From Patescibacteria group bacterium (lineage in GTDB: Bacteria > Patescibacteriota > Microgenomatia > Levybacterales > UBA12049): DNA of 64,000 nucleotides. Location: positions 12,148 to 76,147 of the forward strand of contig DATKGX010000048.1 of assembly GCA_035510555.1 (NCBI GenBank). The letters are read 5' to 3'. Every line of letters begins with the position of its first letter. The stretch's first letter is position 1. The notes beneath the pieces were generated by a model. The model was not told where the DNA came from and did no database searches. It saw nothing but the letters and a program-made list of their open reading frames with translations. Below are positions 1 through 64,000 of the stretch, piece after piece. The position numbers were made by a program, and so were the translations under genes.

Positions 1-310
1 AATCTTCTTCTAGAATTTTTTTAATTTCTTCTTTTTGTCCTGCGGAAACATGTTCATCTCCATCTAATTGCAATATCCAATCTTTCGTCGCCATCTCAAT
101 TGCCATTTGCTTATTGATATGAAAGTTAGGCTTATTGGTGGTTATTTTTACCCTAGCCTGATATTGTTTGGCTATTTTTACCGTTTCATCAGAAGACATA
201 CCGTCAACAATTACTATTTCATCCGCTAGATCTTTAACGCTATCTAAACATGCAGCTAAATTTTTCTCCTCGTTATAAGTGGCAAGAACGACCGAAAGCA
301 TTTGCTTCAT
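1..310 (-). CDS. GT2 family glycosyltransferase (5' part; gene continues beyond window start)
   Basis: Reverse-complement translation from ATG at 310 gives MKQMLSVVLATYNEEKNLAACLDSVKDLADEIVIVDGMSSDETVKIAK..., a classic GT2 N-terminus (xxATYNEE...DDGSxD-like). Confidence 0.75.
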   Translation of the reverse strand, partial: MKQMLSVVLATYNEEKNLAACLDSVKDLADEIVIVDGMSSDETVKIAKQYQARVKITTNKPNFHINKQMAIEMATKDWILQLDGDEHVSAGQKEEIKKILEED

Positions 311-323
311 AAGCAATATGATA

Positions 324-1964
324 CTAGGAAAATCTTCCCTTTACAAACCTAAAGCTCAATAAACTTGCTAAAATTACCAAACTTGCTGCGGAGAGAAGAT
401 CACAAATTAGCCGTAACTTTGTCTCGGAATACTTTGCTTCAATCGTATAATTTCCTTGATTAAGAAAAAACAGCATGGTTCCTCGATATTGCATATTCTG
501 AAATTGAATAGTAACCGGTACGCTGTTAGCTAAAATCTCCCAACCCGGAAAATAGAGCGTATTTTCTTCAAATAAAGTTCTCTTTGCGACGTTCACCGTG
601 TAAAGATGATCCGTCGAGGTCCTTTTTATTTCTTTAATGGTTGCCTTACCGTCAAGCATTTCTAAATGGCTTTTTGGCGCATGCTCCATAAACCTTACCG
701 ACCAAAGAGGCGAACTCTCACCGGTATCAGTCGTACTAGGATATATACCGGTATAAAAACCGGCCGGTTTATATAAATAATCTTTGGCTTTAAAATAATC
801 CTTACTAATAAACAACACTATGGCGATTAAAATTAATACTAAAATGAGCTGCAATTTTTTGGGAATTTTAGAAATTAGCATAGCAGCTAATATTGCTGTT
901 GATAAAACAGCAATCGCCAGAAACCGCCAGGCAAATTGAAAGTTTTGCAGAAGAATTATTCTTTCCCAGAGAAAATTAGAGATGGGCAGCATTAAAAATA
1001 TTGCCAACAAGGTATATAAAAGGCATAACAATATAAGTAGATAATTTTTGTCTTTTTTCAACCAAAAGATAATAGCTAAAACCGGGGATAAGATTAATGC
1101 TAACCATTGAACTATTCCCAGTTGCTCTGTAAACATGCCGCTTCCGCCATAGCTCCAGGACCCGTAAATCAAGGCCTTCAAGCTAACAAAACTATCTTTA
1201 TACACTCCTTTTGTAATGATATTCCGAAGCGTATATCTTCCCTCAAGTAATGCCGGTGCCCAAAAGAATGCCGACAGAGTAAAGCCAAAAAGTATTAAGA
1301 ATAAAGTATTAAGTATTAAGTGTTTATTGAATTTGGATAACCAGACAAGATATAAACCGTAGAAAAATATAAACGGCACTGTAATAAGTGCAATCGCATT
1401 ATGTGCAAGAATTAAAAAGGCCAACGATAAAGAACCAAAGAGCGTATATCTAATGTCAGGGTTCTTATAAAGCTTGTAAAGAAAATATAAAACCAATGGT
1501 ACAAATGCGAAAGCCAGATTTTCGCCTATATCCCCTCTAACGTTGAGATCTACAAACCTGTAGGGAGCATATGTGTACAGAAAGGCTCCCAAAAGTGCCG
1601 GTTCTTTACCTAAGAATTGCTTGAGCCAGAAAAACATAAAGAATAAGGATAGAATCATCCCTAAACCGTAAACAATTTTTACTGAATCAACTAGGGAAAA
1701 GCCGAAAAAATGAAAAACAGAAGCTAAGTAGGATGGCAAAGGATATAAAAATTCCAAGATTGGGTGGCCATATCCCCAATTAAGATTTGCAGCCCATCTG
1801 GGAATTAAATTTCCTTCAATAAGATTTTGGTAGAAATTGGCGATCCGGGCAATATGATCTTGTCCGTCGTGTGTTATCGGCAAACCGGGATGCACAAGCG
1901 ATAAAACTGAAATAATCGAAAGCACAATTAGGATAGCGACGATAAATCTATTTCTTAACATCAT
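324..1964 (-). CDS. Short YfhO-like polytopic membrane protein (PF10131/PTPS-related membrane family candidate), putative GT-C glycosyltransferase
   Basis: 546 aa, many TM helices. N-terminal motif HDGQDHIARIANF...IPRW...NLNWGYGHP...FLYPLP. C-terminal YFPGWEI...IQFQNM...G module plus terminal TM shared with paralogs at 15143, 31059 and 32747 and with the YfhO proteins. Confidence 0.7.
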   Translation of the reverse strand: MMLRNRFIVAILIVLSIISVLSLVHPGLPITHDGQDHIARIANFYQNLIEGNLIPRWAANLNWGYGHPILEFLYPLPSYLASVFHFFGFSLVDSVKIVYGLGMILSLFFMFFWLKQFLGKEPALLGAFLYTYAPYRFVDLNVRGDIGENLAFAFVPLVLYFLYKLYKNPDIRYTLFGSLSLAFLILAHNAIALITVPFIFFYGLYLVWLSKFNKHLILNTLFLILFGFTLSAFFWAPALLEGRYTLRNIITKGVYKDSFVSLKALIYGSWSYGGSGMFTEQLGIVQWLALILSPVLAIIFWLKKDKNYLLILLCLLYTLLAIFLMLPISNFLWERIILLQNFQFAWRFLAIAVLSTAILAAMLISKIPKKLQLILVLILIAIVLFISKDYFKAKDYLYKPAGFYTGIYPSTTDTGESSPLWSVRFMEHAPKSHLEMLDGKATIKEIKRTSTDHLYTVNVAKRTLFEENTLYFPGWEILANSVPVTIQFQNMQYRGTMLFFLNQGNYTIEAKYSETKLRLICDLLSAASLVILASLLSFRFVKGRFS

Positions 1965-3243
1965 ATGGATTTAGTCCTTTCTGCCTCATGTAATAATAGT
2001 ACAAATAAGATTCGGGAACACCTACTTGGAACTCTATTCTTTGCCCTTGATTTATTGTCTGCATAGTATTTTCCCACCTCTTCGTTAAGCCAACATCATG
2101 ATAAGGTAAATAGGTCATTACATTTGTAAACGCAATATAAACTAGCACAATTAGAACAATCGCTTTGGGAATAATATTCTTTATCGTCCAAATCCTCCCT
2201 AGAAAATAGGCAATGATTAAAAGAGCGATGAATCGATTAATAACAAAATAGTAATCACTTATTTCCCCGCTATAAGTAGCAAATATAATCCAAGGAACAA
2301 TAAACCAGAGAAAAACCAAATAAGCAAATTTTTTTCTTTCCGTATTTAAAGCCTTGAAAAGATAGATAATAAAGAAAAGTGGCAACAAGACAACTTTAAA
2401 GGGAAACAGTTTATCGCTAAAGAGGTAAGTGTTGAATTGAATTAGCGCATCTCCCGTAATTTGAATCATTCTCTTCAAATGAAATCCGTGATAATAAGTT
2501 TGAAGATAGTCAGTAAAATTTGAACCTGTAGATTTTTGCTGAACTTGGTAAACAACATTCGGCACTAACCATACTAAAAACAATGGCAATGACAAAATTA
2601 TATACTTGAGAGTTTCTTTGCTTCTGGGGAAAAGCGGTAAAGTTAAAATAATAATTACCGGGAAGAAAATCGCGGTAAAATGTAAATTAAAAGCAAACCC
2701 CACTAATAAAGCCAAGGGAATAATTTTTTTTATGTCGCCGATAACTATTTTGTATAAAACGTAGAATATTAATAATGCAATTGCCGGAAGAAGATCAACC
2801 GGCCATTGTACTCTGTCAAAAAATATTGCAGGCAAAGAAAACGTATTGATAAAAACCGCAATTAAAGCTACCTCAGTTGAAAACAATTTCTTAGCGACAT
2901 AAAATATCACCCAAAAAGTAAAAATACTGCAAACTCCCGCAAAAACACTTGAGGCAATCGGATTTAATCTAAAAATCCAATAAGCCACGGCCAGCATATA
3001 ATAATAAACCGGCCCAATATAGATATTGCTATTTTCCTTGGCAACCATTCCAATTAAGGGAAACCAATGATTGACCAAAATGTTTTTTGCGGCCCAGGCA
3101 TTATCCACCTGATCATAACCAAATGCATTCTTTAGATCCATTTGGTAAAACCTGAGAAATATTTCAAATAAAAATATCGCTGCAACAACTACTATATATT
3201 TATTTTTAAGTAACCATTCCCAGTATTTATTAAATTTTTTCAT
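1948..3243 (-). CDS. Polytopic membrane protein, short ArnT/PMT-like GT-C paralog family
   Basis: 431 aa. Motif YDQVDNAWAAKNILVNHWFPLIGM...GPVYYYML is shared with the ORFs at 3247, 4819 and 11933. Multi-TM. Confidence 0.6.
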   Translation of the reverse strand: MKKFNKYWEWLLKNKYIVVVAAIFLFEIFLRFYQMDLKNAFGYDQVDNAWAAKNILVNHWFPLIGMVAKENSNIYIGPVYYYMLAVAYWIFRLNPIASSVFAGVCSIFTFWVIFYVAKKLFSTEVALIAVFINTFSLPAIFFDRVQWPVDLLPAIALLIFYVLYKIVIGDIKKIIPLALLVGFAFNLHFTAIFFPVIIILTLPLFPRSKETLKYIILSLPLFLVWLVPNVVYQVQQKSTGSNFTDYLQTYYHGFHLKRMIQITGDALIQFNTYLFSDKLFPFKVVLLPLFFIIYLFKALNTERKKFAYLVFLWFIVPWIIFATYSGEISDYYFVINRFIALLIIAYFLGRIWTIKNIIPKAIVLIVLVYIAFTNVMTYLPYHDVGLTKRWENTMQTINQGQRIEFQVGVPESYLYYYYMRQKGLNPYDVKK

Positions 3244-3246
3244 AAA

Positions 3247-4815
3247 TTAAGCTTGCCTTTTTTGCACTATAAAACCGCTTGGTATTAAAGTTTTAGTATC
3301 TATAATTTTACCCGTTTTTATTACGGTTTCCATCCAACCCTTATAGGTCCAGGGTTGATTCATGTCTACCTGCATTAATAGATAGAAAGTTCCTTTCTTT
3401 TCCTGATAAGGAAAATAGTGATATTTTGGCTTTGCATACCACCAGAGAAGATAATCATATGGATAAGTATAAACGGGGGGCGTAAAAATATATAGCCCAA
3501 ACGGCTTACCTTTAGCATCCTTATAAATATAGTCTATTGCCTGCTCCTGACCTTTTATTTTTGCCGCGCCGCCAAGATCGGGATAATCTTTTATGGTCAT
3601 CGAAATAGCACTTGTTACGGAAGTAAGTAAAAATATAGCTATCGCTAAAATGGCTATTAATTTAGCTAAATGCGACTTTCCTTTAAAGATTTTATAGATT
3701 ATGTATGTAGCTATAAAAATATATATAACATCAAGGTGATAAAGATAATAATAGTAAACGAAATTCCTAAGTAGCGAAAGAACAGCCACGGTAACTAATA
3801 GTGTGATGAATAAATATTTTAGGAAATTCTTAAGAGTCGCTTCTTTTTCTCTCAATGTAAGAAAAACAAGCAGTGCAATAAAGGCTAAAAACAGCAAAGC
3901 GGAATATGGAGGAATATTTTTGATAGTAAAGGTGTTGAGAAAATTACTTACAAACGTAGATATATGATTGTTTAAAAGATTATCGTGAGCATTCGTTCTT
4001 AGGTAGACATTCGGCTGCACCAAAACATAGTTTATTATCCCTCTCGTTCCAATAAAGTTATGTCTTACTTCAAATAAAAGCATTGGTAAAATCCCGAGAA
4101 CAAATCCCATAAAAAGAGATAAATACTCTTTTACCTTATTAAGCTTAAGGATAAACACAACATAAAAAAGCAAAGCAACGCACATTGGGACTGCCATAGC
4201 AATTTCAAAATTATAAACAAAAACGGAAAAGAAAGCCGCTAGAAAAAGGTATTTCTTATCCTTCTTAAAAGCCTTGTAAGTAAAATAAAAAGCTAAAAAT
4301 ATAAAAAACGTTGATGGGTGATTATTCCAAATAAACCTGGCCTGGTCAATTAGAGGACTTGATATAGCAATAAAAAATGCCATTAGTGCGCCCGCCCATT
4401 GGTTTTTAAATATGGTTCTGGCAAAGAAATAAGCAAAGATAATGGAAGCCATACTAAACATAAACATCATTATCATTCCGCCATATGGATTTCCTTTGAA
4501 AAGCACAAAAAAGATTGAAAGAAGATAATAATAAACAGGCCCCTGGAAAATACCTTGGGTACCTGCGAAACCTCCTCCTATTTCTGAGCCTATTAGAGTA
4601 AACTTATGGTTAATAACTATATCTTTTACAGCCATGTAGTCTCTTCCTTGATCAATCAGAAAAAGATAATTGTTAGCTAAAATTTCAACGGCTCTTGGGA
4701 AAATGGAGAGAAAAATTATTAATCCTAAAAATAAAAAGAATATTGCGCGTCTTACTCTTTTATCTTCTAAAAACACACTCGCCTGTTTGATAACAGAATT
4801 GAAATTTACATTCAT
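3247..4815 (-). CDS. Polytopic membrane protein, short ArnT/PMT-like GT-C paralog
   Basis: 522 aa. DQGRDYMAVKDIVINHKFTLIGSE...GPVYYYLL. C-terminal GKPFGLYIFTPPVYTYPYDYLLWWYAKPKYHY is shared with 4819..6306. Confidence 0.6.
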   Translation of the reverse strand: MNVNFNSVIKQASVFLEDKRVRRAIFFLFLGLIIFLSIFPRAVEILANNYLFLIDQGRDYMAVKDIVINHKFTLIGSEIGGGFAGTQGIFQGPVYYYLLSIFFVLFKGNPYGGMIMMFMFSMASIIFAYFFARTIFKNQWAGALMAFFIAISSPLIDQARFIWNNHPSTFFIFLAFYFTYKAFKKDKKYLFLAAFFSVFVYNFEIAMAVPMCVALLFYVVFILKLNKVKEYLSLFMGFVLGILPMLLFEVRHNFIGTRGIINYVLVQPNVYLRTNAHDNLLNNHISTFVSNFLNTFTIKNIPPYSALLFLAFIALLVFLTLREKEATLKNFLKYLFITLLVTVAVLSLLRNFVYYYYLYHLDVIYIFIATYIIYKIFKGKSHLAKLIAILAIAIFLLTSVTSAISMTIKDYPDLGGAAKIKGQEQAIDYIYKDAKGKPFGLYIFTPPVYTYPYDYLLWWYAKPKYHYFPYQEKKGTFYLLMQVDMNQPWTYKGWMETVIKTGKIIDTKTLIPSGFIVQKRQA

Positions 4816-4818
4816 AAA

Positions 4819-6306
4819 TTAATGAATTCTTGTTTGGACGATGATTCCGCCTTTTACCTCTTGAGATTTAATGATTCTTCCGTCCCCTTCTCTTTGGGTT
4901 AACCAATTTTCTAGCCTTGAGGGGTCTTGGAAATCGGGCTCCAGAATAAAATAAGCCAGATTTGCTTGTGTCTGAGGTGAATAGTGATACTTTTTAGGCC
5001 CATACCAATTAAAGAGATATTGATAGGTATAATCGTAAACTGGCGGCGTGTAGACAACGTACTTAAAAGGTTTTCCGCCTGATTGTTTGTAAACATAATC
5101 TATAACTGCAACTTGATTACGATAAACAGACGCATCTCCTTCCCATAAGGGCTTACCTATATTTTGAATTTGGGAATAAGGATTTAGATTAAAAAGAAAA
5201 ATTATTAGTGTTAATAAAATTGCCAATTTAGTCGAAAAATTTTTGGCCAATAGATAAACAGCGATTGCAAAAAGTAAAAGATAAAAAACCGGCAGACCAA
5301 CTAGATAATGAGGCCAAACATCATGACTAAAAAAAGTCAACCCAATTAGAAAAACTGCTACGACAATTAATGAAACTCTAATGAAATTTTTTATTATCCA
5401 GTCGGATTTTTTGTAAAAAAGCAAAATAGAGAAAACTATAAATACTAATTCGCATCCGACTAAAAGCTTATTGTCATTACTAAGAGTTGAGGCAAATTGA
5501 CTAAACAAAATATTTATTCTGCTTATTAAAATGCTTACGATGGAAGGCAGATTGTGCGAGGAATTACCTGTTGTAAAAAAGGCGATTAGCGCTTTTGTCA
5601 TCAAGAATTGGTGCCTAACTTCAAATATAATTCTCGGGACAAGAATTATTAGTCCTCCAAATATAAATGCGGCTATAGATTTTAAATTAAATTTTCTTTG
5701 AATTGATAATACGGCAAGAACTATTCCAATAGAGAATAAAATTCCATAAACAATTTCAATATCAATGCTTAGAACCAATAATATCCCTAAAAATAAATAT
5801 AACAATGGTTTATTCTTTTGATTTTTTGCAAAAATCTTATTTAGAATCAACAAAATAATAATGACAAACAATGGCGCGATGTTTGGATTCCAAATTTGCG
5901 AAGACAAAGAAACCATTATACCTGACACGCTGACTAGGACTGCTAAAATTAAACCTAAACTATTTCCGCCAACCTTTTTTCCAAAATAAAAACTTAAAAT
6001 TATTATCGAAATTCCAATTAGTGATATTGACAGAACTATTCCTCGTGGATCGCCGGAGAAGATAATAAAAAAAGGAGTCAACAGGTAATACCACCACGGA
6101 CCATAAAATATTCCCGGCAATCCGGTCGTCGCTCCAATCAGGGGAATTTTATGCAGATTAACAATCGCCGAAAGCGCCAGCATGTCCCGCCCGACGTCGT
6201 AAGTAAAAGCAAAAGAATTAGTTAGAACCCCTTGCAATCTTAAATAAGCACCAATCAAAACAACCAGGAATAAAACTAGATATTCTTTTTTGAAAAATTT
6301 CTTCAT
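4819..6306 (-). CDS. Polytopic membrane protein, short ArnT/PMT-like GT-C paralog
   Basis: 495 aa. YDVGRDMLALSAIVNLHKIPLIGAT...GPWWYYLL. C-terminal GKPFKYVVYTPPVYDYTYQYLFNWYGPKKYHY. Tandem paralog of the upstream gene. Confidence 0.6.
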   Translation of the reverse strand: MKKFFKKEYLVLFLVVLIGAYLRLQGVLTNSFAFTYDVGRDMLALSAIVNLHKIPLIGATTGLPGIFYGPWWYYLLTPFFIIFSGDPRGIVLSISLIGISIIILSFYFGKKVGGNSLGLILAVLVSVSGIMVSLSSQIWNPNIAPLFVIIILLILNKIFAKNQKNKPLLYLFLGILLVLSIDIEIVYGILFSIGIVLAVLSIQRKFNLKSIAAFIFGGLIILVPRIIFEVRHQFLMTKALIAFFTTGNSSHNLPSIVSILISRINILFSQFASTLSNDNKLLVGCELVFIVFSILLFYKKSDWIIKNFIRVSLIVVAVFLIGLTFFSHDVWPHYLVGLPVFYLLLFAIAVYLLAKNFSTKLAILLTLIIFLFNLNPYSQIQNIGKPLWEGDASVYRNQVAVIDYVYKQSGGKPFKYVVYTPPVYDYTYQYLFNWYGPKKYHYSPQTQANLAYFILEPDFQDPSRLENWLTQREGDGRIIKSQEVKGGIIVQTRIH

Positions 6307-7976
6307 GTTCCAACTATTTTTATGGCTGGGCTACCATCTAGATTGTTAATTATCTTAATCGCTCCGACACCCTTAGGAATTTCTGCCGGACTACCGATTA
6401 TTAGAGTATTTTTTAGACGCGAATCTTGACTCCAATTAATCGGTCTGAATGTATATTTTCCGAAAGAATGGTGCGAAACAAAACTACCTGAACTATTTTC
6501 GCCTATTATTTGATACTGCTCCGGAGGATATTGAAGATAAAATAAAAAGAACATGTAAGATTTATCAAGCGGCGGGAAGTCGGAAATAATAATGGTTTGA
6601 TATTTGTTTCCTATCGCTTTCACTTCGCTAACTGCCTGTTGGTAGCCGTATTGCCACTGCTCTGAATTATAATAATTTTGTTGGACAAAATACTGGTTAA
6701 AATAGTAAGTGACGTTAAAAATAAAAGCCACGGCAAAAATTAGATAAAAAACGAATTTCGTTCTTTTGTACTTATTGAAAAAGATGAAAGCATATAAAAT
6801 ACCAATTGCCGAAAGAATTTGCCAAGTCGGTAGAAAATTCAAAGTTCTAACCGCGTGCGGCACTCCGGTTGTAATCGAAGCCGGTACCGGCGCCAGCAAT
6901 AACCAACCGAAGACGACCAGTTTTGTCTTTTTGTCAAAATCACCAAACAAAAGAGTATAAATACCAAACAAAATAAAAGGCAACTCGAAAAGATACATAA
7001 TGCCCATCCCTGGCGCATGATGTCTTGCGATGTCACCTGTAATGAAAAGCCAATTCGGATCAAAATGGGAAATGTATCCCGAAACAATCGTTGAAACATA
7101 AATAAATCTTCGGTTGTCTATAATTAAGCCGAGCTTATCGTTATTTAAACTATCCCGCTGTAATTTCTGAATATCGTTACTTAAAAGCTCTGTCTGATAG
7201 GAAAAAATACTCGTTCCCGTAACTCTTAATAAAGCCGCCCGGTTGGTTGTAATATAGAAAAGCATTGGAGTAACTATGATTAATCCAAAAATTACAACGG
7301 CGAACAGGTATTTTTTGGAGAGCGCGAATAATTTTTTCCAATAGATTATTGCCAATAAAAGTATAAATAATGGCGTAAAAACTTTTTCGCTTTGATAAAC
7401 ATAAATACTTAACCCCGCAAAAAGCGCCGCCACAAATAAATACCACCGCTTACTGTTTACTCCCTTGATTAGAAACAAGGCGGCCAAAAGATTTAAAATA
7501 TCCCCTACGTTTGCTTCGAAAGCAACTCTTGAGAATTGCAATGACCAGGGAGATATCGCCAACATAAAACTGGCGACTAAGGCTAATGGATCTTTATATT
7601 TAAAGTCCCGGAAAAGTTCTTGAACAAGATAGAAAACGGCAATAACCGAAATTATGCCAAAAAGCGCTGAAGGTAGCCTAACCGCAAAAATATTCAATCC
7701 CAACATAGCAACTGTCGGAATTGCCAGATAAGCGTATAAGGCCGGCTTGTAATCGTCGAATGAACGAAGCACCACTGGCAGAAACTTGCCGAATTCATCC
7801 CGCCCGGTGTGCATAATTGAGTAAGCATCGTATCCTAATGCGGCCTCGTCCCAATCCGGCGAAGGAGGAACGCTGCCCAGCTGCCAAAGCCTTAGTCCCG
7901 CGGCGAGAATTATAATAGCAATCAATAATATCCATACTTTTGAAAATTGAAAATTGAAAATTGAAAATTTTTTCAT
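6303..7976 (-). CDS. GT39 family (PMT-like) polyprenyl-phosphate-sugar-dependent membrane glycosyltransferase
   Basis: 557 aa. N-terminal loop-1 DE motif SPDWDEAALGYDAYS and multi-TM topology typical of PMT/GT39. 4-nt overlap with the upstream gene. Confidence 0.8.
   Translation of the reverse strand: MKKFSIFNFQFSKVWILLIAIIILAAGLRLWQLGSVPPSPDWDEAALGYDAYSIMHTGRDEFGKFLPVVLRSFDDYKPALYAYLAIPTVAMLGLNIFAVRLPSALFGIISVIAVFYLVQELFRDFKYKDPLALVASFMLAISPWSLQFSRVAFEANVGDILNLLAALFLIKGVNSKRWYLFVAALFAGLSIYVYQSEKVFTPLFILLLAIIYWKKLFALSKKYLFAVVIFGLIIVTPMLFYITTNRAALLRVTGTSIFSYQTELLSNDIQKLQRDSLNNDKLGLIIDNRRFIYVSTIVSGYISHFDPNWLFITGDIARHHAPGMGIMYLFELPFILFGIYTLLFGDFDKKTKLVVFGWLLLAPVPASITTGVPHAVRTLNFLPTWQILSAIGILYAFIFFNKYKRTKFVFYLIFAVAFIFNVTYYFNQYFVQQNYYNSEQWQYGYQQAVSEVKAIGNKYQTIIISDFPPLDKSYMFFLFYLQYPPEQYQIIGENSSGSFVSHHSFGKYTFRPINWSQDSRLKNTLIIGSPAEIPKGVGAIKIINNLDGSPAIKIVGT
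7942..7969. repeat. Heptanucleotide tandem repeat (GAAAATT)x4 inside the 5' coding end of the GT39 gene 6303..7976
   Basis: Four exact 7-nt units, located 5-32 nt downstream of the ATG (minus strand). Encodes FSIFNFQFS. Confidence 0.7.
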
Positions 7977-9601
7977 AATGTATAAGCCACTAGAACCGGC
8001 TGGCCATTTAATAAGTAAAACGTCTTTAGAACTTTTTTATTTTTAGGTAAATTATATGGCGTATTGATATAAAGCACTTTTTTACTTTTACTCAACGTAT
8101 AATTATAATTATCGGGAAAAAGATATTTACCAAACGCTTCGACTGTGACAAAACCGAAAGCATCCCTGTGGATTACCGCAGTCTTCCGATAATCCGCCGG
8201 CAAAGTCTGCGTATAAAAAAGATAGTAAATATATGGTCTTCCCAATTCGTTGGTAATTTGGATGTTGTCGTAATTTTTTTCTACCGATTGCACATAAGCA
8301 ATTGATTGCTGATACCCGTATTCCCACTCTCCGGAAAATTCTGCGGGGTAATGCGCAAAATAATCGTGGCAAAAATAAGCTAAATTTATTAACAGTAATC
8401 CGATTAAAACTACCGTGATTAGATTCTTAAAGCGTTTGACTAGCGATAAAAGCATTATAAATCCGTAAGCACTGATAATTTGAAACATTGGCAGAGACGC
8501 TTCAATCCTTAGTGCATGTGGCGTTTCTCGTGCCGTGGCAGCAGGAATAATGCCGATTAAAAGCCACAACGGCACCAACCACCAATTCCCTTCCCGCTTT
8601 TTTACCAAAAATAAGATTCCGATGACGACAAATGGAATATCCCAAATAAACATTTCTCCAACGCTTTGAATCGAAAACTTGGGGTTACCATCGCCTTTTA
8701 TGAATAAAAAGGTGGGACTTAAGTTGTCAAAATAATGTTTTACATATTCTATTGAATATAAAACCCTTCTGTTATGGATTAATTTTGACCACAAAGCATT
8801 ATGATCGTTGGCAATTTCCTGGTTGGCGACTTTAACCACGCCCGGATCCGAAAAGATATTTACTTCTTGAAATCTTAAGCCTGCTTGCGGGGTTAAAAGA
8901 AATCGGAAAGTGGGTAGAAAAACGACTAGTCCAACAATGCAGGCTATTAAGACTTCTTTTTTTATTTGGAATAATCTTTTCCTGAACAAAAGCGCAAGAA
9001 CGATTACTAAAAGCGGGGCGACTACCCTCGCTGTATTAAACGTGTACATGGAAACAGCGAAAGAAACGGCGGAAATTAAAAGGTACCATTTCTTTTCTTG
9101 AGTTGCTGCCAAAAATCCCCAAACGCCTAGGACTAAAAAGAAAGTCGCCACGTTAGCCTCAAAAGCGGCCCGTGACAGCATAATATGCCAAGGTGAAATC
9201 GCCAGAATAAAGGCCGAAGCAAGCGCGTATTTCTGCTTTTCTTTTGAATTCCAAAATATTCTCTTGACCAAAAAATAAGTCAACAAAACTGTCAGAACTC
9301 CAAACAAAGCGGATGGGACACGGGTTGAAAATTCATTTAAGCCTAACAACTTTACGGGAATAACATCTAAGTAAGCGTACATTGGCGGCTTAAAATCGCC
9401 GAATGATTCAAGATAATCGTGAGGCAAAAACCGGCCAAATTCATCTTTGCCGTCGATTCCGATTGAATACGCATTATAGCCCCAAGCCGACTCATCCCAA
9501 GTTAAGGAAGGCGGATTTGCTCCCAGTTGGTAAAACCGCAAAAATCCGGCTATTAATACTATTAAAAGCAATAGTAATTTGTAATTAATAAATTTAAGCA
9601 T
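7973..9601 (-). CDS. GT39 family (PMT-like) membrane glycosyltransferase
   Basis: 542 aa. SLTWDESAWGYNAYS DE-motif. Paralog of 6303..7976. Confidence 0.8.
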   Translation of the reverse strand: MLKFINYKLLLLLIVLIAGFLRFYQLGANPPSLTWDESAWGYNAYSIGIDGKDEFGRFLPHDYLESFGDFKPPMYAYLDVIPVKLLGLNEFSTRVPSALFGVLTVLLTYFLVKRIFWNSKEKQKYALASAFILAISPWHIMLSRAAFEANVATFFLVLGVWGFLAATQEKKWYLLISAVSFAVSMYTFNTARVVAPLLVIVLALLFRKRLFQIKKEVLIACIVGLVVFLPTFRFLLTPQAGLRFQEVNIFSDPGVVKVANQEIANDHNALWSKLIHNRRVLYSIEYVKHYFDNLSPTFLFIKGDGNPKFSIQSVGEMFIWDIPFVVIGILFLVKKREGNWWLVPLWLLIGIIPAATARETPHALRIEASLPMFQIISAYGFIMLLSLVKRFKNLITVVLIGLLLINLAYFCHDYFAHYPAEFSGEWEYGYQQSIAYVQSVEKNYDNIQITNELGRPYIYYLFYTQTLPADYRKTAVIHRDAFGFVTVEAFGKYLFPDNYNYTLSKSKKVLYINTPYNLPKNKKVLKTFYLLNGQPVLVAYTL

Positions 9602-9620
9602 TTCCCTTAAGACTCGTTCT

Positions 9621-11324
9621 CTACCATTTATATCTTAGCAAATCCACTGATCTCACTGCTTCAAATATGACATTTCCCAACTTATCCTTTACGACAAATA
9701 CAGGTTTTATCGATTTTGGAAAATCCAAGGGGCTGGAAATAATCAAACAATTTAGGCTACTCATTTTTCCTAGCTGTGAACCTGTGGGTGGGTTCGGCAC
9801 GAAATAAATATTGCCAATTTTATCAACCGATACCCATCCGTCTGTAGTCATGCTGTAACTAACGCCTTTTTTACTCTGGTACTGACGCGGATCATATTTT
9901 GTGTAAAAAAGATAATAGATATATTGCTTAGCGTCGTTTAAGTGTCTGGAGATGTAAATCCGGTTGTAATCATTTCTTAATGCATAAGTTTTCTGTATTA
10001 AATCTTTATAACCATATTGGGAATAAATCGCGTAGTTATTCTTAAAATAAGTGAGATAAATTATAAAAAAAGAAATTAAGCTAAAAGAAATGGCTATAAG
10101 AAAGACAGTTGCGAATAAATAGCTTATTAATTTCTGCTTCCCCTTTAAGAAATCCCAGCAATAATAAATTCCTAAACCGCCGAAAAGAGCTAGGAATGGT
10201 TGCATTATTGATGACCTTACGTAATTTCCGTCGCTGGTAAATGCATTCGGCAAAGGAGAGAGTAAAAATAAAGTTGTTAAGGCAAAACTTAATTTTCGCT
10301 GCTTATTATTTCTTAAAAAGAATACAATCCCCAATATTAACGGTAAAAAATTAAAAAGATAATCTAAGCCTCTTTCCGGCAATATGGAGAATTGCGTGGG
10401 CGTACCATTTACATATAAAAAGTTGGGGGAGAATTGAGATAAATAATTCTTAACGAGAGTGCTGGGGAAAAGAAGTGCTTTGTTATCGGTTATTTTACAA
10501 ATAGTAGAATTAAATGCCGCTAGACATTGACCTCTTTGGTCATTGAGATTATTGATTAAGCCGATACTATTAATATTAGTGGTTAAGCCGACCTGGGAAA
10601 ATCTTACCGAAGCCGCATTTTGCTGGAAAATCATTGGAGAGATGAAAATTAAAAACAATATTAAGGGTTTTAGTAAATATCCATATCCCTTCTCTTTCTC
10701 GTAATTTACCCACAAAATTACCATTAAAACTAAAGGAGCGTAAAGAATATAAGCGGAATATGTATACATAGAAAGAGCGAGGAAAAAAGCAGCATAATAC
10801 AAACTTTTGCCGGATTTTTGTACCAGTCCAAAAATAAGTGCAACAATCAAAAACAATATGCCAATATTAGCTTCATGTCCTATCCTACTTAACCCAATTG
10901 CCCAAGGCATTATCGCTAAGAACAGGGCGGAAAAAAGAGCGGCCTTTTTGTTAACCAATTTCTTCACTAGAAAATATAAAGCCATAACAGATAAGATTCC
11001 ACCAAGAGAGGAGATAAATCTGGTAGAAAATTCATTAAGGCCAAATAGATAAATTGGGATTAGCGATAAATACCTATATACAGGAAGCGGAGCGCCTCCA
11101 AAACCTACAAAATGGGTTAAAGGCAAAAAAGTATTCCATTGATCTTTTCCCGTTAACAGCACGGAATAAGCATCGTATCCAGCATTAGCTTCATCGTTTA
11201 GAAAACCGGCAGGAATATTGCCCAGTTGATAAAATCTTAGAAAAATCGCCAAGCAAATTATAAAAAATAGCAATAAATAGCTTTTATTAAAGACGCTTCT
11301 GATATTTAAAATAATGCTTTTCAT
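9621..11324 (-). CDS. GT39 family (PMT-like) membrane glycosyltransferase
   Basis: ORF track gives 9621..11342. The internal Met MKSIILN at 11324 abuts the stop of the methyltransferase gene at 11321. Motif FLNDEANAGYDAYS. Confidence 0.75.
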   Translation of the reverse strand: MKSIILNIRSVFNKSYLLLFFIICLAIFLRFYQLGNIPAGFLNDEANAGYDAYSVLLTGKDQWNTFLPLTHFVGFGGAPLPVYRYLSLIPIYLFGLNEFSTRFISSLGGILSVMALYFLVKKLVNKKAALFSALFLAIMPWAIGLSRIGHEANIGILFLIVALIFGLVQKSGKSLYYAAFFLALSMYTYSAYILYAPLVLMVILWVNYEKEKGYGYLLKPLILFLIFISPMIFQQNAASVRFSQVGLTTNINSIGLINNLNDQRGQCLAAFNSTICKITDNKALLFPSTLVKNYLSQFSPNFLYVNGTPTQFSILPERGLDYLFNFLPLILGIVFFLRNNKQRKLSFALTTLFLLSPLPNAFTSDGNYVRSSIMQPFLALFGGLGIYYCWDFLKGKQKLISYLFATVFLIAISFSLISFFIIYLTYFKNNYAIYSQYGYKDLIQKTYALRNDYNRIYISRHLNDAKQYIYYLFYTKYDPRQYQSKKGVSYSMTTDGWVSVDKIGNIYFVPNPPTGSQLGKMSSLNCLIISSPLDFPKSIKPVFVVKDKLGNVIFEAVRSVDLLRYKW

Positions 11325-11914
11325 TTTTTGGCGACAAACCACATATTCATACCCAACTCAAAAAAACCACTTCTTATGTTGGCCTGACTAAATCCTCCAT
11401 CTCCGATTATATCCTCTATTCTTTCTTTTGAGTGATTGTGTTTATGCTCATGAATCTCCTCGGCGCTTATCAGTCCCACCTTAGCCATTTGATGCAACAG
11501 TTTATCGGACCAGGGAGCAGGTGTTGTAATAATTAATAATCCACCTTTTTTTAAAATTCGATATATTCCCTTAATAACTGGCATTAAATCATTATGCTCG
11601 ATGTGCTCAAATACTGCCAACATCGTAACAACATCAAAAAAAGCATTTTTAAATGGGAGCTTTTGCTTAGCAACGTCCAACCTTTGGAGATTAATGTCGT
11701 CAACTGATAATGAATTAAGCGATGGATCTACCCCGTATTTCTGCTTAAAATTTATCGTTGTTAAAAAGTAAGGAAAAGAACCACACCCGATGTCCAAAAT
11801 CTTTCCTTGTCTAAAAGCTTTTGAGATAAGAGCATTTGCTTTATTCGCCCGCTCCCTGGCTAAAAGACCTTCTAATAATCCCCATCCTCTTGTTATATTA
11901 ACTGCGTCAGACAT
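11321..11914 (-). CDS. Class I SAM-dependent methyltransferase
   Basis: 197 aa. Motif I ILDIGCGSFPY and the acidic residue after beta2. Methyltransf_11-like. Confidence 0.8.
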   Translation of the reverse strand: MSDAVNITRGWGLLEGLLARERANKANALISKAFRQGKILDIGCGSFPYFLTTINFKQKYGVDPSLNSLSVDDINLQRLDVAKQKLPFKNAFFDVVTMLAVFEHIEHNDLMPVIKGIYRILKKGGLLIITTPAPWSDKLLHQMAKVGLISAEEIHEHKHNHSKERIEDIIGDGGFSQANIRSGFFELGMNMWFVAKK

Positions 11915-11932
11915 ATTAATCTAAAGACTCTT

Positions 11933-13435
11933 TCATTTATTTTTATGCCAATCTTCTACTGCTTTATACACAGAACTTGGATTAACACTAACCCAACCGT
12001 TCTTTATCAATTCAGCGCTATTAGATGAATTCATGTCGAAAATTTGATAGTTATCGTTACCACTATTAATAGTGGGCAATGCACTAAACTGCAGCATGGC
12101 TCCTTTGGTGGCCTGCATTATTCCAATTTTCAATCCATTATCGTCAAGCTTATTTTGACTTTCTAAATATAACGACAGGGGTAAACTATATCCGGCAGCT
12201 TTGTAATTATAATCATATATAGCAAATTTCTGATTGGGGTACTTATGCACCAAAGTATTTTGCCAGCTACTGGCTATTGCGGCTGTAGTATTAGTCGAAT
12301 TTAGAATTATTGAATAATCTTGGCGCAAACTTCCTATCGCCAGCAAAAGCAATAGTAGTAACCCCAGATATAAATTTTTCTTCCACAACCAAAAAATTGC
12401 CAATGCAGAAAATAATAAAATAAACGGATGTAAGAAAACCAGATAACTATCAAACAGAGGGTTTCTGACATAGCGCATGGCAATCGCTATTAAGATGAGG
12501 CTCCCAGCTAACGCTATCCATAATTTGTTGATATCCCGCTTGAAAATCTTTTCAATTAAGAGCAGGGAGAACAAAAGCCCTGTTAAATATGCTATTGCTG
12601 TATATCCTCCGATTATTAAAGCCCAAGCATGCGGCCAAAAAACAGTTAGGTAGGTCGACCATCTTCTACCCAAAGCGTCATAGGAAGTTTTGTACTGTCC
12701 ATGCAGCAAATAATTAATTAGCCCCAAACTGTTAACGAAATTATTGCGAAAATCAAATATTATCAGTGGTATGGTAGGAATTATTAAACCAAGAATTAGT
12801 ATTGCCCACGATTTGACGTCTTTGATTTTTAAGGTGAGTAGAAAAATGGGGAGGACGATAATTAATAACACTCCTTGAAGATGAGTCGTGGGAGCCAATC
12901 CAAAGGATAGTCCCAATAAAAAAAGGTACTTCTTCTGTTTTGTTTTTGAATATTTTATAAAAGTAAGAATCGCCAAGGCGGATATAAAGCACATTGGAGC
13001 GGTTAAAGTCAGATTAGTAGCTTGAGCTATTTGCGCAGTTGAAACTGCAGTCAGAACTCCTACCAACAGACCGAAATACTTTCCTTCCAGCTCTTTTCCG
13101 ATTAATACCATTAATAAAACAAATAAGGCGTAAGAGAGCGTAATAATTAACCATGGCGTTATCACTGATGGAGGATAGATTAAAGTGGCGATCATTAGAA
13201 ACCAATACCACAAACCGGATGTTTGGAATTGCGCTCCGGAAGCAAATGGACCAACTAAGGGCAGGTGCCAGACGCTAATTGCGTATCTGGCCAAAAGTGC
13301 ATCGTGGGCCTGGTCATAGGCTAATCCCCAGCGATTAGCATAATTAATAAATCGGAGAATAAAAGAGATAATAAGAATTAAAGCCAACGAAACTGCGAAT
13401 TTCTTAGCTAAAATTTTTTTAAACATTTCGTGCAT
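11933..13435 (-). CDS. Polytopic membrane protein, short ArnT/PMT-like GT-C paralog
   Basis: 500 aa. YDQAHDALLARYAISVWHLPLVGPF...SGLWYWFLM resembles the 1948, 3247 and 4819 family. Confidence 0.55.
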   Translation of the reverse strand: MHEMFKKILAKKFAVSLALILIISFILRFINYANRWGLAYDQAHDALLARYAISVWHLPLVGPFASGAQFQTSGLWYWFLMIATLIYPPSVITPWLIITLSYALFVLLMVLIGKELEGKYFGLLVGVLTAVSTAQIAQATNLTLTAPMCFISALAILTFIKYSKTKQKKYLFLLGLSFGLAPTTHLQGVLLIIVLPIFLLTLKIKDVKSWAILILGLIIPTIPLIIFDFRNNFVNSLGLINYLLHGQYKTSYDALGRRWSTYLTVFWPHAWALIIGGYTAIAYLTGLLFSLLLIEKIFKRDINKLWIALAGSLILIAIAMRYVRNPLFDSYLVFLHPFILLFSALAIFWLWKKNLYLGLLLLLLLAIGSLRQDYSIILNSTNTTAAIASSWQNTLVHKYPNQKFAIYDYNYKAAGYSLPLSLYLESQNKLDDNGLKIGIMQATKGAMLQFSALPTINSGNDNYQIFDMNSSNSAELIKNGWVSVNPSSVYKAVEDWHKNK

Positions 13436-13436
13436 A

Positions 13437-15134
13437 TTATTTTAGAGTAACTAACTGAAAAACCAAAGTGCTATCCCATCTTCTAATCTGGGACAATATC
13501 TTTATCTTATCAGTAGATATCTTACACGTTCCGTCGTCAACGTATAAAATTCCTTTTTCTCCGGTTAAATAAGGATAAGTTATGCCTGTCTTAATATCTA
13601 CTGAAATACCTGCTCTTACCGGACATGGTTCTTGGGTAATTTGGTATTTGGAAAAGGATGTATCGCCATAATTAGTGCCCTTGTTTGCTTCGATAACCTT
13701 TTGAATTTTTGCTGGATTATATTGGTTGTAAAATAGCAGAAGAATTGCGGGATTAACTTGGGCATTAGTTACAATAACCTTTTTGTAGTCCGGAGAATAT
13801 TTATTAATTTCGGTTACCAGTTGTTTGTATCCCTCTTGCCTATACCATGGCCGATGAACTATTTGTTGAACATAATACTGGTGCATGTAGTAAGCGAAAT
13901 TATAAAATGCAATCACCAACAGCAAGAGATAGAGAAATTTTACAACATTGTCTTTTTTGACTTTCTGCTTAATCTTTTCTTTTAACCAGATAAAGCCTAA
14001 TGCTACGATAATCGAGAACGCTGGAAATACTATTAGAGTACGCTGTAGATTCGGGATATCATCAAAAGTTAAGGCGCTCCCAACCGGGACAAGTAAAATC
14101 CAGCCAATTACAAAAAACGCCAGCTTCTTATTTAAGTTAAGGATTTTCCAGATGCCAAATCCCAGAAGTGGTAACTCAAATAGGTAGAGCAGTCCCATTC
14201 CCGGCACTCTGTATCTGTCAGGCAAGCCCGCGTCCGTAAATAAAAAGTCGTAGGAGAAATGCTTAAAATAATTATCCAAAAAAGTCAGCGAATAACTGGT
14301 TAACTTATTATGAAAAAACCGTGATTCAAGTGGCTTAATTCCCATTACGCCGTCTTCACGAATCTGCTCGTCTAATACAAGTTGTGTCTGCGGGTTTCCA
14401 AAGATCGAAAGCGTCCTAATCCGAAACGATAATTCCGGAGATTTAAGAATTAGTAAGACGGGAATAACAATCAATAACAGAAAACCCATAATTGGCAAAA
14501 TATTTTTTTTGGAGAATATTTTCTTTGTAAAAACCAGAAACAGCAAGGGCAAAAATAAAGGCAGAAAACTGCGGGCGGCCTGATAAATGAAGATGTTAAC
14601 GGCAAAAGCCAATAGGCTTAAAACCAGAAAATAATATTCGTTACGTTCTTCCCATAACAAATACAGAAGGATACCAAGAGACACAAAAAATACGACCAGT
14701 ACGCTTTCCGCGGAAACGCGGGACAAATTGATGTGCCAGGGAGATATGGCCAAGAAAAATGCCGCTGCTAATGCGATAGATTCCTTATTTTTATAAGGCT
14801 TAAAAAGCTGGCAAGTCAGGAAAAATACCACAATTATCGTCAACGAACCGAATATTGCGGAGGCAAAACGGGCAGAAAAGGCGCTTAAACCAAAAAGTGC
14901 GACAAATGGAATGGAAGCATACGAATATCCTGCAGGACTAAACAGAAATGATTTTAGATTTAAAGGTAAAAAATTGCCGGTGATTTCCCTACCCGTTTTT
15001 AGTATTGAATAAGCATTATAACCGAAGTACGCTTCATCCGTATGTAAACCAACCGGCACGTCGCCTAATTTATAAAATCTTAGGAAAAATCCAAGCGCGA
15101 AAATTAAAATTAAAAATAAATACTGTTTTTTCAT
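13437..15134 (-). CDS. GT39 family (PMT-like) membrane glycosyltransferase
   Basis: 565 aa. LHTDEAYFGYNAYS DE-motif and multi-TM. Fourth GT39 paralog. Confidence 0.8.
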   Translation of the reverse strand: MKKQYLFLILIFALGFFLRFYKLGDVPVGLHTDEAYFGYNAYSILKTGREITGNFLPLNLKSFLFSPAGYSYASIPFVALFGLSAFSARFASAIFGSLTIIVVFFLTCQLFKPYKNKESIALAAAFFLAISPWHINLSRVSAESVLVVFFVSLGILLYLLWEERNEYYFLVLSLLAFAVNIFIYQAARSFLPLFLPLLFLVFTKKIFSKKNILPIMGFLLLIVIPVLLILKSPELSFRIRTLSIFGNPQTQLVLDEQIREDGVMGIKPLESRFFHNKLTSYSLTFLDNYFKHFSYDFLFTDAGLPDRYRVPGMGLLYLFELPLLGFGIWKILNLNKKLAFFVIGWILLVPVGSALTFDDIPNLQRTLIVFPAFSIIVALGFIWLKEKIKQKVKKDNVVKFLYLLLLVIAFYNFAYYMHQYYVQQIVHRPWYRQEGYKQLVTEINKYSPDYKKVIVTNAQVNPAILLLFYNQYNPAKIQKVIEANKGTNYGDTSFSKYQITQEPCPVRAGISVDIKTGITYPYLTGEKGILYVDDGTCKISTDKIKILSQIRRWDSTLVFQLVTLK

Positions 15135-15142
15135 TTCTTGGT

Positions 15143-16792
15143 TTATTTTTTGAGCCTATTTCTCAAAAGCAATATACCAACTATTAAAACTAATGATATC
15201 ACGCTTACGATGTCAGATAAAAGCCTTATCGGGGTTTCCTTAAATACTACTTTTACGCTATGTTCTCCGTTTGGGACATTGAATGTGATTAATCCCCGGT
15301 GGTTCATGTCTTGAAACTGAATGGGAGCTTTTATCCCGTCTACTGTTACTTCCCAACCCGGAAAATAAGCCGTATTATCCAAAATTCCCAATGTTGTCGT
15401 AGCCTTTACAGTAAAGGTGTGGAGATTTGATTTTCGTGTGACGTTAGCTACTCTGCCTTGCCCCGCAATGATATCGATTTGTTTCTGAGGAAGGATAAAG
15501 AATTCTCCTGCGGTCCAAATGGTATCGGTACGCAAGCTATAATCGGTAGTACCGGGATACGCCAGATAGAAACTGTCACTTCTGCTGGGAATGTATTCGC
15601 TAACTGTTACAAGCGGCAGAGCAAAAATAAGCACAACTAAAATCGTAGCCAACATAATAATTTTGTTGTACTTTAAGGAACTGAAAAAATAGAAAATTAG
15701 CATACATGACGCAAAGCCAGACAGAGCTGTAAATCTCCAAGGATATCCCAGTAAATTTAATATTGGCAAATGATCCCATAAAAACTTTGAGTAAGCGGTT
15801 GTGATAAACACTGACAAGACAAAAATTGTAAGCCAGAAGAGAAATTTTTTCTGCTTTTTAATTTTATGCATCATTGTAAATATTAAAGCTATAAAAGGAG
15901 CTATAAAATAAATTATTCCTATTTGAGGAGATAGTCCTCCCTTAATATTTACATCAGCACCGAATCCCCATTTGGAATAAAATAATTGCAAGAGAGGAAT
16001 GAAATTTTGATTATATAATGAACTGAAAGTAATTTTAGCCAGCGTGTATTTCGTTTCCATTATTGCAGGCAGAGCAAAAAAGGCAGACAAACAAATTCCC
16101 AGCACTAAAATTCCCAAAGGATAGACAACATCTTTGCGTTTTTTGATAAAAATTAGAGAGTAAGCTAGGAAAACCGGAGAAAAGATTAAAGCTATTCCAT
16201 TATGCGCCATTATAAATAAGGCATAAAAAATAGCGCCTAAGAAAACATCCCTAATTTTCTTTTCTTGTAAAACTTTATCTATAAACAGAAAAATTAAAGG
16301 AATAAAAACGAAACTGAGTATTTCCGCTACGTCTCCCCTAACATAGATATCCAGAAATCTGTATGGAAGGAGCATGTAAATAATGGCAACGCTAAAGGCA
16401 ACTTCTACTTTGGCTTGCCGCTTTAACCATGAGAATAAGAAAACAGGGGCAAGAATAAAACTGGAGCCGATTATGATTTTAAAAACCGTTTCAAAACTAA
16501 AGCCTAATAGGTGCAAAAGAGTCGCGATGAATCCAGGCAAAGGATAGAAAAAAATAAATAGAGGAGTACCATAACCGCTGTTTAAATCAGCTGCCCACCT
16601 GGCCGGAAATTGTCCGTCCATATAGCTTTTAAAATATGCTGCAAACCGAGCGACGTGGGCAAACCCATCATGGGATAAATAAAAGCCGGAATGAAGTAGG
16701 GGAATTAAAAAGAATATTCCAATTACCGTAAGAAGAAATATATGGATATTTTGCCTTATTAATCTGTGAATCTGTATTTTAAAAGCGACCAT
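15143..16792 (-). CDS. Short YfhO-like (PF10131-type) polytopic membrane protein
   Basis: 549 aa. SHDGFAHVARFAAYF...FPARWAADLNSGYGTPLFIFFYPLP. C-terminal AYFPGWEVTVDG...IQFQDM...G module plus terminal TM. Confidence 0.7.
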   Translation of the reverse strand: MVAFKIQIHRLIRQNIHIFLLTVIGIFFLIPLLHSGFYLSHDGFAHVARFAAYFKSYMDGQFPARWAADLNSGYGTPLFIFFYPLPGFIATLLHLLGFSFETVFKIIIGSSFILAPVFLFSWLKRQAKVEVAFSVAIIYMLLPYRFLDIYVRGDVAEILSFVFIPLIFLFIDKVLQEKKIRDVFLGAIFYALFIMAHNGIALIFSPVFLAYSLIFIKKRKDVVYPLGILVLGICLSAFFALPAIMETKYTLAKITFSSLYNQNFIPLLQLFYSKWGFGADVNIKGGLSPQIGIIYFIAPFIALIFTMMHKIKKQKKFLFWLTIFVLSVFITTAYSKFLWDHLPILNLLGYPWRFTALSGFASCMLIFYFFSSLKYNKIIMLATILVVLIFALPLVTVSEYIPSRSDSFYLAYPGTTDYSLRTDTIWTAGEFFILPQKQIDIIAGQGRVANVTRKSNLHTFTVKATTTLGILDNTAYFPGWEVTVDGIKAPIQFQDMNHRGLITFNVPNGEHSVKVVFKETPIRLLSDIVSVISLVLIVGILLLRNRLKK

Positions 16793-17460
16793 AAAGCGAT
16801 AGCCCCATCCTTGACTGTATTGAGCTTTTTACCCTCATCGTATCCTCTTGGATTTGCAGTTATTGATACCTCTTTTATCTTGTACCCTTGTTTTAATAAT
16901 TTCGCTGTTACTTCCGGCTCAAATTCAAAGCCTCTCGCGTTAAGCCTAATCGAGGAAATAGCCTTTTTCGGGAACAGTTTATAACAGGTTTCCATGTCGG
17001 TAAGCCACTGGCCATAGAGAAGACTGGTGACAAGACTTAAAAACCGGTTGCCAAAGTAGTGGATTATAAAGAGATGCTTTGCTTCTTCTTTTTTAAGATG
17101 CGGTGCCCTGTCCAACCTTGTTCCATAGACAACTTCTGTTTTATTGATTAGGATTGGCTTTAACAAGTCTTTGATTTGATTCGGGTTATACTCCAAATCT
17201 GCGTCCTGAATTATAATATAATCGCCTGTAGCATTTTTAATGCCTGTCTTTACCGCTGCGCCTTTACCTTGATTTTTTTCATGGAGAATAATTTTGGGAC
17301 CTTTAACTTTTTTCAACTTCTCTCTCGTACTGTCTGTCGAACCATCATCGACTACAATAACCTCATGCTCGACGGGAATATCGGCCTTCTTCAGCCTTTC
17401 TAAAATCTGCAGTATTGTTTTTTCTTCGTTAAATACCGGAACAATTATAGATAATTTCAT
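16759..17460 (-). CDS. GT2 glycosyltransferase, DPM1/GtrB/ArnC-like polyprenyl-phosphate sugar synthase candidate
   Basis: 233 aa. MKLSIIVPVFNEE...VVDDGSTDST...IQDADLEY (DxD). Soluble with no TM. Overlaps the previous gene by 34 nt. Confidence 0.75.
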   Translation of the reverse strand: MKLSIIVPVFNEEKTILQILERLKKADIPVEHEVIVVDDGSTDSTREKLKKVKGPKIILHEKNQGKGAAVKTGIKNATGDYIIIQDADLEYNPNQIKDLLKPILINKTEVVYGTRLDRAPHLKKEEAKHLFIIHYFGNRFLSLVTSLLYGQWLTDMETCYKLFPKKAISSIRLNARGFEFEPEVTAKLLKQGYKIKEVSITANPRGYDEGKKLNTVKDGAIALWSLLKYRFTD

Positions 17461-19404
17461 TTATATTTTATATAAAACAGACGTTCCTTCTCTATTCACG
17501 ATTTGTAGTTTATTAAATCTCTGCGTGCACTCATTTTCCTGCATTATTAATAAATACTGATTATTACTTTTTTTCATAACATCAATAATATTTTGTTCGG
17601 CAGCAATTGGATTACTACAATTTATCATATTACTGACTATTTTATCTACATCATCTTTTCTGGCGTCGACTATCTTATTTAGCCCGCCAAAACCGGTAAG
17701 CTCATACTCATAATATATAGAGTGTCCGCTTAACGCAGAAAAAATCGGATTTCCAAATGAATCTTGGTATCTGCCTTTTACTAAGATTCTATTTACCACA
17801 ATTATTCCTTGATTTTGCGGTATTTTACTTATAACATTCGATTGCTTTACAATATCTGCGCCGATACCTCCGGAAGCCCCAGAATACGTTTCTATTATTT
17901 TAACCGTATCGGGTAAAAACAAAAATACAAGTATTAAAAATGTCGTCACTAGGATTATTTTATTTACTCTTTCTAACCTTTCTCCCAAAACTACTGCTGT
18001 TGGTATTACAAGAAGCATATACCCGACCCAGAAAAATTGGATTATAGAAAATGTCGAAACAGATTGAACAAATAAGCTCGGAATTAAAAAAGCCGCAGCA
18101 ATACTTGCTATCCAAAAGATATTCTGGGAGGTATAAAAATTTTTACTGAAAATTTTTTTTATGTCAAGGATAATTAAAATTCTAGTTCCTAAACTTGTCA
18201 GTATAAAAAATGCAATTGCAACTAAATAAAAGAAAGCGATATGAATATAGTTCCTTGATTCAATATATAGAGGAAAATTAACATTCCAATGCCAATGAAC
18301 AAATATCCATGCGCTGTCAATAAAATTCTTATAGATAAGAAACGGTGCAAACATAAGTCCGCCGGCTCCATAATTTACCGGTAGATACACCAGCGCAGAC
18401 AAAGCACCGGAAAAAATTAAAATTTTTAAGCAATAGGTACTTCTACTTTTGTATAATTCCCATAAGGCGACCATGGCCAAGCCAAAATAAAAAGTGATTC
18501 CCGCATAAATTTTTATCTGAGGAATAACTCCAATCACCAAAACCGGTAGCAAAAAAGACCACTTTTTTCCTTTTGAGAATAGCAGAATAAATCCAATTAA
18601 TGTAAAACTTGCAGAAATAACTATTGAAGGGTCTAACGCATTCGCAAAAGATTGAGTTATTCCAGCGGAACTATAGTTGTAATTTAAAAATTTATATAAA
18701 TAGCCAACGAAAAAATCAAAGCTTTGTATAAAATACATTAAAAAGATTAAAAACAGGGTAGTAATTTTCCCAAATTTTAAGAATTTTGCAAGAGCCAGTG
18801 AGGAAAACCCGAGCAGAAAAGCAATAAATAGGGGAAAAAATCTAAAAAATAAGTCCAAAGGGTTAAAACGATAGAATTGGGCGAAATTTGAGATTAAAAA
18901 ATCATAGAAGAAATTATATCCTTTCAGCGGAACTCCGGCCAACCCCGGGTGGAATGGAGGGAAATTGGAAATTAAACTTCCAATCAAGGCTAAATGATAA
19001 ACCGAATCTTGCCCATTAACCCCATAGAATAGAACTTCACCACTCTTGTAGGCTCCCGAATTCCAAGTGGTATAAGTCATAGCGATTGTTCCCAAAAGAA
19101 GAACCAAAGTCTCCGGAGTTAAGAATTTTGTTACTTTTACGTTGTTTTTAAATTCGGAGTATGAATTTTTTAATTCGAACAGTAAAGCAAGTGGAATTAT
19201 TAAGTTATAAGCAAATGGAATTTTTATCCAAGACAAAATATAGGTAGAAAATAAAAAAGCAGCTAAACCCACAATTAGAGACGAAGAAAATGTAACCAAA
19301 AAACTGGCGAATTTATAACCGGAGATCCTAAGTAGTAATCGCCCCGGTAAATAAATTATCAAAGATACCAGAGTGAAAAAAAAGATAAAATTTAGTAGCT
19401 CCAT
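17461..19404 (-). CDS. Large polytopic membrane protein of unknown function with a C-terminal soluble domain
   Basis: 647 aa. About 480 aa of hydrophobic helices followed by a hydrophilic roughly 160-aa tail. No recognisable catalytic motif. Confidence 0.6.
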   Translation of the reverse strand: MELLNFIFFFTLVSLIIYLPGRLLLRISGYKFASFLVTFSSSLIVGLAAFLFSTYILSWIKIPFAYNLIIPLALLFELKNSYSEFKNNVKVTKFLTPETLVLLLGTIAMTYTTWNSGAYKSGEVLFYGVNGQDSVYHLALIGSLISNFPPFHPGLAGVPLKGYNFFYDFLISNFAQFYRFNPLDLFFRFFPLFIAFLLGFSSLALAKFLKFGKITTLFLIFLMYFIQSFDFFVGYLYKFLNYNYSSAGITQSFANALDPSIVISASFTLIGFILLFSKGKKWSFLLPVLVIGVIPQIKIYAGITFYFGLAMVALWELYKSRSTYCLKILIFSGALSALVYLPVNYGAGGLMFAPFLIYKNFIDSAWIFVHWHWNVNFPLYIESRNYIHIAFFYLVAIAFFILTSLGTRILIILDIKKIFSKNFYTSQNIFWIASIAAAFLIPSLFVQSVSTFSIIQFFWVGYMLLVIPTAVVLGERLERVNKIILVTTFLILVFLFLPDTVKIIETYSGASGGIGADIVKQSNVISKIPQNQGIIVVNRILVKGRYQDSFGNPIFSALSGHSIYYEYELTGFGGLNKIVDARKDDVDKIVSNMINCSNPIAAEQNIIDVMKKSNNQYLLIMQENECTQRFNKLQIVNREGTSVLYKI

Positions 19405-20336
19405 TACTTAAATTTACTTATAACTTCTTTATCTGATAAGATAAACTGTCTTTTAACTATTAAGCTGGTTATTATTATTTTTGGCAAAAGAATTAAAGCC
19501 TCAAAAAAGCCCAAATAGAATGCTAAGTCAAATCTAACTAGCGCCTGTGCTAAATGGTAAGGCAACCAGACAACGTGAGTAAGCCGCAAAGAAAAATCCG
19601 TAGCGTTTTCCCAAACAAAAATGAATTGATTTCTGTAAGCAATTGTCTTTATCGCAAAGCCTGAGTACTTACTCTTAATCGCGCCTTTTTCATGCTCATG
19701 TACGACAATGCTTTTGGGCTCAAATAGCACGTCAAATCCTGCTTTTAAAGCTCTGTAGGACAGGTCGATGTCTTCATAGTAGAATGGCGCGTAAAGTTCG
19801 TTAAATCCTCCCAGCTTTTCCCAGACAGACTTTCGAAAAGCCGCGCTTCCCCCACTGACCCAAAGAGTATTTGCTTTATTAACCTCTCCCCTTCGATGAA
19901 CTAAAAAACCTCTTTTCCACTCCCCTAAGCCGCGGCCCCGCAGAGTAACTTTATCACCCTCAATACTTTTATCCAAACAACCAACCGCAAATACTTTTGG
20001 ATCTGAAAAATGCTTCAATAAAGGTTCCAAAAAACCTTTTTCTGGACAAACGTCCGTATTTAAAAGAATCACTACCTCGCCTTTTGCAGCACTTACTCCT
20101 TTATTGACAGTTGGAGCAAAGCCTAGATTCTTGTCACCCACTAGAACTTTAAAATTCCGATGTGTCTTGGAAAATTCATTGAGAAAGTTTACGCTTCCAT
20201 CCGACGACCCGTCATCAACAACGATTATTTCGGCTTCCCCTAATTTATAAGCAGCGACTTCTTGATAAACCCTTCCCAGATTTTCCTTCAGTAGATTTTC
20301 CCCGTTATAATTTGGAATTATGACACTAATATCCAT
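19404..20336 (-). CDS. GT2 family glycosyltransferase
   Basis: 310 aa. MDISVIIPNYNGENLL...VVDDGSSDGS...LLNTDV. Confidence 0.8.
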   Translation of the reverse strand: MDISVIIPNYNGENLLKENLGRVYQEVAAYKLGEAEIIVVDDGSSDGSVNFLNEFSKTHRNFKVLVGDKNLGFAPTVNKGVSAAKGEVVILLNTDVCPEKGFLEPLLKHFSDPKVFAVGCLDKSIEGDKVTLRGRGLGEWKRGFLVHRRGEVNKANTLWVSGGSAAFRKSVWEKLGGFNELYAPFYYEDIDLSYRALKAGFDVLFEPKSIVVHEHEKGAIKSKYSGFAIKTIAYRNQFIFVWENATDFSLRLTHVVWLPYHLAQALVRFDLAFYLGFFEALILLPKIIITSLIVKRQFILSDKEVISKFK

Positions 20337-20337
20337 A

Positions 20338-22620
20338 TTAAAATAGCGTATCGTAAAACACGATTGTATGCTTACCCTTAGGAGTTATTATACCTCTAAA
20401 GTTATAATCCGTAAGGTATACTGGGGTTTCTTTCCCGTCAATCGTTGCATGCCAACTCGGATAATAACTGTCTGTTAAAACCAAAAAGCTAACGCCTGGA
20501 TTATTTACACTAATCACAACTTTGTTATCCTGATAGTCGGTAATTACTGCCTTGCCTAGTCCCCAATTTGACTGAAACAATTGTTTATCGTTAACATTTT
20601 CTACCACTGCCCTTTTGTTAAGCAGAAAATTAACGTCAAATAGAGCATTAATCGCTTGTTGTTTTGAATTAGCCAAGAAAGTCGTACTGACAAAAAATAC
20701 TCTGGGAAAAGTCGTTACATTTTCATAAATTCTGACCACACCGTCCGTAAAAACCTGTGTTAGTTTTGGATTTTTAATTTCCTCCAAACTTAAAACATAT
20801 TTAACTCCCAGCAAATCCGTTGTTCTTGACAATGGATCTTGCGGAGTAATAATGCGGTTAAAACCAAAAGGCGGACTGATATTTGGCTCACCCCTAGCCG
20901 ACGCGGCCATCAATTCGCCATACCTTTGCAAATATAAAGGATCGTAGCCGTCAAGCGTTTGCAATTTATACATAATGGAGAAGTTGGGAGGAAGAATTCT
21001 TGAATCAGTTGCCATCACTCGAAAAGGTCCCGGCTGATTTTGTAAAAACGAAGTTATTGCAGTGGACGGAAAAAGATAGTCTTTGTTGGTAAAAGGTTCA
21101 AATTTCCAACCAAAGCGAAAAAGATCAAAGACAGTGATCAAAATTAATAGACTGACTAATGCCGCCATAAGCTTTTTATGAGAACTTAAAGCCAAGACTG
21201 ATAACGTAATTAAAGCGACAACGAATAACAGCGTCGGTAAAATCAGGTTTTGCTTAGCAATTGCCAAATTTTGACCCAATAAAATCTGCCTGTGGAAGAT
21301 TAGCACAAAAGACCAAAAACTAATTAATGCTATTCCAAAGATTCCCAACACGTAAAATATCAATTTCCTATTTTTACTGTTTATAAAATAATCTAACCCA
21401 AAGGCGGCTAAGACACTTAAAGAAAAATCAGCGATGAATAATAACCGCGTCGGCTGAGCGGTGGAAAGAAAAGGAATATCTAATTTAAAAGGAACTTTAG
21501 CAAAAATTGTCGGTAGGGCAAAAACTAAAGACAAAAATAAAGCTAATCCAAACAGAAAAGTGTTTTTATCTCTTCTAAAAATAAGCGCATAAAACGCCAT
21601 GACAAGCGGCACGATGCCAACGTAGCCGATAAATTCACCGTAATTCCAAATACCATAATAGTTAAGCGTTGCCGGATTGCCAAAAAAGTCCGGTGCAATA
21701 AATTGAATTAAATTCTGCCAGGGGATAAACCAACCGGCCTGAGTAAAACCTGGCAAATCGACGTTACGGGCGGAAAGGGCTATAAAATTTAACGTCGGCA
21801 ACCACTGGACAACCGTCAGAATCAAGAATAAAGAAGTAAGTATTATGAATAAGCCGAGTGTTTTGAGACGTTTTCCCTGCTGGAAAAAACGGAGGAGGGA
21901 ATAAACCAATGTAAATATCGAAAGGTAGAAGAACGTTTGCAGGTGCCCCGCAAAAAATGCAAAAACAAGGGCAAATAGAAACACTGCCGGCCAAATTGAA
22001 AATTGAAACTTAAAGATTGAAAATTTCCTGAGGTTTTCTTCCGACATTATTTTATCTATACTGAGTAGGATCAGAGGTAACCATAGCGCAGTCAACAATA
22101 TTGTTCCCCATTCCATCCAAGCAATCGAAAATCCGCAAAAAGCAAATGCAACTGCTCCCAAAAGACTGGCGGCTTTATTTAGTTTTAGATTTGCTAAGTA
22201 AAAAAACAAGAACAGACCGGCTAAAAGTGGTTGTAAAAAAATAATTAAGCCCCAGGCAGTAGAGAAAGGTAAAAGAAAAAATAGTAAGTTAAAAGGATAA
22301 AATACCCCGGACTGGAAATTAGCTAAAAGTGGTGTTCCGGTAAAATTATAGGGATTCCAGATTGGCAACGTGAACTTTTTTTCTGCATCAATTACCAATT
22401 GTTTCCATGGGATTTGCTGTCTAACCGGATCCGTAATCAGGAAATTTTTGTAAGGCAGGCCGTTCGGGTTTGTCTTGAAATATAAGTCCCGAAATGGGTA
22501 GTAAAGCCCAACGATTGTATCGGCAGGAATTGGCGATTGTCCCTGTAAAAATAGCGCTTTAAAAAAAACAAGAGTTAATAAAACGAAAAAGGCGATTAAT
22601 AATATCCTTAGCTTATTCAT
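20338..22620 (-). CDS. YfhO family polytopic membrane protein (GT-C-like glycosyltransferase)
   Basis: 760 aa with many TMs. C-terminal SDSYYPSWHATIDGKETPVYLTDYNFRGI...GKHTIVF module typical of YfhO. Confidence 0.75.
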   Translation of the reverse strand: MNKLRILLIAFFVLLTLVFFKALFLQGQSPIPADTIVGLYYPFRDLYFKTNPNGLPYKNFLITDPVRQQIPWKQLVIDAEKKFTLPIWNPYNFTGTPLLANFQSGVFYPFNLLFFLLPFSTAWGLIIFLQPLLAGLFLFFYLANLKLNKAASLLGAVAFAFCGFSIAWMEWGTILLTALWLPLILLSIDKIMSEENLRKFSIFKFQFSIWPAVFLFALVFAFFAGHLQTFFYLSIFTLVYSLLRFFQQGKRLKTLGLFIILTSLFLILTVVQWLPTLNFIALSARNVDLPGFTQAGWFIPWQNLIQFIAPDFFGNPATLNYYGIWNYGEFIGYVGIVPLVMAFYALIFRRDKNTFLFGLALFLSLVFALPTIFAKVPFKLDIPFLSTAQPTRLLFIADFSLSVLAAFGLDYFINSKNRKLIFYVLGIFGIALISFWSFVLIFHRQILLGQNLAIAKQNLILPTLLFVVALITLSVLALSSHKKLMAALVSLLILITVFDLFRFGWKFEPFTNKDYLFPSTAITSFLQNQPGPFRVMATDSRILPPNFSIMYKLQTLDGYDPLYLQRYGELMAASARGEPNISPPFGFNRIITPQDPLSRTTDLLGVKYVLSLEEIKNPKLTQVFTDGVVRIYENVTTFPRVFFVSTTFLANSKQQAINALFDVNFLLNKRAVVENVNDKQLFQSNWGLGKAVITDYQDNKVVISVNNPGVSFLVLTDSYYPSWHATIDGKETPVYLTDYNFRGIITPKGKHTIVFYDTLF

Positions 22621-23696
22621 CTAGTAAAAATTGAATCTAGTTTTTCGCAGAATCTGTCGGTTGAAAATTCTCCTGCTTTTTCTCGAGCGCTTTTTGCCAT
22701 TTTCTCAAGCATCACATTATCTTTAATTAGTTGCATGGTTTTATCTATCATCTCTTTTACATTATCAAATAAAAACCCGTCCCGGCCGTCCCGGACAATC
22801 TCCTTTTGCCCGCCGGCATTGATGACAACCGGAACAAGTCCATTAAGCATTGCTTCTACGGTGGTGATACCAAAATGCTCTGCTCTTTCGGGATGAATTG
22901 TTAAGTTTTCGGCAAAACCGGACGCGTGCCAATAAATTTTGCTTTGCGCATAAACTTCATTTAGCTTTTCGAGTGCGACATTAGCGAAGATTTTTATCGG
23001 GTAGCCTTTAATTTGCTTCTTCAAAGCCTCTAAAATCTCTTGGTCTTTTTCCAAAAAACTTACCACCAAAACTAGCTCCCAATTCTTGACACCGCTATCA
23101 ACAATTTCCTTAAAAACTTTAATTATAAAATCCTGCTTTTTAGATAGCCCACCGTCTGGAAAGGCTGAAAGTCTCCCAACGTTAAGAATTTGATTCTTTT
23201 TCTTTTTAGGATTTACTTTAGGAAAATCTTTTTTTAAATACGTCGGTGGATATAAAATTTCGCTGTCCGTATTAAATTTTTTATCAATAAAGGCTTTTGT
23301 AAAATATGAATTGCAAATAATTTTTGCAATTCTTAGCTCTTTTAGCTTACTTAATAAACTACTTTTATTAACCCATTCAATCGGAAACTGAAAATGAATA
23401 TATAATTTAGAGCCTAAAAGCGGCAAACTACCATCGCTTAAGAAAAAAATGGCGTCATACTTTTTACTTTCCAAATATCTTTTGTAGAGAGGCGTTTTGG
23501 CGGAGAAAATATTATTGGCTGTTTTTACTTTAGATAAATCAAGGTTAAATCTGGCGGCGCCCTTTTCCAAAACCCCATTTTGATCCCAAAAAACAGTTAC
23601 TTCATGCTTTTGCGATAAGTAGCAAGCGGCGGTCAGCATGTATTTTTCCCCGCCTCCGAGAGTATCAAGATAGGGATCAAATACTCCGATTCTCAT
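22617..23696 (-). CDS. GT4 (GT-B fold) glycosyltransferase
   Basis: 359 aa. E-x7-E motif EHFGITTVEAMLNGLVPVV in the C-terminal half. Confidence 0.8.
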   Translation of the reverse strand: MRIGVFDPYLDTLGGGEKYMLTAACYLSQKHEVTVFWDQNGVLEKGAARFNLDLSKVKTANNIFSAKTPLYKRYLESKKYDAIFFLSDGSLPLLGSKLYIHFQFPIEWVNKSSLLSKLKELRIAKIICNSYFTKAFIDKKFNTDSEILYPPTYLKKDFPKVNPKKKKNQILNVGRLSAFPDGGLSKKQDFIIKVFKEIVDSGVKNWELVLVVSFLEKDQEILEALKKQIKGYPIKIFANVALEKLNEVYAQSKIYWHASGFAENLTIHPERAEHFGITTVEAMLNGLVPVVINAGGQKEIVRDGRDGFLFDNVKEMIDKTMQLIKDNVMLEKMAKSAREKAGEFSTDRFCEKLDSIFTR

Positions 23697-23762
23697 ACTC
23701 CTATTCTAGCAAGTTTTTAGCTTAGTTGCATTTATAGATAAGAGAGCGCTATAATTTAAACG

Positions 23763-24032
23763 ATGAATTTATTTAATAACTTCGCCCAGAACCAAATATG
23801 GTTGTTTTTCGTTCTTTATCTTTGGTCATTACTCTGGAAAGGATTAGCCCTTTGGAGAGCAGCTCAGCTCAAACAAAGAAATTGGTTCGTAGGAATTTTG
23901 ATTTTAAATACGGTGGGGATTTTGGAGATTGTTTATCTTTTCTTCTTTGCTAAAAAGAAAATGACTTTAGGAGAGCTTAAGTTTTGGGCCGTAAAATTAA
24001 ATCCCTTTTCGAAATCACCGCAAGCAAAATAA
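23763..24032 (+). CDS. Small (89 aa) two-TM membrane protein, hypothetical
   Basis: It is the only plus-strand ORF in the cluster. It sits in the 280-nt gap between the GT4 gene and the 23977 YfhO gene, with its 3' end overlapping the YfhO gene by 56 nt. Two clear hydrophobic helices. Coding status uncertain. Confidence 0.3.
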   Translation: MNLFNNFAQNQIWLFFVLYLWSLLWKGLALWRAAQLKQRNWFVGILILNTVGILEIVYLFFFAKKKMTLGELKFWAVKLNPFSKSPQAK

Positions 24033-26322
24033 TAGTTAATAATCCTAAGACTCCAGCTAAAACACCTACGTTAAAACTTAATGGGTTGTAAACGAATTCT
24101 ACTTGGTGTTTTCCACTTGGAACAAGAATTGCCCGGAAAGTAAAATCGGCACGGTAAATTTGCGTCTGATGTCCGTCCACAAAAGCTTGCCAACCGGGAT
24201 AATAAGTATCCGAAAGGAACAATAAATTGTTCCCACTGGAATTTGTGGTGATCAAGATTTTTCCCGAAGAATATTTATCGATTCTGGCTGTCCCCTGCCC
24301 GCTAAGATTGACCTTTGGATCCTGCTCTAAAACGAGTTCATTTCTTAAATCAAAGCTTGAACTAAACATCTTATTGAGAATTTTCTGCGGATTGCTTTCA
24401 ACGATATATTTACTCGCTAGAAATGCTCGGGGAAAAGCATTCTTATTTTCAAAAACTTGGTAGACACCGTCATTATAAATAGTCGAGAATGTCCCGGACG
24501 GATAGCTCCAGAAGGGAAAAGTCCAGGGCGCATGACCGTCCGCAACTTTATGCACAATATATTTTACTCCCAATAAATTAATTGCCTGTTTCGCGTAAAA
24601 ACTATCTTTAGGAAAAGCAACAACAGAACGACCCGACTCAATCAGTATTCCTTTATCTAGCGATGCTATAAATTCTCCGTATCTTTTTACGTAAACCGCA
24701 TCATACCCATCGAGCGCAGGCAGACAATAGTAAATTGTTCCCTCGCCTCCCATATTACTAACGATTCTTTCAAACCCCGAAATTTTATTTAGCTCTTTTG
24801 TAATTGGAAGTTGTGGATACATTAAATTCCTTGGGTCAAACGGCATCCATTTAGCGGAAAATCTCAACAAATCAAAAGAGACAACCAAGATTAACGCTAG
24901 CGGTAAAAGCTTAATTAGGAATTCTTTTTTAAGATGCACCGTTAATAAAGAAAATGTCGTTAAGACCCAGAGAGCGAAGAAAATAATTGTTGGCAGTATT
25001 AAATTTTGTTTAGCAATCGTTATTTTGTCCAGAGGAATCAGTAATTTTAAAAATACTACCGCCCAAAGTGCCACGAAAATTATCGTAAAAAGAGTTAGTA
25101 GTAAATAGATGGGTTTGATATTTTTCTGTCTGATGTCTTTAATTAATCTATCGAGCCCATAACCGGCTAAAACACAAGCCGAAAAACTAAATAAAACAAT
25201 TATTCTACTTAAAGCGCTGGTTGAAAGAACCGGAACTTTAAGGAAAACCAATAAATCAAGTAGCGGAGTTTGAAAAGAGAAAAGAATTGCCAATAACCCC
25301 ATCAAGCCAAAGAACAAAATCTCCTTTTTTCTGACTTTAAAAATCGCGTAAAATCCCAAAATCAAAGGCACAACTCCAATATAAGCATTCCATTCCGCGT
25401 AATGGCCAAACCAATCGTTTCTCGTCACTGGATTGCCTAAATAGTCGGGGACTAAAAAGGTTGATAAATATCCCCAGGGAATAACTTCACCTTTGGCAAA
25501 AATTCCGCTTCTTAAAGATTGCATGTATGCTTCAACCGATGGAAAAAGTTGGGGCAGTGAAAGTAAAAAGCCTAGAAAAGTATAAAGTATGACATAAAAA
25601 GCGTTACGGGTATTTCTTGTTTGAAAAAATTTGAAGATTATATACGCTGCGACAAACAGAAAAAAGTAAATACTGATTTGGAAATGTCCGCTGAAAAAAG
25701 ACAGCGGTAAAGAAAGAGCAAGCAAAATTAAAAACCGATTTTTTTGTGTCTGATAGAATTTCTCAATCGCAAACAAAGTCAGTGGTAAAAAAAGAATTGC
25801 ATATCCTAGCGTTGCATAAGCCATCCAAGTCGTGATAAAACCGCAGAACATAAAACCCAAAGAGCCGATAAGTGAGCCTTCATTGCTGATCTTTAGAGAT
25901 TTGAGAAAAGCGAACATAAATAATCCTGCTAGCAATGGCTGTAATAATACCAATAAGCTCCAAGTATCAATAAATGGCAGAATAAAGAAGATTAAATTAA
26001 AAGGCGATAAAACAGCCGACTGGTAATTTGCGAGTTGTGGTGTTCCGGAAAAACTGTAAGGATTCCAAAGGGGGAGTTGCCAATTCTTCAAAGTTTCTAT
26101 CGTTAAAGTTTTCCAAGGATAGATTTGTGTGATGATATCCGGCATCGCATTATTTTTAATCGGCGACGCAAATCCGGGATACGCATTCCAGGGAGAAAAA
26201 AAGTTTACCAAATAGGTTGATGAAAAAGGAACTTTATGCTGGATAAAATATGGGGAGGAAAAAATAAACCAGACAGCAATGATTAGTAGAACTGGCCAAA
26301 ATCGTTTGAGTAATTTTATCAT
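23977..26322 (-). CDS. YfhO family polytopic membrane protein
   Basis: 781 aa. C-terminal SDTYYPGWQAFVDGHQTQIYRADFTFRAI...GKHQVEF plus terminal TM. Confidence 0.75.
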   Translation of the reverse strand: MIKLLKRFWPVLLIIAVWFIFSSPYFIQHKVPFSSTYLVNFFSPWNAYPGFASPIKNNAMPDIITQIYPWKTLTIETLKNWQLPLWNPYSFSGTPQLANYQSAVLSPFNLIFFILPFIDTWSLLVLLQPLLAGLFMFAFLKSLKISNEGSLIGSLGFMFCGFITTWMAYATLGYAILFLPLTLFAIEKFYQTQKNRFLILLALSLPLSFFSGHFQISIYFFLFVAAYIIFKFFQTRNTRNAFYVILYTFLGFLLSLPQLFPSVEAYMQSLRSGIFAKGEVIPWGYLSTFLVPDYLGNPVTRNDWFGHYAEWNAYIGVVPLILGFYAIFKVRKKEILFFGLMGLLAILFSFQTPLLDLLVFLKVPVLSTSALSRIIVLFSFSACVLAGYGLDRLIKDIRQKNIKPIYLLLTLFTIIFVALWAVVFLKLLIPLDKITIAKQNLILPTIIFFALWVLTTFSLLTVHLKKEFLIKLLPLALILVVSFDLLRFSAKWMPFDPRNLMYPQLPITKELNKISGFERIVSNMGGEGTIYYCLPALDGYDAVYVKRYGEFIASLDKGILIESGRSVVAFPKDSFYAKQAINLLGVKYIVHKVADGHAPWTFPFWSYPSGTFSTIYNDGVYQVFENKNAFPRAFLASKYIVESNPQKILNKMFSSSFDLRNELVLEQDPKVNLSGQGTARIDKYSSGKILITTNSSGNNLLFLSDTYYPGWQAFVDGHQTQIYRADFTFRAILVPSGKHQVEFVYNPLSFNVGVLAGVLGLLTIILLAVISKRDLILRPKT

Positions 26323-27080
26323 GACTTTTTATTTTTGGCTTGGTTTTGTAATTCCCATAACTTTGCGTACGTCACAAACATACTAAACGACTGGTACATA
26401 CTTTCTACGATTCCCGTTGCCCCCGCCTTGTATCCTCCTTGTCTAATGTATGAATCAAAGAATGTCGTCAGCATTACTCTTGGAAATCTCCACCACGTCA
26501 TTTGCGGATGTCCACTGTTATACCGAAGCAGTGCCTCCTGCGTTGACCATTCAATGGTTTTACTTAGCATACTTTCCAAATCACGGTGCGTAAAATGTAA
26601 AATAAATCCTTCGTTGATTTTCCCAATTTCACCATCCACAATCGGACTTTCGTGCAGCTTCCCTTTCCATCCTTTTAACTTTTCTTTTTTAAACAACCTT
26701 TCCAATTTTTCAATTTTAGGCCACTGGCACTTGCCAAAATAAAAATTCTTTCTCCTTAAAAAATACGCCGCATATTTGGTTTCATCCGTAATAATTTTCT
26801 TGATTGAACTCTTGAGTTCATCATCTATTCTTTCATCCGCATCAAGATACAGTACCCAATCGTTTTCCGCTTTACTCAAGCCAAAATTCCTAAGTTCCGA
26901 AAAATCATTGGTTTTTATTTCATAAACTTTAGCCTTTTTTTCTTCGGAAATCTGTTTAGTTTTATCGGTTGAACCATTATCAATCACAATAATTTCGTCG
27001 CAAAACCCTAAGCTTTCTAAAGCCTCTCTGATCATCTTCTCTTCATCTCTTGCAATGATGATAGCCGAAATTTTATTCAT
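26319..27080 (-). CDS. GT2 family glycosyltransferase
   Basis: 253 aa. MNKISAIIIARDEEKMIREALESL...IVIDNGSTDKT...DADE. Paralog of 27990..28907. Confidence 0.8.
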   Translation of the reverse strand: MNKISAIIIARDEEKMIREALESLGFCDEIIVIDNGSTDKTKQISEEKKAKVYEIKTNDFSELRNFGLSKAENDWVLYLDADERIDDELKSSIKKIITDETKYAAYFLRRKNFYFGKCQWPKIEKLERLFKKEKLKGWKGKLHESPIVDGEIGKINEGFILHFTHRDLESMLSKTIEWSTQEALLRYNSGHPQMTWWRFPRVMLTTFFDSYIRQGGYKAGATGIVESMYQSFSMFVTYAKLWELQNQAKNKKS

Positions 27081-27987
27081 GATAACTTCCTTTCCTAAAT
27101 CTTCGAAGATAAAAATCCAAAACGCCTTTTTTTTGCCAAGACCTACCTGTTAACATAATTCTGAAACTTTCTTTAATCAGCGCAATCTTTGTTCTAAGAG
27201 ATGAGTAACCGAAGCCGAACAATAATCTGTTTCGGGTTATATAATAGTCGTGAAGTGATGAACCGGAACCGCCTGTAGACCCAGCATTTAAATGCCACAA
27301 TATACCTTTCGGTTGATAAAAAACTTTGAAGCCCATTTTTTTTGCCCGTTGGCTCAAATCATTATCTTCATAATAAAGAAAATATCTTTCGTCAAACAAA
27401 CCGACCTTTTCCAGAACATCCCGCTTGATCATTTCACAACAGCCGCTGGCAAAATCCGTCTGCTCGACTTTTTCATATTGTCCTTTATCAACTTCGTCAA
27501 CTCCACGATGCGAAGCGAGTATATTTCCCCAATCCATTTTACCTCCGGCATACCAAATCACTTTTCCCAACTCTGATTCTAGATATCTGTCTTTATGAAA
27601 CTCGTGGCCCTTGGAAAAATAGATTTTCGGAGAAACTATTCCGCAGTCTTTTTCTTCTTGAAAAGTCTTGAGCAGTTCGCTAATTAAATTCTTGTCAAGA
27701 ATGACGTCATTATTCAAAACAACGACATAATCCGCGCCGTTTTCTAAAGCATGCTTAATTCCCAAATTCTGTCCGCCGGCAAATCCCAGATTCTTCTCGC
27801 TTCTGATTATTTTTAAAATGAACTTCTGATATTTTTTATTCTCAGCAAACTTTTCCTTCGAAGCATTATCAACAACAACCACACTTAGATCAAAATCTTC
27901 TTTATTTATTGCTTCCAAACTTTGAAGACATTCGTGAGTATCTTTATTGCCATTGAAATTTAGGATTGTGACAAAAATTTTCGCCAT
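27073..27987 (-). CDS. GT2 family glycosyltransferase (rhamnosyltransferase-like)
   Basis: ORF track gives 27073..28077. The internal Met MAKIFVTILNFNG at 27987 abuts the upstream stop at 27990. Motifs VVVDNASKE and LNNDV. Confidence 0.75.
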   Translation of the reverse strand: MAKIFVTILNFNGNKDTHECLQSLEAINKEDFDLSVVVVDNASKEKFAENKKYQKFILKIIRSEKNLGFAGGQNLGIKHALENGADYVVVLNNDVILDKNLISELLKTFQEEKDCGIVSPKIYFSKGHEFHKDRYLESELGKVIWYAGGKMDWGNILASHRGVDEVDKGQYEKVEQTDFASGCCEMIKRDVLEKVGLFDERYFLYYEDNDLSQRAKKMGFKVFYQPKGILWHLNAGSTGGSGSSLHDYYITRNRLLFGFGYSSLRTKIALIKESFRIMLTGRSWQKKGVLDFYLRRFRKGSYHE

Positions 27988-27989
27988 AT

Positions 27990-28907
27990 TTATATTCCGC
28001 GGAGTTTGTTGGAAACTCTTTGCAGGTGCCGTTGAATTGGATTTTTGATGCTTTCTAATTTCTCCTTTGAAATCCAATATAGAACTTCCCGTCCGCCTCT
28101 CTGGAATTCCTTTTCGGTATCTTTAAGAAAATCCTCTTTGTCATACTCCTTGAATCCTTGTTTTTCCCAAAGATAAGCAAAAATTAAGAAATGATAGAAC
28201 GCCATTAAAAGCGACAGCATCAACCCATAGAAGCCATCCTTATAGCCTTTTCTGGCGAAAAACCGGCTGATAAACTCGTTTAAGGGAAATCTGACGGCAT
28301 CAAAAGCAGAAAACTGATAACCTTTATCTAAATAATCTTGAGCTTCATTCGGCGCATAAATATCAACGGTTCTTCTGATAAATTGCGTAATCGTTTCGTA
28401 ATGATGGTGAATTATGAACTCCTTTAGATAAACTGACTCGCCTTCTAATTTTAGCGCCTCGTGAACATGCGCTTTGACATATTTTCCTTTACCCTTTTTA
28501 AATAGTCTTAATTGCGGATCCGGATACCAACCGGTGTGTTCAATGAATTTACCAAAGATGATATTTTTTCTGGGAATCCAGTACCCATTAATTTCTGCTT
28601 TTTGATTTTTGATTTTTGATTTTATTTCTTCCGCCAATTCTTTGGAAACATCTTCGTCCGCATCAATGCTTAAGATCCAATCGCCGGTGGCCTTTTCAAA
28701 GCCGAAGTTCTTTTGTAAGTCTATTTCTGCCGGATTATTTTTTTGCGAGAAAACTTTAGCGGTGTATTTTTTAGCAATTTCTGCGGTTTTATCGGTTGAA
28801 CTATTATCAACCACTATTATTTCGTCGGCAAAAGCTAAAGATTTAAGACATTGCTCAATATTTTTTTCTTCGTTGTAAGCCGAAATTACGGCTGAAACTT
28901 TACTCAT
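27990..28907 (-). CDS. GT2 family glycosyltransferase
   Basis: 305 aa. MSKVSAVISAYNEEKNIEQCLKSL...IVVDNSSTDKT...DADED. Confidence 0.8.
   Translation of the reverse strand: MSKVSAVISAYNEEKNIEQCLKSLAFADEIIVVDNSSTDKTAEIAKKYTAKVFSQKNNPAEIDLQKNFGFEKATGDWILSIDADEDVSKELAEEIKSKIKNQKAEINGYWIPRKNIIFGKFIEHTGWYPDPQLRLFKKGKGKYVKAHVHEALKLEGESVYLKEFIIHHHYETITQFIRRTVDIYAPNEAQDYLDKGYQFSAFDAVRFPLNEFISRFFARKGYKDGFYGLMLSLLMAFYHFLIFAYLWEKQGFKEYDKEDFLKDTEKEFQRGGREVLYWISKEKLESIKNPIQRHLQRVSNKLRGI
28599..28619. repeat. Heptanucleotide tandem repeat (TTTTTGA)x3 inside the GT2 gene 27990..28907
   Basis: Three exact units plus a partial fourth. Confidence 0.6.
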
Positions 28908-28908
28908 T

Positions 28909-30363
28909 TTATCTTCGTAAGTGACTTATGACTAATCTTGCGTCCGCCAAAACTTCATTCCGTGCGAAAAGAAAGATACATAAAAAGTATAGCACTGCGC
29001 CCAGCAAAATCATAAAAATAAGCGAGATTAAGCTTCTGACCAGAATCGGGCTTAGGAAGTAAATTACAATACCCATTATCGCAGCTGCTAAGAATGGATA
29101 CATTGTAGCCGCAAAAACATTGAATTTAACATATTTTTTCGCAAGATAAACTACCAATACTACCGAGCAAGCAATTAAAGCCGATGCCGCCGCAACACCG
29201 TTAAAGCCCATCGTGACTATGAGAATAGGGGTTAAAACCCAGGTCGCAATTGTCCAACCAACCATTAGATACAAAGAGATTTTTATTTTTCCGATGGCGT
29301 TAAGAGCATTGGTTAAAGGCGTTGATATCGAAGACAAGGCGGCGCCAATTGCAAAAAGAGCTAAGGATAAAAGCGCCGGCTCCCATTTAAGATATTTTGG
29401 AATTAAATGGATAAAATATGGTGAAAGCGTGACAAGTCCGACTAAAGCCGGAAAAATCAAAAAACAGGCCGCAAAAATTGATTTTTCAATTGCTCTTTCT
29501 AAAACTTCTTTTTCGTTTTGCAATCTCGAAAAGGAAGGAAAAGTAATCCTAATCACGTTATCCATAATTAGCCTTAAAGGCGCAAACGCCCATTTCTGCG
29601 CAAAACCGATATAACCAACTTGAGCAAGCGGTAAAGCTTTTCCTAGGTAGGCAATAAATAAATCATCTTTGATTAGAGCTAGAAAACTATTTAGCTGAAA
29701 CGGAATTCCGAAAGACAGAAGTTTTCGCGCCGATTCTTTTGAAAATCCAAATCCAATTTTCCAAGGGCTAATTATATAAATTGCAATTACGCCGGAGATT
29801 CCCCTAGCCAGAACCGCGTAGGTAAAGCTATAAACACCAAAACCTTTGATGGCTAAAATGACAACCACAATGCTAAAGAAAAAAGTTTCGACGATTTGCG
29901 GAATTACCAACTTCTCAAAACGTAAATCTCTTTCGAGAATTATTGACGGAATTGTTTTTAGAGACGATAGGAAGAAGGCAATTGCTAAAGCTTGAAATAA
30001 ATAGATTCCTTCCTGCTCCAGATGGTAAAAATTAGCGATTGGTCGAGCTAAGAAGAGAGCGATTAAGACGACTGAAACAACCAAGATTTGCTGTAGAGTA
30101 AAAGTTGTTTTTAAATCTTCCCGGGTAATCGCTTCTTTTTTCTGGATTAACGCGGCCGCCAAACCAATATCCGAAAAATAGGAGAGGAAAGCAATTGCGG
30201 CCGAAACGACAAAATAAACACCAAAAATTGCCGGCGACAAAAAAATCGTCAGCAAAAAATTAGCTAAAAAACTGACTATTTGAATAACAAAAGTTCTCGA
30301 CGTCAAAGCAAAGACGCCCCGAATGGAACGTTTAGTGATTACTGCGATATCAACTTCTTCCAT
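28909..30363 (-). CDS. Wzx-type oligosaccharide flippase (MOP superfamily, polysaccharide biosynthesis protein)
   Basis: 484 aa with about 12-14 TMs. N-terminal ...RGVFALTSRTFVIQIVSFLANFLLTIFLSP..GVY... typical of PF01943. Confidence 0.75.
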   Translation of the reverse strand: MEEVDIAVITKRSIRGVFALTSRTFVIQIVSFLANFLLTIFLSPAIFGVYFVVSAAIAFLSYFSDIGLAAALIQKKEAITREDLKTTFTLQQILVVSVVLIALFLARPIANFYHLEQEGIYLFQALAIAFFLSSLKTIPSIILERDLRFEKLVIPQIVETFFFSIVVVILAIKGFGVYSFTYAVLARGISGVIAIYIISPWKIGFGFSKESARKLLSFGIPFQLNSFLALIKDDLFIAYLGKALPLAQVGYIGFAQKWAFAPLRLIMDNVIRITFPSFSRLQNEKEVLERAIEKSIFAACFLIFPALVGLVTLSPYFIHLIPKYLKWEPALLSLALFAIGAALSSISTPLTNALNAIGKIKISLYLMVGWTIATWVLTPILIVTMGFNGVAAASALIACSVVLVVYLAKKYVKFNVFAATMYPFLAAAIMGIVIYFLSPILVRSLISLIFMILLGAVLYFLCIFLFARNEVLADARLVISHLRR

Positions 30364-31066
30364 AATTAAAACTTAAATCTTTCCAAAGCGACAAACTTTC
30401 TCTTACAGCTCTTACAATTACTCTTAAATTCCCTCCGCTTTGATCCCCATAAATCCGCGGATAATGGTTTACTTCTACTTGTATGATTTTTAAATGCGCT
30501 TTTTTTGCTTTGGCTAGAATTTCGGTTGTTATCATCGCGCCCTCTGACTGAAAAGGCAGGATTTTATTTAAAGCGTCTTTTTTAAAAAGCTTAAAACCAC
30601 AATCGATATCTTTGAAGTGAAAGTTGAAAAGTAAAAAATCCCACACTTTTAGCATATTCATTAAAATATGCCGAAAAGGATTATCCAGTCTCTTTTTTCG
30701 ATAGCCTATGACCATATCTGCGTTTTCAATTCTTTCCAAAAACTTTGTTACTTCCGAAAAATCAAATTGCCCATCGCCGTCACTAAAAACGACCAAGTCA
30801 TATTTTGCTTTGGCAAAACCTGTTTTAAGCGCTGCTCCGTATCCCCTATTTTTCTCGTGAGAAACAACGCTTAAGTTTGGATTTTGTTTGGCTAAATTTT
30901 GAGCAATTTCTAAAGTTTTATCTGACGAACCATCGTCAACCATTATAATTTCCCATTTATTGACGACTTTTTGCAGCACGGGAATTGCTTTTTTAATCAC
31001 CGCTTCGATATTATCCTGCTCATTCCAAAATGGGAAAAAAACTGATAGCTCTGAAACTTTATGCAT
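30350..31066 (-). CDS. GT2 glycosyltransferase, DPM1-like polyprenyl-phosphate sugar synthase candidate
   Basis: 238 aa. LSVFFPFWNEQDNIEAV...IMVDDGSSDKT...FSDGDGQF. Confidence 0.75.
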   Translation of the reverse strand: MHKVSELSVFFPFWNEQDNIEAVIKKAIPVLQKVVNKWEIIMVDDGSSDKTLEIAQNLAKQNPNLSVVSHEKNRGYGAALKTGFAKAKYDLVVFSDGDGQFDFSEVTKFLERIENADMVIGYRKKRLDNPFRHILMNMLKVWDFLLFNFHFKDIDCGFKLFKKDALNKILPFQSEGAMITTEILAKAKKAHLKIIQVEVNHYPRIYGDQSGGNLRVIVRAVRESLSLWKDLSFNYGRS

Positions 31067-32750
31067 ATTTTTTGTTTAGCTGAATTATACCAGCAAAAAG
31101 AGCCAAGACACCAGCCAGAGAAATGAGATCGGCCAATAACTCCACCTGGGTTTGTTTGAATACTAATTTCAGATCGTGCTGCCCCTTGGGGAAATTGATC
31201 TCTGTACCCTTACTATTATTATAAAGAGGAATTTCACTGTTATCCACGTAAGCATGCCATGCTGGGAAATAAGCTAAAGGAACTGTGATATTTCCTGTTT
31301 TCGCTGCATTTATGGTTAGGTTTATTGATTGAGTTTTTTTGTTAACGCTAACTAACTTGTTATTGTTTGAGTTAAGATTTGCAAAATTGGCAAGACCGTT
31401 TTGGGTTTGCGGACGCTTAAAATCTTTTGGCAAATATTCATCGGAAATTTTTGATGTCCTCCACTGTAGCGCATAAGCATTAGTGTAATACTGTGAATCT
31501 ACCTGTAAATACTTTTCCGGAACAAAAAACTTCATACTTACTAAAACTAGGAAACCTGACAGCAAGATCAATAATGATATTGTGACTATTTTCTTTTTGA
31601 CTAAATTTTCCATCACCCAAAATAACGCACCGGAAATAAATGAGGCAAAAAATACTATCAACAGTAAAAATCTCCATGGATATTGGAGAAAGGCCATCGG
31701 ACGCAGCAATTCCCACACCGGCTGGGAAATCTGAAGCGTAAAGAAAATAGAAATCAGAAAGCCTAAGAAAGCCAGAACCAAAATTATTAATTTTTCTCTG
31801 GAAAAACTGTTGAAATATCTTCTTAAGAACAAGGCAAGAAGTGCAAAAACAGATAGGAATGACGCTAGGAGGATATGATATTTCCCGATCATAAACGATA
31901 AGCCATCGACGCAACCCTTAGTTGAACCACCATATCCCCACGGACTGGTCCAAAGCTGGCTAAGGCAAACAAAGTGATCACGAAAATTTGAACCGCCACC
32001 GATAAGTGAACTAACATTCGTATATTGCATCTCCAAAATCGCCGGCAGCCAGTAGAAAGCAGACAGCAAGACTGCGATGATGAAAGCAGACAAAAGATAA
32101 GAAATAACTCTCCTATTTCTTGCTTTAAGAGTTAAATAGAGTACAAATAATACGAGAAATGGTGAAACCATCAGCGCGGTTAAATTATGAGAAATAACTA
32201 TGAAAGCAAATGAGATTGCAGAAAGAATAACGTAGCGCCATCTTTCTTCTTTACAAATCTTCCAAAGCCCTAAAAATACCAATGGAACAAAAGCATATGC
32301 CCAAAACTCGGCTACGTCTCCCCTAACGTAAATGTCTAAAGCGTGATACGGGGCATACATGTAAAATAGCGCAGAGAGAATTCCTCCCGATTTACCCCAG
32401 AACTCCTTAGCCAAGAAATACATCGAGACGCCGGCCGATATCACTCCAAGCGCCATCATTATTTTTGTCGCTAGCAGCGCATTGAACCCGACAATTTCGA
32501 TGATACCACCGATATAGTATGGTAAAGGGTCATAAAAATTAAAAATCGGGTAACCAAAGCCATAACCTAAATCAGTACTCCACCTCACCGGCAACATTGT
32601 GTCGCTTAGGCCCTTAGCCATTTCATAAACCCTAGCCACTTGAGTATCATCATGAATTGGGAAAAAACCAGAACGCAGGAACGGCAAAATAGTAAAGACA
32701 GAAAAAATTAGAACAAAAACAATCGGTAATAAGTTTTTAAGAATTTTCAT
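31059..32750 (-). CDS. Short YfhO-like (PF10131-type) polytopic membrane protein
   Basis: 563 aa. PIHDDTQVARVYEM...LPVRWSTDLGYGFGYPIFNFYDPLP. C-terminal AYFPAWHAYVDNSEIPL module. Confidence 0.7.
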   Translation of the reverse strand: MKILKNLLPIVFVLIFSVFTILPFLRSGFFPIHDDTQVARVYEMAKGLSDTMLPVRWSTDLGYGFGYPIFNFYDPLPYYIGGIIEIVGFNALLATKIMMALGVISAGVSMYFLAKEFWGKSGGILSALFYMYAPYHALDIYVRGDVAEFWAYAFVPLVFLGLWKICKEERWRYVILSAISFAFIVISHNLTALMVSPFLVLFVLYLTLKARNRRVISYLLSAFIIAVLLSAFYWLPAILEMQYTNVSSLIGGGSNFRDHFVCLSQLWTSPWGYGGSTKGCVDGLSFMIGKYHILLASFLSVFALLALFLRRYFNSFSREKLIILVLAFLGFLISIFFTLQISQPVWELLRPMAFLQYPWRFLLLIVFFASFISGALFWVMENLVKKKIVTISLLILLSGFLVLVSMKFFVPEKYLQVDSQYYTNAYALQWRTSKISDEYLPKDFKRPQTQNGLANFANLNSNNNKLVSVNKKTQSINLTINAAKTGNITVPLAYFPAWHAYVDNSEIPLYNNSKGTEINFPKGQHDLKLVFKQTQVELLADLISLAGVLALFAGIIQLNKKYA

Positions 32751-34306
32751 AGCTTAATTTTCTTTCTCAGCAGAACAAATGCTAATAGGCCACCAACACT
32801 AATTATAGAGATTAAATCTGAAAATAGCCTGACCGGCGTTTCCTTAAAGACGACTTGAACATTATTTAAGCCTTTATCTAAACGTAACTTTATTAAGCCC
32901 ATTGGATTATTATATAAAATTTCCGTTTGTCTTCCGTTAACATAAGCATACCAACCCGGAAAATAAATCGTGTTAATCTGAATTGTTTCTGAATTATTTA
33001 AAGATACTAAAAATGAAGTTTTGTTTGCAGTTGCTTGAAGAATATTAATGGTTTCACTGCTGGTTAAATTTTGCACTTTGACTGCTGCCATCACTTGTGG
33101 AATATTTTGAACCCACTTTGGCATATATTCATTTTTTACCGTTGTCGTGTCTTGATTAGTTGAATAGTAACTGTCGGGAAAATTTTGAAAAGTTTTTGGC
33201 ATCAAATATAAAAACGCTGAAAAGAAAACTAAAACCAAGATAATGAAGCCCATGACGATTTGCTTTCTTTTTGCAAAGACTGAAACTAAACAGGCAGATA
33301 AAAACGCCACGGATGGAATTGTTAATGATAAAAAGCGGAACGGAAATTGCACAAAAGAGCTTGGTAAAATTTTCCACCAAAACGCACTTAATGAACTTGC
33401 CAGATAAATTGAGAGGATTGAAATTATAAACATTAAAAAGGTTAATCTAAGTCTTTTTATTTTTATCAATCCGCTAAGAATAAGAATGACGGCAGCTAAA
33501 ATTATAAATGCGGTTGACCAACCAACTAAACCAAAACTGGCAAAATAATTATTGATATTGGAAACTGGCGTTTTGGCAAAAACCGTGTATTGCAAATCGA
33601 ACAGCGCAGGAATCCAGAAAAAGGCTGAAACTCCTACTCCAAAAAGTAAGGTCACAAAACAGAAACGGCCGGTTTTGATTCTTTCTTTGGAAATGAAGAT
33701 GTTTAACAGCGTATAGGGAATTATTAAAAACATGAATAATACTGCAAGAGTATTGTGAGCAACGATTAGACAGGCAATGCCGATTGAAATCCAAAATAAA
33801 CTTCCTCTCTCTATCTGCCATAAAATGAATGGCAAAATTGTTAGTGATAAGACTTCCCCGACCGAACCTCGTTGATAGATGTCGAACAAATGATAAGGGA
33901 AAAATGTATAGAGAGTGGCTCCAATTAGTGAAGAAAAATTATCAAATATTTTCCTCAGCCAAAGAAATGTAAATAAAGAAGACGTAAAGATACAGAGAAT
34001 TAGCAAAGTTTTTATTGTATTGACGAAATTAATCCCTAGAATATGAATCGGGACGGCCAAATACATAAACAGGGGGTATAAAAAATCAGCGACCGGATAA
34101 CCATAGCCGTTATTTAAGCGCATTAAAAATCTGACAGGAAATTCACCGTTTCTTAGAGTTTGGAAAAAAGCCGAGAACCTGATGACCATCCAACCGCCGT
34201 CATCAGTAACGGGAAATCCGGAATGCAGTAGGCCTAAAATTGCCGGAACTGCCAATACCACTGCCAATAATATAAATACTAAATTACGATTTATTTTTTT
34301 TAACAT
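32747..34306 (-). CDS. Short YfhO-like (PF10131-type) polytopic membrane protein
   Basis: 519 aa. PVTDDGGWMVIRFSAF...FPVRFLMRLNNGYGYPVADFLYPL. C-terminal IYFPGWYAYVNGRQTEI...VVFKETPVRL. Confidence 0.7.
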   Translation of the reverse strand: MLKKINRNLVFILLAVVLAVPAILGLLHSGFPVTDDGGWMVIRFSAFFQTLRNGEFPVRFLMRLNNGYGYPVADFLYPLFMYLAVPIHILGINFVNTIKTLLILCIFTSSLFTFLWLRKIFDNFSSLIGATLYTFFPYHLFDIYQRGSVGEVLSLTILPFILWQIERGSLFWISIGIACLIVAHNTLAVLFMFLIIPYTLLNIFISKERIKTGRFCFVTLLFGVGVSAFFWIPALFDLQYTVFAKTPVSNINNYFASFGLVGWSTAFIILAAVILILSGLIKIKRLRLTFLMFIISILSIYLASSLSAFWWKILPSSFVQFPFRFLSLTIPSVAFLSACLVSVFAKRKQIVMGFIILVLVFFSAFLYLMPKTFQNFPDSYYSTNQDTTTVKNEYMPKWVQNIPQVMAAVKVQNLTSSETINILQATANKTSFLVSLNNSETIQINTIYFPGWYAYVNGRQTEILYNNPMGLIKLRLDKGLNNVQVVFKETPVRLFSDLISIISVGGLLAFVLLRKKIKL

Positions 34307-36656
34307 AAATTACCGTTAAGAATAACGCTAATAAACCCAAGACCGCAATCCCCAAGCCCAATTCAAAAGTTTTCGGACTATAATAGAATTCCACAATATG
34401 TTCTCCTTTTGGTATCGCCACTGCCCGGAAGGCATAATCTGCCAGCATAAGCTCCGTTGGCTTTTCATCAATGGTTACTTTCCAATCCGGATAATAATTA
34501 TCCGAAATAAATAATAGCTCGTTGCCTGAAGTTTTAGTATTAAAAAAAACTTTATTTGGAGAATATGAAATAAGTTTTACTTCTCCGCTCGAGTTTTTAT
34601 CAATAGTGAGGCCCGGTAATTTTTCTAAAATTAGCGTTTTCCCTAAATCGGCAGTATAAATTGCGCTTAAAGCTTGAGCTTTATTTTTTACCAAAACAAA
34701 ATCACTGGTCAAGAAAAATCTTGGCAAAGCATTTTTGTTTTCATAAACCTGCCAAGGATATATTTTTTCAACTAGGGTGAATTGATCCGCAGGAAAAGTG
34801 CTGAAATCCGTTTGAAGCCAAGTGTCAACCATATCTTGATAATTAAGGACATATTTAATGCCTAGCAGATTGAGAATTCTTTGCCGAAAATAATTTGTCT
34901 TTAAATCATTAACTCCATACCCGGGCGCAATATTGGCATCTGGTCTTGGTAGCATTTGCGGTAACTTACCATTTATTGATGACGCTAATAATTCTCCGTA
35001 TCTGGAAATGTGCAAAGGGTCATTGCCTTCAGGCGAAAAAGTTTGGTCAACGCTTTGGTAGTTCGCCTGGATATAAGCCGAACCGTATCCCCAATACCGG
35101 TTAATGCCGGCGATATTTTGAAGATAAGAAGTAATTGGTGTTTGCGGATAAGTCAACTCGCTTGGCGCAAATGGCGTAATTTTGTTGAAAAAATAGAACA
35201 GATCAAATATCACCAACAGTGTCAATAAAACCAAGCTGATTTTAAGATTTATCCTTTTTAGAAAAACTGCCAAAATCGTTAACAAAATAAGAACGCTGGG
35301 AAGAATTAAATTGTGCTCGCTGATTTTTAGATTTGCGGAAAGCGCCGGAGAAAATTTAATCAGAAATAAAACTGCTCCCCACACCAGTATCAAAAAAACG
35401 ATGAATCCAACCGCAAATATTTTTTTAAAAGATTTCTCGTTTATAAACTGGTTTAATCCGATTGCGCCTAAAACTATCAAACTGAAAATTAAGATGCTGA
35501 ATTCCCTGGTGGCGACAGTTGTTGAGATAACCGGGATTGGAATCAGGTAAAAATATTTAACCAGTGGAAGATTAGTGGCAATAATCAAAGAAACTGCGGC
35601 AACAACCAAGAAAAACTTTTTTTCGAGAGAATTAACCTTGTTGAAAATCGCGTAAATTGCAAAGAAAAGAATGACAATTCCCGGATACATCACCCTTTCA
35701 ATGTAAGTTCCGTCTATCCAATAATTCCGGGTGGCCGGATTGCCAAAGAAATCCGGGATAGCGATAGTTATCCAGTATTGAAGCGGCGCCAAATTCTTTC
35801 CAATCTGTGCTAACGTATATGCTCCTCTGGTAGACTGGGAAAAAAGCTGCAGGGTTGGTAAAATCTGAAAGGAAGTTAATAAAAACGGTAGCGCTAAAGA
35901 GAGTAGAAATAGCAGATGAATCCTGAGTAGTCTCAGTTTTTTTTGCGCGAACATTAAGCATAAGTAGTAGAAAAGGCAAAGAACATAAACATAAAAAACT
36001 CCCTGAATATAACCGGCCAGAATTGCCACAGAAAGAGTGGCGACCAGCGCAAGAAAGTTTTTGCTATTTATTTTTTGTGACATATATTTAATTACTAAAA
36101 GCACCAGCGGAAGCCATAATATGGTGCTACCGATATTTCCGTACTCAAGCCAAACCGTCATATATGAAGAAAAACCAAACGCAATTCCACCGATAACAGC
36201 GGGGAAATCCTTAAGCCCGACTCCTTTTCTAAGGAATAAATACATGAAAAGTGCGGCCAGAAACGGTTGGAACATAATGATTAACGTCCAGGAGAAATTA
36301 AAAGGTAGTAAAAAATACAAAAAATTGAGTGGATAGAAAACGGCTGTTTGAAAATCTGCCAGTTGCGGATTGCCCGAAAAATTATAGGGATTCCAGAAAG
36401 GAATGTTGCCTTGTTTTAGTTGATTAACGGAAAAATAGCGCCAGGGATAGATTTCGCTAATTACATCCTGACCTTGCGCTTTGTTTGGGTATCCATTTGG
36501 AGCAAACCCTAAAAAAGACTGCGCCCGATAGGGATTGGTGTTCACCAAAAGATCGCCGGGAAAAGGAATTTGCCCTTTAAAAATTGGGTAGAAAAATACG
36601 AGAACAACAATCGTGATTAGAATAAAAGGCCAAAAGCGTATCACCTTTTTCATCAT
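34284..36656 (-). CDS. YfhO family polytopic membrane protein
   Basis: 790 aa. C-terminal SDNYYPDWKVTIDEKPTELMLADYAFRAV...GEHIVEF plus terminal TM. Confidence 0.75.
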   Translation of the reverse strand: MMKKVIRFWPFILITIVVLVFFYPIFKGQIPFPGDLLVNTNPYRAQSFLGFAPNGYPNKAQGQDVISEIYPWRYFSVNQLKQGNIPFWNPYNFSGNPQLADFQTAVFYPLNFLYFLLPFNFSWTLIIMFQPFLAALFMYLFLRKGVGLKDFPAVIGGIAFGFSSYMTVWLEYGNIGSTILWLPLVLLVIKYMSQKINSKNFLALVATLSVAILAGYIQGVFYVYVLCLFYYLCLMFAQKKLRLLRIHLLFLLSLALPFLLTSFQILPTLQLFSQSTRGAYTLAQIGKNLAPLQYWITIAIPDFFGNPATRNYWIDGTYIERVMYPGIVILFFAIYAIFNKVNSLEKKFFLVVAAVSLIIATNLPLVKYFYLIPIPVISTTVATREFSILIFSLIVLGAIGLNQFINEKSFKKIFAVGFIVFLILVWGAVLFLIKFSPALSANLKISEHNLILPSVLILLTILAVFLKRINLKISLVLLTLLVIFDLFYFFNKITPFAPSELTYPQTPITSYLQNIAGINRYWGYGSAYIQANYQSVDQTFSPEGNDPLHISRYGELLASSINGKLPQMLPRPDANIAPGYGVNDLKTNYFRQRILNLLGIKYVLNYQDMVDTWLQTDFSTFPADQFTLVEKIYPWQVYENKNALPRFFLTSDFVLVKNKAQALSAIYTADLGKTLILEKLPGLTIDKNSSGEVKLISYSPNKVFFNTKTSGNELLFISDNYYPDWKVTIDEKPTELMLADYAFRAVAIPKGEHIVEFYYSPKTFELGLGIAVLGLLALFLTVIYVKKNKS

Positions 36657-38185
36657 CGGTTGGGCGGGATTATTTGATAAACTCGGTAATAAAAATTCGT
36701 GTCTCCTTGTCTAACTTCAAAAACCAACTTGAGCGGAAAATCAATCGGGATTACCACATGCTGCGATTGGTAGAAAACGAAATAGGCAGGCATTTTCTCG
36801 GCATAATTTAACGTTGTTTTAGGGAAAATATCCACCGGCCAGTAACCTTTAACTGTAATATTTTTATCATTACCCAAATACATTTCTAAAGATTCCGGCA
36901 ATAAACCAAAGGTCCCTTCTGTAGCGACAAATATTTTTTGGCTCTCAGATTGTTTCTTAAAAAAAGCAACACTTTCTTTAATTCCCCAACCGGCCGCCCA
37001 GCTGTCAACGTATTGTCCATGATCCGCATCGGCAATTGGCGCTTTTAAGGGATTGATGGCAAAAAGTAACGAAATATACAGAGGATAAGCAATAACCGCT
37101 AATAATAGTATCAGTTGTAAAACTTTTGCATAAGAAACGTTTTTCGGAAAGAACTCTTCGGCTTTTTCAAATAAATAATTTAATGACCAAGCCACCAACG
37201 GCAAAAGCATTACGCTCATTAAAAAGACGAACCTTGGATAAATTAATCTGCCGAAGAGTGCCAGAGCCAGAAACGGCAACGCAAAATACAGCAGTAATAA
37301 AACTTTTTCTTTGAAAAATTTATTAATGAATATTATTGCCAGCAGAACCAAAATTAGGTACGCAGGTGTTAAGTACTGCAAAAGCCAACTGGTAAGTCCG
37401 CTCAAATTACTATTGAAGTAGATAAACGGATGCTGGAACCACTCGGAAAACGGGTAGACAAACGTGGCATTTTTAATCGCAATCATGTCATATAAAGGAG
37501 AGAGTCTTAAGACATTGTAAAGACCATAACTAATAGCTGCAGCGAAAACTGCAAGCGCTGCGAATTTAAATAATTGTTTCTTGACGAATTTCTGTTTAAA
37601 GTTAAAAAGAATTAGTAAGAATGGCAATAAATAGATGCTAAAAAAATTTGAACTTTTGGTTAGAACTCCCCCGCCGATAACAAAACCGAGTGTATAAGCA
37701 ATATTCAATCTGACTTTTCTGACCAAAAGAATAGAAAAATAGAGCGCCCAAACGTAAAAGGTCGCCACCATGCTGTCATACAAAGCCATCCTATCTAAGA
37801 CTTGAGCGAAAGGATAAACAATATATAAAGCAACGGTAAGAAAAGCGGTTCGTTTGTTTTTAAAAAGTTCGTAGGTTAGAGCAAAAAGGCCGAGCATGGT
37901 GAAAAAACCTGAAAGAACCGAAACTAATCTTCCGGCAATAAGCGGATCCTTAATAAATTTTATGAAAACCATTGCAACCCACACAAACATCGGCTGTTTA
38001 CCGTCAGTTAGGGATATAAACCGCCATGCAGCGTCATTTAAAGCAATCTGCGCCCACCTAACATAAATTGCCTCATCGGTAAAGATTGGCAATCGATTGA
38101 GAAAAATTAAACGGAGAACAAAATAAGCTGCAACAAGAAGGATGGAAGTGAGTATTTCCCATTTATACTTCAAAACAAGCTTCAT
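36653..38185 (-). CDS. ArnT/GT39-GT83-like polytopic membrane glycosyltransferase
   Basis: 510 aa. N-terminal LPIFTDEAIYVRWAQ (DE motif) followed by about 11 TMs. Confidence 0.55.
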   Translation of the reverse strand: MKLVLKYKWEILTSILLVAAYFVLRLIFLNRLPIFTDEAIYVRWAQIALNDAAWRFISLTDGKQPMFVWVAMVFIKFIKDPLIAGRLVSVLSGFFTMLGLFALTYELFKNKRTAFLTVALYIVYPFAQVLDRMALYDSMVATFYVWALYFSILLVRKVRLNIAYTLGFVIGGGVLTKSSNFFSIYLLPFLLILFNFKQKFVKKQLFKFAALAVFAAAISYGLYNVLRLSPLYDMIAIKNATFVYPFSEWFQHPFIYFNSNLSGLTSWLLQYLTPAYLILVLLAIIFINKFFKEKVLLLLYFALPFLALALFGRLIYPRFVFLMSVMLLPLVAWSLNYLFEKAEEFFPKNVSYAKVLQLILLLAVIAYPLYISLLFAINPLKAPIADADHGQYVDSWAAGWGIKESVAFFKKQSESQKIFVATEGTFGLLPESLEMYLGNDKNITVKGYWPVDIFPKTTLNYAEKMPAYFVFYQSQHVVIPIDFPLKLVFEVRQGDTNFYYRVYQIIPPNR

Positions 38186-38222
38186 ATAAAGATTATAGTA
38201 GAACTGTGGTATCTAATCAACG

Positions 38223-38732
38223 CTAGCTTGTAACTTGTTGCTGAGGAGCATCTTGACTACTACGGAAAACCTCTGCAATAGCTCCCAGAGCTTTTGGTCC
38301 CCAGGTGAGCAAATCTTCTCCGTTCATTTCCTGACCGACATTATCAATTAAGATTCCACTAAAACCTCTAAAACTTATCATTCTTTCTGTGCGTTTTTCT
38401 ACCTTACCGTCAGACGTAACAAAAATTCCTGTTTTGTCATCAAGCACTCCTATCCTTAACAAAGCTTCCTGATGATAAGCATTTAAAAGATTTACCATCG
38501 ACCATGTATTGACCACGTTTGCCGAAGGGAAGATTCCCTGACTACACATTAAGTCAGCAAATCTCGCAATTTCACTCGCATACTGAGTTCCCAATTCCCG
38601 TCTATCAGCATCCGTTCGATCGAATACTCTCTGGACTTCCTCAGTACAATAGGTTATTACGTTAAATTCTAATCTACCCTTTCTTTCATCCATAGCGAAA
38701 GCGATTATATTCCGAAGGTTATTGAAAGTCAA
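38223..38732 (-). CDS. Hypothetical soluble protein (169 aa)
   Basis: Long ORF with cluster-like codon usage, no TM and no recognisable motif. Confidence 0.5.
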   Translation of the reverse strand: MTFNNLRNIIAFAMDERKGRLEFNVITYCTEEVQRVFDRTDADRRELGTQYASEIARFADLMCSQGIFPSANVVNTWSMVNLLNAYHQEALLRIGVLDDKTGIFVTSDGKVEKRTERMISFRGFSGILIDNVGQEMNGEDLLTWGPKALGAIAEVFRSSQDAPQQQVTS

Positions 38733-39911
38733 CTATAAGATTTTGCGGGTCTTGATTAGAAGAGACAAAACGAAAACTATTAGAACGGCGACTAGGCCGG
38801 CAATTTCAATATTTTGGATTATTTGCGGGTAGCCTTTGGCATAATCGGTCATAAAGACATAAGGAATATAAATTCCTACGGCAAAAATTGACGCAACAAT
38901 TGCCGGAATTGAAATATATTTTTCGTGAGCTACAAACGCCGCCATTGATAGCGGAAACACTAAATACCATGGCTGAAAAGTCGTTCGAATACTGGCGAGC
39001 AGAACCGTTGTCAAAGATAAAATTACTGAAGCGATAAAAAACTTTTCCCAGTTTATTTTTCTGCCTGTTCTATCAAAAAATCCGATGAGAATGAACAGCG
39101 GCAAAAGCGCACCGGTAGAAAACTTAACGCCAATGGAAAAAAGATTACTGACCCAGGATAAAACTTTTTTCTTTTGCAGAAAAAGGTAAATTGAAAGAAG
39201 AATAAAAAATATCATCGGAATGTCGTTATGCGCCGAAACTAAAGATTCAATTAAAACCAGTGGGTTAAAGGCAAAAAAGGCGACATTGAATAATTTATGT
39301 TCAGGGAAAATTCTTGCGGAAATCTTGTAAATTAAATAACAGCTACCTAAAAAGGATAGCGCCATCAGGATTTTAAAAAGGAAAAAAGTCGGCAAAAAAT
39401 AATCCATGCCAATAAAAGTTAAAGGTACGGTTAAAACCAACCAACTTGGGCCATATGGATAAGTGCGCTGAGTCCAACGCATGAAATTAAGCATCGGGTC
39501 ACCTACAAAATCCGAAGGCCTATGGAAATATGGATTTAATTGATAATGCGAAATAATTCTGGCGTCAAAAATATAGTTGAATAAATCATACGAAAATGCA
39601 TTATAAGAAAACACTAAAATAACGGCGGTTAAAATAGTGAGGATAGTTAAAGCTTTGAGCTTAAGCTTGCCTTTCTTTGCCAAATATAAAAACGCGCAAT
39701 AGAAAATAAATAATAAACTGGCTATGACAATAAAGATCAAAGTCGAAAGAGGACGCTCAAAAAAACCGATATGCTGAAGAAATTTTTCAACGGTCTGATA
39801 AATTGACAGTTTTGATAGGGTTAAATTTAAATCGACTTGCGTAAAAGAATAAATGAAAAAACCTACGAGAATAAAAATGTAGGAGGAAAAAAGAAGCCTT
39901 AATTTGTTCAT
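38733..39911 (-). CDS. Polytopic membrane protein, DUF2029/GT87-like mannosyltransferase candidate
   Basis: 392 aa. YDLFNYIFDARIISHYQLNPYFHRPSDFVGDPMLNFMRWTQRTYPYGPSWL resembles the first periplasmic loop of GT87/DUF2029 proteins. Confidence 0.4.
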   Translation of the reverse strand: MNKLRLLFSSYIFILVGFFIYSFTQVDLNLTLSKLSIYQTVEKFLQHIGFFERPLSTLIFIVIASLLFIFYCAFLYLAKKGKLKLKALTILTILTAVILVFSYNAFSYDLFNYIFDARIISHYQLNPYFHRPSDFVGDPMLNFMRWTQRTYPYGPSWLVLTVPLTFIGMDYFLPTFFLFKILMALSFLGSCYLIYKISARIFPEHKLFNVAFFAFNPLVLIESLVSAHNDIPMIFFILLSIYLFLQKKKVLSWVSNLFSIGVKFSTGALLPLFILIGFFDRTGRKINWEKFFIASVILSLTTVLLASIRTTFQPWYLVFPLSMAAFVAHEKYISIPAIVASIFAVGIYIPYVFMTDYAKGYPQIIQNIEIAGLVAVLIVFVLSLLIKTRKIL

Positions 39912-40681
39912 AAATTTCTGTATTTCCCCGAAATATCGTTTAATTTGATTCTGACTAAATCTTCTACCGCTTCTAAGGAATCTTTTATCGGACTGACTCT
40001 TCGACTTTCAACATAAAACCATTCAACCGGAACTTCCTTAATTTTATAGCCCATTTTTTGGGCCAGAAATAGTAACTCAACATCAAATCCGGCTTTGACT
40101 GATGATCCGGAAATTTCTTTATAACCATTATGGAATTTCTGTAAGCTTGTAAAAAGCTTATCCGAAACGTCTTTTCTAAAAAGTTTGAATCCGCATTGCG
40201 TATCTTGGATTCCCCTCAGTCCTACGATTACAGACCTTAACACGATCATTCCTCTGGCCATCAAAAGCCGTGTCCACGGATCGCCTTGGCGCTTCGAGCC
40301 CCTACTACCAATCACAATATCGTATTCCTTAACAAATGGCAGAAGCTTGGCTACTTCTTCTACCGGCGTTGCCTGATCCATATCCATAAAAAGGGCATAC
40401 TCGCCTTTTGCTTTTAAGATTCCTGATGTGACGGCGCCCGCCTTTCCAAAATGGGAAGTTTTTATTAAACTAAATCTGGGATTATCTTTGATGAATTCTT
40501 CGACTAACTCGATGCTTCCATCGGTTGAGCCATCATCGACGATGATTACCTCCGATAAGTATTTTTGCCTTGAAAGAAACCGTTCAATCTTATCTAGAAC
40601 TCCTTTACGAAGATTTGTTTTTTCGTTATATGAGGGGACTACAATCGAGAGATAAATTTTACTCACACAAAGATTATACAA
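39908..40681 (-). CDS. GT2 glycosyltransferase, DPM1-like
   Basis: LSIVVPSYNEKTNL...IIVDDGSTDGS...FMDMDQA. The true start may be the GTG at 40666 (VSKIYLSIVVP), which lies 6 nt downstream of a TATAAT at 40673-40678 (minus strand) in the leaderless arrangement seen elsewhere. Confidence 0.75.
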   Translation of the reverse strand: MYNLCVSKIYLSIVVPSYNEKTNLRKGVLDKIERFLSRQKYLSEVIIVDDGSTDGSIELVEEFIKDNPRFSLIKTSHFGKAGAVTSGILKAKGEYALFMDMDQATPVEEVAKLLPFVKEYDIVIGSRGSKRQGDPWTRLLMARGMIVLRSVIVGLRGIQDTQCGFKLFRKDVSDKLFTSLQKFHNGYKEISGSSVKAGFDVELLFLAQKMGYKIKEVPVEWFYVESRRVSPIKDSLEAVEDLVRIKLNDISGKYRNL

Positions 40682-40708
40682 GAAACAAAATCCATAGACA
40701 AATAACTC

Positions 40709-40737
40709 TTGACAGCATTAAACTAAATACCTTATAA
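40709..40737 (+). promoter_or_regulatory. Sigma70-like promoter TTGACA-N17-TTATAA for the 40757 gene, in the divergent intergenic region
   Basis: TTGACA at 40709-40714 and TTATAA at 40732-40737. ATG at 40757. Confidence 0.45.
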
Positions 40738-40756
40738 ATATATACTGCCTCTTTTT

Positions 40757-41701
40757 ATGTCTGCAGAAATACCGATAACTCCGCCGGATGAGCTTGAAGA
40801 TGTACCCTCAGATTATATTGTACAAAACCAGGCGTTTTGGGATAACGCACGAAGAGGAATATTCTCAAGACCTATGGAAATACCAGCTCTCTTAAGCACT
40901 GCCTTACATAATCGCATCGTAGAAACATTCGAACTAAATCAGGCCCAACAACCAACCGTAGTTTGGTCCGTTGTTTTCGATAACCCTAAATCGCCAAGCA
41001 GTAAATATGTCTACGAAAGACGCTTTCCCGAAGACGTGCCGAAGAAAGAAGAAACAAACTACGCAGTTGGCATCGATAGAATAAATGAATATGTTACAAG
41101 TTATGCAACCAGGGAGTTTATCAGAAGGAATACAGATGCTCCGGTATTACGAGCTGTTTCGAAAGGATATAGATTTGTTTCGGAACTGGCAACCTATGGA
41201 TTACTACTTAGTGGTACTTATAGGCGGATGATAGACATTGAAATATTAGCCAAAGCCGCGGGGAAAGATTTTAAAGGCGCTCTTTGGGAAGGACTTTTTA
41301 ACCATAATTTTGACCCCATCAACGGAATAATTGCCGACACCACGGATTTCACCGGACTATCCAATCTGAATGAATTGGCAATTCAAATCGGACGTACAAG
41401 GTTAAAGAGACTTGATATTGGCAAGCTGGTCGGCAAACTGGAAACCAATAGAACCGACGGAGCCTTAACGAAAGGTGCAAAAAATGCTTGTTTATCTATT
41501 GCGGCTGGAGGAGTGTTTAGAACGCCGGGAATCATAGAATTATCCGGCATAATGATAACCCTGGCCCCTTTAATACCTTTTATTGGCGTGCATGAATCTA
41601 TACATCATTATTCAGGGGGAAAAGATTATCTCGGATTTATCCCTGCGAATTTGATTCACAAAGAAGTAACGCCCCACATGGCAAAATTTGAAGGGGAATA
41701 A
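40757..41701 (+). CDS. Hypothetical protein (314 aa)
   Basis: Long ORF divergent from the glycosylation cluster and convergent with the MFS gene. No recognisable motif. Hydrophobic C-terminal segment. Confidence 0.55.
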   Translation: MSAEIPITPPDELEDVPSDYIVQNQAFWDNARRGIFSRPMEIPALLSTALHNRIVETFELNQAQQPTVVWSVVFDNPKSPSSKYVYERRFPEDVPKKEETNYAVGIDRINEYVTSYATREFIRRNTDAPVLRAVSKGYRFVSELATYGLLLSGTYRRMIDIEILAKAAGKDFKGALWEGLFNHNFDPINGIIADTTDFTGLSNLNELAIQIGRTRLKRLDIGKLVGKLETNRTDGALTKGAKNACLSIAAGGVFRTPGIIELSGIMITLAPLIPFIGVHESIHHYSGGKDYLGFIPANLIHKEVTPHMAKFEGE

Positions 41702-41703
41702 AA

Positions 41704-43227
41704 CTACATCATTCCCTCACCGGAAACTTCTGCCTTTCCGCCCATTTCTTTAGTCGTTTCCCTTAAGAGAAGCGCAGACAAAGCACCGACGAATGTAATT
41801 GCCGCCGAAGAAAGAAAAACAATATGAAATGACACTAAATTTGCTTTAATTATCATTAGATATGCAGCCTGTTTTAGAACATTCGGATCGAAACTGTTAA
41901 TCACGCTAAATTTCTGCACATTCATTATTCCTGCTGTAACACTGTTAGTTAAAATTGTTGCAAAAATGGCCACTCCGAAAGCTCCGGCAATGTTCCTAAC
42001 CAGCGCTAAAATTGAAGACGCCACTCCGACCTCATGCAAAGGGACAGTTGAAATAGAAGCGTTGGTAATCGGCGCAAACGTCAAACCGAGACCTAAAGCG
42101 AAAAGCGCCAAAAGAATGGCAAAATGCGTAAAGGTCCAAGTTAAATCGATGCCAGAAAACAGATATAGAATAAAGGCCGCCCACATTAGTCCGGTAAAAA
42201 CAACGTATTTGGGTGTAAACCTTGCGGACAAACGCGCGCCAGTTTGCGCACCAATCATCATTCCCGCTGCCATCGGTAAGAAAAGATAACCAGTTTTTGT
42301 AACATCGTAACCCATATAGCTTTGCACAAAAATAGGCAACAGGAAAAGTCCGCCGATCATACCCATAAAAGTGATAAATGATACCAATAGGGAAATGGCG
42401 AATTCCGGAATTTTGAAAAATTTTAAATCGACCACCGGCTCTTTTTGTCTTTGTTCAACCAAAATGAAGGCGACAAACGAAACAGCGGTAACAATATAGG
42501 AGACTACGCTGTTGAGACTGAACCACCCCCAGCTTTGCCCCTGATCCAAAACCAAAACCAATGTCCCCAAAGCCGAGCCTAACAAAAGCGAGCCCCAAAT
42601 ATCAAAATTCTTAATGCCTCTAATCTTTTTTACCGGTTCCTGAATATATTTCCAAGCCATAAAAGCGCCCAAGATGCCAATTGGAACGTTAATGTAAAAA
42701 ACGCTACGCCAGGAAAAATTATCGATTAACGGACCACCTAAAAGCGGCCCAAACACTGCCGCCACGCCAAAAACAGCCGACCAAAGTCCCATCGCCTGGG
42801 CGCGTTTTTGCCTGTCTTGAAAGGTAAAAGCAATAATGGAAAGCGCCAAAGGATAATCGATGGAAACGGTAATTGCCTGCAAAATCCGGAAAATAATCAT
42901 CTGCGGCAGGTTGGCGGAAAGTCCGGCAAAGATAGAGGAGACAACAAAACCGATAATGCCAAAAAGATACAACGGCTTCCGGCCGATTAAGTCACCCAGT
43001 TTGCCAAAAATCGGGACAAAAATTGCGTTAGCAATAATGTAAGCGGTCGAAATCCAACTCGCCTCAGAAACCGTAATGCCAAAATCGGAAATCATTTTAG
43101 GCAAAGCGAGATTGACAACCGTTCCATCAAGTCTTCCCAAAAAACTGGCAATCATGACTGTGAAGAGAATTATCCACTCGTGCGACTGAAATCCACGCCC
43201 TGTAGTTGCTTTTACTTTCTTTTCCAT
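41704..43227 (-). CDS. MFS transporter, DHA2/EmrB-QacA-like 14-TMS drug:H+ antiporter
   Basis: 507 aa with about 14 TMs. MFS signature regions (G-rich loop after TM2, LGRKPLYLFG). Confidence 0.8.
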   Translation of the reverse strand: MEKKVKATTGRGFQSHEWIILFTVMIASFLGRLDGTVVNLALPKMISDFGITVSEASWISTAYIIANAIFVPIFGKLGDLIGRKPLYLFGIIGFVVSSIFAGLSANLPQMIIFRILQAITVSIDYPLALSIIAFTFQDRQKRAQAMGLWSAVFGVAAVFGPLLGGPLIDNFSWRSVFYINVPIGILGAFMAWKYIQEPVKKIRGIKNFDIWGSLLLGSALGTLVLVLDQGQSWGWFSLNSVVSYIVTAVSFVAFILVEQRQKEPVVDLKFFKIPEFAISLLVSFITFMGMIGGLFLLPIFVQSYMGYDVTKTGYLFLPMAAGMMIGAQTGARLSARFTPKYVVFTGLMWAAFILYLFSGIDLTWTFTHFAILLALFALGLGLTFAPITNASISTVPLHEVGVASSILALVRNIAGAFGVAIFATILTNSVTAGIMNVQKFSVINSFDPNVLKQAAYLMIIKANLVSFHIVFLSSAAITFVGALSALLLRETTKEMGGKAEVSGEGMM

Positions 43228-43232
43228 AGGAC

Positions 43233-43871
43233 TTAAGGAGTGTTGGTATAGACTGTCATTTTGGCAGACATACCATTTTTAATCTGCGGATAGCTGTAAG
43301 CATTAAATCTGGCATAGACGATAAATTGTTGCGTCGGTCTCTCGCTGGAAACTGAGAACTGTAATTGTGTTTGTTTGGCCGTCGGACTAATTTCGTCAAC
43401 ATATCCCCAAAATGTTTGTCCAGGAAGCGCGTCGATTGTAAACGAAACCACTTGACCAACTTTTACTTTATCTAAACCTTTATTCTCATCGATGGTGCCG
43501 GCAATGCGCATATCGGCAAAATTAATCATTTGCACCACCGGAGTTTGTGAACTGGCAAGGCTGCCAATCGCATTATCGGTTGAAACGATTAAACCGTCTT
43601 GGTAAGCGTTTAGAGAGCTTGTTCCAACAATTGCTAGAGCGTCACCTTTTTTGACTTGCTCCCCTTCGTAAACTTTTATATCTGCTATTGTCCCTGGAGT
43701 TTGCGGAGAAATCGTGATGATTGGCGCCTGCACTAGAGAGTCTTCGATACTCACCCTGTCTTTTAATAATTGGTAACCAATATATCCACCGATTAAAAGA
43801 ACAGCGACTATTACCACCAACATGACTCTTAAAACTTGCGGATTTTTAATTTTGGCAATTAAGTTTTTCAT
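43233..43871 (-). CDS. HlyD/EmrA-like periplasmic adaptor (membrane fusion) protein, short
   Basis: 212 aa. N-terminal TM, then a biotinyl-lipoyl-like segment (KVYEGEQVKKGDALAIV) and a beta-barrel-like C-terminus. Confidence 0.65.
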   Translation of the reverse strand: MKNLIAKIKNPQVLRVMLVVIVAVLLIGGYIGYQLLKDRVSIEDSLVQAPIITISPQTPGTIADIKVYEGEQVKKGDALAIVGTSSLNAYQDGLIVSTDNAIGSLASSQTPVVQMINFADMRIAGTIDENKGLDKVKVGQVVSFTIDALPGQTFWGYVDEISPTAKQTQLQFSVSSERPTQQFIVYARFNAYSYPQIKNGMSAKMTVYTNTP

Positions 43872-44977
43872 ATAATTGAATACAATTTTGAAATAATTGA
43901 TTGCGGATTGGTAATTACTTTGTCTGTATCTAAAAGTCCGCTCATTACTTCCGTTTGTCCATTAACAGTATCTCCGGTTGTGACTTTTTTAAGCACTGGT
44001 TTCCCATTTCCCAACACCCAAACATGCGAGTCCGAAAGAACGGTCCATGACGGAACGAGAATTACTTTTTGATTGAAATTACTTTTAATCAGCACTGTTC
44101 CGCTTTGTCCTAATTTAACTGAAGTTGGAAGATTATTGATTTTAACATCAACTCTGTAAATTTGGTCACCGTTTGCCAAAATTGTCTTTTGTGGATAGAT
44201 TTTATCCACCACTCCCTGCAAAGTTTGACCACTTATTGCATCCAGAGAAACCGTCACCGGATTGCCAACACTGATAAAAGCGATTTCCTGTTGTCTGACG
44301 TTGGCGCTAAAAACCATTGAAGTCGGATCGGCGACTACGAAACTGGTGACCGGTGCAATATTAACTCCGGTCGTATTTACATCTTCATGCAAAATAATAC
44401 CGTTGATGGGGCTTGTTAGAGTTGCAAGCTGTAATGAATAATTGGCTAGGTCAACGCTAAGCTGAGCTGAATTTTGCGCTAAATTAGCGTTATCCACTAA
44501 TCTTTTAACTGCATCGTAAACAACTTGAGTTTCTGGAATGGCGGAATATCCTTGCTTATTAGTTGTATCCAAAGTTGTTCTTTGTTGGCCTTCCAAAACG
44601 CCGGCGTTTTGGTTTTCCTGTGTTTGACCAACGGTATTTTTTGTAGCTTGATAGGTATTGGCTACAATCTGTAATTGTTTTTGCAAAGCGTAAGTATCCA
44701 GTTGGGCAATCGTCTGACCCTGGGAAATTGCGTCTCCTTCTTTAAACGGAAGATATATTAATTTTCCGCCCATTTGGAAATTTAAAACAGCTTGGGTTTG
44801 TGCGGCAATGCTACCGGTTGCCAAAATTTTCTCTGAAACTGCATTTACACTCACTGTTTCAGTTTTGGGAGAGGAAGCGGCGTGAACAAGAAAGGTAACG
44901 GCAAAAATGCCGATGATTACCACAAAAATTGTAACTACGACATATCTTAAAGTTTGTTTGTTGAATAATTTTTTCAT
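43868..44977 (-). CDS. HlyD/EmrA-like periplasmic adaptor (membrane fusion) protein
   Basis: 369 aa. N-terminal TM, lipoyl-like hairpin (FKEGDAISQGQTIAQLD), a coiled-coil Q/N-rich segment and a C-terminal beta domain. Confidence 0.7.
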   Translation of the reverse strand: MKKLFNKQTLRYVVVTIFVVIIGIFAVTFLVHAASSPKTETVSVNAVSEKILATGSIAAQTQAVLNFQMGGKLIYLPFKEGDAISQGQTIAQLDTYALQKQLQIVANTYQATKNTVGQTQENQNAGVLEGQQRTTLDTTNKQGYSAIPETQVVYDAVKRLVDNANLAQNSAQLSVDLANYSLQLATLTSPINGIILHEDVNTTGVNIAPVTSFVVADPTSMVFSANVRQQEIAFISVGNPVTVSLDAISGQTLQGVVDKIYPQKTILANGDQIYRVDVKINNLPTSVKLGQSGTVLIKSNFNQKVILVPSWTVLSDSHVWVLGNGKPVLKKVTTGDTVNGQTEVMSGLLDTDKVITNPQSIISKLYSII

Positions 44978-45405
44978 AAGTTTGCTGATTTTTCTGCTAA
45001 AACTTCTAAAATTCTGAGTAAGTCTAATTTGTCTTGCTTCGAAAGATAGGACAAGAGTTTTTTCATTTTACTAGCTCTTTGCTTTTTGACTTGTGTCAGC
45101 AATTTTTCGCCTTGTTTGGTCAAATTAATTTTAACGATTCTTCTGTCTTTAATATCATTTTCTCTTCTTACTAACTTTGCCGTAATTAATTTATCAACTA
45201 GCGCAGTTGCGGTTGGCATGGTAGTGGCAAAATGACTGGCAATATCTCCCATATGCATTCCCGCTTTTTTTTTAATGTACTCAAGCGCTTGACACTGCAG
45301 TATGGTTGGATGAGAATGCTCAAAACTTCCAGACACACCACCTTTAAAATTTCTGCCTAAGTTAAATATTGCTTCTAGAATCTGGTCATTTATTTCGTCT
45401 GCCAT
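44974..45405 (-). CDS. MarR family transcriptional regulator
   Basis: 143 aa winged-helix protein. First gene of the marR-hlyD-hlyD-MFS operon (emrRAB-like arrangement). Confidence 0.75.
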   Translation of the reverse strand: MADEINDQILEAIFNLGRNFKGGVSGSFEHSHPTILQCQALEYIKKKAGMHMGDIASHFATTMPTATALVDKLITAKLVRRENDIKDRRIVKINLTKQGEKLLTQVKKQRASKMKKLLSYLSKQDKLDLLRILEVLAEKSANL

Positions 45406-45484
45406 ATTATTAAATGGACTAATTGTTAGATAGTATAACTAATTTTGGGAGAAATGTCAAATGTTAGTTTTTGGGTTGTTCTGA

Positions 45485-45493
45485 TGATATAAT
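45485..45493 (+). promoter_or_regulatory. Extended -10 promoter (TGaTATAAT) for tRNA-Glu
   Basis: tgatataat at 45485-45493, 8-9 nt upstream of the tRNA 5' end. Confidence 0.45.
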
Positions 45494-45501
45494 AATAGTA
45501 C

Positions 45502-45575
45502 GCCGCCATCGTCTAGTGGCCTAGGACGTCAGATTCTCATTCTGAAGATCGCGGGTTCAACTCCCGCTGGCGGTA
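45502..45575 (+). tRNA. tRNA-Glu (anticodon CUC), 74 nt, CCA not encoded
   Basis: Hand fold. Acceptor GCCGCCA/TGGCGGT (G1-U72), D-stem GTCT/GGAC, anticodon stem TCAGA/TCTGA with loop TTCTCAT (C34 T35 C36), 5-nt variable loop, T-arm GCGGG-TTCAACT-CCCGC and discriminator A. Confidence 0.8.
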
Positions 45576-47089
45576 CTCAGTGAGAGCCCCTTATTGTCAA
45601 ACATTCGAATAGATTGATATATCGGGCTAATCTCGGTGTTGTAGCACCCCGGATACCCCCAAACCAGCCCAGAGGGAAATATTGAACACAGTAGGACTCG
45701 AATCTGGCTTAAGTTTGACATCTGATAAGTCGTTCCTAAATTGGCAAACTTTTCTTTCATAAATTTTACGATTGATTCAAGATTATATTTTGCCAACAAT
45801 GCATCATCTTTTGAAATTTGAATTGCCCTAACTTGGTCTTCAATTAACTTATTTTGCTCTTTAAATATTTCATCAGAAAAGACACCGGTTAAATTTTTCT
45901 GAATAAGTGATTGTCGAAGTTCAAATAACCTTTTTAATTCCTTATCCGCTTCATCTCGTCGTTTCTGAAGTTGTCCTACTCGTTGATAATAAGTTCTTCT
46001 TAAAAGAGCTATAAAGGCGTCTAGTCCTTCTCTTGTTGGAGTTATGCTTGATAAATACTGTATTGTTTCAGTTTGTACTTTATCAACGGAAATGGAAGGT
46101 GATTGACAACCCTTTTGACATCTATAATAAGCGTATCGGGCAAGCTTACCCTTACTCCATCCACCTGTTACCGGTTTCTTGCAAACTCCACAGATTAAAA
46201 TTCTTCTTAATGGAAATTCTTTATTGTCCATATTTCTTCTTGCAATGGGTACGTTGATATTAGTATTTCTTCCATCAATTGCCGCCTGAACCCTATAGAA
46301 AACCGCTTCCGATACCATCGGCAAATGTTGGCCTTTAATTCTTTCGGGATATTTGTCAGAAGATAATAATCCAATGTAATAACAACTTCTAAACATTCTA
46401 CTTAATGTTTGCGGTCTAATAATGTGTTCTTTACCCTTGTATCGATGTACTACTCCCCAACTATTTAAAAGGTTTGCCATTTCTCGCAAGGTTTTTGTTC
46501 CTGTCGCCATAAGTTCCCATGCCTTTTTTACTTTTTCCCAAGCCTCCGGATCTTTTACCGTATATCCGTTTTCATTTTTATAACCAAGCGGGGCGACTCC
46601 ACTTTTGAGACCCGTCAGAAATCTTGCCCGTAATCCGTTTTTTGTTCGTTCGCTTCTTACGTCATTATCCATTTGGGCAAAACTGGCAAGCATTGTTTCC
46701 ACGAATTTCTCAGTAGGGCTATTGCCTGTTGGTTCGGAAGCAGAAATAAGAGATATTTCGCACTCGACAAGTTTTCTTCTTATCGCTAGATAATCCGAAG
46801 TCTGTCTTGAAAGTCTATCTAATCTATAAATAATGAGCGCGTCAATATTTCGCTTATTCTTTTTGCAAAAATCCAACATCTCAATTAGAACCGGCCTCCC
46901 AGATATGGTTTTTGCAGAACGTCCTTCTTCCCTAAAAATCTTAATTATCCCCATCCATCTTCTTTCGGCTTCTTGTTTACATAGCTTCTCCTGTGTCCCC
47001 AAAGAAAAATTATCAACTTGCTCCTCCGTAGAAACTCGCAAATACATTATTGCCTGTTTTTGTCCAAAATTGTTTGTTATTGATTCCAT
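45557..47089 (-). CDS. Large serine recombinase (resolvase/invertase catalytic domain + recombinase domain + zinc ribbon), the island integrase
   Basis: 510 aa. N-terminal YLRVSTEEQ (catalytic Ser), ...IYRLDRLSR and zinc ribbon CGVCKKPVTGGW...YYRCQKGC. The last 9 codons lie inside the att core and the tRNA 3' end. Confidence 0.85.
   Translation of the reverse strand: MESITNNFGQKQAIMYLRVSTEEQVDNFSLGTQEKLCKQEAERRWMGIIKIFREEGRSAKTISGRPVLIEMLDFCKKNKRNIDALIIYRLDRLSRQTSDYLAIRRKLVECEISLISASEPTGNSPTEKFVETMLASFAQMDNDVRSERTKNGLRARFLTGLKSGVAPLGYKNENGYTVKDPEAWEKVKKAWELMATGTKTLREMANLLNSWGVVHRYKGKEHIIRPQTLSRMFRSCYYIGLLSSDKYPERIKGQHLPMVSEAVFYRVQAAIDGRNTNINVPIARRNMDNKEFPLRRILICGVCKKPVTGGWSKGKLARYAYYRCQKGCQSPSISVDKVQTETIQYLSSITPTREGLDAFIALLRRTYYQRVGQLQKRRDEADKELKRLFELRQSLIQKNLTGVFSDEIFKEQNKLIEDQVRAIQISKDDALLAKYNLESIVKFMKEKFANLGTTYQMSNLSQIRVLLCSIFPSGLVWGYPGCYNTEISPIYQSIRMFDNKGLSLSTASGS
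45567..45585. repeat. attL core: 19-bp direct repeat CTGGCGGTACTCAGTGAGA (covers the last 9 nt of the tRNA plus 10 nt downstream)
   Basis: Identical 19-mer at 60065-60083. Confidence 0.75.
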
Positions 47090-47092
47090 AAT

Positions 47093-47422
47093 CTACCCTC
47101 CGTTTAAAATTTCTTTTAAAGTCATCCCTTTGAACGTTTCTCTTTCATATTCATCAAGCCAACCGTCAATTAAGAATTCAAATTCCGTGACCATAATCTC
47201 TACTTGCTCGCTTGATAAAGCCTTGCCAACCTCTCCAAGAATTCCTTTTACCTGTACTACTTTTATTTCTTCGCTATGTTTTGGAAATATGGAATTTAGA
47301 GCATTTTCTATTGAAGTTTGGGGGGTAAGTTGGTTAGGCACATTGGGGTTTATTGATGTGGAACCTACCCTAGAAACGGTTTCTATTGAAGGAAAAAGTG
47401 ATAAAGTTAAAGCTTCTTGCAT
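47093..47422 (-). CDS. Small hypothetical protein (109 aa) co-transcribed upstream of the integrase, a candidate recombination directionality factor
   Basis: Acidic protein with no TM. Its stop is 3 nt from the integrase start. Confidence 0.5.
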   Translation of the reverse strand: MQEALTLSLFPSIETVSRVGSTSINPNVPNQLTPQTSIENALNSIFPKHSEEIKVVQVKGILGEVGKALSSEQVEIMVTEFEFLIDGWLDEYERETFKGMTLKEILNGG

Positions 47423-47433
47423 GTTAGTAAAAC

Positions 47434-47449
47434 TATCTCATTTGAGATA
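47434..47449. promoter_or_regulatory. Perfect inverted repeat TATCTCA-TT-TGAGATA (candidate operator) 12 nt upstream of the start of the integrase operon
   Basis: The half-site ACTATCTCA also occurs at 47461-47479 (other strand, abutting a TTGACA) and in the XRE gene promoter at about 59650. Confidence 0.45.
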
Positions 47450-47670
47450 ATTGTATATCCCGAACGAGATAGTTGTCAAGGGGTTATAGTATTCTTTTAA
47501 GTCACTTTTAGGCATGAAAATGAGCAGTCTTTTAATTTCCTCTAAGCATTGTTTAAAAGGGCAGCTTTCAGTTCCTCTCAGTGCTTGGAGGAAATTAAAA
47601 ACTATTCTTGAATAGATAAATCTATGCGTAATTTGATTTACAAGTAGACATATTCTATAATTCAGGCCTT

Positions 47671-48081
47671 ATGGGAGTAGAAGGCGGCAGTCAAGGATAC
47701 GGAGAAGAAGATGGTGGTGGAGATAATAGTCCAACAGCAACACACTATTTCCTAGAAATTGTTCAGGAGGTAGTTGCTTCTCTGGATTCTGACACAAAAT
47801 GGGATCAAGGTGTACATGAAGGAAATGCGCTGATTGCTGCGTATGGCTTGGTCAGAACTGTTATGCCTAGCGAATTACCTCAATTCGGGAGCGCGCTTAC
47901 GGACTTATCAACAAAACATCCAGAATCTCTCCTAGTGGTAACCGGAGCATATAAATTAATCAGGGAGGCATATTCTGTTGAGCAAGGACTTAGTTCGCGA
48001 GAAGTCAGGAGATTGTTAGGCTTACCTACCAAAGGAAGAATCTTTCCTACTCAAGCTGATAAATCAAATTCAACGAGATAA
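47671..48081 (+). CDS. Hypothetical protein (136 aa), Gly/Asp-rich N-terminus
   Basis: ORF preceded by TTGATT-N17-TATAAT with 9 nt between the -10 and the ATG (leaderless-type). Confidence 0.55.
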   Translation: MGVEGGSQGYGEEDGGGDNSPTATHYFLEIVQEVVASLDSDTKWDQGVHEGNALIAAYGLVRTVMPSELPQFGSALTDLSTKHPESLLVVTGAYKLIREAYSVEQGLSSREVRRLLGLPTKGRIFPTQADKSNSTR

Positions 48082-48095
48082 GTTTTATAGACCCA

Positions 48096-48124
48096 TTGAC
48101 TTCACTTAGCCTCAGTGCTACACT
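48096..48124 (+). promoter_or_regulatory. Promoter TTGACT-N17-TACACT upstream of the ATPase gene
   Basis: The spacer contains the TAGCCTCA motif (48107-48114). A 40-nt leader with hairpin GCCCTTTACGAGAGGGC (48147-48163) sequesters an SD-like GAGAGGG. Confidence 0.35.
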
Positions 48125-48164
48125 CTAGGCCACTTAGTAAACTCCTGCCCTTTACGAGAGGGCT

Positions 48165-50987
48165 ATGAATAATAGTGACTATCAGCAGGAGCTAGCATTA
48201 ATTCATCAGTTACAAACTCATACGTTTTCCGTAGGGCATGCCTATCTCCTCATTCTCTTTGGTCTTCCATTACCAATTCACTTAAAACTTGCTATCTACC
48301 ATTTCCTTACATCTCTACCGCTTCCGCAACTGTCTCCTATGCAAACAACCGTCCTCATCCTGGTCGGCCCAATCCTTTTCCTTGTATTCATGTATTTCTT
48401 TGTTAAGCTCGTAATTACTATCGTAAGAACGCTTATCCCTTTTGTTTTAACTAGATTTAAGAAGACAAAAGAAGAGAAGATATTCTTAGAGTTAACGTTC
48501 CCTTCAGATACAAGTAAGTCTGCGTATGCCACGGAGCAACTATATAAAACGATGCATACGGTAGCCGGAAGAAACAAAGGCTTTTTTTCTGTCAGGAAAA
48601 CATTTTCTTTGGAAATTGTCTCAAGCCGAAATGACGGAATTAGATATATCATTGGTGTTCCACCAGCTGATGCAGATGTTATGCGTCGAACCTTGATATC
48701 ATATCTTCCCGGTCTTTCTATCCGAGAAATTCCGGATTATCTACAAAGCATGCTGGTTGTTGAAGAAAATGAAGATGCTAAGCAAGCAACAGAGAAATCA
48801 CTTGGTTTTGTACAATTTACTCTCTCCGATGACTTTGTCTTACCTTTAGAGAACCAAAAGGTGCTCGGAAAACACGATTCCATCGCATTTCTAGCCGGCA
48901 ACATGACTAAGCTTGAAAAAGGAGAGCTTGTCGCTTTCCAGATTGTCACAAGCCCTACGGTAAGTAGCAAAGTGAGGGAACACATGCTGCGTGCGAAAAA
49001 CGCTATCTATCAAGGAAAGCCATTATCTCCGGTTTTGTTTAAAAAAAGTGCTTTACCGCTTCCCCCTGCCCTCATCCTTATCCTAGGCCCTGTTGTTTGG
49101 CTTACGGTTTCGTTTGTAAAACTTTTACTTGCCATGCCTCACCTGATCCTTGATCCTAAGGGGCCACACGCAAAATATTTTTTTGATTCAAGTTCAAAAA
49201 GTCAGCTGCAAGCTATTCTTAATCCTTATGAAATGGAACTTTCAACGGTTGTCAAAGGAAAACTCTCAGAACAGTTGTTTGAAACATCAATCAGGCTACT
49301 TATTATGACAAATACCGAGGAAGAATCTGATGCCAGACAAACCGGCCTTGTCTCCTCATTTAGTCAATTTACAAGCCAGTACCAATCATTAGTACAACAA
49401 GAAATGACTCCACTCCCATTTTTAGCTAATCAAATATTTAAGAAACGCTTCACAGATTTTCAAAAGCGTAATCTATCCAATGACAACTTAATCCTTTCTT
49501 CATCTGAAATTTCCGACCTATACCATTTCCCTAATATGGATATTACAAAAATTGAGGGGCTGGTTAAAAGTAAGAGCAGTGAGCTACCAGCACCCAGGTC
49601 CATAAAAAGAGATGATGGCGATCTTGATGTCATTGTCGGTAAGAATACCTATGGAGGAGAGGAAACAGCAGTTGGGCTAAGAAAGAGGGATCGATATCAA
49701 CATACATACATCGTCGGTAAAACGGGTATGGGAAAATCTACCATTATCGAGGGGATGGCATTACAGGATATTCAAAGCGGAAAAGGGATCTGTGTTATTG
49801 ATCCGCATGGAGACATGGTTGAGCATTTATTAACCTTAATTCCCAAAGATAGACAAAAGGATGTTGTCTTTGTTAATCCATTTGATAAAGAGTTTCCTAC
49901 AGGGCTTAATATTTTAAATCCCGGTACAAATTACGAAGATCTTGAAGAAGAACACCGAAGAATTGCCCAAACTGTGATGTCAATATTTATGAAAATAACG
50001 CCGGAAAGACATTGGGGCCAACGTATGGAACATATTTTAAGAAATGCGATTCTGACAACTCTCCTAATACAAGCAGGCACTACGAATACACCCTACATTT
50101 CCCTTTATACAATCCAAAAGCTTTTAACAGATGATAAGTATCGAAAATCTGTTACGGGAACTCTTTCCGATCCTATTTTAAAGCAGTTCTGGGAAAAAGA
50201 ATTTATGTTGTTTAGAAAAGGTCAGCAGGGGGATATGGTTGCGCCCTTAACAAATAAAATCGGAGAATTTATTACCGATCCACTCTCGCGATTCATATTA
50301 CTGCAGAAAAATAGCACCATCAATATTTCAGAAATTATGGATAATAGTAAAATCTTGCTTGTTAACCTTTCTAAGGGAAATTTAGGAGAGGAAAGAAGCG
50401 CCTTTTTTGGAACAATAATTACCTCTCTTATTCAACTTGCTACCTATCAAAGAGCACAGACTGAGGAAAAGAAAAGGCGTGATTTTTTCGTTTACATTGA
50501 TGAATTTCAAAACTTTGCAACGCCTCATTTTACCGAGCTGTTTTCAGAAGCCAGAAAATATCATGTATATTTTACCCCTTCTCACCAAAACATTGCCCAG
50601 ATTGATGATCCAAAAGTGTCAAAAGTAATTAAAGGCAATAGCGGAAACTTCATTGCTCTTAAAGGAAGCTCTGATGATGAAGAGGCTATGCTACCCATTT
50701 TCTCCCCGGAAGTAGAGAAAGGACAAATCGTCAATCTTGCTCCTTTTCATTTCTTTATGAAAGTAACCAATGATGAAAGTGAAGACGCCTTTACCGGTGT
50801 TACAATACCGGTTGAAAGTAGCGGAAGTAAAGAAACAAAGGAGGGTATTATTAAACAATCAAGACTGCATTACGCAACCAAACGGGAAGATGTTGAAAAG
50901 CAATTAGAACAGCTACTTAAAGTCGCTCCAAAGGTTCAAAAACAAGTGCTTAAAAATACAAGGATTAAAAAGAAACGATTAGCATAA
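48165..50987 (+). CDS. Membrane-anchored P-loop ATPase of the FtsK/HerA/TraD-VirD4 superfamily, a candidate conjugative coupling protein
   Basis: 940 aa. N-terminal about 100 aa with 2-3 TM helices. Walker A GKTGMGKST followed by VIDPHGDM. Walker B FFVYIDEFQNF. Confidence 0.5.
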   Translation: MNNSDYQQELALIHQLQTHTFSVGHAYLLILFGLPLPIHLKLAIYHFLTSLPLPQLSPMQTTVLILVGPILFLVFMYFFVKLVITIVRTLIPFVLTRFKKTKEEKIFLELTFPSDTSKSAYATEQLYKTMHTVAGRNKGFFSVRKTFSLEIVSSRNDGIRYIIGVPPADADVMRRTLISYLPGLSIREIPDYLQSMLVVEENEDAKQATEKSLGFVQFTLSDDFVLPLENQKVLGKHDSIAFLAGNMTKLEKGELVAFQIVTSPTVSSKVREHMLRAKNAIYQGKPLSPVLFKKSALPLPPALILILGPVVWLTVSFVKLLLAMPHLILDPKGPHAKYFFDSSSKSQLQAILNPYEMELSTVVKGKLSEQLFETSIRLLIMTNTEEESDARQTGLVSSFSQFTSQYQSLVQQEMTPLPFLANQIFKKRFTDFQKRNLSNDNLILSSSEISDLYHFPNMDITKIEGLVKSKSSELPAPRSIKRDDGDLDVIVGKNTYGGEETAVGLRKRDRYQHTYIVGKTGMGKSTIIEGMALQDIQSGKGICVIDPHGDMVEHLLTLIPKDRQKDVVFVNPFDKEFPTGLNILNPGTNYEDLEEEHRRIAQTVMSIFMKITPERHWGQRMEHILRNAILTTLLIQAGTTNTPYISLYTIQKLLTDDKYRKSVTGTLSDPILKQFWEKEFMLFRKGQQGDMVAPLTNKIGEFITDPLSRFILLQKNSTINISEIMDNSKILLVNLSKGNLGEERSAFFGTIITSLIQLATYQRAQTEEKKRRDFFVYIDEFQNFATPHFTELFSEARKYHVYFTPSHQNIAQIDDPKVSKVIKGNSGNFIALKGSSDDEEAMLPIFSPEVEKGQIVNLAPFHFFMKVTNDESEDAFTGVTIPVESSGSKETKEGIIKQSRLHYATKREDVEKQLEQLLKVAPKVQKQVLKNTRIKKKRLA

Positions 50988-51015
50988 TTGTCCTCGATGT
51001 TGAGGACAATATTTT
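50988..51015 (+). terminator. Intrinsic terminator hairpin TTGTCCTC-gatgtt-GAGGACAA followed by TATTTT
   Basis: 8-bp perfect stem and a U-rich tail directly after the ATPase stop codon. Confidence 0.6.
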
Positions 51016-51127
51016 AGGCAATTTGAGCATAAATTAAAGATAAATTGTGACACCTACCCTTACCAAATACGGAGTATATTATACGGTTGGGTATGGCATA
51101 AATACTAAACTTACAAAAAATAACTTA

Positions 51128-51922
51128 ATGACACAACTAAACCTAACAAACAAACAACAAGAAATATTAACACTAATCCCTAGATTTAGATTCTTAGACA
51201 GAACCCATATCCAAACATTCTTAAAACATAAAGACAAGAAACGAATCAACAGCTGGTTAAAAAACTTAACAGAAAAAGAATACATACAAAGAATATATGA
51301 CAATCATATTGTGGGAAAGAATAGAAGAGCTGCTATCTTTTCTTTAAATAACAACGGAGTAAGATTTGTAAAAGCTTTAGGAATATATGACAGATCTTTT
51401 ATTCATAAACTGTATTGGGACAAAGACAGGTCTGATGCGTTTATTGAGCGCTGTCTATTTATTGCCACAATCTGTTGTGAGCTTGAAAAGAAAGAAAGCA
51501 ATATGCTGCATTACGAATACGCAACTGAAAGCGATTTCTGTGATCCAACTAACCCCTTTCATTTTTTAAAAGTTTCTAAATTACCAATCGATTTATACTT
51601 TAAAAAAAGAAAGGGAAGATTAACAAAGCATTTTCTACTGACATTATTTGAGCAAACTCTTCCGCGTTACAGACTACGAAAAAGGATTAGGGATTATCTA
51701 GAATTTTACTATAGTAATGACTGGAAGAATCTTACAAATACTAAATTTCCCACGCTATTATTTGTGTTTCAAACAAAAGAGCGCATGATTTATGCAAAGA
51801 GGTATATCAAAACGCTGTTTGATGATGATAGCCCTGATGATTTATCAATCAATCTCGCGGTAGCTAGCGACGTACAAACCGAAGGTGGCGTTACTGGAGA
51901 GATTTGGGAAGAGGTTGAATAA
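51128..51922 (+). CDS. Replication-relaxation (Replic_Relax, PF13814-like) family protein candidate
   Basis: ORF track starts at 51047. MTQLNLTNKQQEILTLIPRFRFLDRTHIQTFL matches the winged-helix N-terminus of replication-relaxation proteins from Gram-positive plasmids/ICEs. Confidence 0.45.
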   Translation: MTQLNLTNKQQEILTLIPRFRFLDRTHIQTFLKHKDKKRINSWLKNLTEKEYIQRIYDNHIVGKNRRAAIFSLNNNGVRFVKALGIYDRSFIHKLYWDKDRSDAFIERCLFIATICCELEKKESNMLHYEYATESDFCDPTNPFHFLKVSKLPIDLYFKKRKGRLTKHFLLTLFEQTLPRYRLRKRIRDYLEFYYSNDWKNLTNTKFPTLLFVFQTKERMIYAKRYIKTLFDDDSPDDLSINLAVASDVQTEGGVTGEIWEEVE

Positions 51923-51923
51923 A

Positions 51924-51957
51924 AATCCTACCGCTTCGGTTAGAAAGCGGTAGGATT
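51924..51957. terminator. Bidirectional terminator hairpin (13-bp perfect stem AATCCTACCGCTT / AAGCGGTAGGATT, loop cggttaga) between convergent genes
   Basis: Lies between the 51922 stop (+) and the 51964 stop (-). Confidence 0.65.
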
Positions 51958-51963
51958 AAAGCC

Positions 51964-52272
51964 CTACTCTTGTGGTTCGTGTAGCTTTTTAATTTCTGAA
52001 AGCCTGATAGGCTTAAAATACATGTCCCTTTCAATACTTAAATCCATCGGACCCTTAAGGTTTTGCAGTTCGGAAAGACTAAAATATCCTAACTCTGGAT
52101 AGTCTCCTGCTACGTAACCGAAAAAAGAATCTTTTCCGTCAAATTCTATGCCGTACCATTTCCAGCTTGTCCAAACAGCAAAGAATTTACAAACAACCAT
52201 CGGATCTTTCTCGTTTTCTTGAGAATAGAGTGCCGGCAATGCTTTTCTTAGTTCTTCTGTTATTAGTTTCAT
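51964..52272 (-). CDS. DUF2958-like protein (small protein common on conjugative plasmids)
   Basis: 102 aa. ...ALPALYSQENEKDPMVVCKFF...WKWYGIEFDG...FGYV.G...ELGYFSLSEL. Has a strong SD (AGAGGGGGTGA) 5 nt upstream, unlike its neighbours. Confidence 0.45.
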   Translation of the reverse strand: MKLITEELRKALPALYSQENEKDPMVVCKFFAVWTSWKWYGIEFDGKDSFFGYVAGDYPELGYFSLSELQNLKGPMDLSIERDMYFKPIRLSEIKKLHEPQE

Positions 52273-52304
52273 ATTTCACCCCCTCTCTTTTTAGAATTTG
52301 TTTT

Positions 52305-52400
52305 TAGGAAGCAAACCTGCTTCCTATACCAGAGACGAAATATGCGGGGTGAAGATTACAAGAGCGAAGCAAAGACTTCGTTTATATACTCTTGTAATCT
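52305..52400. repeat. Cluster of inverted repeats: a candidate oriT or structured RNA
   Basis: IR1 TAGGAAGCA-aacc-TGCTTCCTA (52305-52326). IR2 has a 12-bp stem AGATTACAAGAG (52353-52364) / CTCTTGTAATCT (52389-52400) enclosing the nested hairpin CGAAG-caaaga-CTTCG (52365-52380). Confidence 0.4.
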
Positions 52401-52436
52401 GAGGGGTGCAACCCTTAGAAACACTAAATGTAAAAC

Positions 52437-52466
52437 TTGAAACTAAATTTATTGTTAAACTATAAT
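52437..52466 (+). promoter_or_regulatory. Promoter TTGAAA-N18-TATAAT, 6 nt upstream of the kinase ATG (leaderless)
   Basis: TATAAT at 52461-52466, then gagtaa, then ATG at 52473. Confidence 0.5.
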
Positions 52467-52472
52467 GAGTAA

Positions 52473-52982
52473 ATGAATAAACCAATATTATATATTTTAA
52501 GCGGTATGTCTTTTGCTGGAAAATCAGTATTAGCGAGAGAAATTGCTAAAACAAAATCTATTCCATATATTGATCCCGATGAGGTTTCTCGAGAAAGAGG
52601 ACTTGGACTAAATGGTGAATTTATTCCAGAAGAGATTTGGAAAGACATACATAAGGAAGCGGAACAGAGAGCCATAGAAATTTTAAAACAAGGAAAAAGT
52701 TTGGTTTATGATACAACTGCATTAATTAAAAAGGATCGTGATTATTTAAGAAATTTAGCTAATGAAAATGGAGCTGAACCATTAGTTATAATTGTAAACA
52801 TTTCTAGAGAAGACGCTTTTAAGAGATGGCAGGAAAATAATACAACCAATGAAAGATATGCAGTTCATATTAATGATTTTAATATGTGCGCTGATGGTTT
52901 TCAATTTCCCAAAGATGACGAGAAATTCATAGTCTATCAAGCTGGTCAAAATATTACTGAATGGCTAAGGAAAATAAATTAA
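52473..52982 (+). CDS. Small P-loop kinase, chloramphenicol-phosphotransferase-like (CPT/AAA_33 family)
   Basis: 169 aa. P-loop ILSGMSFAGKSVL resembles the CPT P-loop ILNGGSSAGKS. Leaderless. Confidence 0.45.
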   Translation: MNKPILYILSGMSFAGKSVLAREIAKTKSIPYIDPDEVSRERGLGLNGEFIPEEIWKDIHKEAEQRAIEILKQGKSLVYDTTALIKKDRDYLRNLANENGAEPLVIIVNISREDAFKRWQENNTTNERYAVHINDFNMCADGFQFPKDDEKFIVYQAGQNITEWLRKIN

Positions 52983-53081
52983 ATCTACGAAGCGGAAACC
53001 ATTGCGCCCTTCAGAAGAAGTAGTACTTGATCAATCGTGAAAGTACCAAAAGAGGGGCAAGACCCCTAAGAAGCTTTCTGA

Positions 53082-53087
53082 TATAAT
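53082..53087 (+). promoter_or_regulatory. Extended -10 (cTGaTATAAT), 6 nt upstream of ATG 53094 (leaderless)
   Basis: ctgatataat-caactc-ATG. Same arrangement before the other cassettes. Confidence 0.5.
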
Positions 53088-53093
53088 CAACTC

Positions 53094-53807
53094 ATGGAAG
53101 AAGAAATAAAAATCCCCCTTGGAGATAATAAGTTTGCTTATGGCACTCTAAGAGGAAACCTTGATCAACCCCTTATAATATTTGCTCACGGATTTACAGG
53201 AGATAAGAATCATCACATTTTTTTCAATGGTGCTAGGTTTTTTGAGAAACATGGAATTTCTTCATTTAGATTTAATTTCTATGGCGAGGAAGAAGATTCT
53301 AGGCAGTTAAATGATTGTAGCATCTCAAATCATGTCTCCGACTTAGATACAATAGTGTCATATTTTAGAGATAAAGCCAAAAACATTATTGTTGTTGGAC
53401 ATAGTTTTAGCGGAATAATAATACTTTCATCAAAAAAACAGCAGTTTGATAAAGCTATACTTTGGGATCCATCTTCTGATACTAAGAGCTGGTTAGTTAA
53501 AGACGCTAAATATATAAAAGAGCTTGGTCTATATTATTTCGATGACTGGGGAGTGTCATATACAATTGGAAAGCAGATGTATCAGGAATGCGTCGATTTT
53601 AACCCCGATCACCTATCCTCAAAATTTACAAAACCACTCAAAATAATTGTCGCAGGCAATGGAATACTTAAAGACGGTGGCCGAAAATATTTTGAACAAG
53701 CAAATCAGCCTAAAGAATTTGCTGTTATTGAGGGTGCGAGCCACAACTTTAATGAAGATGGGGTGGAAGAAAAGTTATTTCAAGAAACCCTTAATTGGAT
53801 AAAATAA
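53094..53807 (+). CDS. Alpha/beta hydrolase fold protein
   Basis: 237 aa. HGFTGDKNHH followed by the nucleophile elbow VVGHSFSG. Confidence 0.7.
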   Translation: MEEEIKIPLGDNKFAYGTLRGNLDQPLIIFAHGFTGDKNHHIFFNGARFFEKHGISSFRFNFYGEEEDSRQLNDCSISNHVSDLDTIVSYFRDKAKNIIVVGHSFSGIIILSSKKQQFDKAILWDPSSDTKSWLVKDAKYIKELGLYYFDDWGVSYTIGKQMYQECVDFNPDHLSSKFTKPLKIIVAGNGILKDGGRKYFEQANQPKEFAVIEGASHNFNEDGVEEKLFQETLNWIK

Positions 53808-53848
53808 GTTCTAATATCGTCTATCCCTCGGAGCAAATTAGCCTCAAA
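53808..53848 (+). repeat. Cassette-junction element J1 (GTTCTAATATCGTCTATCCCTCGGAGCAAATTAGCCTCAAA)
   Basis: Begins 1 nt after the stop codon. Related copies at 54534-54577, 55105-55121 (partial), 56001-56040 and 56573-56620. TAGCCTCAAAA alone occurs at 57142-57152. Confidence 0.6.
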
Positions 53849-53893
53849 TAGCGTACATTTTACCTGCCCATACTCTACTCAACCATTATCCTA

Positions 53894-53908
53894 TTGACAA
53901 TTTGTCAA
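53894..53908. promoter_or_regulatory. Perfect palindrome TTGACAA-T-TTGTCAA overlapping the -35 hexamer of the 53939 gene (candidate operator)
   Basis: 7-1-7 inverted repeat. TTGACA-N17-GATACT promoter, then about 10 nt to the ATG. Confidence 0.45.
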
Positions 53909-53938
53909 TGATTAAGGATACTATAGACAGAGAAAAAT

Positions 53939-54532
53939 ATGACAGAACCAATAGACGCATCAAGGGGAGTTCCTGCTCCAGTAGAACCAACGGGTGAACA
54001 ACCTCAAATTCCTCAAGAGGATAGATATATATTTAATCCAGCAGAGTTTGACGAAAAAGCCGCAGCTGAGCTAAGAAGACATGAGGAATGGCTTAGGACT
54101 GAGGGCTGGAGAGAAGACAGAGCCAGGGAAACTCTTGATAGACAAAGACAAGATTTGGCTGAGAATAGAACTTGGTGTGAGGCTTATTCTGGGAAAGTGA
54201 AAAGAGAATGGGGCTGGGGGGAAGTGAATGAAAATGCTGGCTACCCATCTTGGGCTCACATAATTACAGATATTGAAGACCAAGGAGTACCTCTAACAGC
54301 TGTGGAGATTGATGCTGCTATAGACTATCCGCTATGGCATGTACCTGTATCTCTCGGAGAAAACAGGCCACTAACTCAAGAGCAACTAGACAGGTTAGCA
54401 ACTAAAAAGAACATGGTACGAGCAAAAACTTTTGAAAAAGACATTGCAGATGCCCAGTTGCGTATGGGTGTAGAACCTCAAGTGGTACAGCACGCTGTAG
54501 GTTTAAATCAAGCTGCTGGCCGAGTTGTATAA
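53939..54532 (+). CDS. Hypothetical protein (197 aa), acidic and Arg/Glu-rich
   Basis: GC-richer codon usage than its neighbours. No motif recognised. Confidence 0.55.
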   Translation: MTEPIDASRGVPAPVEPTGEQPQIPQEDRYIFNPAEFDEKAAAELRRHEEWLRTEGWREDRARETLDRQRQDLAENRTWCEAYSGKVKREWGWGEVNENAGYPSWAHIITDIEDQGVPLTAVEIDAAIDYPLWHVPVSLGENRPLTQEQLDRLATKKNMVRAKTFEKDIADAQLRMGVEPQVVQHAVGLNQAAGRVV

Positions 54533-54533
54533 C

Positions 54534-54577
54534 TAGCCTCTAACATCCTCTATCCCTCGGAGTTACGTAGCCTCAAT
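54534..54577 (+). repeat. Cassette-junction element J2
   Basis: ctagccTCTAACATCCTCTATCCCTCGGAGttacgTAGCCTCAatt, followed by tgTGaTATAAT at 54583-54588. Confidence 0.55.
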
Positions 54578-54582
54578 TGTGA

Positions 54583-54588
54583 TATAAT
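54583..54588 (+). promoter_or_regulatory. Extended -10, 9 nt upstream of ATG 54598
   Basis: tgtgatataat-cccctaaat-ATG. Confidence 0.45.
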
Positions 54589-54597
54589 CCCCTAAAT

Positions 54598-55116
54598 ATG
54601 CCAGAAGGAGATAATTCACAAAGACAAGAAGTAGCAAGAAATGCAGAATTCGCCGGAATAATGGCAGAGGCGATAAAAAGACATGTTCAATATCCAGATA
54701 AATCAGCAACTGAACATGAATATCTGCTAGGATCTCTCGAAATTCCTGTAACTTTTTACTATCAAGGTGCTTCAAGATGTGCAATAAAAATAGACTGGAA
54801 TGACGATTGGGATGTAACTTATCACGTTGATCCTGAAGGTGTAATTAAAACAGGCTTTATTGACCCAAGAGAAACAACCGGTGACCCTTGCACATTCTGG
54901 GAAAATGATCCAGCGGAAATTGAAGACCACAAGCGTTTTGGGCGTAGATTTCTTCCTGCGCCTGCTGCCAATTCAATAGAGAAAAGTTTAATTAGTCAAT
55001 TAGCACAACATCCAATGCAAGGACAAAAAATCCTGTTGGATATTGCGGAGCATGCAGCGTGGAAAAATTATGAGATATGCCCCCAATTCCTCTCTGAACC
55101 AGAGGGAGCAAATTAG
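54598..55116 (+). CDS. Hypothetical protein (172 aa)
   Basis: Leaderless ORF. Its 3' end contains the GGAGCAAATTAGCCTCA junction core. Confidence 0.55.
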   Translation: MPEGDNSQRQEVARNAEFAGIMAEAIKRHVQYPDKSATEHEYLLGSLEIPVTFYYQGASRCAIKIDWNDDWDVTYHVDPEGVIKTGFIDPRETTGDPCTFWENDPAEIEDHKRFGRRFLPAPAANSIEKSLISQLAQHPMQGQKILLDIAEHAAWKNYEICPQFLSEPEGAN

Positions 55117-55136
55117 CCTCAGAAAGCAGCTTCTGC

Positions 55137-55142
55137 TATAAT
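55137..55142 (+). promoter_or_regulatory. Extended -10 (cTGcTATAAT), 7 nt upstream of ATG 55150
   Basis: TAGCCT lies 17 nt upstream at the -35 position. Confidence 0.45.
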
Positions 55143-55149
55143 CAGTCCA

Positions 55150-55590
55150 ATGACTTATTCAACTCACAAATTAAAACAAGAAGATCTTAGTAGTTTTGTT
55201 GATTTATGGAATCAAGATCCTGAAGCTTTAGCAACAAGTAAACGTGTGATGACATTAGATTTAGCACAAGATGGGTTTAAAGAGAATTATTTTGATTACT
55301 ATTTTGGTCTGTACGAAAATAATAAACTAATTGGCTTTATTCTTATAAAGAATATCGATGATAATATTTGGTTAAAACATATGTTAATTGATAATGGCGA
55401 AAGAGGGAAAGGGCTTGGAAAAATGTTTTTATCGGAAGTTCTCAAAATTGTTAACAATAGAATATTAACGGAAGTTGTTGAGGACAATGATAGGGCAAAA
55501 AAGTTTTATATAGATAATGGTTTTAGGGAAATTCGTTTTGATCAAGAAAGTAGGGATTATATTTTGGAATATATCCCATCACTGATATAA
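55150..55590 (+). CDS. GNAT family N-acetyltransferase
   Basis: 146 aa. Motif A ...IDNGERGKGLGKMFLSEVL. Confidence 0.75.
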   Translation: MTYSTHKLKQEDLSSFVDLWNQDPEALATSKRVMTLDLAQDGFKENYFDYYFGLYENNKLIGFILIKNIDDNIWLKHMLIDNGERGKGLGKMFLSEVLKIVNNRILTEVVEDNDRAKKFYIDNGFREIRFDQESRDYILEYIPSLI

Positions 55591-55591
55591 T
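55586..55591 (+). promoter_or_regulatory. Extended -10 (cTGaTATAAT) inside the 3' end of the GNAT gene, 6 nt upstream of ATG 55598
   Basis: ctgatataat-caactt-ATG. Confidence 0.45.
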
Positions 55592-55597
55592 CAACTT

Positions 55598-55999
55598 ATG
55601 AATAAAAAAGTATTAGAAATGTTTGCCAAAAGCACATTTAGCGTCTCTGAACAGAAATACATTTACGCAAAAGTTAAAAGTGTACCTACGTTATCTATTC
55701 ATTTTTTTGTTTCTCAAGACAAGGATGAAATAACTGTAGTAACTGAAGAGAATAACATTTCCTCCTTAGATTTAATCGAAAAGAATGATAATCTCTGGAG
55801 ATTAGTATCTCTTAATTTAGAAACGTCTTTTATGGCAGGGACATTAGCGATAATTAATTCTGCTTGTGCAGAAAAAGGATTGAATAACTTAATTATTTCA
55901 ACTTATTCGAAGGACTACTTAATCATAAAAGATTTACAAGCAAATCAAATAAGAGAAGTTTTGACCACTCTTGGATTTAATGAAAAATCCCTAAAATAG
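55598..55999 (+). CDS. ACT-domain-like small protein (ACT_7-like)
   Basis: 133 aa. ...KYIYAKVKSVP...FFVSQDKDEITVVTEE...STYSKDYLIIK pattern. Confidence 0.45.
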   Translation: MNKKVLEMFAKSTFSVSEQKYIYAKVKSVPTLSIHFFVSQDKDEITVVTEENNISSLDLIEKNDNLWRLVSLNLETSFMAGTLAIINSACAEKGLNNLIISTYSKDYLIIKDLQANQIREVLTTLGFNEKSLK

Positions 56000-56000
56000 A

Positions 56001-56040
56001 TTCTAATGTCCTCTATTCATCGGAGCTGCATAGTCTCAAA
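56001..56040 (+). repeat. Cassette-junction element J5 (TTCTAATGTCCTCTATTCATCGGAGCTGCATAGTCTCAAA)
   Basis: Starts 1 nt after the stop. Followed by cTGaTATAAT at 56051-56056 and ATG at 56063. Confidence 0.6.
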
Positions 56041-56050
56041 ATATTTCTGA

Positions 56051-56056
56051 TATAAT
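56051..56056 (+). promoter_or_regulatory. Extended -10, 6 nt upstream of ATG 56063
   Basis: ctgatataat-ctacct-ATG. Confidence 0.45.
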
Positions 56057-56062
56057 CTACCT

Positions 56063-56569
56063 ATGGAAATTGTTGATGTTGTTGATAAAGATTTAAACAT
56101 CCTATGCCAAATTTCAAAACAAGAAGCCCACGAAAAAGGATTACTGCATAAATGTGTTATTGCTGAGGTTACCAACTCCAAAGGCGAAATGATGCTTATT
56201 AAACCATATAGTCATAAGCAAGATGCCGGACAATATGTTTCGCCTGTTGGGGGACATGTATCTGCAGGAGAATCAGACGAAGATGCCTTGAAAAGAGAAG
56301 TTATGGAAGAAATTGGAATGAAAGATTTTACATACAAGCTCAAGGGAAAAGGAATTTTTAACAGATTCGTTCTTAATCGTCATGAGAATCACTATTTCCT
56401 TCTGTATGAAATATTTACAGACGAAGCTCCTCAGCTAGGAGACGAAGCTGAAACATATAAGTGGTTTACTAAAGAAGAGCTAAAAAAAGAATTAAAGGAA
56501 AATACTAAGGATTTTGGTGACGCATATATCTTTATTCTTAACAATTTTTACCCTGAATTATTAAAATAG
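56063..56569 (+). CDS. NUDIX hydrolase
   Basis: 168 aa. Nudix box GGHVSAGESDEDALKREVMEEIGM (GX5EX7REUXEEXGU). Confidence 0.8.
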   Translation: MEIVDVVDKDLNILCQISKQEAHEKGLLHKCVIAEVTNSKGEMMLIKPYSHKQDAGQYVSPVGGHVSAGESDEDALKREVMEEIGMKDFTYKLKGKGIFNRFVLNRHENHYFLLYEIFTDEAPQLGDEAETYKWFTKEELKKELKENTKDFGDAYIFILNNFYPELLK

Positions 56570-56572
56570 CAA

Positions 56573-56620
56573 GTTCTAATGTCCTCTATTCTTCGGAGCT
56601 CAATATTTTATCCTCAAAAA
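56573..56620 (+). repeat. Cassette-junction element J6 (GTTCTAATGTCCTCTATTCTTCGGAGCTC...ATCCTCAAAAA)
   Basis: Followed by tgTGaTATAAT at 56629-56634. The ORF-track start at 56579 is the ATG embedded in this repeat. Confidence 0.6.
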
Positions 56621-56641
56621 CCTTGTGATATAATCGAATTT

Positions 56642-57124
56642 ATGAATGAGAGATTTACTCCTCAAGAGCTTTATGATTTTATAGATAGAGCAGGCAAGGC
56701 AACCTATGCAGGAGGTGGAAAATATGAAGAGCATCCAGAGCGACCTGGATTTTTTGAATTAGTCTACGATAAAGAATTGCCTTGGTATTACAGGGATAGC
56801 TATGCAGGACATTCTAGGTCTGGAGGACAAGAGGTTGTTAGATTGAATGATGAATTAATTTGGTGGTCAGGATATGGTGGAGGCATGGTTGAAGGAAGAG
56901 AAGACATGTCCAATCAAACTTTTGATTTTCTTAAGAAGGCTCTATCCCAAGACGATGAAGGATTTAAATCTCTAAGAGGTCCTCATGAATTTGCGGATGG
57001 AGATTGGAAATATGCCTATACCCAAGATGGAGATATAACAGATTTTTATGGATATGAAGAGATTTCCTACAAAGGAGAAAAAGTGTTCTGGCACAGAGCG
57101 GTTGGCGGAATATTAAAGAAATAA
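56642..57124 (+). CDS. Hypothetical protein (about 160 aa)
   Basis: The start is re-placed at MNERFTPQ (56642), 7 nt downstream of the TATAAT. The 21-codon extension from 56579 lies inside the conserved junction repeat. Confidence 0.55.
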   Translation: MNERFTPQELYDFIDRAGKATYAGGGKYEEHPERPGFFELVYDKELPWYYRDSYAGHSRSGGQEVVRLNDELIWWSGYGGGMVEGREDMSNQTFDFLKKALSQDDEGFKSLRGPHEFADGDWKYAYTQDGDITDFYGYEEISYKGEKVFWHRAVGGILKK

Positions 57125-57168
57125 CGCCCATCCCACGAAAATAGCCTCAAAAACTAACTGCATAAAAA

Positions 57169-57531
57169 TTATTTTGAATTATACCATTGATGAAATTCTG
57201 TACATTTACCGTTTTCATCTAGGATCACTTTATAAATTCCATCTAATTCTGCCTTTTCCCCTGAAGATAATCTCGTAAAAGTTGCGTGCCAATGAGCAAT
57301 ACCAATGTTATTCTCTAAACTTAATATTTCGTAAGTTACTTTTATATCATCCTGATCTAAAACAGTTTGCCACTCTTGTAATAATTTCTCTTTAGTAGTT
57401 ATCAGGTCATCAAAAGGAGTTTCATACCATAAAAACTTTTCAGCAACCAAATCCAAAACTCCATTAGGATTTTTTGGCTCCCAAACATTTATAAGTTTTT
57501 TCAACCAATCTTCAAATTGTTCTTTTGTCAT
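57169..57531 (-). CDS. NTF2-like/SnoaL-like small protein
   Basis: 120 aa with an alpha+beta-cone-like pattern (W...W..H.AT...G). Last cargo gene, on the opposite strand. Confidence 0.4.
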   Translation of the reverse strand: MTKEQFEDWLKKLINVWEPKNPNGVLDLVAEKFLWYETPFDDLITTKEKLLQEWQTVLDQDDIKVTYEILSLENNIGIAHWHATFTRLSSGEKAELDGIYKVILDENGKCTEFHQWYNSK

Positions 57532-57741
57532 TAAAAATATTATATCAAATTACCCAGCCTTGGCGGCACAGATATTCAAATCTTCGCTAAGTAGTTATTT
57601 TTGCAGTTTACAAGAATTTTCTTCTACTTATATTTAAGTAAACATAGATGTAAGGAGCTTGATGTTAATTAAAATAATGGCGTTTATAGATTGTCTAAAC
57701 TATTAACCCAGTAAGGGGAAATCGAAAGAACTATTATTAAG

Positions 57742-58560
57742 TCACATTGCAACGTTAGTGTTTGATCCTACTTTATACACAAGAACTCTAGTGAAATTTT
57801 GTCCTGATGTGGGTCTTCTTTTTATGGGTTCGGGATTTCTTGGATCCGTCGTTTTCATGTAGTCTAGCGCACTTGCTTCTTTCCCTTCCGGCCAATCTCT
57901 GGCTTCGACAATCCCATATTTATCATTTTCTGCCCTATACCCAGTATAACTTCTAACTATATTCGTACCATCGCCCCATCTACCACCAACAGCCGGCATT
58001 AATTCTGCTTTTGTCTTATCAATCCCAAGCACATCATATGTTGACTGTATCGCTTCTTCCCTACCAACATAGTCATCCGGTATATCAACGAATACGCCAT
58101 AAGCTCCGTGTTTCTGGGTGTTTACTTCTGCTACCGCATCTAATAATGCGTCTTTAGCGTCTCTTGATTCTGGGTGTCTAGCAGCGCTAAGAGCTCTTCG
58201 TCTCTCTATCAATGTGCGCTCCGCTACAAGTAATTCTCTTGCGGCTTCAGTAACAGCAGGTATTCTTCCTAAAATCTCTTCAGCTTTAGCATCTTGTCCT
58301 AGTCTTTTTAATTCACTTGCCGCTCTATGATAGCTACTCTTAACCTCAGACGCTAGTTGCTGCTCTTCGGGATCTAGTTCCTCTGAATGAGCTTCTTGTA
58401 GTTCCGCATTCTCTGCTACTTCAGCAGATGGAACGGGCGAATATGCTCCTGCTGTTTCGGGATGTTGTTGCGGTTCAGCTGAAACGGGAGCTGCTTGTGC
58501 TTCCGCGGCTACTTGAGATGTTGCTCCGGCTGGCGGTTCTCCTCCGAATGGATTAGTCAT
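57742..58560 (-). CDS. Hypothetical protein, Ala/Glu/Pro-rich N-terminal half
   Basis: ORF track gives 57742..58596. Start re-placed at MTNPFGG (58560), which is 6 nt downstream of a CATAAT -10 (leaderless). Markedly GC-richer than its surroundings. Confidence 0.5.
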   Translation of the reverse strand: MTNPFGGEPPAGATSQVAAEAQAAPVSAEPQQHPETAGAYSPVPSAEVAENAELQEAHSEELDPEEQQLASEVKSSYHRAASELKRLGQDAKAEEILGRIPAVTEAARELLVAERTLIERRRALSAARHPESRDAKDALLDAVAEVNTQKHGAYGVFVDIPDDYVGREEAIQSTYDVLGIDKTKAELMPAVGGRWGDGTNIVRSYTGYRAENDKYGIVEARDWPEGKEASALDYMKTTDPRNPEPIKRRPTSGQNFTRVLVYKVGSNTNVAM

Positions 58561-58566
58561 AAGCTT

Positions 58567-58596
58567 ATTATGAATGAAATTTTTAGATATTGTCAA
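58567..58596 (-). promoter_or_regulatory. Promoter TTGACA-N18-CATAAT for the 58560 gene, flanked by the inverted repeat TTAGATAT/ATATCTAA
   Basis: -10 = rc(58567-58572) and -35 = rc(58591-58596). The AGCTATTGACAAT motif is shared with the TA-operon promoter. Confidence 0.45.
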
Positions 58597-58703
58597 TAGC
58601 TATATCTAAAATAATAAAGGAGCATTAATCCATTTGTAAAATCCATTGCCAATCAATAACCGCAGGCGTATAATTTTGCTAAAGAATAAATTAAATCATA
58701 TTT

Positions 58704-59522
58704 ATGAGTAAAAATTATTTTTCATTTATAGATGAAAGCGGTAATTCCTCCCAAGAAAGATATTTTGGATTGGGACTTTTGGTGATAGATGATGAAATTG
58801 GTGACTTCTATGATTCAATGAAATCTTTCTATGACAAAGCAAAAGATGTTGCTCGTGCTCAGAAAACAGCAAGAATTGCAGACCTGACAAAAAAAGAAGA
58901 ATACGAGCAGATTGCGGAAATAGCAAAAAGCACAAGAAGCTTTGAATTAAAATTTAAATATATTAATTCAACAAATAATACTATTTACAGTTCCTTGTTG
59001 GATAATTATTTTAAGTTTCCGAATGTAAGATTTTGCGCTCTTGTTATTGATAGACAAAAACAAAATACAAAATCTAGCTGGGCACCTGTTATTAACCCGT
59101 GGGAAACTTATATCTTGCAAGCATCCATGTTAATCGCAAACAATATTAAAAATATTTCTCCATGCAATCTGTGCATCTTGGCAGATGATTTAACTAGACC
59201 TTCTGATATTAAGAAGTCGTTTGAGCGTTCACTGGCGGATGCAATTAAATATAGATTAACAAAAAATAAAATGCCAGATACTGTATTTGGAGTAAGTAGA
59301 CTTGAATCGCATTCGTCTTTGTTATTACAAGTCGTTGATATTTTACTTGGTGCAGTAATGTATGATTTCAAAAAATCAGCGGGGTTAATTTCAGATAAAC
59401 TTTCTGAGAAACAAGAGATAGTTGTTGATAACTTAAAACAAAAATTGGGGACTACTAGTTTAGCTCAAAATAAAACTTATCATAAGCCAAGCTATTTTTC
59501 TGTGTGGGAATTAAGTAAATAA
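58704..59522 (+). CDS. DUF3800 family protein
   Basis: 272 aa. N-terminal FIDESGNS and C-terminal ...HSSLLLQVVDILLGAV motifs characteristic of DUF3800. Confidence 0.55.
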   Translation: MSKNYFSFIDESGNSSQERYFGLGLLVIDDEIGDFYDSMKSFYDKAKDVARAQKTARIADLTKKEEYEQIAEIAKSTRSFELKFKYINSTNNTIYSSLLDNYFKFPNVRFCALVIDRQKQNTKSSWAPVINPWETYILQASMLIANNIKNISPCNLCILADDLTRPSDIKKSFERSLADAIKYRLTKNKMPDTVFGVSRLESHSSLLLQVVDILLGAVMYDFKKSAGLISDKLSEKQEIVVDNLKQKLGTTSLAQNKTYHKPSYFSVWELSK

Positions 59523-59688
59523 AAATGCGGGTCATGGACAAGAAACCCACACCCGCATTAGTGATTATATCGTAACCGATTCTAAAATACAAAGTCAAGT
59601 GAATAAAGTATTTTGACATAGAAAGTTGTAGTTGAAAATCCTCGTGAAACTATCTCAAATTTACTCTTCGTGTTATAATACACTCGAT

Positions 59689-59898
59689 ATGGATAGTCCT
59701 GAAAACAAGAAAACGCTTGGAGATAAATTCAGAATTGCCAGAGAGGAACAAAACCTTACGCAGTTACAGGTGGCAAAAAAAGCCGGCATTAGCGTTAATT
59801 ACTACGCAAGAGTTGAAAGAGGCGATCCAGATGCAAGGTGGAGCGTTATAAATAGTATTGCTAAGGCATTAGGAATAAACGTAAAACTTCCTATTTAA
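59689..59898 (+). CDS. XRE-family helix-turn-helix transcriptional regulator
   Basis: ORF track starts at 59632. The start is preferred at MDSPENKK (59689), 9 nt downstream of TATAAT 59674-59679. HTH LTQLQVAKKAGISVNYYARVERG. Confidence 0.7.
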   Translation: MDSPENKKTLGDKFRIAREEQNLTQLQVAKKAGISVNYYARVERGDPDARWSVINSIAKALGINVKLPI

Positions 59899-59930
59899 AA
59901 TAACTGTTAAAGTTCTTTCCCTTTAGTTAA

Positions 59931-60083
59931 TTTTTCTAGTATAATATGCTTCGGAGTAACCAGTGTCTTTTGATAAAAATATATCGTTTTCAGCTTCCTT
60001 TTGCCCTTGATACGAAAGCACAATTTTCTGTATCCAAGGCAGGAAGTGTTCAAAAGAAAATGCACTGGCGGTACTCAGTGAGA
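59931..60083. repeat. About 145-bp right-arm repeat, copy A (ends in the att core)
   Basis: About 75% identical to 60941-61085. The last roughly 45 bp (TATCCAAGGCAGGAAGTGTTCAAAAGAAAATGCACTGGCGGTAC) are near-identical. Confidence 0.6.
60065..60083. repeat. attR core: second copy of the 19-bp direct repeat CTGGCGGTACTCAGTGAGA
   Basis: Exact match to 45567-45585. Confidence 0.75.
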
Positions 60084-60318
60084 TAACGCTCAAAAAAAGC
60101 TATTTTTAGCCTCGGGATTGTGTTCAATTTCGAAGTTTTCAGAAAAATTTTTTTGAAGCTAATTTTCCGCAGACGCGATTGAGAGTTGAACACTTTCAGG
60201 GCTGTTAAAATCCAACGCCTCTGAGCATGTCGGTATAGAACCATTCTATCGTTATAGCGGTATCTCGTCCCTGATACTAAATTAGTTAGGCTAATGAGGA
60301 ATATTTCTTTTATTTGAA

Positions 60319-60570
60319 TTATTCATAGACTGTTGCTCTATGTCCCGCAGTAAGAATGTCTACTACTTTATCTTTTTTATTAACCTTATAAATTATTCTA
60401 TACACACCTACTCGAAAAGAAAATTTGCCTGTAAGTTCCATGGTTAAGGGCTTACCTAAAAAAGGTTCTTCTTTTATTTCCGCGAATGCCAAAATGATTG
60501 CTTTTTGATGAGGATGTGATATTTTTTTAATTTCGCTTTCTGCTCTTGAAGAAATTCGTAATTTATACAT
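60319..60570 (-). CDS. Type II toxin, RelE/ParE family
   Basis: 83 aa. C-terminal ...YRIIYKVNKKDKVVDILTAGHRATVYE. 8-nt overlap with the upstream antitoxin gene. Confidence 0.75.
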   Translation of the reverse strand: MYKLRISSRAESEIKKISHPHQKAIILAFAEIKEEPFLGKPLTMELTGKFSFRVGVYRIIYKVNKKDKVVDILTAGHRATVYE

Positions 60571-60838
60571 GAAGATTTAACTCTTTTTTGAGTTGTTCAA
60601 ATGTTACAAACCGATCATTTTTTATATCATCTTCTCCTTCTCTAATTGCATACAATAATCCTGAATCAGCCATAATTTCATTCGTTTCTTTCCAAGACTG
60701 GTATTCGGCAGCAGAAATAAGAACTGCTGCAGGTAATCCGTTTACAGTAATAATATATTCTTCTAGTTTCTTATTTGCATTTTCAACCAGAGTAGTTAAA
60801 TCTTCTCTTGCTTTTGTGATAGGTAATGTGTGTGTCAT
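60563..60838 (-). CDS. Type II antitoxin, Phd/YefM family
   Basis: 91 aa. ...PITKAREDLTTLVE...ITVNGLPAAVLISAAEYQSWKETNEI. Promoter TTGACA-N17-TAATAT with 6 nt to the ATG. Confidence 0.75.
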   Translation of the reverse strand: MTHTLPITKAREDLTTLVENANKKLEEYIITVNGLPAAVLISAAEYQSWKETNEIMADSGLLYAIREGEDDIKNDRFVTFEQLKKELNLHV

Positions 60839-60940
60839 AAGTAAATATTACAGAATTATGTACAAATTGTCAATAGCTAAAAAAATGTTTAATGCGTAGG
60901 ACTTGAGTTGTGCAACAAAAATCTATCAGTTTATTTTCTT

Positions 60941-61085
60941 GGTATAATAAGTTTCGGAGTACTTAATATTTTCTGGCGAAAATATATCATTTTTAATATT
61001 CCTTTGCTCTTGATATGAAATTATGATTTTATATATCCAAGGCAGAAAGTGTTCAAAAGAAAATGCACTAGCGGTACAAAGTCCC
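60941..61085. repeat. About 145-bp right-arm repeat, copy B (ends in the degenerate att-like CACTAGCGGTACAAAGTCCC)
   Basis: See copy A. Begins with TGgTATAAT like copy A. Confidence 0.55.
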
Positions 61086-61089
61086 ATAG

Positions 61090-61428
61090 TTGATTTTTGA
61101 CTTAGATTCTGGTATATTTCCATTCATGACTCAAGAATCAAAAGGTGGAGTTTCTCCGAACAATCAGGCATTTTCTGCGCAACAAGAAAGACGCATTGCG
61201 AATTATTTACAGGGTCGCAAGAACCGCATAAGAAAAATTAGCTATCATCAAACACTAACAGAGACCGAACAATTAACAATCCAAACATGTCCAGGATACA
61301 ATGAAGCACTAGACAGAGCCCTACTTGATACTTACCATGAAAAGAAGTGCCGAGATTGTCGCGTAGAAGTATCTGTAGAAGCAGCTATTGATAGAATAGA
61401 CATATGGGGCAAATGTCCAAAGACATAA
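61090..61428 (+). CDS. Hypothetical Cys-rich small protein (possible zinc ribbon)
   Basis: 112 aa with CPGYN...CRDC...GKCPKT. Start may be the internal Met at 61126. Confidence 0.4.
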   Translation: MIFDLDSGIFPFMTQESKGGVSPNNQAFSAQQERRIANYLQGRKNRIRKISYHQTLTETEQLTIQTCPGYNEALDRALLDTYHEKKCRDCRVEVSVEAAIDRIDIWGKCPKT

Positions 61429-61646
61429 CGCTCTCCTTTAAAGGGGATAGTTTTAAATTTCAAATCTTTAACTCTTCAACTCTACTTAGATTCTAATAAC
61501 TAATGGTAGTAAGCCTTACGGTGGGAGTAATGCTTGGATTTAATATTTCTTTCCACTTCTCGAAAGAAGTACGAATTTGGCTCCTCCCATTCGCTATCGC
61601 TCAGGGATTTATCTCTGCGGAGGGAAATTCTGAAACATTAGGGGTA

Positions 61647-61826
61647 CTAAATCAATGAGTAGATGAAAGGGGCGACACCGGTTGCCTGGGCAAAGAAAAC
61701 CAACAATCCAAAAACTATTAAAAGAACTATGAACGGAATAATAAACCACATTTTTGCTTTCCACAAAAACTTAAATAAATCATTTAGCTCACCCGCCCGA
61801 GAAAATATGCCTTTAATAAATTTCAT
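61647..61826 (-). CDS. SxtK-like (DUF5989-like) 59-aa single-TM membrane protein. Not in the ORF track (below its length cutoff)
   Basis: Manual reverse-complement translation gives MKFIKGIFSRAGELNDLFKFLWKAKMWFIIPFIVLLIVFGLLVFFAQATGVAPFIYSLI*. Its start overlaps the carbamoyltransferase stop by 4 nt. Confidence 0.55.
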   Translation of the reverse strand: MKFIKGIFSRAGELNDLFKFLWKAKMWFIIPFIVLLIVFGLLVFFAQATGVAPFIYSLI

Positions 61827-63610
61827 TTAATATCTTCTTTCCTTATTATATAATTTTCCAGAGCCAAAATATCAAGCCCCGATTTTTTGAAAGTATTCAA
61901 AGCATTCGCCGGCGAATTAACAATCGGCTCACCTTTTAAGTTAAACGAGGTATTCATTAAAACATAAACTCCGGTTCTGTCTCCAAATTTTTTGATCAGA
62001 TTATAATAGCGGGCATTTTGCTTTTTAGAAATAATTTGAAACCGGCCCGTTCCGTCAACGTGGGTTACCGCCGGAATGATTTTTCGTTTGGCTTTTTTAA
62101 CCGGGAAAACCGCCAGCATATAATTGGTAAGATATTCGTGCTCTTTACTGCCGACTTCAAAATATTCGGAGGCTTTCTCTGTCATCGTCACCGGAGCAAA
62201 CGGTCGGTAAGGTTCCCTAAATTTAATTTTTGTGTTGACGATTTCCTTCATCTCTTCTTTGCGCGGACTGGCGACAATTGAACGTGCGCCCAAAGCTCTT
62301 GGCCCCCATTCCGAACGGCCGTGAAAAAATCCGATAGCTTTATCTTGGACTAAAGTATCCACCAAAAGGCTGACTAATTTCTCCTCCGAAGTAATTTTGG
62401 TGTATTTTAGTTTTTGACTTTTGAGGAATTTTTCAATTTCTGAAGAAGTGAAATCTTCACCGAAATAACAATCGGTTTGGGTAAAAACGCGTTTCTTATT
62501 TAAAATGGCGTGATAGGCGTAAAAAGCTGCGCCCATTGAACCACCATCATCTCCGGCAGCCGGTTGGATAAAAATCCGCTTAAATGGACCTTTTGTTAAA
62601 AGAACTCCATTGGCAACTGAATTGAGGCCGACGCCCCCCGCCATACACAGATTTTCCAGTTTTGTTTCTTCGTAAAGCTTATTGACCAAATTGAGCAATA
62701 GCTCTTCGGTAAAAGCTTGAATCGAAGCGGCAATGTCGGCAAATCTTTGGTTAAGCTGGCAAATCTCGGCGTAATTTTCCGGTTTCTGTCCAAAATAACT
62801 CGGGTAGCCGGAGGTTTTGGTAAAAAAATGTAAATCTTTTGGCCGCGGTTCTCCGAATAATTCCTCGAATTTCCGGCTGTAAGATTTGGTCGAAGATTTA
62901 TGATAGCTAAAATAATCCATGTCCAGAGTAAACGAGCCGTCTTTGTAAACTTTAACCAATTTTCGCACTTTATCTAAATAAACTGGCTTGCCGTAAGGCG
63001 CCATTCCCATTACTTTGTATTCTCCATCATTAACTTCAAAGCCCAAAAAAGCGGTAAAAGCGGAATACAAAAGGCCGATGCTATGCGGAAATTTAATTTC
63101 TTTTTTGATGTGGATTTTATTACCCTCTCCGACTCCCATGGTGGTGGATGTCCACTCGCCAACTCCGTCAACGGTTAAGATGGCCGCCTTTTCAAAACCG
63201 GACGCGTAGAAAGCCGAGGCCGCATGCGAGACATGGTGTGGGACAAACAATATTTTCTTGGGGTCAAGATTTAACTCTCCAGCAAAAATCGAACGGACCC
63301 ACAATTTATCCGTTAACCAGTTGAGCATTGCTTTGGCAAATAAGAGTGATGAAAAAGGATAAGTGGCTAACGTTGATTGCAAAATTCGCTCGAATTTCCA
63401 GAACGGCTTTTCGTAAAAAACCACGTAGTCTAAATCTTTGGTTTTGATACCGGCTCTTTTTAAACAAAATTCAATTGCTAATTTTGGGAAACCGCTATCG
63501 TGCTTAATCCGACTGAATCTTTCTTCGGCCGAGGCCGCGACAACTTTTCCGTCTTTAAGTAGACAAACGGCAGATTCGTGATAAAAGCAGGAAATTCCTA
63601 AAATATACAT
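61823..63610 (-). CDS. Carbamoyltransferase (NodU/CmcH family)
   Basis: ORF track gives 61823..63658. Start preferred at MYILGISCFYHESAVCLLKDGKVVAASAEERFSRIKHD (63610), the typical N-terminus of NodU/CmcH enzymes. Confidence 0.8.
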   Translation of the reverse strand: MYILGISCFYHESAVCLLKDGKVVAASAEERFSRIKHDSGFPKLAIEFCLKRAGIKTKDLDYVVFYEKPFWKFERILQSTLATYPFSSLLFAKAMLNWLTDKLWVRSIFAGELNLDPKKILFVPHHVSHAASAFYASGFEKAAILTVDGVGEWTSTTMGVGEGNKIHIKKEIKFPHSIGLLYSAFTAFLGFEVNDGEYKVMGMAPYGKPVYLDKVRKLVKVYKDGSFTLDMDYFSYHKSSTKSYSRKFEELFGEPRPKDLHFFTKTSGYPSYFGQKPENYAEICQLNQRFADIAASIQAFTEELLLNLVNKLYEETKLENLCMAGGVGLNSVANGVLLTKGPFKRIFIQPAAGDDGGSMGAAFYAYHAILNKKRVFTQTDCYFGEDFTSSEIEKFLKSQKLKYTKITSEEKLVSLLVDTLVQDKAIGFFHGRSEWGPRALGARSIVASPRKEEMKEIVNTKIKFREPYRPFAPVTMTEKASEYFEVGSKEHEYLTNYMLAVFPVKKAKRKIIPAVTHVDGTGRFQIISKKQNARYYNLIKKFGDRTGVYVLMNTSFNLKGEPIVNSPANALNTFKKSGLDILALENYIIRKEDIK

Positions 63611-63846
63611 CAGTATGGTTTTTGGGCTTGAATTAAATTTTCCTCGGGGTGCTCCCAAACAGAAAAATTACTCTTCAGACTCTTGTTTTTCTTAGTTCTT
63701 AAGGGATCGGAAAATAGAGCAAATGGCAAACCCACTACCCATAAGAGAACGTAATAAAACACGGTAAAAATTACCAGTCCCTGAAAGTTACCGGCTTTTC
63801 GGGCAAATCTACGCCACTTTCCCCACAAAAACTTTAATAAATTCAT
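63610..63846 (-). CDS. SxtJ-like small membrane protein (78 aa)
   Basis: Hydrophobic core FQGLVIFTVFYYVLLWVVGLPFALF. Stop and start overlap the carbamoyltransferase start, indicating translational coupling. Confidence 0.5.
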   Translation of the reverse strand: MNLLKFLWGKWRRFARKAGNFQGLVIFTVFYYVLLWVVGLPFALFSDPLRTKKNKSLKSNFSVWEHPEENLIQAQKPY

Positions 63847-64000
63847 TGAGTTTTGATAAACGTCCCCTGGTCCGTCTTCGTTAGCATTGGAACGATCGCA
63901 TTATACAATTTTTCCGCTACAAACTGATGAATATATTCATTGGGATGCGTATCCCATCTGTTAACTACCAAATCTGTGGCGTTTTTATTTTTTAGATATG
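63843..64000 (-). CDS. SGNH/GDSL-like hydrolase (3' end only; gene begins beyond the window)
   Basis: C-terminal translation ...VNRWDTHPNEYIHQFVAEKLYNAIVPMLTKTDQGTFIKTQ* contains the catalytic DxxH block. ATGA overlap with the next gene. Confidence 0.5.
   Translation of the reverse strand, partial: YLKNKNATDLVVNRWDTHPNEYIHQFVAEKLYNAIVPMLTKTDQGTFIKTQ

Follow-up and report, generated by a model that had tools for sequence, protein, structure and literature searches.

LM/LAM and arabinogalactan of mycobacteria and corynebacteria are assembled by Ppm1 with MptA, MptB, MptC, PimE, EmbA-C and AftA-D, and the genes for actinobacterial GT-C membrane glycosyltransferases are scattered over genomes of 3-4 Mb or more. 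By contrast, the locus described here, from an ultra-small, uncultured Candidatus Levybacteria bacterium (CPR/Patescibacteria) found in peat, gathers at least 22 GT-C genes in one same-strand block of a genome of ~1 Mb. Most of its families (PF10131, YfhO and PMT_2) differ from those of mycobacteria, no decaprenyl-phosphate-arabinose pathway genes were seen in it, and the likeness is one without demonstrated orthology, with GT-C identities to solved enzymes all at or below 16%. The ALG/GPI mannosyltransferases of the eukaryotic ER lumen (ALG3, ALG9, ALG12, ALG6 and PIG-M), from another domain of life, offer an analogy only (9-16% identity), and the locus is without a Dol-PP-GlcNAc2 pathway.

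Three-component systems (GtrA/B/V; CsbB-GtcA-YfhO; GacI/J/K/L; pentofuranose systems, PMC11127046) share with the locus the combination of a GT2 polyprenyl-phosphate-sugar synthase, a flippase and a GT-C. The locus likewise contains three YfhO-family members and a flippase of the MOP type, like the MOP-family flippase that serves the polyprenyl-phosphate-sugar three-component systems of PMC11127046, but no GtrA-family flippase was found in it. Whereas each such module has one GT-C and adds a single side-chain sugar, 18-22 GT-C here share three candidate synthases, which lack the C-terminal transmembrane (TM) helices of GtrB and ArnC. The Pgf protein O-glycosylation system of Streptococcus mutans (PgfS, PgfM1, PgfE and PgfM2) comprises a GT2 synthase, two YfhO-like GT-C and an epimerase, and few named NCBIfam models match two of the candidate synthases (g22 and g29) and the YfhO paralogs, PgfS, PgfM1 and PgfM2 being some of them. 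However, these matches reach 20-76 bits where the cut-offs are 500-1500, the PgfM alignment is limited to the C-terminal ~80 residues, and the scale differs about tenfold. No description of the present block was found in the literature searched.

The window, the whole 64,000-nt stretch of DNA analysed, contains at positions 324-40681 a run of 29 consecutive complete minus-strand ORFs (g01-g29), encoding 18 GT-C, seven GT2, one GT4, one Wzx flippase, one methyltransferase and one non-conserved ORF. A thirtieth gene, x1 (a GT2 of 261 aa, PF00535, minus strand), is cut by the left window edge, with only its 5′ part inside (1-310); its start lies 13 nt past the g01 stop, as seen by mapping window positions 1-323 onto L083, and it shares 37% identity with g20. 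Same-population contigs carry this run on for ~24 kb beyond the left edge, on the same strand, to about −24372, so the 40-kb size first given to the cluster is an effect of the window edge. The whole run measures ~65 kb and holds 54 genes, including at least 22 GT-C, and genes for glycan synthesis extend over at least 79 kb. Outside the window, the run in this population adds four further GT-C, a second Wzx flippase, two further GT4/GT1 genes (x8, 369 aa), a GT1-type gene of 368 aa, GT2s, methyltransferases, epimerases, an NTP-transferase and a split transketolase. The block may be transcribed as one or a few units; promoter and terminator scans of the cluster gave no more matches than chance. 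The GC content of the cluster (0.32-0.39) lies within or slightly below the range of the flanks (0.35-0.43), and therefore nothing marks a recent import.

Fifteen of the 18 GT-C in the window score above the Pfam bit cut-offs (PTPS_related, 26.4; PMT_2, 26.1; PMT, PF02366, 22.7; YfhO, 28.5), another is clearly their paralog, and the remaining two are assigned by predicted fold. The initial annotation had proposed at least 17, and its grouping (four, four, one, four, three and one) was reproduced, with g13 as an eighteenth; profiles and folds place these membrane proteins in GT-C, not in non-glycosyltransferase families. An Asp or a DE pair directly after TM1 is kept in every GT-C family. PMT_2 family B consists of four paralogs, each 542-573 aa long and bearing a DE motif in loop 1, namely g05 (6303-7976; PMT_2, 46.6 bits; motif WDEAALGYDAYS), g06 (7973-9601; PMT_2, 63.5 bits; PMT, 45.3 bits), g07 (9621-11342; 47.1 bits; 'NDEA') and g10 (13437-15134; 36.8 bits; 'TDEA'), with g05 36% identical to both g06 and g10. 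The four shorter PMT_2-type paralogs of family C are g02 (1948-3243; 29.7 bits; 11 TM segments; loop-1 'YDQ'; a paralog of g03), g03 (3247-4815; 36.5 bits; a paralog of g04, E 4e-56), g04 (4819-6306) and g09 (11933-13435; 29.3 bits; a paralog of x2, 32%). A Pfam search with g04 gave no match even at E 10, and its assignment rests on paralogy with g03 (29% identity over 508 aa, E 3e-59), nine TM segments and the conserved loop-1 Asp.

The PF10131 family A, described as short YfhO-like, comprises g01 (324-1964; PTPS_related, 40.4 bits; ~9 TM segments; conserved loop-1 Asp within 'HDG'), g11 (15143-16792; 41.7 bits), g23 (31059-32750; 56.7 bits) and g24 (32747-34306; 41.6 bits); g01 is 29-32% identical to the other three, and the C-terminal region of g11 resembles the YfhO C-terminus. 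The full-length YfhO family D contains g15 (20338-22620; YfhO, 84.1 bits; 12 TM segments), 35-36% identical to g17 (23977-26322; 92.3 bits; C-terminus like PgfM2 and PgfM1) and g25 (34284-36656; 121.6 bits). Two further members stand apart, the 510-aa PMT_2/PMT singleton g26 (36653-38185; PMT_2, 51.1 bits; PMT, a borderline 23.2 bits against the cut-off of 22.7; loop-1 'FTDEAIY') and g28 (38733-39911), a small GT-C of the MptA_B family (PimE/ALG3/PIG-M-like). The 647-aa g13 (17461-19404; 12 TM segments) had no match in a Pfam search; judged by its predicted fold, it is a member of a GT-C-fold family for which Pfam has no model, and in structure it comes closest to the archaeal oligosaccharyltransferase AglB, C-terminal globular domain included. 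Sequence searches of solved structures gave no match for g06 or g25, nor for any other GT-C tested, save an ArnT profile match at E 0.03.

The window holds seven complete GT2 genes, or eight with the truncated x1, rather than the ten of the initial annotation. Three of them, small, soluble and earlier singled out as DPM1-like, can be aligned almost end to end with models of polyprenyl-phosphate enzymes (AglJ, ArnC, PgfS, PpgS and Dol-P-hexose transferase), whereas the other four match the same models over the N-terminal ~100 residues only. The first, g12 (16759-17460; PF00535, E 5e-36), has AglJ as its top NCBIfam match (E 2e-37, residues 3-228), with Dol-P-hexose transferase, PpgS and ArnC also matching, and its closest solved relative is the Pyrococcus Dol-P-Man synthase 5mlz (E 3e-17, residues 1-211). 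The top NCBIfam match of g22 (30350-31066; PF00535, E 1e-29) is ArnC (E 4e-23, residues 2-217), followed by PgfS, and g29 (39908-40681; PF00535, E 3e-27), the first gene of the run, matches PgfS, ArnC, PpgS and Dol-P-hexose transferase over residues 17-245 of 257. None of the three has a TM segment, and no membrane partner was identified for them. By sequence, g12, g22 and g29 are thus candidate polyprenyl-phosphate sugar synthases, which probably use different sugars since their mutual identity is only 27-34%. Two of them head runs of GT-C genes, g29 followed by g28-g23 and g12 followed by g11-g01.

The remaining GT2s are g14 (19404-20336; PF00535, E 5e-29; Glyco_tranf_2_3), of Leloir type with one C-terminal TM segment and MftF and EpsD as top NCBIfam matches; g18 (26319-27080; PF00535, E 2e-19), 38% identical to g20; the rhamnosyltransferase-like g19 (27073-28077; PF00535, E 7e-18; TIGR01556, E 2e-24); and g20 (27990-28907; PF00535, E 9e-24). 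Profile matches also confirmed the GT4 of GT-B fold (g16, 22617-23696; Glycos_transf_1, E 1e-21), the SAM-dependent methyltransferase without TM segment (g08, 11321-11914; Methyltransf_23 and Methyltransf_11, E ~1e-13) and the Wzx/MOP-family flippase (g21, 28909-30363; Polysacc_synt_3, E 6e-51; NCBIfam MOP flippase, E 3e-38; further matches to O-glycosylation flippase and TuaB). None of the cluster's enzymes reached an NCBIfam equivalog cut-off and the GT-C tested had no solved-structure match beyond the ArnT profile one, so donor and acceptor specificities are guesses.

A search of related genomes found the core gene order again in dozens of Levybacteria species: g21 has orthologs in 76 GTDB species (40-89% identity), and the order g23-g22-g21 is kept at 59 of the 76 loci. 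Paralogs within the cluster are only 22-38% identical, while the positional ortholog of each reaches 45-89% in many Levybacteria species, so the duplications are ancient, older than the Levybacteria radiation; the 'locally duplicated modules' of the initial annotation, if taken as recent duplication, do not agree with this. Its observation of the cluster is partly confirmed and its interpretation, surface protein or S-layer/pilin glycosylation, partly supported.

Taking the gene content, conserved loop-1 residues and synteny together, we consider it likely that the run in the window belongs to an envelope-glycan super-operon, conserved across the Candidatus Levybacteria lineage, that works as an extracytoplasmic assembly line. 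At the cytoplasmic face, Leloir enzymes (g14, g18, g19, g20 and g16, with more downstream) would build lipid-linked sugars from nucleotide sugars, for whose supply the downstream end of the block encodes epimerase, dehydratase and nucleotidyltransferase enzymes, and the DPM1/ArnC/AglJ-like g29, g22 and g12 would load single sugars onto polyprenyl phosphate. Two Wzx/MOP flippases, g21 and the downstream copy, may carry the lipid-linked sugars across the membrane, where the GT-C, at least 18 of them in the window and at least 22 over the full block, would use them as donors, each probably forming a different linkage, and together extend, branch or decorate a glycoconjugate of the cell surface that the methyltransferases could further modify. 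A genome of ~1 Mb would thereby commit a same-strand block of at least 65 kb to at least 22 membrane enzymes attaching sugars outside the cell. As a rough estimate, a wall-linked or lipid-linked glycopolymer has about an even chance of being the acceptor, surface proteins a distinctly smaller one, and both or something else the rest.

A protein glycosylation machine, in which PMT-like, YfhO/PgfM-like and AglB-like GT-C modify S-layer, pilin or adhesin proteins, is possible though clearly less probable than the assembly line; as one tentative proposal, some GT-C would transfer single polyprenyl-phosphate sugars in PMT or Pgf style and g13 would be an oligosaccharyltransferase for en bloc transfer of a Wzx-flipped oligosaccharide. 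The PMT-type DE motif of family B and g26, PF02366 scores of g06 and g26 above cut-off, the PgfM1- and PgfM2-like C-termini of YfhO paralogs, the PgfS likeness of g22 and g29, the O-glycosylation flippase match of g21 and the AglB match of g13 are consistent with it. However, the NCBIfam matches among these all fall far under curated cut-offs, and the window ORFs scanned, several without a family match, yielded no pilin, S-layer or other candidate glycoprotein gene. To our knowledge, no protein-glycosylation system comes near more than 20 distinct GT-C. With two Wzx, four GT4/GT1, more than ten GT2 and about eight enzymes for sugar nucleotides or related sugar precursors, the block suits a glycopolymer or lipoglycan no less well than it does protein glycosylation.

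Decoration by three-component modules, of Gtr type or for pentofuranoses, is known (PMC11127046), which, with several groupings of donor synthase and GT-C, speaks for many independent Gtr-like modules decorating a simple backbone glycan made elsewhere, the GT-C paralogs making the surface pattern variable, with effects on phage or host recognition, rather than forming a sequential assembly line. Differences between species in the g01-g11 half and the g13 and g27 slots, around a fixed central core, agree with such diversification, which we nevertheless regard as unlikely. Between several peat metagenomes, contigs of this population share 99.8-100% identity without gene-content switching (the few differences, 111-nt insertions, look like assembly artefacts), only three candidate donor synthases face the 18 GT-C of the window, and the fixed order of core paralogs across dozens of species argues for non-redundant, constitutive roles. 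Two Wzx, several GT2/GT4 and sugar-nucleotide genes are also the usual content of classical Wzx/Wzy-dependent capsule or exopolysaccharide loci, in which the GT-C-annotated proteins would be polymerases, ligases or non-enzymatic membrane scaffolds rather than glycosyltransferases with polyprenyl-phosphate-sugar donors. This is very improbable, as these proteins match GT-C families and folds and keep catalytic loop-1 acidic residues, and the ~79 kb encode neither a priming phosphoglycosyltransferase nor a Wzy polymerase, a chain-length regulator (Wzz) or an export component. An LCP ligase and a GtrA flippase are absent as well, which, with the missing priming enzyme, polymerase and chain-length regulator, leaves the initiation and attachment steps of the favoured assembly line unaccounted for.

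At 27 of the 28 junctions in the run, the overlap or gap is at most 37 nt, in line with the gaps under 40 nt first noted, and the apparent 88-nt overlap of g19 and g20 disappears with the start site of public gene callers (g19 likely starts at 27987, giving 304 aa). The 280-nt junction at 23697-23976 is occupied by a conserved plus-strand gene (23763-24032), overlooked in the initial annotation, for a DUF5652 small membrane protein of 89 aa (PF18893, E 8.7e-24), called in public assemblies and present on the opposite strand between g17 and g16 orthologs at 52 related loci, so the block is neither strictly co-directional nor free of gaps above 40 nt. This gene interrupts the run and was counted against the super-operon reading. 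The soluble ORF g27 (38223-38732, minus strand) has no family match in Pfam or NCBIfam and no homolog in any related locus, and most relatives have g28 and g26 as direct neighbours, with 40-110 nt between them.

On the minus strand between 324 and 40681, 29 complete open reading frames (ORFs) follow one another (g01 to g29, numbered from 324 upwards), and a 30th minus-strand gene, which begins at 310 and is cut off by the window edge, encodes a GT2 of 261 aa. Neighbouring genes overlap or are separated by at most 37 nt at every junction except one, a 280-nt gap at 23697-23976, and g19 and g20, which seemed to overlap by 88 nt, no longer do so when the start codon of the public gene calls is used. 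The co-directional 40-kb block proposed in the initial annotation is therefore right as to its 29 tightly packed genes, except that the 280-nt gap holds a gene on the opposite strand and that the size was understated. A promoter and terminator scan of 22000-41000 returned 56 promoters versus 53 expected from shuffled sequence and 21 terminators versus 19.6, and since these counts equal the shuffled expectation, the scan was uninformative on operon structure.

The block contains 18 GT-C genes, one above the minimum of 17 put forward initially, together with seven complete GT2 genes where ten had been counted, and the GT4 (g16), Wzx flippase (g21) and methyltransferase (g08) were all confirmed. 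Fifteen GT-C proteins exceeded Pfam gathering cut-offs and three more were supported otherwise. PMT_2 matched g02 (1948), g03 (3247), g05 (6303), g06 (7973), g07 (9621), g09 (11933), g10 (13437) and g26 (36653), with an additional PMT (PF02366) match passed only by g06 (45.3 bits) and, at the borderline, by g26 (23.2 bits; cut-off 22.7); PF10131 matched g01 (324), g11 (15143), g23 (31059) and g24 (32747), and YfhO matched g15 (20338), g17 (23977) and g25 (34284). No Pfam match was obtained for g04 (4819), a full-length paralog of g03 (E 3e-59), and AF2 modelled g13 and g28 as helical bundles. The GT87/MptA_B family is represented by g28, through a PF26314 match and a PimE-like small GT-C fold. 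Profile or fold matches tie the set to recognised GT-C families, and a hydropathy scan predicted 7-12 transmembrane (TM) segments in all 18 candidates. None of the proteins reached the curated (equivalog) cut-offs of NCBIfam.

All 18 GT-C proteins keep an acidic residue directly after TM1, in a first loop predicted to face the outside of the membrane. The loop carries a DE motif in g05, g06, g07 and g10 (family B) and in g26, a single conserved Asp in families A, C and D, an invariant YDLFNYIFDA in g28 and an invariant D133 in the g13 family. All-against-all BLASTP recovered the paralog groups that had been proposed, namely family A (g01, g11, g23, g24; 28-32% identity), family B (29-36%), family C (g02, g03, g04, g09; 22-29%) and family D (g15, g17, g25; 34-36%), and the low within-family identities of 22-36% mark the duplications as old; recent duplication, as the initial phrase 'locally duplicated modules' might suggest, is not supported. 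In their C-terminal part, family A proteins resemble the C-terminus of YfhO, in agreement with the earlier label of short YfhO-like genes. The full-length YfhO profile (PF09586) scored 84-122 bits against g15, g17 and g25 (cut-off 28.5), with a C-terminal TM segment predicted in g17 and g25, and on this sequence evidence the three are assigned to the YfhO family. Among solved structures, neither g06 alone nor the family-B profile significantly matched Pmt1, Pmt2 or Pmt4, the sole match of the profile being ArnT (E 0.031), and sequence searches with g06, g25 and g28 against solved structures found nothing.

The g13 family reaches far beyond the block, as an exhaustive profile search collected 2014 representatives at 50% identity, of which 931 had E 1e-30 or better. 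The majority are 630-670 aa in length, and some are fusions of ~1150 aa; in the members of that length that we designate P0263, P0276, P0282, P0292, P0294, P0296 and P0298, the g13-like GT-C forms the C-terminal half and the N-terminal ~495 aa had no significant Pfam match. A 615-aa protein encoded beyond the left edge of the window (x6) is homologous to this family (hhalign probability 94.8%, E 5e-8), and Pfam matched neither x6 nor any of five sampled family members. The slot held by g13 was found in the window lineage and in 0 of 76 related loci.

Of the seven GT2s, g12, g22 and g29 aligned across the GT2 domain through its C-terminal acceptor/interface region, g12 to positions 2-216 of 293 in AglJ and over residues 1-211 to the Pyrococcus Dol-P-Man synthase 5mlz, g22 to positions 3-216 of 316 in ArnC, and g29 to positions 3-208 of 213 in Dol-P-hexose transferase. 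PgfS and PpgS were also among the models to which these proteins aligned along most of their length, with all polyprenyl-phosphate scores below equivalog cut-offs, and such alignments support the suggestion that small DPM1-like GT2s could make the donors. The other four GT2s matched Leloir-type models (rhamnosyltransferase, EpsD, MftF, SunS) and aligned to polyprenyl-phosphate enzymes over the N-terminal ~100 residues only. C-terminal TM helices anchor GtrB, ArnC and archaeal DPMS, and soluble polyprenyl-phosphate synthases also exist, including human DPM1, the Ppm1 catalytic domain and PpgS. No TM segment was predicted in g12, g22 or g29, and no partner protein was found for them. Each of these candidate donor synthases heads a run of GT-C genes, and g21 encodes a MOP/Wzx flippase, a superfamily that serves three-component systems based on polyprenyl-phosphate-sugar (PMC11127046).

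The best-supported model is an extracytoplasmic glycan assembly line that would be fed by lipid-linked donors, because of the synthase alignments, the MOP/Wzx flippase and the position of the synthases at the head of GT-C runs. In such a line, the GT-C enzymes would use polyprenyl-phosphate-linked sugar donors on the outside of the membrane, with the sugar identities, order of action, acceptor and the steps of initiation and attachment all putative. The proposed line is conceptually like the three-component decoration systems and mycobacterial lipomannan/lipoarabinomannan synthesis (PMC3485146, PMC2157549). Across the window and its extension there are two Wzx flippases, as a Wzx/Wzy pathway would have, but no PF00953, PF02397, Wzy or Wzz was found in the window or the 38-kb extension, nor was any priming phosphoglycosyltransferase, LCP ligase or GtrA encoded within ~79 kb. 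An oligosaccharyltransferase of the STT3, AglB or PglB type (GT66) was sought in g13, whose C-terminal domain lacks the WWDYG motif. Extracytoplasmic glycosylation, as initially interpreted, is well supported; the protein or S-layer acceptor that came with that interpretation is not.

The opposite-strand gene that fills the 280-nt gap, overlooked in the initial annotation, encodes an 89-aa DUF5652 membrane protein (23763-24032, plus strand; E 8.7e-24) and overlaps the end of g17 at its own 3' end. The gene recurs in 52 related loci, there too antisense and placed between the orthologs of g16 and g17, and it is pure speculation that its product might act as a membrane partner of the soluble GT2 synthases, in the manner of GacJ or DPM3. 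An ORF without assigned function, g27 (38223-38732, minus strand), sits between g28 and g26 at a variable position that holds unrelated inserts of 0.6-1.6 kb in several relatives. None of the related loci contained a g27 homolog, and in relatives g28 mostly lies next to g26, which rules out g27 as a conserved accessory factor.

We traced the block leftwards on a 143,913-bp contig of the same population, where the genes continue on the same strand. Nearest the window are a GT2, a family C PMT_2 gene, an epimerase and a 187-aa signal-anchored protein, followed by a second MptA_B gene, x6, a family A PF10131 gene, a GT4 and the second Wzx, and then by two short ORFs, one of 66 aa without assigned function and one a 166-aa GT2 fragment. 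Farther on lie a GT4, a methyltransferase, a GT2, an epimerase, another GT2, an SDR and a GT1-type gene, then a 304-aa protein without assigned function, an epimerase, an NTP-transferase and two epimerase/dehydratase genes, and last a split transketolase (N-terminal 273 aa and C-terminal 304 aa; 14578-16310 of the retrieved stretch L172). The split transketolase adjoins four epimerase/dehydratase genes and the NTP-transferase, an arrangement that may point to an unusual sugar, for example a branched or two-carbon-extended one. The same-strand run ends at about window position -24372, and it therefore spans ~65 kb with 54 genes, at least 22 of them GT-C.

Past this end come two opposite-strand methyltransferases, then two GT2s, three large proteins and a TylF-like methyltransferase, which extends the span of glycan-related genes to at least 79 kb. 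The large multi-TM proteins (1159, 1009 and 673 aa; 11049-20242 of stretch L174) lack Pfam matches, show a YfhO-like architecture, with ~9-11 TM segments at the N-terminus, then a large outer domain and a last TM helix at the C-terminus, and alternate with smaller proteins (97 and 112 aa), for which the number of TM segments is 2-3. None matched the g13-family profile, and the 673-aa protein alone matched g01 weakly (E 1.6e-4); they may be further GT-C-like enzymes and were left out of the GT-C count. Among related genomes, the longest single contig measures 936 kb and one complete chromosome, from Daviesbacteria, 821 kb, and we infer that the locus takes up ~6-8% of a roughly 1-Mb genome.

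Proteins identical to those of the cluster are encoded on contigs of peat metagenomes, Stordalen Mire among them, that share 99.8-100% DNA identity with the window, and orthologs of g21 (40-89% identity) were found in 76 GTDB species genomes. The lineage-named genomes among these are nearly all Candidatus Levybacteria/Levyibacteriota, with a few Daviesbacteria, Gottesmanbacteria and Shapirobacteria, and many records are labelled just Patescibacteria, 'bacterium' or, implausibly, Gammaproteobacteria. Gene order is conserved across species: g23-g22-g21 is kept in 59 of the 76 loci, g24 to g18 in 36, g21 to g15 in 32 and g29-g28-g26 in 24, with a median of 7 GT-C genes per full 21-kb locus. Recent horizontal import is unsupported, because the cluster and its flanks have similar GC contents and synteny extends across the lineage. 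Apparent strain-level variation in gene content, a longer g16 and a split methyltransferase, came down to two 111-nt insertions relative to the window in one WOOD18 scaffold (L002 16847-16960, inside g16; L083 421-531, at the g08/g07 junction), which are probably assembly artefacts. In one relative whose GT4 is 64% identical, genes for PEPcase_2, transaldolase, a 3-dehydroquinate-synthase-like protein, HpcH aldolase and a TPP enzyme come after the cluster (L088 15120-21052) and may constitute a sugar-phosphate cyclase or cyclitol-type pathway.

CPR/Patescibacteria have tiny genomes and miss many core pathways, and to our knowledge little is known of how they build their surface or of its role in host attachment. 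A lineage-wide share of ~6-8% of the genome given to extracytoplasmic glycosylation suggests that the glycan is central to their biology. We found no paper linking CPR, Patescibacteria or Levybacteria with GT-C, GT39, YfhO or ArnT; the remark on one Microgenomates genome is limited to '29 glycosyl transferases' (PMC7143001), and the terms glycan, glycosyl, polysaccharide, S-layer and teichoic are all absent from a 2024 perspective on Patescibacteria biology. The parts and logic of the cluster are of known kinds; new are its scale, its contiguity, the fact that it is conserved although the genome is reduced, and a GT-C family hitherto unmodelled. The g13 family that the block reveals is a widespread GT-C-fold family awaiting a Pfam model. 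We tentatively raise the possibility, on balance a doubtful one, that Levybacteria, and perhaps Microgenomates at large, make their main surface polymer nearly wholly outside the membrane, in a single line whose GT-C enzymes, at least 22 in number, are all encoded by one 65-79-kb super-operon. If so, synthesis of the lipoarabinomannan/arabinogalactan type would have a counterpart outside the actinobacteria, these episymbiont-like cells would contact their hosts through the glycan, the g13/x6 family would belong to the assembly line, and we would know of no denser GT-C locus. With its three candidate donor synthases, its two flippases and its more than 20 divergent GT-C enzymes, the block supplies a testable set for heterologous biochemistry, and the cluster offers a natural catalogue of GT-C specificities for use in glycoengineering.

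On the right, a 314-aa ORF (40757-41701, plus strand) without a match in Pfam or NCBIfam diverges from the first cluster gene, g29, across a 75-nt spacer. Between the glycan cluster and a tRNA-Glu(CTC) (45502-45576) sits a small efflux-type operon (41704-45405, minus strand) that encodes an MFS transporter, two HlyD-type membrane-fusion proteins and a MarR regulator. A 14.5-kb mobile element is integrated at the tRNA (45567-60083), flanked by an exact 19-nt direct repeat, CTGGCGGTACTCAGTGAGA, at 45567-45585 and 60065-60083. Within it, the gene for a large serine recombinase (45557-47089, minus strand) overlaps the 3' end of the tRNA. The element also encodes a VirD4/TraG-like coupling protein of 940 aa (48165-50987) and, next to it, a relaxase-like protein (51047-51922), and the cargo ORFs include AAA_33 kinase-like, hydrolase, GNAT, NUDIX, DUF5680 and DUF3800 proteins. 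Beyond the element lies a gene for a 611-aa NodU/CmcH-type carbamoyltransferase (61823-63658, minus strand).

Follow-up and report, generated by a model that had tools for sequence, protein, structure and literature searches.

The stretch of DNA analysed here, 64 kb in length and referred to below as the window, contains a mobile element of 14.5 kb (45567-60083) inserted at a tRNA-Glu gene of an uncultured, Levybacteria-like member of the Patescibacteria. The ends of this island are defined by a perfect 19-bp direct repeat, CTGGCGGTACTCAGTGAGA, the left copy of which is the attL core (45567-45585, plus strand) and the right copy the attR core (60065-60083, plus strand). The integration target, tRNA-Glu(CTC) (45502-45576, plus strand), overlaps the left repeat with its 3′ end and also overlaps the 3′ end of the recombinase gene. 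The product of the latter (45557-47089, minus strand) is a large serine recombinase, 510 aa long, which combines Resolvase, Recombinase and Zn_ribbon_recom domains and belongs to a large family with 987 relatives at E ≤ 1e-60. Its reading frame begins 4 nt after the end of the first gene in the operon, which encodes an acidic protein of 109 aa (pI 4.5; 47093-47422, minus strand) without a known domain. Searches of PDB and PHROG with this protein, and with the 136-aa protein described below, gave nothing significant, and structure prediction for the 109-aa protein gave a mean pLDDT of 50 and was unusable. Judged by its position only, the protein is possibly a recombination directionality factor.

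The preliminary description of this DNA placed an XRE regulator at the other end of the island. With the ends now fixed by the 19-bp repeats this holds: the gene (59689-59898, plus strand) lies about 170 bp inside the right end. It encodes a basic XRE/HTH_3 protein of 69 aa (pI 9.7), a candidate repressor that consists of a bare HTH domain (PF01381, E = 6.5e-12; PF13560, E = 5.7e-12, both above the cut-offs) and whose nearest solved relative is ClgR. Between the recombinase and XRE ends lie the 136-aa ORF, a 940-aa coupling protein (T4CP), a 291-aa Replic_Relax-like protein, a DUF2958 protein and assorted cargo. In the coupling protein, TrwB_AAD_bind and TraG-D_C both scored above their cut-offs. 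The 291-aa protein matched a PHROG annotated as replication initiation by nicking (E = 5e-6) and matched Replic_Relax with 19.7 bits, which is below the cut-off of 25.3. The two genes occur as a conserved pair in the window and in relatives L001-L005, and also in L043 and L046, and the pair is a candidate for a divergent relaxase. A domain scan of the island ORFs revealed no VirB4 or pilin genes, and no M78 protease, S24 self-cleaving domain or anti-repressor was found among the ORFs scanned. The island occurs at the same place in around 20 near-identical contigs of peat and bog metagenomes, and it is inserted in every population contig that was retrieved.

The recombinase operon is served by a promoter, P_int (47450-47479, minus strand), made up of a -35 element TTGACA (47479-47474), an 18-nt spacer and a -10 element TACAAT (47455-47450). 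A promoter scan matched 11 of 12 consensus positions, in agreement with the TTGACA/TACAAT promoter first proposed ahead of the small gene and the integrase. From 47479 to 47422 the minus strand reads TTGACA / ACTATCTCGTTCGGGATA / TACAAT / TATCTCAAATGAGATAG / TTTTACTAAC / ATG, the ATG at 47422 being that of the 109-aa gene. Two dyads, here named O1 and O2, lie on this promoter. O2 (47432-47451) has the perfect core TATCTC-ATTT-GAGATA (47434-47449) and overlaps the last bases of the -10 element and the expected transcription start; the perfect palindrome TATCTCA-TT-TGAGATA reported earlier at 47434-47449 was recovered in the sequence scan. O1 (47454-47473) fills the 18-nt spacer between the -35 and -10 elements, its core TATCCC-GAAC-GAGATA (47456-47471) having one mismatch to the dyad. 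The minus-strand half-site ACTATCTC that abuts the -35 element (47466-47473) had been counted as a third, separate half-site; it is present, but is one arm of the full dyad O1.

Both sites thus have the form of a 16-20-bp dyad, (AC)TATCTC-N4-GAGATA(GT), with half-site centres 10 bp apart. The distance from the centre of O1 to that of O2 is 22 bp in the window and 21 bp in most relatives, and together the two sites make up a 44-bp imperfect inverted repeat. A divergent promoter, TTGATT-17-TATAAT (47633-47661, plus strand), which serves the 136-aa, T4CP and relaxase-like genes, lies about 150 bp from O1/O2 and does not overlap them.

The rarity of the dyad was assessed across the 64 kb. With up to one mismatch allowed, TATCTC-N4-GAGATA occurs only at 47434-47449 and 47456-47471. 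A half-site weight matrix was built from the operators of six elements, and in a scan with this matrix O2 was the best site in the window at 24.3 bits, followed by O1 at 22.5 bits, the next-best 20-mer reaching 9.4. Shorter words were less informative. The 9-mer ACTATCTCA has 2 matches against 0.39 expected, a weak enrichment (6 of 100 shuffles reach 2), and as evidence by itself it was replaced by the dyad and weight-matrix scans; the 7-mer TATCTCA is unenriched (9 copies, 8.2 expected) and was dropped as a signal. A copy of TATCTCA at attR (60079-60085) has no partner and was taken as chance. The 8-mer ACTATCTC occurs 5 times (1.06 expected), a number reached in 0 of 100 shuffles, with 4 of the 5 copies inside the island, and all 4 copies of the 9-mer AACTATCTC in the 64 kb are inside the island.

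Diverged relatives were retrieved by means of the small protein and the recombinase. Seven of them (L026, L040-L044 and L046) have the same layout of -35, O1, -10, O2, leader and ATG as the window. The recombinases of six are 88% (L041), 78% (L042), 74% (L043), 73% (L044), 72% (L046) and 56% (L040) identical to that of the window, and the small proteins of L026 and L040 are 72% and 32% identical to the window's. In these relatives the -35 element is conserved, the -10 element is TATACT, and O1 is a perfect dyad in L026, L041, L042 and L043. In an eight-way alignment all 24 invariant columns fall within the -35 element, the four half-site cores or the -10 element; no conservation is seen in the 4-nt spacers, in the leader, which varies from 4 to 34 nt, or upstream of the -35 element. 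A three-way alignment gave 21 of 24 invariant columns in the cores as against 1 of 8 in the spacers (Fisher p = 2.6e-4). In each relative O1 and O2 are the only strong matches to the dyad in up to 21 kb.

A sister clade (L005, L035, L036 and L037), with small proteins 38-50% identical and the promoter TTGACA-18-TATACT, has a single 20-bp dyad, ACTGTCTATATATGGACAGT (ACTGTC-N8-GACAGT), at the position of O2. It resembles the window class, ACTATCTC-N4-GAGATAGT, from which it differs symmetrically at positions 4 and 8. A more distant element, L004, with a recombinase 26% identical and an unrelated small ORF, has the dyad TGTACAT-ACA-ATGTACA over its -10 element. In both L005 and L004 a tRNA-Glu gene adjoins the recombinase, as it does in the window. 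The coupling-protein relatives L001-L003 have neither the recombinase module nor the motif, and the pattern of -35 plus O1 found no match in viral contigs. A dyad-like site in the XRE promoter of L002 was rejected as unrelated, the XRE protein there being a 94-aa HigA-like one with a different recognition helix.

As position and dyad symmetry are conserved while the sequence is specific to the class, O1 and O2 are best read as repressor operators. A protein bound to both would overlap the footprint of RNA polymerase, the classical geometry of repression, and from this we infer that the two sites gate the recombinase operon. Of the proposal that a repressor encoded by the island gates the integrase, the gating by a repressor is thus well supported, and the identification of the XRE protein as that repressor is plausible.

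Could the palindrome instead act in RNA, as a leader hairpin, or be a chance product of AT-rich DNA? If O2 were fully transcribed it could fold into a 6-bp hairpin of -5.5 kcal/mol, but with a z-score of only -1.7, a stability equalled in 11 of 200 shuffles. Moreover, the -10 element ends one base before O2, so that transcription should start inside it, and O1 has the same dyad in the untranscribed spacer; these two points indicate a site that acts at the level of DNA. There is no Rfam match, and conservation is confined to the half-sites, the spacer bases varying without the pattern of a loop or stem. An RNA feature or a chance palindrome is, therefore, scarcely credible, and a terminator or other RNA element was ruled out by the promoter scan, Rfam and folding results. 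An invertible promoter, suggested by inverted half-sites 26 bp apart, was also rejected, the segment being far too short.

Alternatively, the serine recombinase might itself use the dyads, for binding or as accessory sites, and so regulate its own gene as the Tn3 and γδ resolvases do at res. The resemblance lies in a serine recombinase gene whose promoter region, between divergent transcription units, carries several dyad sites, and in the 44-bp inverted repeat formed by O1 and O2. The enzyme here, however, is a large one of 510 aa without the C-terminal HTH of the small resolvases, and neither the att core CTGGCGGTACTCAGTGAGA nor its flanks have anything in common with the dyads. The symmetry within each 20-bp site suits a single homodimer there and not one subunit per arm. 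Furthermore, the window and L005 are both at tRNA-Glu with different operators and elements of the same class are found at different loci. Operator class is thus uncoupled from integration target, which makes the recombinase an unlikely binder, and we consider this explanation very improbable.

The preliminary description had the XRE protein control its own gene as well, through a recurrence of the motif just upstream of the -10 element of that gene. The motif is there, though at 59649-59657 and not at 59650-59660: ACTATCTCA lies 17 nt upstream of TATAAT, within the isolated half-site AACTATCTCA (59648-59657, plus strand), at the -35 position of the XRE promoter. This promoter consists only of an extended -10 element, TGtTATAAT (59671-59679, with TATAAT at 59674-59679), without a -35 element of its own, ahead of the XRE ATG at 59689. 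A further isolated half-site, AACTATCTC (59415-59423, minus strand), lies inside the 3′ end of a DUF3800 gene, 266 bp upstream of the XRE start. This fifth exact half-site, like the O1 dyad and the definable ends of the island, was missing from the preliminary description. Neither half-site has a dyad partner, the hexamers 4 nt away from each matching GAGATA at 1 of 6 positions, and a search of 59560-59720 found neither a dyad nor a palindrome of another kind. No full operator is present at the XRE gene's own promoter in either the window or L040.

Comparison with other islands gave no counterpart of the 59649 motif in the XRE promoters of L021, L029, L040, L005 or L003. L021 is a variant island with an identical XRE protein, adjoined by an M78 peptidase gene; its DNA matches that of the window only between 59669, at the -10 element, and 60060, just before att, and further upstream it is diverged, 11 nt shorter and devoid of the motif. 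L029 and L030 (XRE 72% identical) share only the stretch from the -10 element to the ATG. In L040, L005 and L003 the XRE promoter is conserved in another form, TG(t/a)TATACTATCC(T/A)TATATG, again without a dyad. The conserved stretch TATAATACACTCGATATGGATAGT was considered as an operator and rejected, as it matches the dyad core at only 7 of 12 positions. XRE autoregulation through the 59649 site is thus not supported, because the site is a lone half-site without a dyad partner and without a counterpart in other islands.

Whether the two half-sites near the XRE gene do anything at all is, in our estimate, evenly balanced. They may be non-functional, arising by chance or as vestiges of an adjacent layout that was later split by cargo, so that there is one regulated promoter and no network. 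They are both single, one is inside a coding region, the promoters of L021 and L029 resemble that of the window only from the -10 element onward, and no corresponding half-site is found near the XRE genes of L040 or L005. L044 shows just such an adjacent, ancestral-type arrangement of XRE gene and operators. Pure chance, on the other hand, is unlikely: the 275 bp preceding the XRE start contain two exact 9-mers against an expectation of about 0.004 (an estimate from base composition, both strands), and all four AACTATCTC copies are confined to the island. As the 59649 half-site is exactly where a -35 element would be, in a promoter that has none, it may have a weak auxiliary role, and the two are at most auxiliary sites of weak effect or vestiges.

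For O1 and O2 themselves the XRE protein is the best candidate binder. No other sequence-specific HTH protein is recognisable in the island. The islands of the window and of L040 have the same operators and unrelated cargo, and only the recombinase, the small protein and the XRE protein are detectably shared between them. The XRE proteins are basic (pI 9.5-9.8), in contrast to the eight small proteins checked (pI 4.4-5.0, net charge -2.5 to -10). All four of the elements seen at full length (the window, L005, L040 and L044) have an XRE-family gene. L044 comes from a complete genome of 1.6 Mb; there the gene for an 82-aa XRE-family protein is the immediate, divergently oriented neighbour of the operon, with O1 and O2 in the 132-bp gap between the two. 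The half-site centres being 10 bp apart, the sites would suit an HTH homodimer. By elimination, charge and gene neighbourhood, therefore, the XRE protein is a plausible binder, at roughly even chances.

Several observations count against it. The L044 protein, with the same operator class, is only 27% identical to the XRE protein of the window and has the recognition helix NSSYIAYVE in place of SVNYYARVE. Co-variation of recognition helix and operator had been promising with three elements; it was weakened by L044 and was set aside as equivocal. L044 also has a second, different palindrome, ATGGCAATAA-N5-TTGATTGCCAT, near the XRE start, and this could be the real site of that protein. In L042, L043 and L046 no XRE-family gene was found within the 10 kb or less covered upstream of the promoter. 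This result is indecisive, since in the window the operators and the XRE gene are 12 kb apart, and these islands may be longer than the 10 kb covered.

The different recognition helix of L044 and the result for L042, L043 and L046, together with the XRE promoter that lacks a full operator, are what favours operators bound by some other protein: a host regulator, an unrecognised island protein, or the 109-aa protein acting as its own repressor. The small protein is in addition the only gene product always encoded next to these operators. It is, however, an unlikely binder, because it is strongly acidic, matches no DNA-binding family or solved structure and shows a similarity unrelated to operator class: identity to the window protein is 32% for that of L040, which is of the same class, and 39% for that of L005, which is not. 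A host regulator is argued against by elements that share a tRNA site in closely related hosts and yet differ in operator class. A binder other than the XRE protein is, overall, rather unlikely.

With the XRE protein as the most likely binder, a mechanism can be proposed that builds on the observed sites, promoter positions, uniqueness in the window and conservation. The island would keep its recombination operon off by means of the two adjacent operators on P_int. The O1-O2 spacing of 21-22 bp amounts to two helical turns, which would place two dimers of the XRE/Cro-type protein (69 aa, its gene close to the far end of the island) on the same side of the helix, where they would keep RNA polymerase out. 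If repression were lost, the small protein and the recombinase would be expressed together, presumably with excision as the result. Taken as a whole, from XRE binding at O1/O2 to excision on derepression, we regard this model as somewhat better than evenly supported.

For phages and integrative elements it is textbook knowledge that repressors control excision or integration promoters, and as a mechanism this is unsurprising. The value of the present result is a precise promoter and operator map for a mobile element of uncultured Patescibacteria, a lineage for which, to our knowledge, almost nothing is known about gene regulation or the control of mobile elements. The presence of at least two related operator specificity classes could serve the study of how immunity-like specificity evolves, and could help to predict which islands are cross-repressed in natural communities.

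The closest general parallel is with temperate phages such as 434 and P22, which are controlled by repressor-operator switches of the Cro/CI type (XRE, HTH_3). The island shares with these switches a small HTH_3 protein, dyads with half-site centres about 10 bp apart, and multiple adjacent operators placed on core promoter elements with a spacing of whole helical turns. The diverged operator classes of related elements are likewise reminiscent of phage immunity groups. Unlike in the phages, the gene of the candidate repressor is 12 kb from the operators instead of adjacent, its own promoter has no full operator, and the island yielded no antagonist of the cro type, no cleavage domain and no anti-repressor, the binder itself being a candidate.

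In ICEBs1 of Bacillus subtilis the excision genes are under the control of ImmR/ImmA. Common to both would be an XRE-type repressor, in our case a candidate, encoded by the element and holding an excision or recombination promoter off. The window island differs in having no M78 protease of the ImmA type, although the variant island L021 does have an M78 gene; in using a large serine recombinase where ICEBs1 has a tyrosine integrase; and in a candidate repressor that is not co-transcribed with the recombinase. An acidic partner protein preceding the regulated recombinase sets the island apart from both the Cro/CI switches and ICEBs1.

A wider reading would join the operator classes to the transfer genes. 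A 2025 survey found T4SS to be widespread in Patescibacteria and relaxases to be rarely detected, and considered that very different relaxases may remain (PMC12102498). The window island and its relatives might then represent a large patescibacterial family of integrative and mobilizable elements (IMEs), with immunity-like operator classes that would be TATCTC-N4-GAGATA, ACTGTC-N8-GACAGT and, in L004, TGTACAT-N3-ATGTACA, and with a divergent relaxase serving T4SS. This combination is doubtful at present. If it were true, the operator classes would let several related islands coexist at one tRNA, and the pair of T4CP and Replic_Relax-like genes would let the T4SS of Patescibacteria move DNA, a point left open in that survey (PMC12102498).

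IMEs with serine recombinases have been reviewed (PMC5704250). The island departs from those elements in its uncultured patescibacterial host, in a relaxase assignment that is below the Pfam cut-offs and in being known in the inserted state only. It shares with them a recombinase at one end, a tRNA target, direct repeats and variable cargo, together with a coupling protein and a candidate relaxase-like protein in the absence of mating-pore genes. Apart from the sub-threshold relaxase match, and with every retrieved copy inserted, the island as judged from its gene content fits the definition of an IME (PMC5704250).

The island is preceded in the window by about 40 kb of densely packed minus-strand open reading frames (324-40681), roughly 30 genes encoding proteins of 200-790 aa. 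Glycosyltransferase and PMT_2 families were among the precomputed Pfam matches, where the window overlaps with related contigs (37093 onward). The island's target, tRNA-Glu(CTC) (window 45502-45576), is the same gene as that found at 45-121 in the related contig L004 and at 7952-8026 in L005. The serine recombinases of elements at this gene are only 26% identical (L004 vs the window), and on these sequences tRNA-Glu(CTC) appears to be a hotspot for unrelated recombinases.

At the other end of the island, the right end and its att core are present in two copies with 77% identity (59925-60079 and 60928-61082), and a ParE/Phd toxin-antitoxin pair (60319-60838) lies between them, outside attR. The duplicated right end with ParE/Phd appears to be left over from a second element, since decayed, that would have integrated at this tRNA site in tandem with the island. 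The XRE gene is itself part of a 392-bp module (59669-60060: the XRE -10, the gene and the island end) which is found, identical, within 8219-10372 of L021, a related element. There it is joined to completely different cargo and adjoined by genes for an M78 (ImmA/IrrE-type) peptidase and a DUF4411 protein. To judge from this comparison, the XRE gene and end module is exchanged between islands. In L029, whose XRE protein is 72% identical, a G+C-rich, structured-looking stretch followed by a terminator hairpin (885-1100) lies directly upstream of the XRE -10 and may be a small RNA gene.

A conserved CTGATATAAT-N6-ATG stands in front of several of the island's cargo genes, the ATG coming 7 nt after an extended -10. 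Behind each of these genes there is also a conserved 38-nt element (TCTAAT..TCTATCCCTCGGAG..AGCCTCAA). As the start codon is only 7 nt past the extended -10, the cargo mRNAs would be leaderless. Repeats of the promoter and 38-nt element were located at 53066-53099, 55582-55612, 56035-56068 and 56613-56646, and also at 53810-53847, 54539-54576, 56002-56039 and 56575-56612. The cargo looks like a row of self-contained cassettes. A similar near-leaderless promoter was seen at the XRE gene. In L046, which is related to the island and shares its operators, the cargo includes a diversity-generating retroelement (3272-5147) comprising a bAvd accessory gene and a reverse transcriptase.

Between the two divergent promoters there is an inverted repeat (47530-47551/47579-47600; 22-nt arms, 91% complementary, 27-nt loop), a candidate origin of transfer situated upstream of the genes for the coupling protein and the relaxase-like protein. 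The 44 bp adjoining the repeat (47474-47517) have 89% identity with L004, despite the recombinases being only 26% identical. The two genes encode a type IV coupling protein (48165-50987) and a 291-aa Replic_Relax-like protein (51047-51922); the pair recurs in L001-L005, L043 and L046, from Patescibacteria and other uncultured lineages, and in L042 only the Replic_Relax-like gene is present. The Replic_Relax match of the 291-aa protein is under the Pfam cut-off, and the protein matches the PHROG 'replication initiation by nicking' (E=5e-6). It is possibly a divergent relaxase; relaxases are seldom detected in Patescibacteria (PMC12102498).

Follow-up and report, generated by a model that had tools for sequence, protein, structure and literature searches.

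A short sequence element recurs, in a single orientation within each locus, between small, separately promoted genes of Patescibacteria, and the reading we favor, to which we would give an even chance, is that it is a lineage-specific, strand-polar junction element delimiting slots for promoter-plus-ORF cassettes, with an architecture like that of an integron but without attC or IntI. The starting point is an array of eight small plus-strand genes (52473–57124) in the window, the whole 64,000-nucleotide stretch of DNA analyzed here. The initial annotation described a cassette-like array with a conserved junction, and this has been borne out by the eight genes and by four full and two degenerate copies of the motif. 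The array lies in the cargo region of an integrative/conjugative element. At the edge of this element is tRNA-Glu(CUC) (45502–45576, plus strand), and a large serine recombinase with Resolvase, Recombinase, and Zn_ribbon_recom domains (45557–47089, minus strand), the only recombinase found in the window, is probably the integrase of the element. A type IV coupling protein (TrwB_AAD_bind, TraG-D_C; 48165–50987, plus strand) and a weak match to the replication-relaxation family (51047–51922, plus strand) lie further in; homologues of the latter occur in L049 and L043, contigs that likewise carry the motif. The array begins directly after a minus-strand DUF2958 gene (51964–52272), the product of which has 56% identity to its counterpart in L008/L049.

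Each array gene has its own promoter. Unit 1 (52460–52982) has TATAAT at 52460–52465, without the TG, 7 nt ahead of an AAA_33 kinase-like gene (52473–52982), and unit 2 (53079–53807) has TGATATAAT at 53079–53087, 6 nt ahead of an alpha/beta hydrolase gene (53094–53807). Unit 3 (53896–54532), with TTGACA-17-TACTAT and a 14-nt leader before a hypothetical gene of no known family (53939–54532), is the sole leadered gene of the array. The same TGATATAAT stands 9 nt before a second hypothetical gene without family (54598–55116) in unit 4 (54580–55116), and TGCTATAAT stands 7 nt before a GNAT gene (55150–55590) in unit 5 (55134–55590). In unit 6 (55583–55999), TGATATAAT overlaps the GNAT stop codon and lies 6 nt from a 133-aa gene with a weak ACT_7 match (55598–55999); it recurs 6 nt before a NUDIX gene (56063–56569) in unit 7 (56048–56569) and 7 nt before a DUF5680 gene (56642–57124) in unit 8 (56626–57124). 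An upstream in-frame ATG at 56579 was considered as the start of the DUF5680 gene and rejected; the true start is 56642. Seven consecutive genes had been credited with an extended −10 element. Seven genes do start 6–9 nt after a TATAAT, but the TG extension (TGnTATAAT) is present in six only (genes 2, 4, 5, 6, 7, and 8), and because gene 3 is an exception that interrupts the run, the seven are not strictly consecutive.

The spacing of these promoters, together with the absence of a Shine-Dalgarno sequence ahead of any array gene, as had been noted, suggests that the array consists mostly of leaderless extended −10 transcription units. The distance from promoter to start can be calibrated within the window on the tRNA-Glu gene, where 8 nt lie between the end of the −10 element (TGATATAAT) and the mature 5′ terminus. 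The arrangement TATAAT-N6–9-ATG occurs 17 times in the window versus 5.7 ± 2.2 times in shuffled sequences, and 0 of 100 shuffles reached 17. These features had been taken for a trait of the cassettes; they are rather the normal gene start of the lineage. TATAAT-type close promoters are also found elsewhere in the window (at 38183 and 57529 on the minus strand, at 47656 and 59674, and before tRNA-Glu), and in related loci a close promoter precedes 109 of 328 ATG-start ORFs versus nine of 328 control positions. Leaderless extended −10 genes are familiar from Actinobacteria, Deinococcus, and the "group C" genomes of GeneMarkS-2; those groups share with the present lineage a TGnTATAAT 6–9 nt before the ATG and no Shine-Dalgarno sequence, the pattern seen here at a third of genes. 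This likeness covers the promoters alone, not the junction repeat, and is the ordinary part of the finding.

The core of the junction motif is 34 nt long, reads AAAAYAGGTTCTAACRTCSTCTATYCNTCGGAGC, and contains stop codons in at least two frames; conservation covers positions −9 to +24 relative to TCTAAC. Usually a spacer of ~3 to 45 nt separates the core from a right box, TTAGCCTCAAAA, that runs on into the next promoter. The window holds four full copies, all inside the array and all on the plus strand, where the chance expectation of the pattern search is 0.00 matches. Copy 1 (53799–53848) has its core at 53799–53835, overlapping the stop codon of gene 2, and the right box TAGCCTCAAA at 53839–53848. 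Copy 2 (54530–54577) combines a core at 54530–54562 with a left box, TAGCCTCTAAC, that has a right-box-like 5′ half, and a right box from 54568. The core of copy 3 (55992–56040) spans 55992–56027 and its right box, TAGTCTCAAA, 56031–56040; that of copy 4 (56564–56619) spans 56564–56600, with TATCCTCAAAA at 56609–56619. The cores in the window overlap the upstream stop codon or start within a few nucleotides after it, in agreement with the initial annotation, which also placed one copy inside the preceding ORF (54598–55116). That copy is a plus-strand variant, GGGAGCAAATTAGCCTCAG (55103–55123), which lies within the end of ORF 4 without the 5′ half of the core, supplies the TAG stop codon of gene 4, and resembles a "GGGGAGC" junction type of related loci. 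After gene 8 there is a degenerate terminal junction, CATCCCACGAAAATAGCCTCAAAAAC (57125–57152, plus strand), made up of the 3′ part of the core and a right box. No motif was found at the junctions between genes 1 and 2 and between genes 5 and 6; the latter is the junction where, as described above, the promoter of unit 6 overlaps the end of the GNAT gene.

The motif also occurs outside this array: its family numbers at least 137 copies on contigs of Patescibacteria, and some copies lie next to housekeeping genes such as PGK, GAPDH, alaS, and rpoD. Pattern matches were obtained at nine genome loci and 60 metagenome loci, and a profile search of 62 loci from Patescibacteria of Microgenomates/Levybacteria type, 374 kb in total, gave 137 cores after removal of redundancy. 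This sample of contigs and loci was drawn by pattern search and is therefore biased to well-conserved copies. Right boxes and cores are co-oriented in a ratio of 74:6. The motif had no match to a phage or plasmid record, and Rfam gave no match at the window junctions (E ≤ 10) or in six related loci (E ≤ 0.1). Nor is it a general UP-like promoter element: the next gene start lies ~20 to >200 nt away, and some copies are followed by an intrinsic terminator or a reversed gene. A CCATCGG variant is common to all cores of L031, L046, and L051, and two relatives, L077 and L086, have homologous genes and no motif; in L086 the stop codon and the following promoter overlap. Restriction to a lineage, combined with shared variants, is possibly a sign of co-evolution.

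Presence/absence and replacement polymorphisms are seen at orthologous sites, where either no cassette or differing cassettes stand between cores. At the geneA-core-alaS site, L038 has no cassette, L040 has a 62-aa gene, and L044 has a Phd/RelE operon, reversed and enclosed by two identical 38-nt cores. In the arrangement PGK-core-[X-core]-GAPDH, L005 has a 126-aa gene at X and L068 one of 337 aa. The cargo includes GNAT, NUDIX, cupin, SET, kinase, and hydrolase genes and toxin–antitoxin (TA) modules, and is very diverse, with a largest cluster of five among 503 ORFs. The limits of the exchanged segments can be read from several comparisons. L016 and L064 are 97% identical up to GGAGC at the end of the core and unrelated beyond, and between L081 and L029 the whole stretch from right box through stop codon is the same (100% identity). 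Three unrelated contexts hold the 62-aa protein P0002 in exactly the same form. Across five unrelated contexts of the 62-aa gene, identity is 95%–100% in the ORF and 77%–100% from the right box to the ATG, versus 50%–82% in the following core and 53%–84% in the 45 nt ahead of that box, which comprise the preceding core and the spacer. The evidence for turnover comes from these related loci, not from the window array. Variation in the order or content of the latter had been envisaged, but the same genes stood in the same order in all six places examined, out of 21 contigs carrying the exact NUDIX protein, and the array thus gives no sign of being active.

The most serious competitor, possible though in our judgment unlikely, is that the motif is purely a 3′-end or insulator element, at which a host factor (an RNA-binding protein, a Rho-like terminator, or a DNA roadblock) ends leaderless units, the cassette differences being ordinary rearrangements aided by homologous recombination between dispersed repeats. 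About 80% of cores come directly after a same-strand stop codon, which also fits a plain 3′-end element; no intrinsic terminator (GC-rich hairpin plus U tract) was found between the array genes on the plus strand; and the motif is unstructured. Cores are kept at the 3′ ends of orthologous PGK and geneA in diverged genomes, variants are lineage-specific, and natural competence has been demonstrated in Patescibacteria, namely in Saccharibacteria (PMC10187176). Polarity argues against this explanation. None of the 114 cores in multi-copy loci is reversed, although 28 of 132 intervening genes (21%) are on the other strand (examples are L011, L055, L044, and L081). Cores thus do not take the strand of reversed genes, and in the 12 of 75 intervals that hold reversed genes only, the core is upstream of the gene's promoter. 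In related loci, moreover, eight cores are followed by a separate canonical intrinsic terminator of their own, and the identity of recently moved units ends at boxes of 12–16 nt, which are too short for RecA-type exchange. A DNA uptake sequence was also considered, and was rejected, since the copies are clustered in arrays with a single orientation per locus.

Less probable again is a selfish miniature repeat of the REP/BIME or MITE kind, a 34–50-nt element spreading to junctions between stop codon and promoter while the genes remain passive. Copy scores range from 8 to 51 bits, with many near-consensus copies beside decayed ones, and the related lineages without the motif would fit such spread. 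So would the mosaic junctions, among them a second repeat of ~120 nt that shares the right part, and the composite inverted pairs around a terminator in L031 and L020. Against it, the motif lacks terminal inverted repeats and is not palindromic, a RAYT or transposase was not seen, orientation within a locus is strictly uniform, and the occurrence of identical genes in different slots means that it is the genes that move.

The view that the junction is not attC-like was upheld. Neither the consensus nor any of the four window junctions folds better than shuffled sequence, whether taken as RNA or as bottom-strand DNA (z from −0.3 to +1.4), a Smith-Waterman search for an inverted partner gave z < 2 for most copies, and no covariation was found within the motif or between its two boxes, the left AGG and right CCT being uncorrelated and C18 mostly standing opposite A. 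IntI is absent from the window, as had been stated, and Phage_integrase is absent from the Pfam families of the window proteins and from the 25 top-ranking families in 147 neighboring proteins of the related arrays; a crude test for the HxLRH tyrosine-recombinase box found none in ~500 ORFs. A complete integron (IntI, attI, Pc, and promoterless cassettes) was rejected, as no IntI was found and the cassettes have their own promoters. A true integron array without an integrase (CALIN), in which the motif would serve as a short attC, is very improbable: co-oriented sites, small diverse cassettes, reversed TA cassettes with promoters of their own, the resemblance of TTCTAAC to the inverse core RYYYAAC (6/7) and of R-TTAGCC to GTTRRRY (5–6/7), a moved unit that starts at TTAGCC, and an inverted partner at a few sites (L016, L004, L019, and L031) speak for it, but as bottom-strand DNA the motif scores a z of about 0 and forms no hairpin, most copies lack the inverted arm, the boxes do not covary and are only ~37 nt apart, the site stays behind when its cassette moves (as the 62-aa gene and its following core show), the cassettes carry promoters, and there is no IntI in 374 kb.

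Under the junction-element reading, an element between independently transcribed, mostly leaderless genes would delimit slots, and the moving unit would be the right box, the promoter, and the ORF or ORFs, with the core remaining in the slot. Since many junctions share the same 34–50 nt in one orientation, units could be inserted, deleted, and exchanged there, both on chromosomes and in the cargo regions of integrative/conjugative elements; the outcome would resemble an integron cassette array in which each cassette has its own promoter. We infer that exchange proceeds by recombination at the box sequences, through either a trans-acting, sequence-specific enzyme or, these bacteria being naturally competent, short-homology recombination of imported DNA. 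The core would be retained because a host factor reads its sequence in linear form; the likeliest purpose would be to terminate or insulate the upstream unit ahead of the next leaderless promoter. Several observations count against this reading. The core has neither dyad symmetry nor a hairpin, features on which most site-specific recombinases rely. A recurrent recombinase is missing near the arrays, with none in the 25 top-ranking Pfam families of the 147 neighboring proteins, cores flanking one cassette are 86.3% alike versus 84.6% for random pairs, and the period-3 pattern of variable core positions is left unaccounted for. A stronger form, which we regard as rather doubtful, is a gene-capture system in which a trans-acting recombination activity reads the linear 34-nt site and the boxes rather than a hairpin, and inserts and swaps promoter-plus-ORF cassettes at polar slots, both chromosomal and on conjugative elements, an undescribed and independently evolved analogue of the integron; the period-3 tolerated changes might then reflect how the recombination factor reads the core.

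Among known systems, sedentary chromosomal integrons and CALINs share with these loci long arrays of small, very diverse genes (GNAT, NUDIX, TA modules), a species-specific repeat separating them in one orientation, some reversed cassettes with their own promoter, and residence on chromosomes and mobile elements. Here, in contrast, the repeat is linear, 34 nt long, and without a hairpin, it remains with the slot, there is no IntI, and a promoter, mostly leaderless, comes with every cassette. REP/BIME elements of enterobacteria and pseudomonads are similarly short, extragenic, located just after stop codons, lineage-specific, mosaic with other motifs, and able to promote rearrangements; REPs, however, are palindromic, occur in both orientations, often as inverted pairs, and are RAYT-linked, whereas the motif is non-palindromic and strictly uniform in orientation. 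In the tandem accretion of ICEs and CIMEs, direct repeats of one attachment sequence likewise flank successive hot-spot insertions, and recombinase-less units could be moved in trans. The units here differ in being single genes of 0.3–1.5 kb at dozens of sites per genome region, with no integrase assigned and no att-type dyad symmetry.

The genomes of Patescibacteria are tiny, and the ways in which accessory genes enter them are little understood. A polar junction sequence that marks hot spots for swapping single genes with their own promoters, in the cargo of conjugative elements and between housekeeping genes, would, if the reading holds, be a concrete and testable route of gene flow in this radiation, and a second cassette-array architecture besides integrons. 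The 34-nt core is an easy search handle for listing accessory cassettes in metagenomes, and comparison of lineages with and without the motif could lead to the factor that reads it.

The junction repeat that separates the genes of the window's array is real and widespread. The window has four full copies of the motif (a 34-nt core, usually with a right box), starting at 53799, 54530, 55992, and 56564; the 3′ end of ORF 4 contains a variant (55103–55123), and a degenerate copy stands after the final array gene (57125–57152). Two junctions of the array carry no motif. Pattern scans matched nine genome loci, mostly Levyibacteriota or Patescibacteria MAGs, and 60 metagenome loci, and a profile made from the copies showed that these loci also hold many diverged ones, which make up arrays (e.g., L063, L031, L023, L011/L025, L046, and L081; L-numbers denote matched loci and some relatives). 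In all, 62 loci (374 kb in total) hold 137 nonredundant cores, and the conserved junction described in the initial annotation is supported. Two loci, L002 (CAZKJM010000001.1) and L004 (CAYWVK010000002.1), are labeled "uncultured Gammaproteobacteria"; given their 33% GC and full arrays of a Patescibacteria junction repeat, these bins are probably mislabeled. An archaeal match (L003/L060), in apparent coding sequence of higher GC, looks like chance. The element had no match in IMG/VR viral contigs, PLSDB plasmids, or INPHARED phages, and full-text literature searches (integrons or attC in Patescibacteria, cassettes in Microgenomates, and the sequence itself) found no description of the repeat.

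The core is conserved from −9 to +24 around TCTAAC, with the consensus AAAAYAGGTTCTAACRTCSTCTATYCNTCGGAGC. In about 60% of copies the right box TTAGCCTCAAAA follows after a spacer of roughly 3–45 nt (most commonly 3 nt); it has the same orientation as the core in 74 cases and the opposite orientation in six, and often leads into TTGACA or TGnTATAAT. The core lies at varying distances from the promoter after it and was therefore rejected as a −35 or UP element of that promoter. Among 110 aligned copies, the variable core positions fall at each third base (HMM columns 10, 19, 22, 25, 28, and 31), these being the third bases of TAG GTT CTA ACN TCN TCY ATY CCN CGG AGC. The period-3 pattern resembles a coding frame, (stop/Q)-V-L-T-S-S-I-P-R-S, in an element that is intergenic (53806–53835 is an example core in the window). 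Measured against this frame, upstream ORFs terminate in every one of the three, ruling out the core as a translated extension of the upstream gene.

A second junction repeat, about 120 nt long and with no Rfam entry, occurs in several co-oriented copies per locus, in L030 at 859–974, 2274–2381, and 4292–4413 and also in L025, L033, L011, L009, L006, L032, L040, L059, and L065 (alignment A1). It contains GTTATAAT, and because its 3′ end reads ...CTGGGGAGCAAATTAGCCTCAAAATTGAC, it and the main motif have their right part in common. At composite sites in L031 (11170–11285), L020, and L029, a full core is joined by a bidirectional terminator hairpin and a shortened inverted core, and the fold of the whole is very stable (z −7.8). 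Some cores are followed by "ACCCCGAG...GAACC" pieces; considered as a tRNA-derived or att-like fragment, these proved to be shortened inverted copies of the core.

What occupies an orthologous site varies between genomes. The geneA–alaS site has one core and no cassette in L038, a reversed Phd/RelE operon with two identical 38-nt cores either side in L044, and a 62-aa gene in L040. The PGK–GAPDH interval holds one gene in L005 and another in L068, with a core closing it in both, and L016 and L064 are 97% identical as far as the core end and unrelated past it. The 62-aa gene is a member of a widespread Microgenomates family, and one exact protein sequence was found in three unrelated contexts, one of them an integrative/conjugative (ICE)-like element related to the window's. 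Across five contexts of this gene, identity is 95%–100% in the ORF and 77%–100% from right box to ATG, and just 50%–82% in the core 3′ of the ORF and 53%–84% in the 45 nt 5′ of the right box (the preceding core plus spacer). These identities place the limits of the exchanged unit at the right box and the stop codon; the core is part of the slot and not of the unit that moves. Flanking core copies are identical in L044 and L042. Target-site duplication was rejected as a general signature, adjacent cores being not clearly more alike than others.

A homolog of the window's NUDIX protein (same 90%-identity protein cluster, about 88% DNA identity) lies beside the dcw cluster in the chromosome of another genome, with the same promoter and without the motif; the next promoter overlaps its stop codon. 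Neither that piece of genome nor the related locus L077 carries the motif, which was therefore added in one sub-lineage. The window array itself is fixed: 21 contigs carrying the exact NUDIX protein were read, and all six places shown hold the same eight genes in one order, with none of the variation in cassette order or content that the initial annotation asked about. There is good evidence that the junction repeat bounds exchangeable cassettes, drawn from related loci rather than from the window array.

The repeat is also strictly polar. None of the 114 cores in multi-copy loci is reversed relative to its neighbors, although 28 of the 132 intervening genes lie on the opposite strand, and 12 of 75 intervals hold reversed genes alone. 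A plain 3′-UTR element would turn with its gene; the junction element does not, and so differs from one. The system works like an integron array in that the repeat is polar, the cassettes are small and diverse, and TA cassettes can be reversed. The initial annotation had noted a likeness to integron arrays, together with the cassettes' own promoters, the lack of IntI, and a motif unlike attC, and that description holds: the junction element forms no hairpin and is not co-transferred with the cassette, as attC would be, and, unlike in a complete integron, no IntI was found and the cassettes are not promoterless. REP/BIME repeats differ in structure and orientation, and the element is not an intrinsic terminator. 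A pure 3′-end element, a selfish repeat, and a true attC were weighed as rival readings.

Folding of the junctions as RNA or single-stranded DNA gave nothing beyond chance (z −0.3 to +1.4), and most copies have no inverted partner. On whether the motif covaries or is plainly conserved, a distinction drawn in the initial annotation, no covariation was detected within the core or between the boxes. An RNA structure of the core (maximum MI 0.21, nothing Watson-Crick-like, no fold stability) and a hairpin joining left and right boxes were accordingly rejected, and the element had no Rfam match in the window or in six related loci. From these results, the junction element appears to be read as linear sequence.

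The array comprises eight plus-strand genes (52473–57124). By Pfam, they encode an AAA_33 kinase-like protein (gene 1), an alpha/beta hydrolase (gene 2), two proteins of no Pfam family (genes 3 and 4), a GNAT (gene 5), a weak match to ACT_7 (gene 6), a NUDIX hydrolase (gene 7), and a DUF5680 protein (gene 8, true start 56642); NCBIfam and PADLOC gave just sub-threshold superfamily matches for specific cassette functions. There are no intrinsic terminators between them. TGnTATAAT ends 6–9 nt 5′ of the ATG at six genes; gene 1 has a plain TATAAT 7 nt from its ATG, and gene 3, with a leader of 14 nt, is preceded by TTGACA-17-TACTAT. The array as first described stands overall, with small corrections: gene 1 lacks the TG, and gene 3 is leadered. 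Packing can be extremely tight: at 55583–55600, and in L086 at about 8505–8530, the −10 of a leaderless gene runs over the stop codon of the gene before it, the TAA within TGATATAAT.

The promoters of the array are nothing unusual in this lineage. Shine-Dalgarno (SD) sequences are nearly absent from the window's genes, and a −10 lies at the same upstream distance at operon-first genes elsewhere in the window (38183(−), 47656, 57529(−), and 59674) and at the tRNA-Glu. TATAAT-N6–9-ATG occurs 17 times in the window versus 5.7 ± 2.2 in shuffles. In related loci, 109 of 328 ATG-start ORFs have a TATAAT-like hexamer 5–10 nt upstream (nine in the control), and SD-like sequences occur at a background frequency (37 versus 27). 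Leaderless, SD-less starts, which the initial annotation listed as features of the array, are therefore not peculiar to it.

The window has a GC content of 37% and derives from a MAG labeled "Patescibacteria group bacterium"; a long glycosyltransferase/PMT_2/YfhO cluster takes up its first 45 kb. This huge glycosylation cluster (324–45405, minus strand) has about 34 co-directional genes, many adjacent ones overlapping stop to start, and includes nine PMT_2, seven GT2, four PTPS_related, three YfhO, Wzx-like flippases, and HlyD proteins. The array is part of the cargo of an integrative/conjugative element, which comprises a tRNA-Glu, a large serine recombinase, a type IV coupling protein, a replication-relaxation protein, and DUF2958; SnoaL, DUF3800, an XRE regulator, and a ParE/Phd pair lie 3′ of the array. 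As listed, the recombinase ORF overlaps the 3′ end of the tRNA-Glu by 20 nt (45557–45576), which suggests that the element inserted at or beside this tRNA. Direct repeats of 155 nt (59925–60079 and 60928–61082; 77% identical), each encoding a paralogous small minus-strand ORF, lie either side of the ParE/Phd pair (60319–60838, minus strand), and a right-box-like TTTTTAGCCTCGGG occurs in this region at about 60100. In a related ICE-like element, a DUF3800-IX RNA (Rfam RF02968, 63 bits; L008 7023–7094, minus strand) adjoins DUF2958; the window counterpart (52273–52472) has hairpins and no Rfam match.

The neighborhoods of the arrays contain no recurrent recombinase, the sole one in the window being the serine recombinase of the integrative/conjugative element. 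Given this, and the lack of dyad symmetry in the core, we propose that the core acts as a sequence-specific boundary element, a linear sequence that would be recognized by a lineage-specific factor. Repeated cores in one orientation, with their flanking boxes, would provide the places where promoter-plus-ORF units enter, leave, or replace one another, either by site-specific catalysis or by short-homology recombination after DNA uptake, and for the host the core may serve in termination or insulation.
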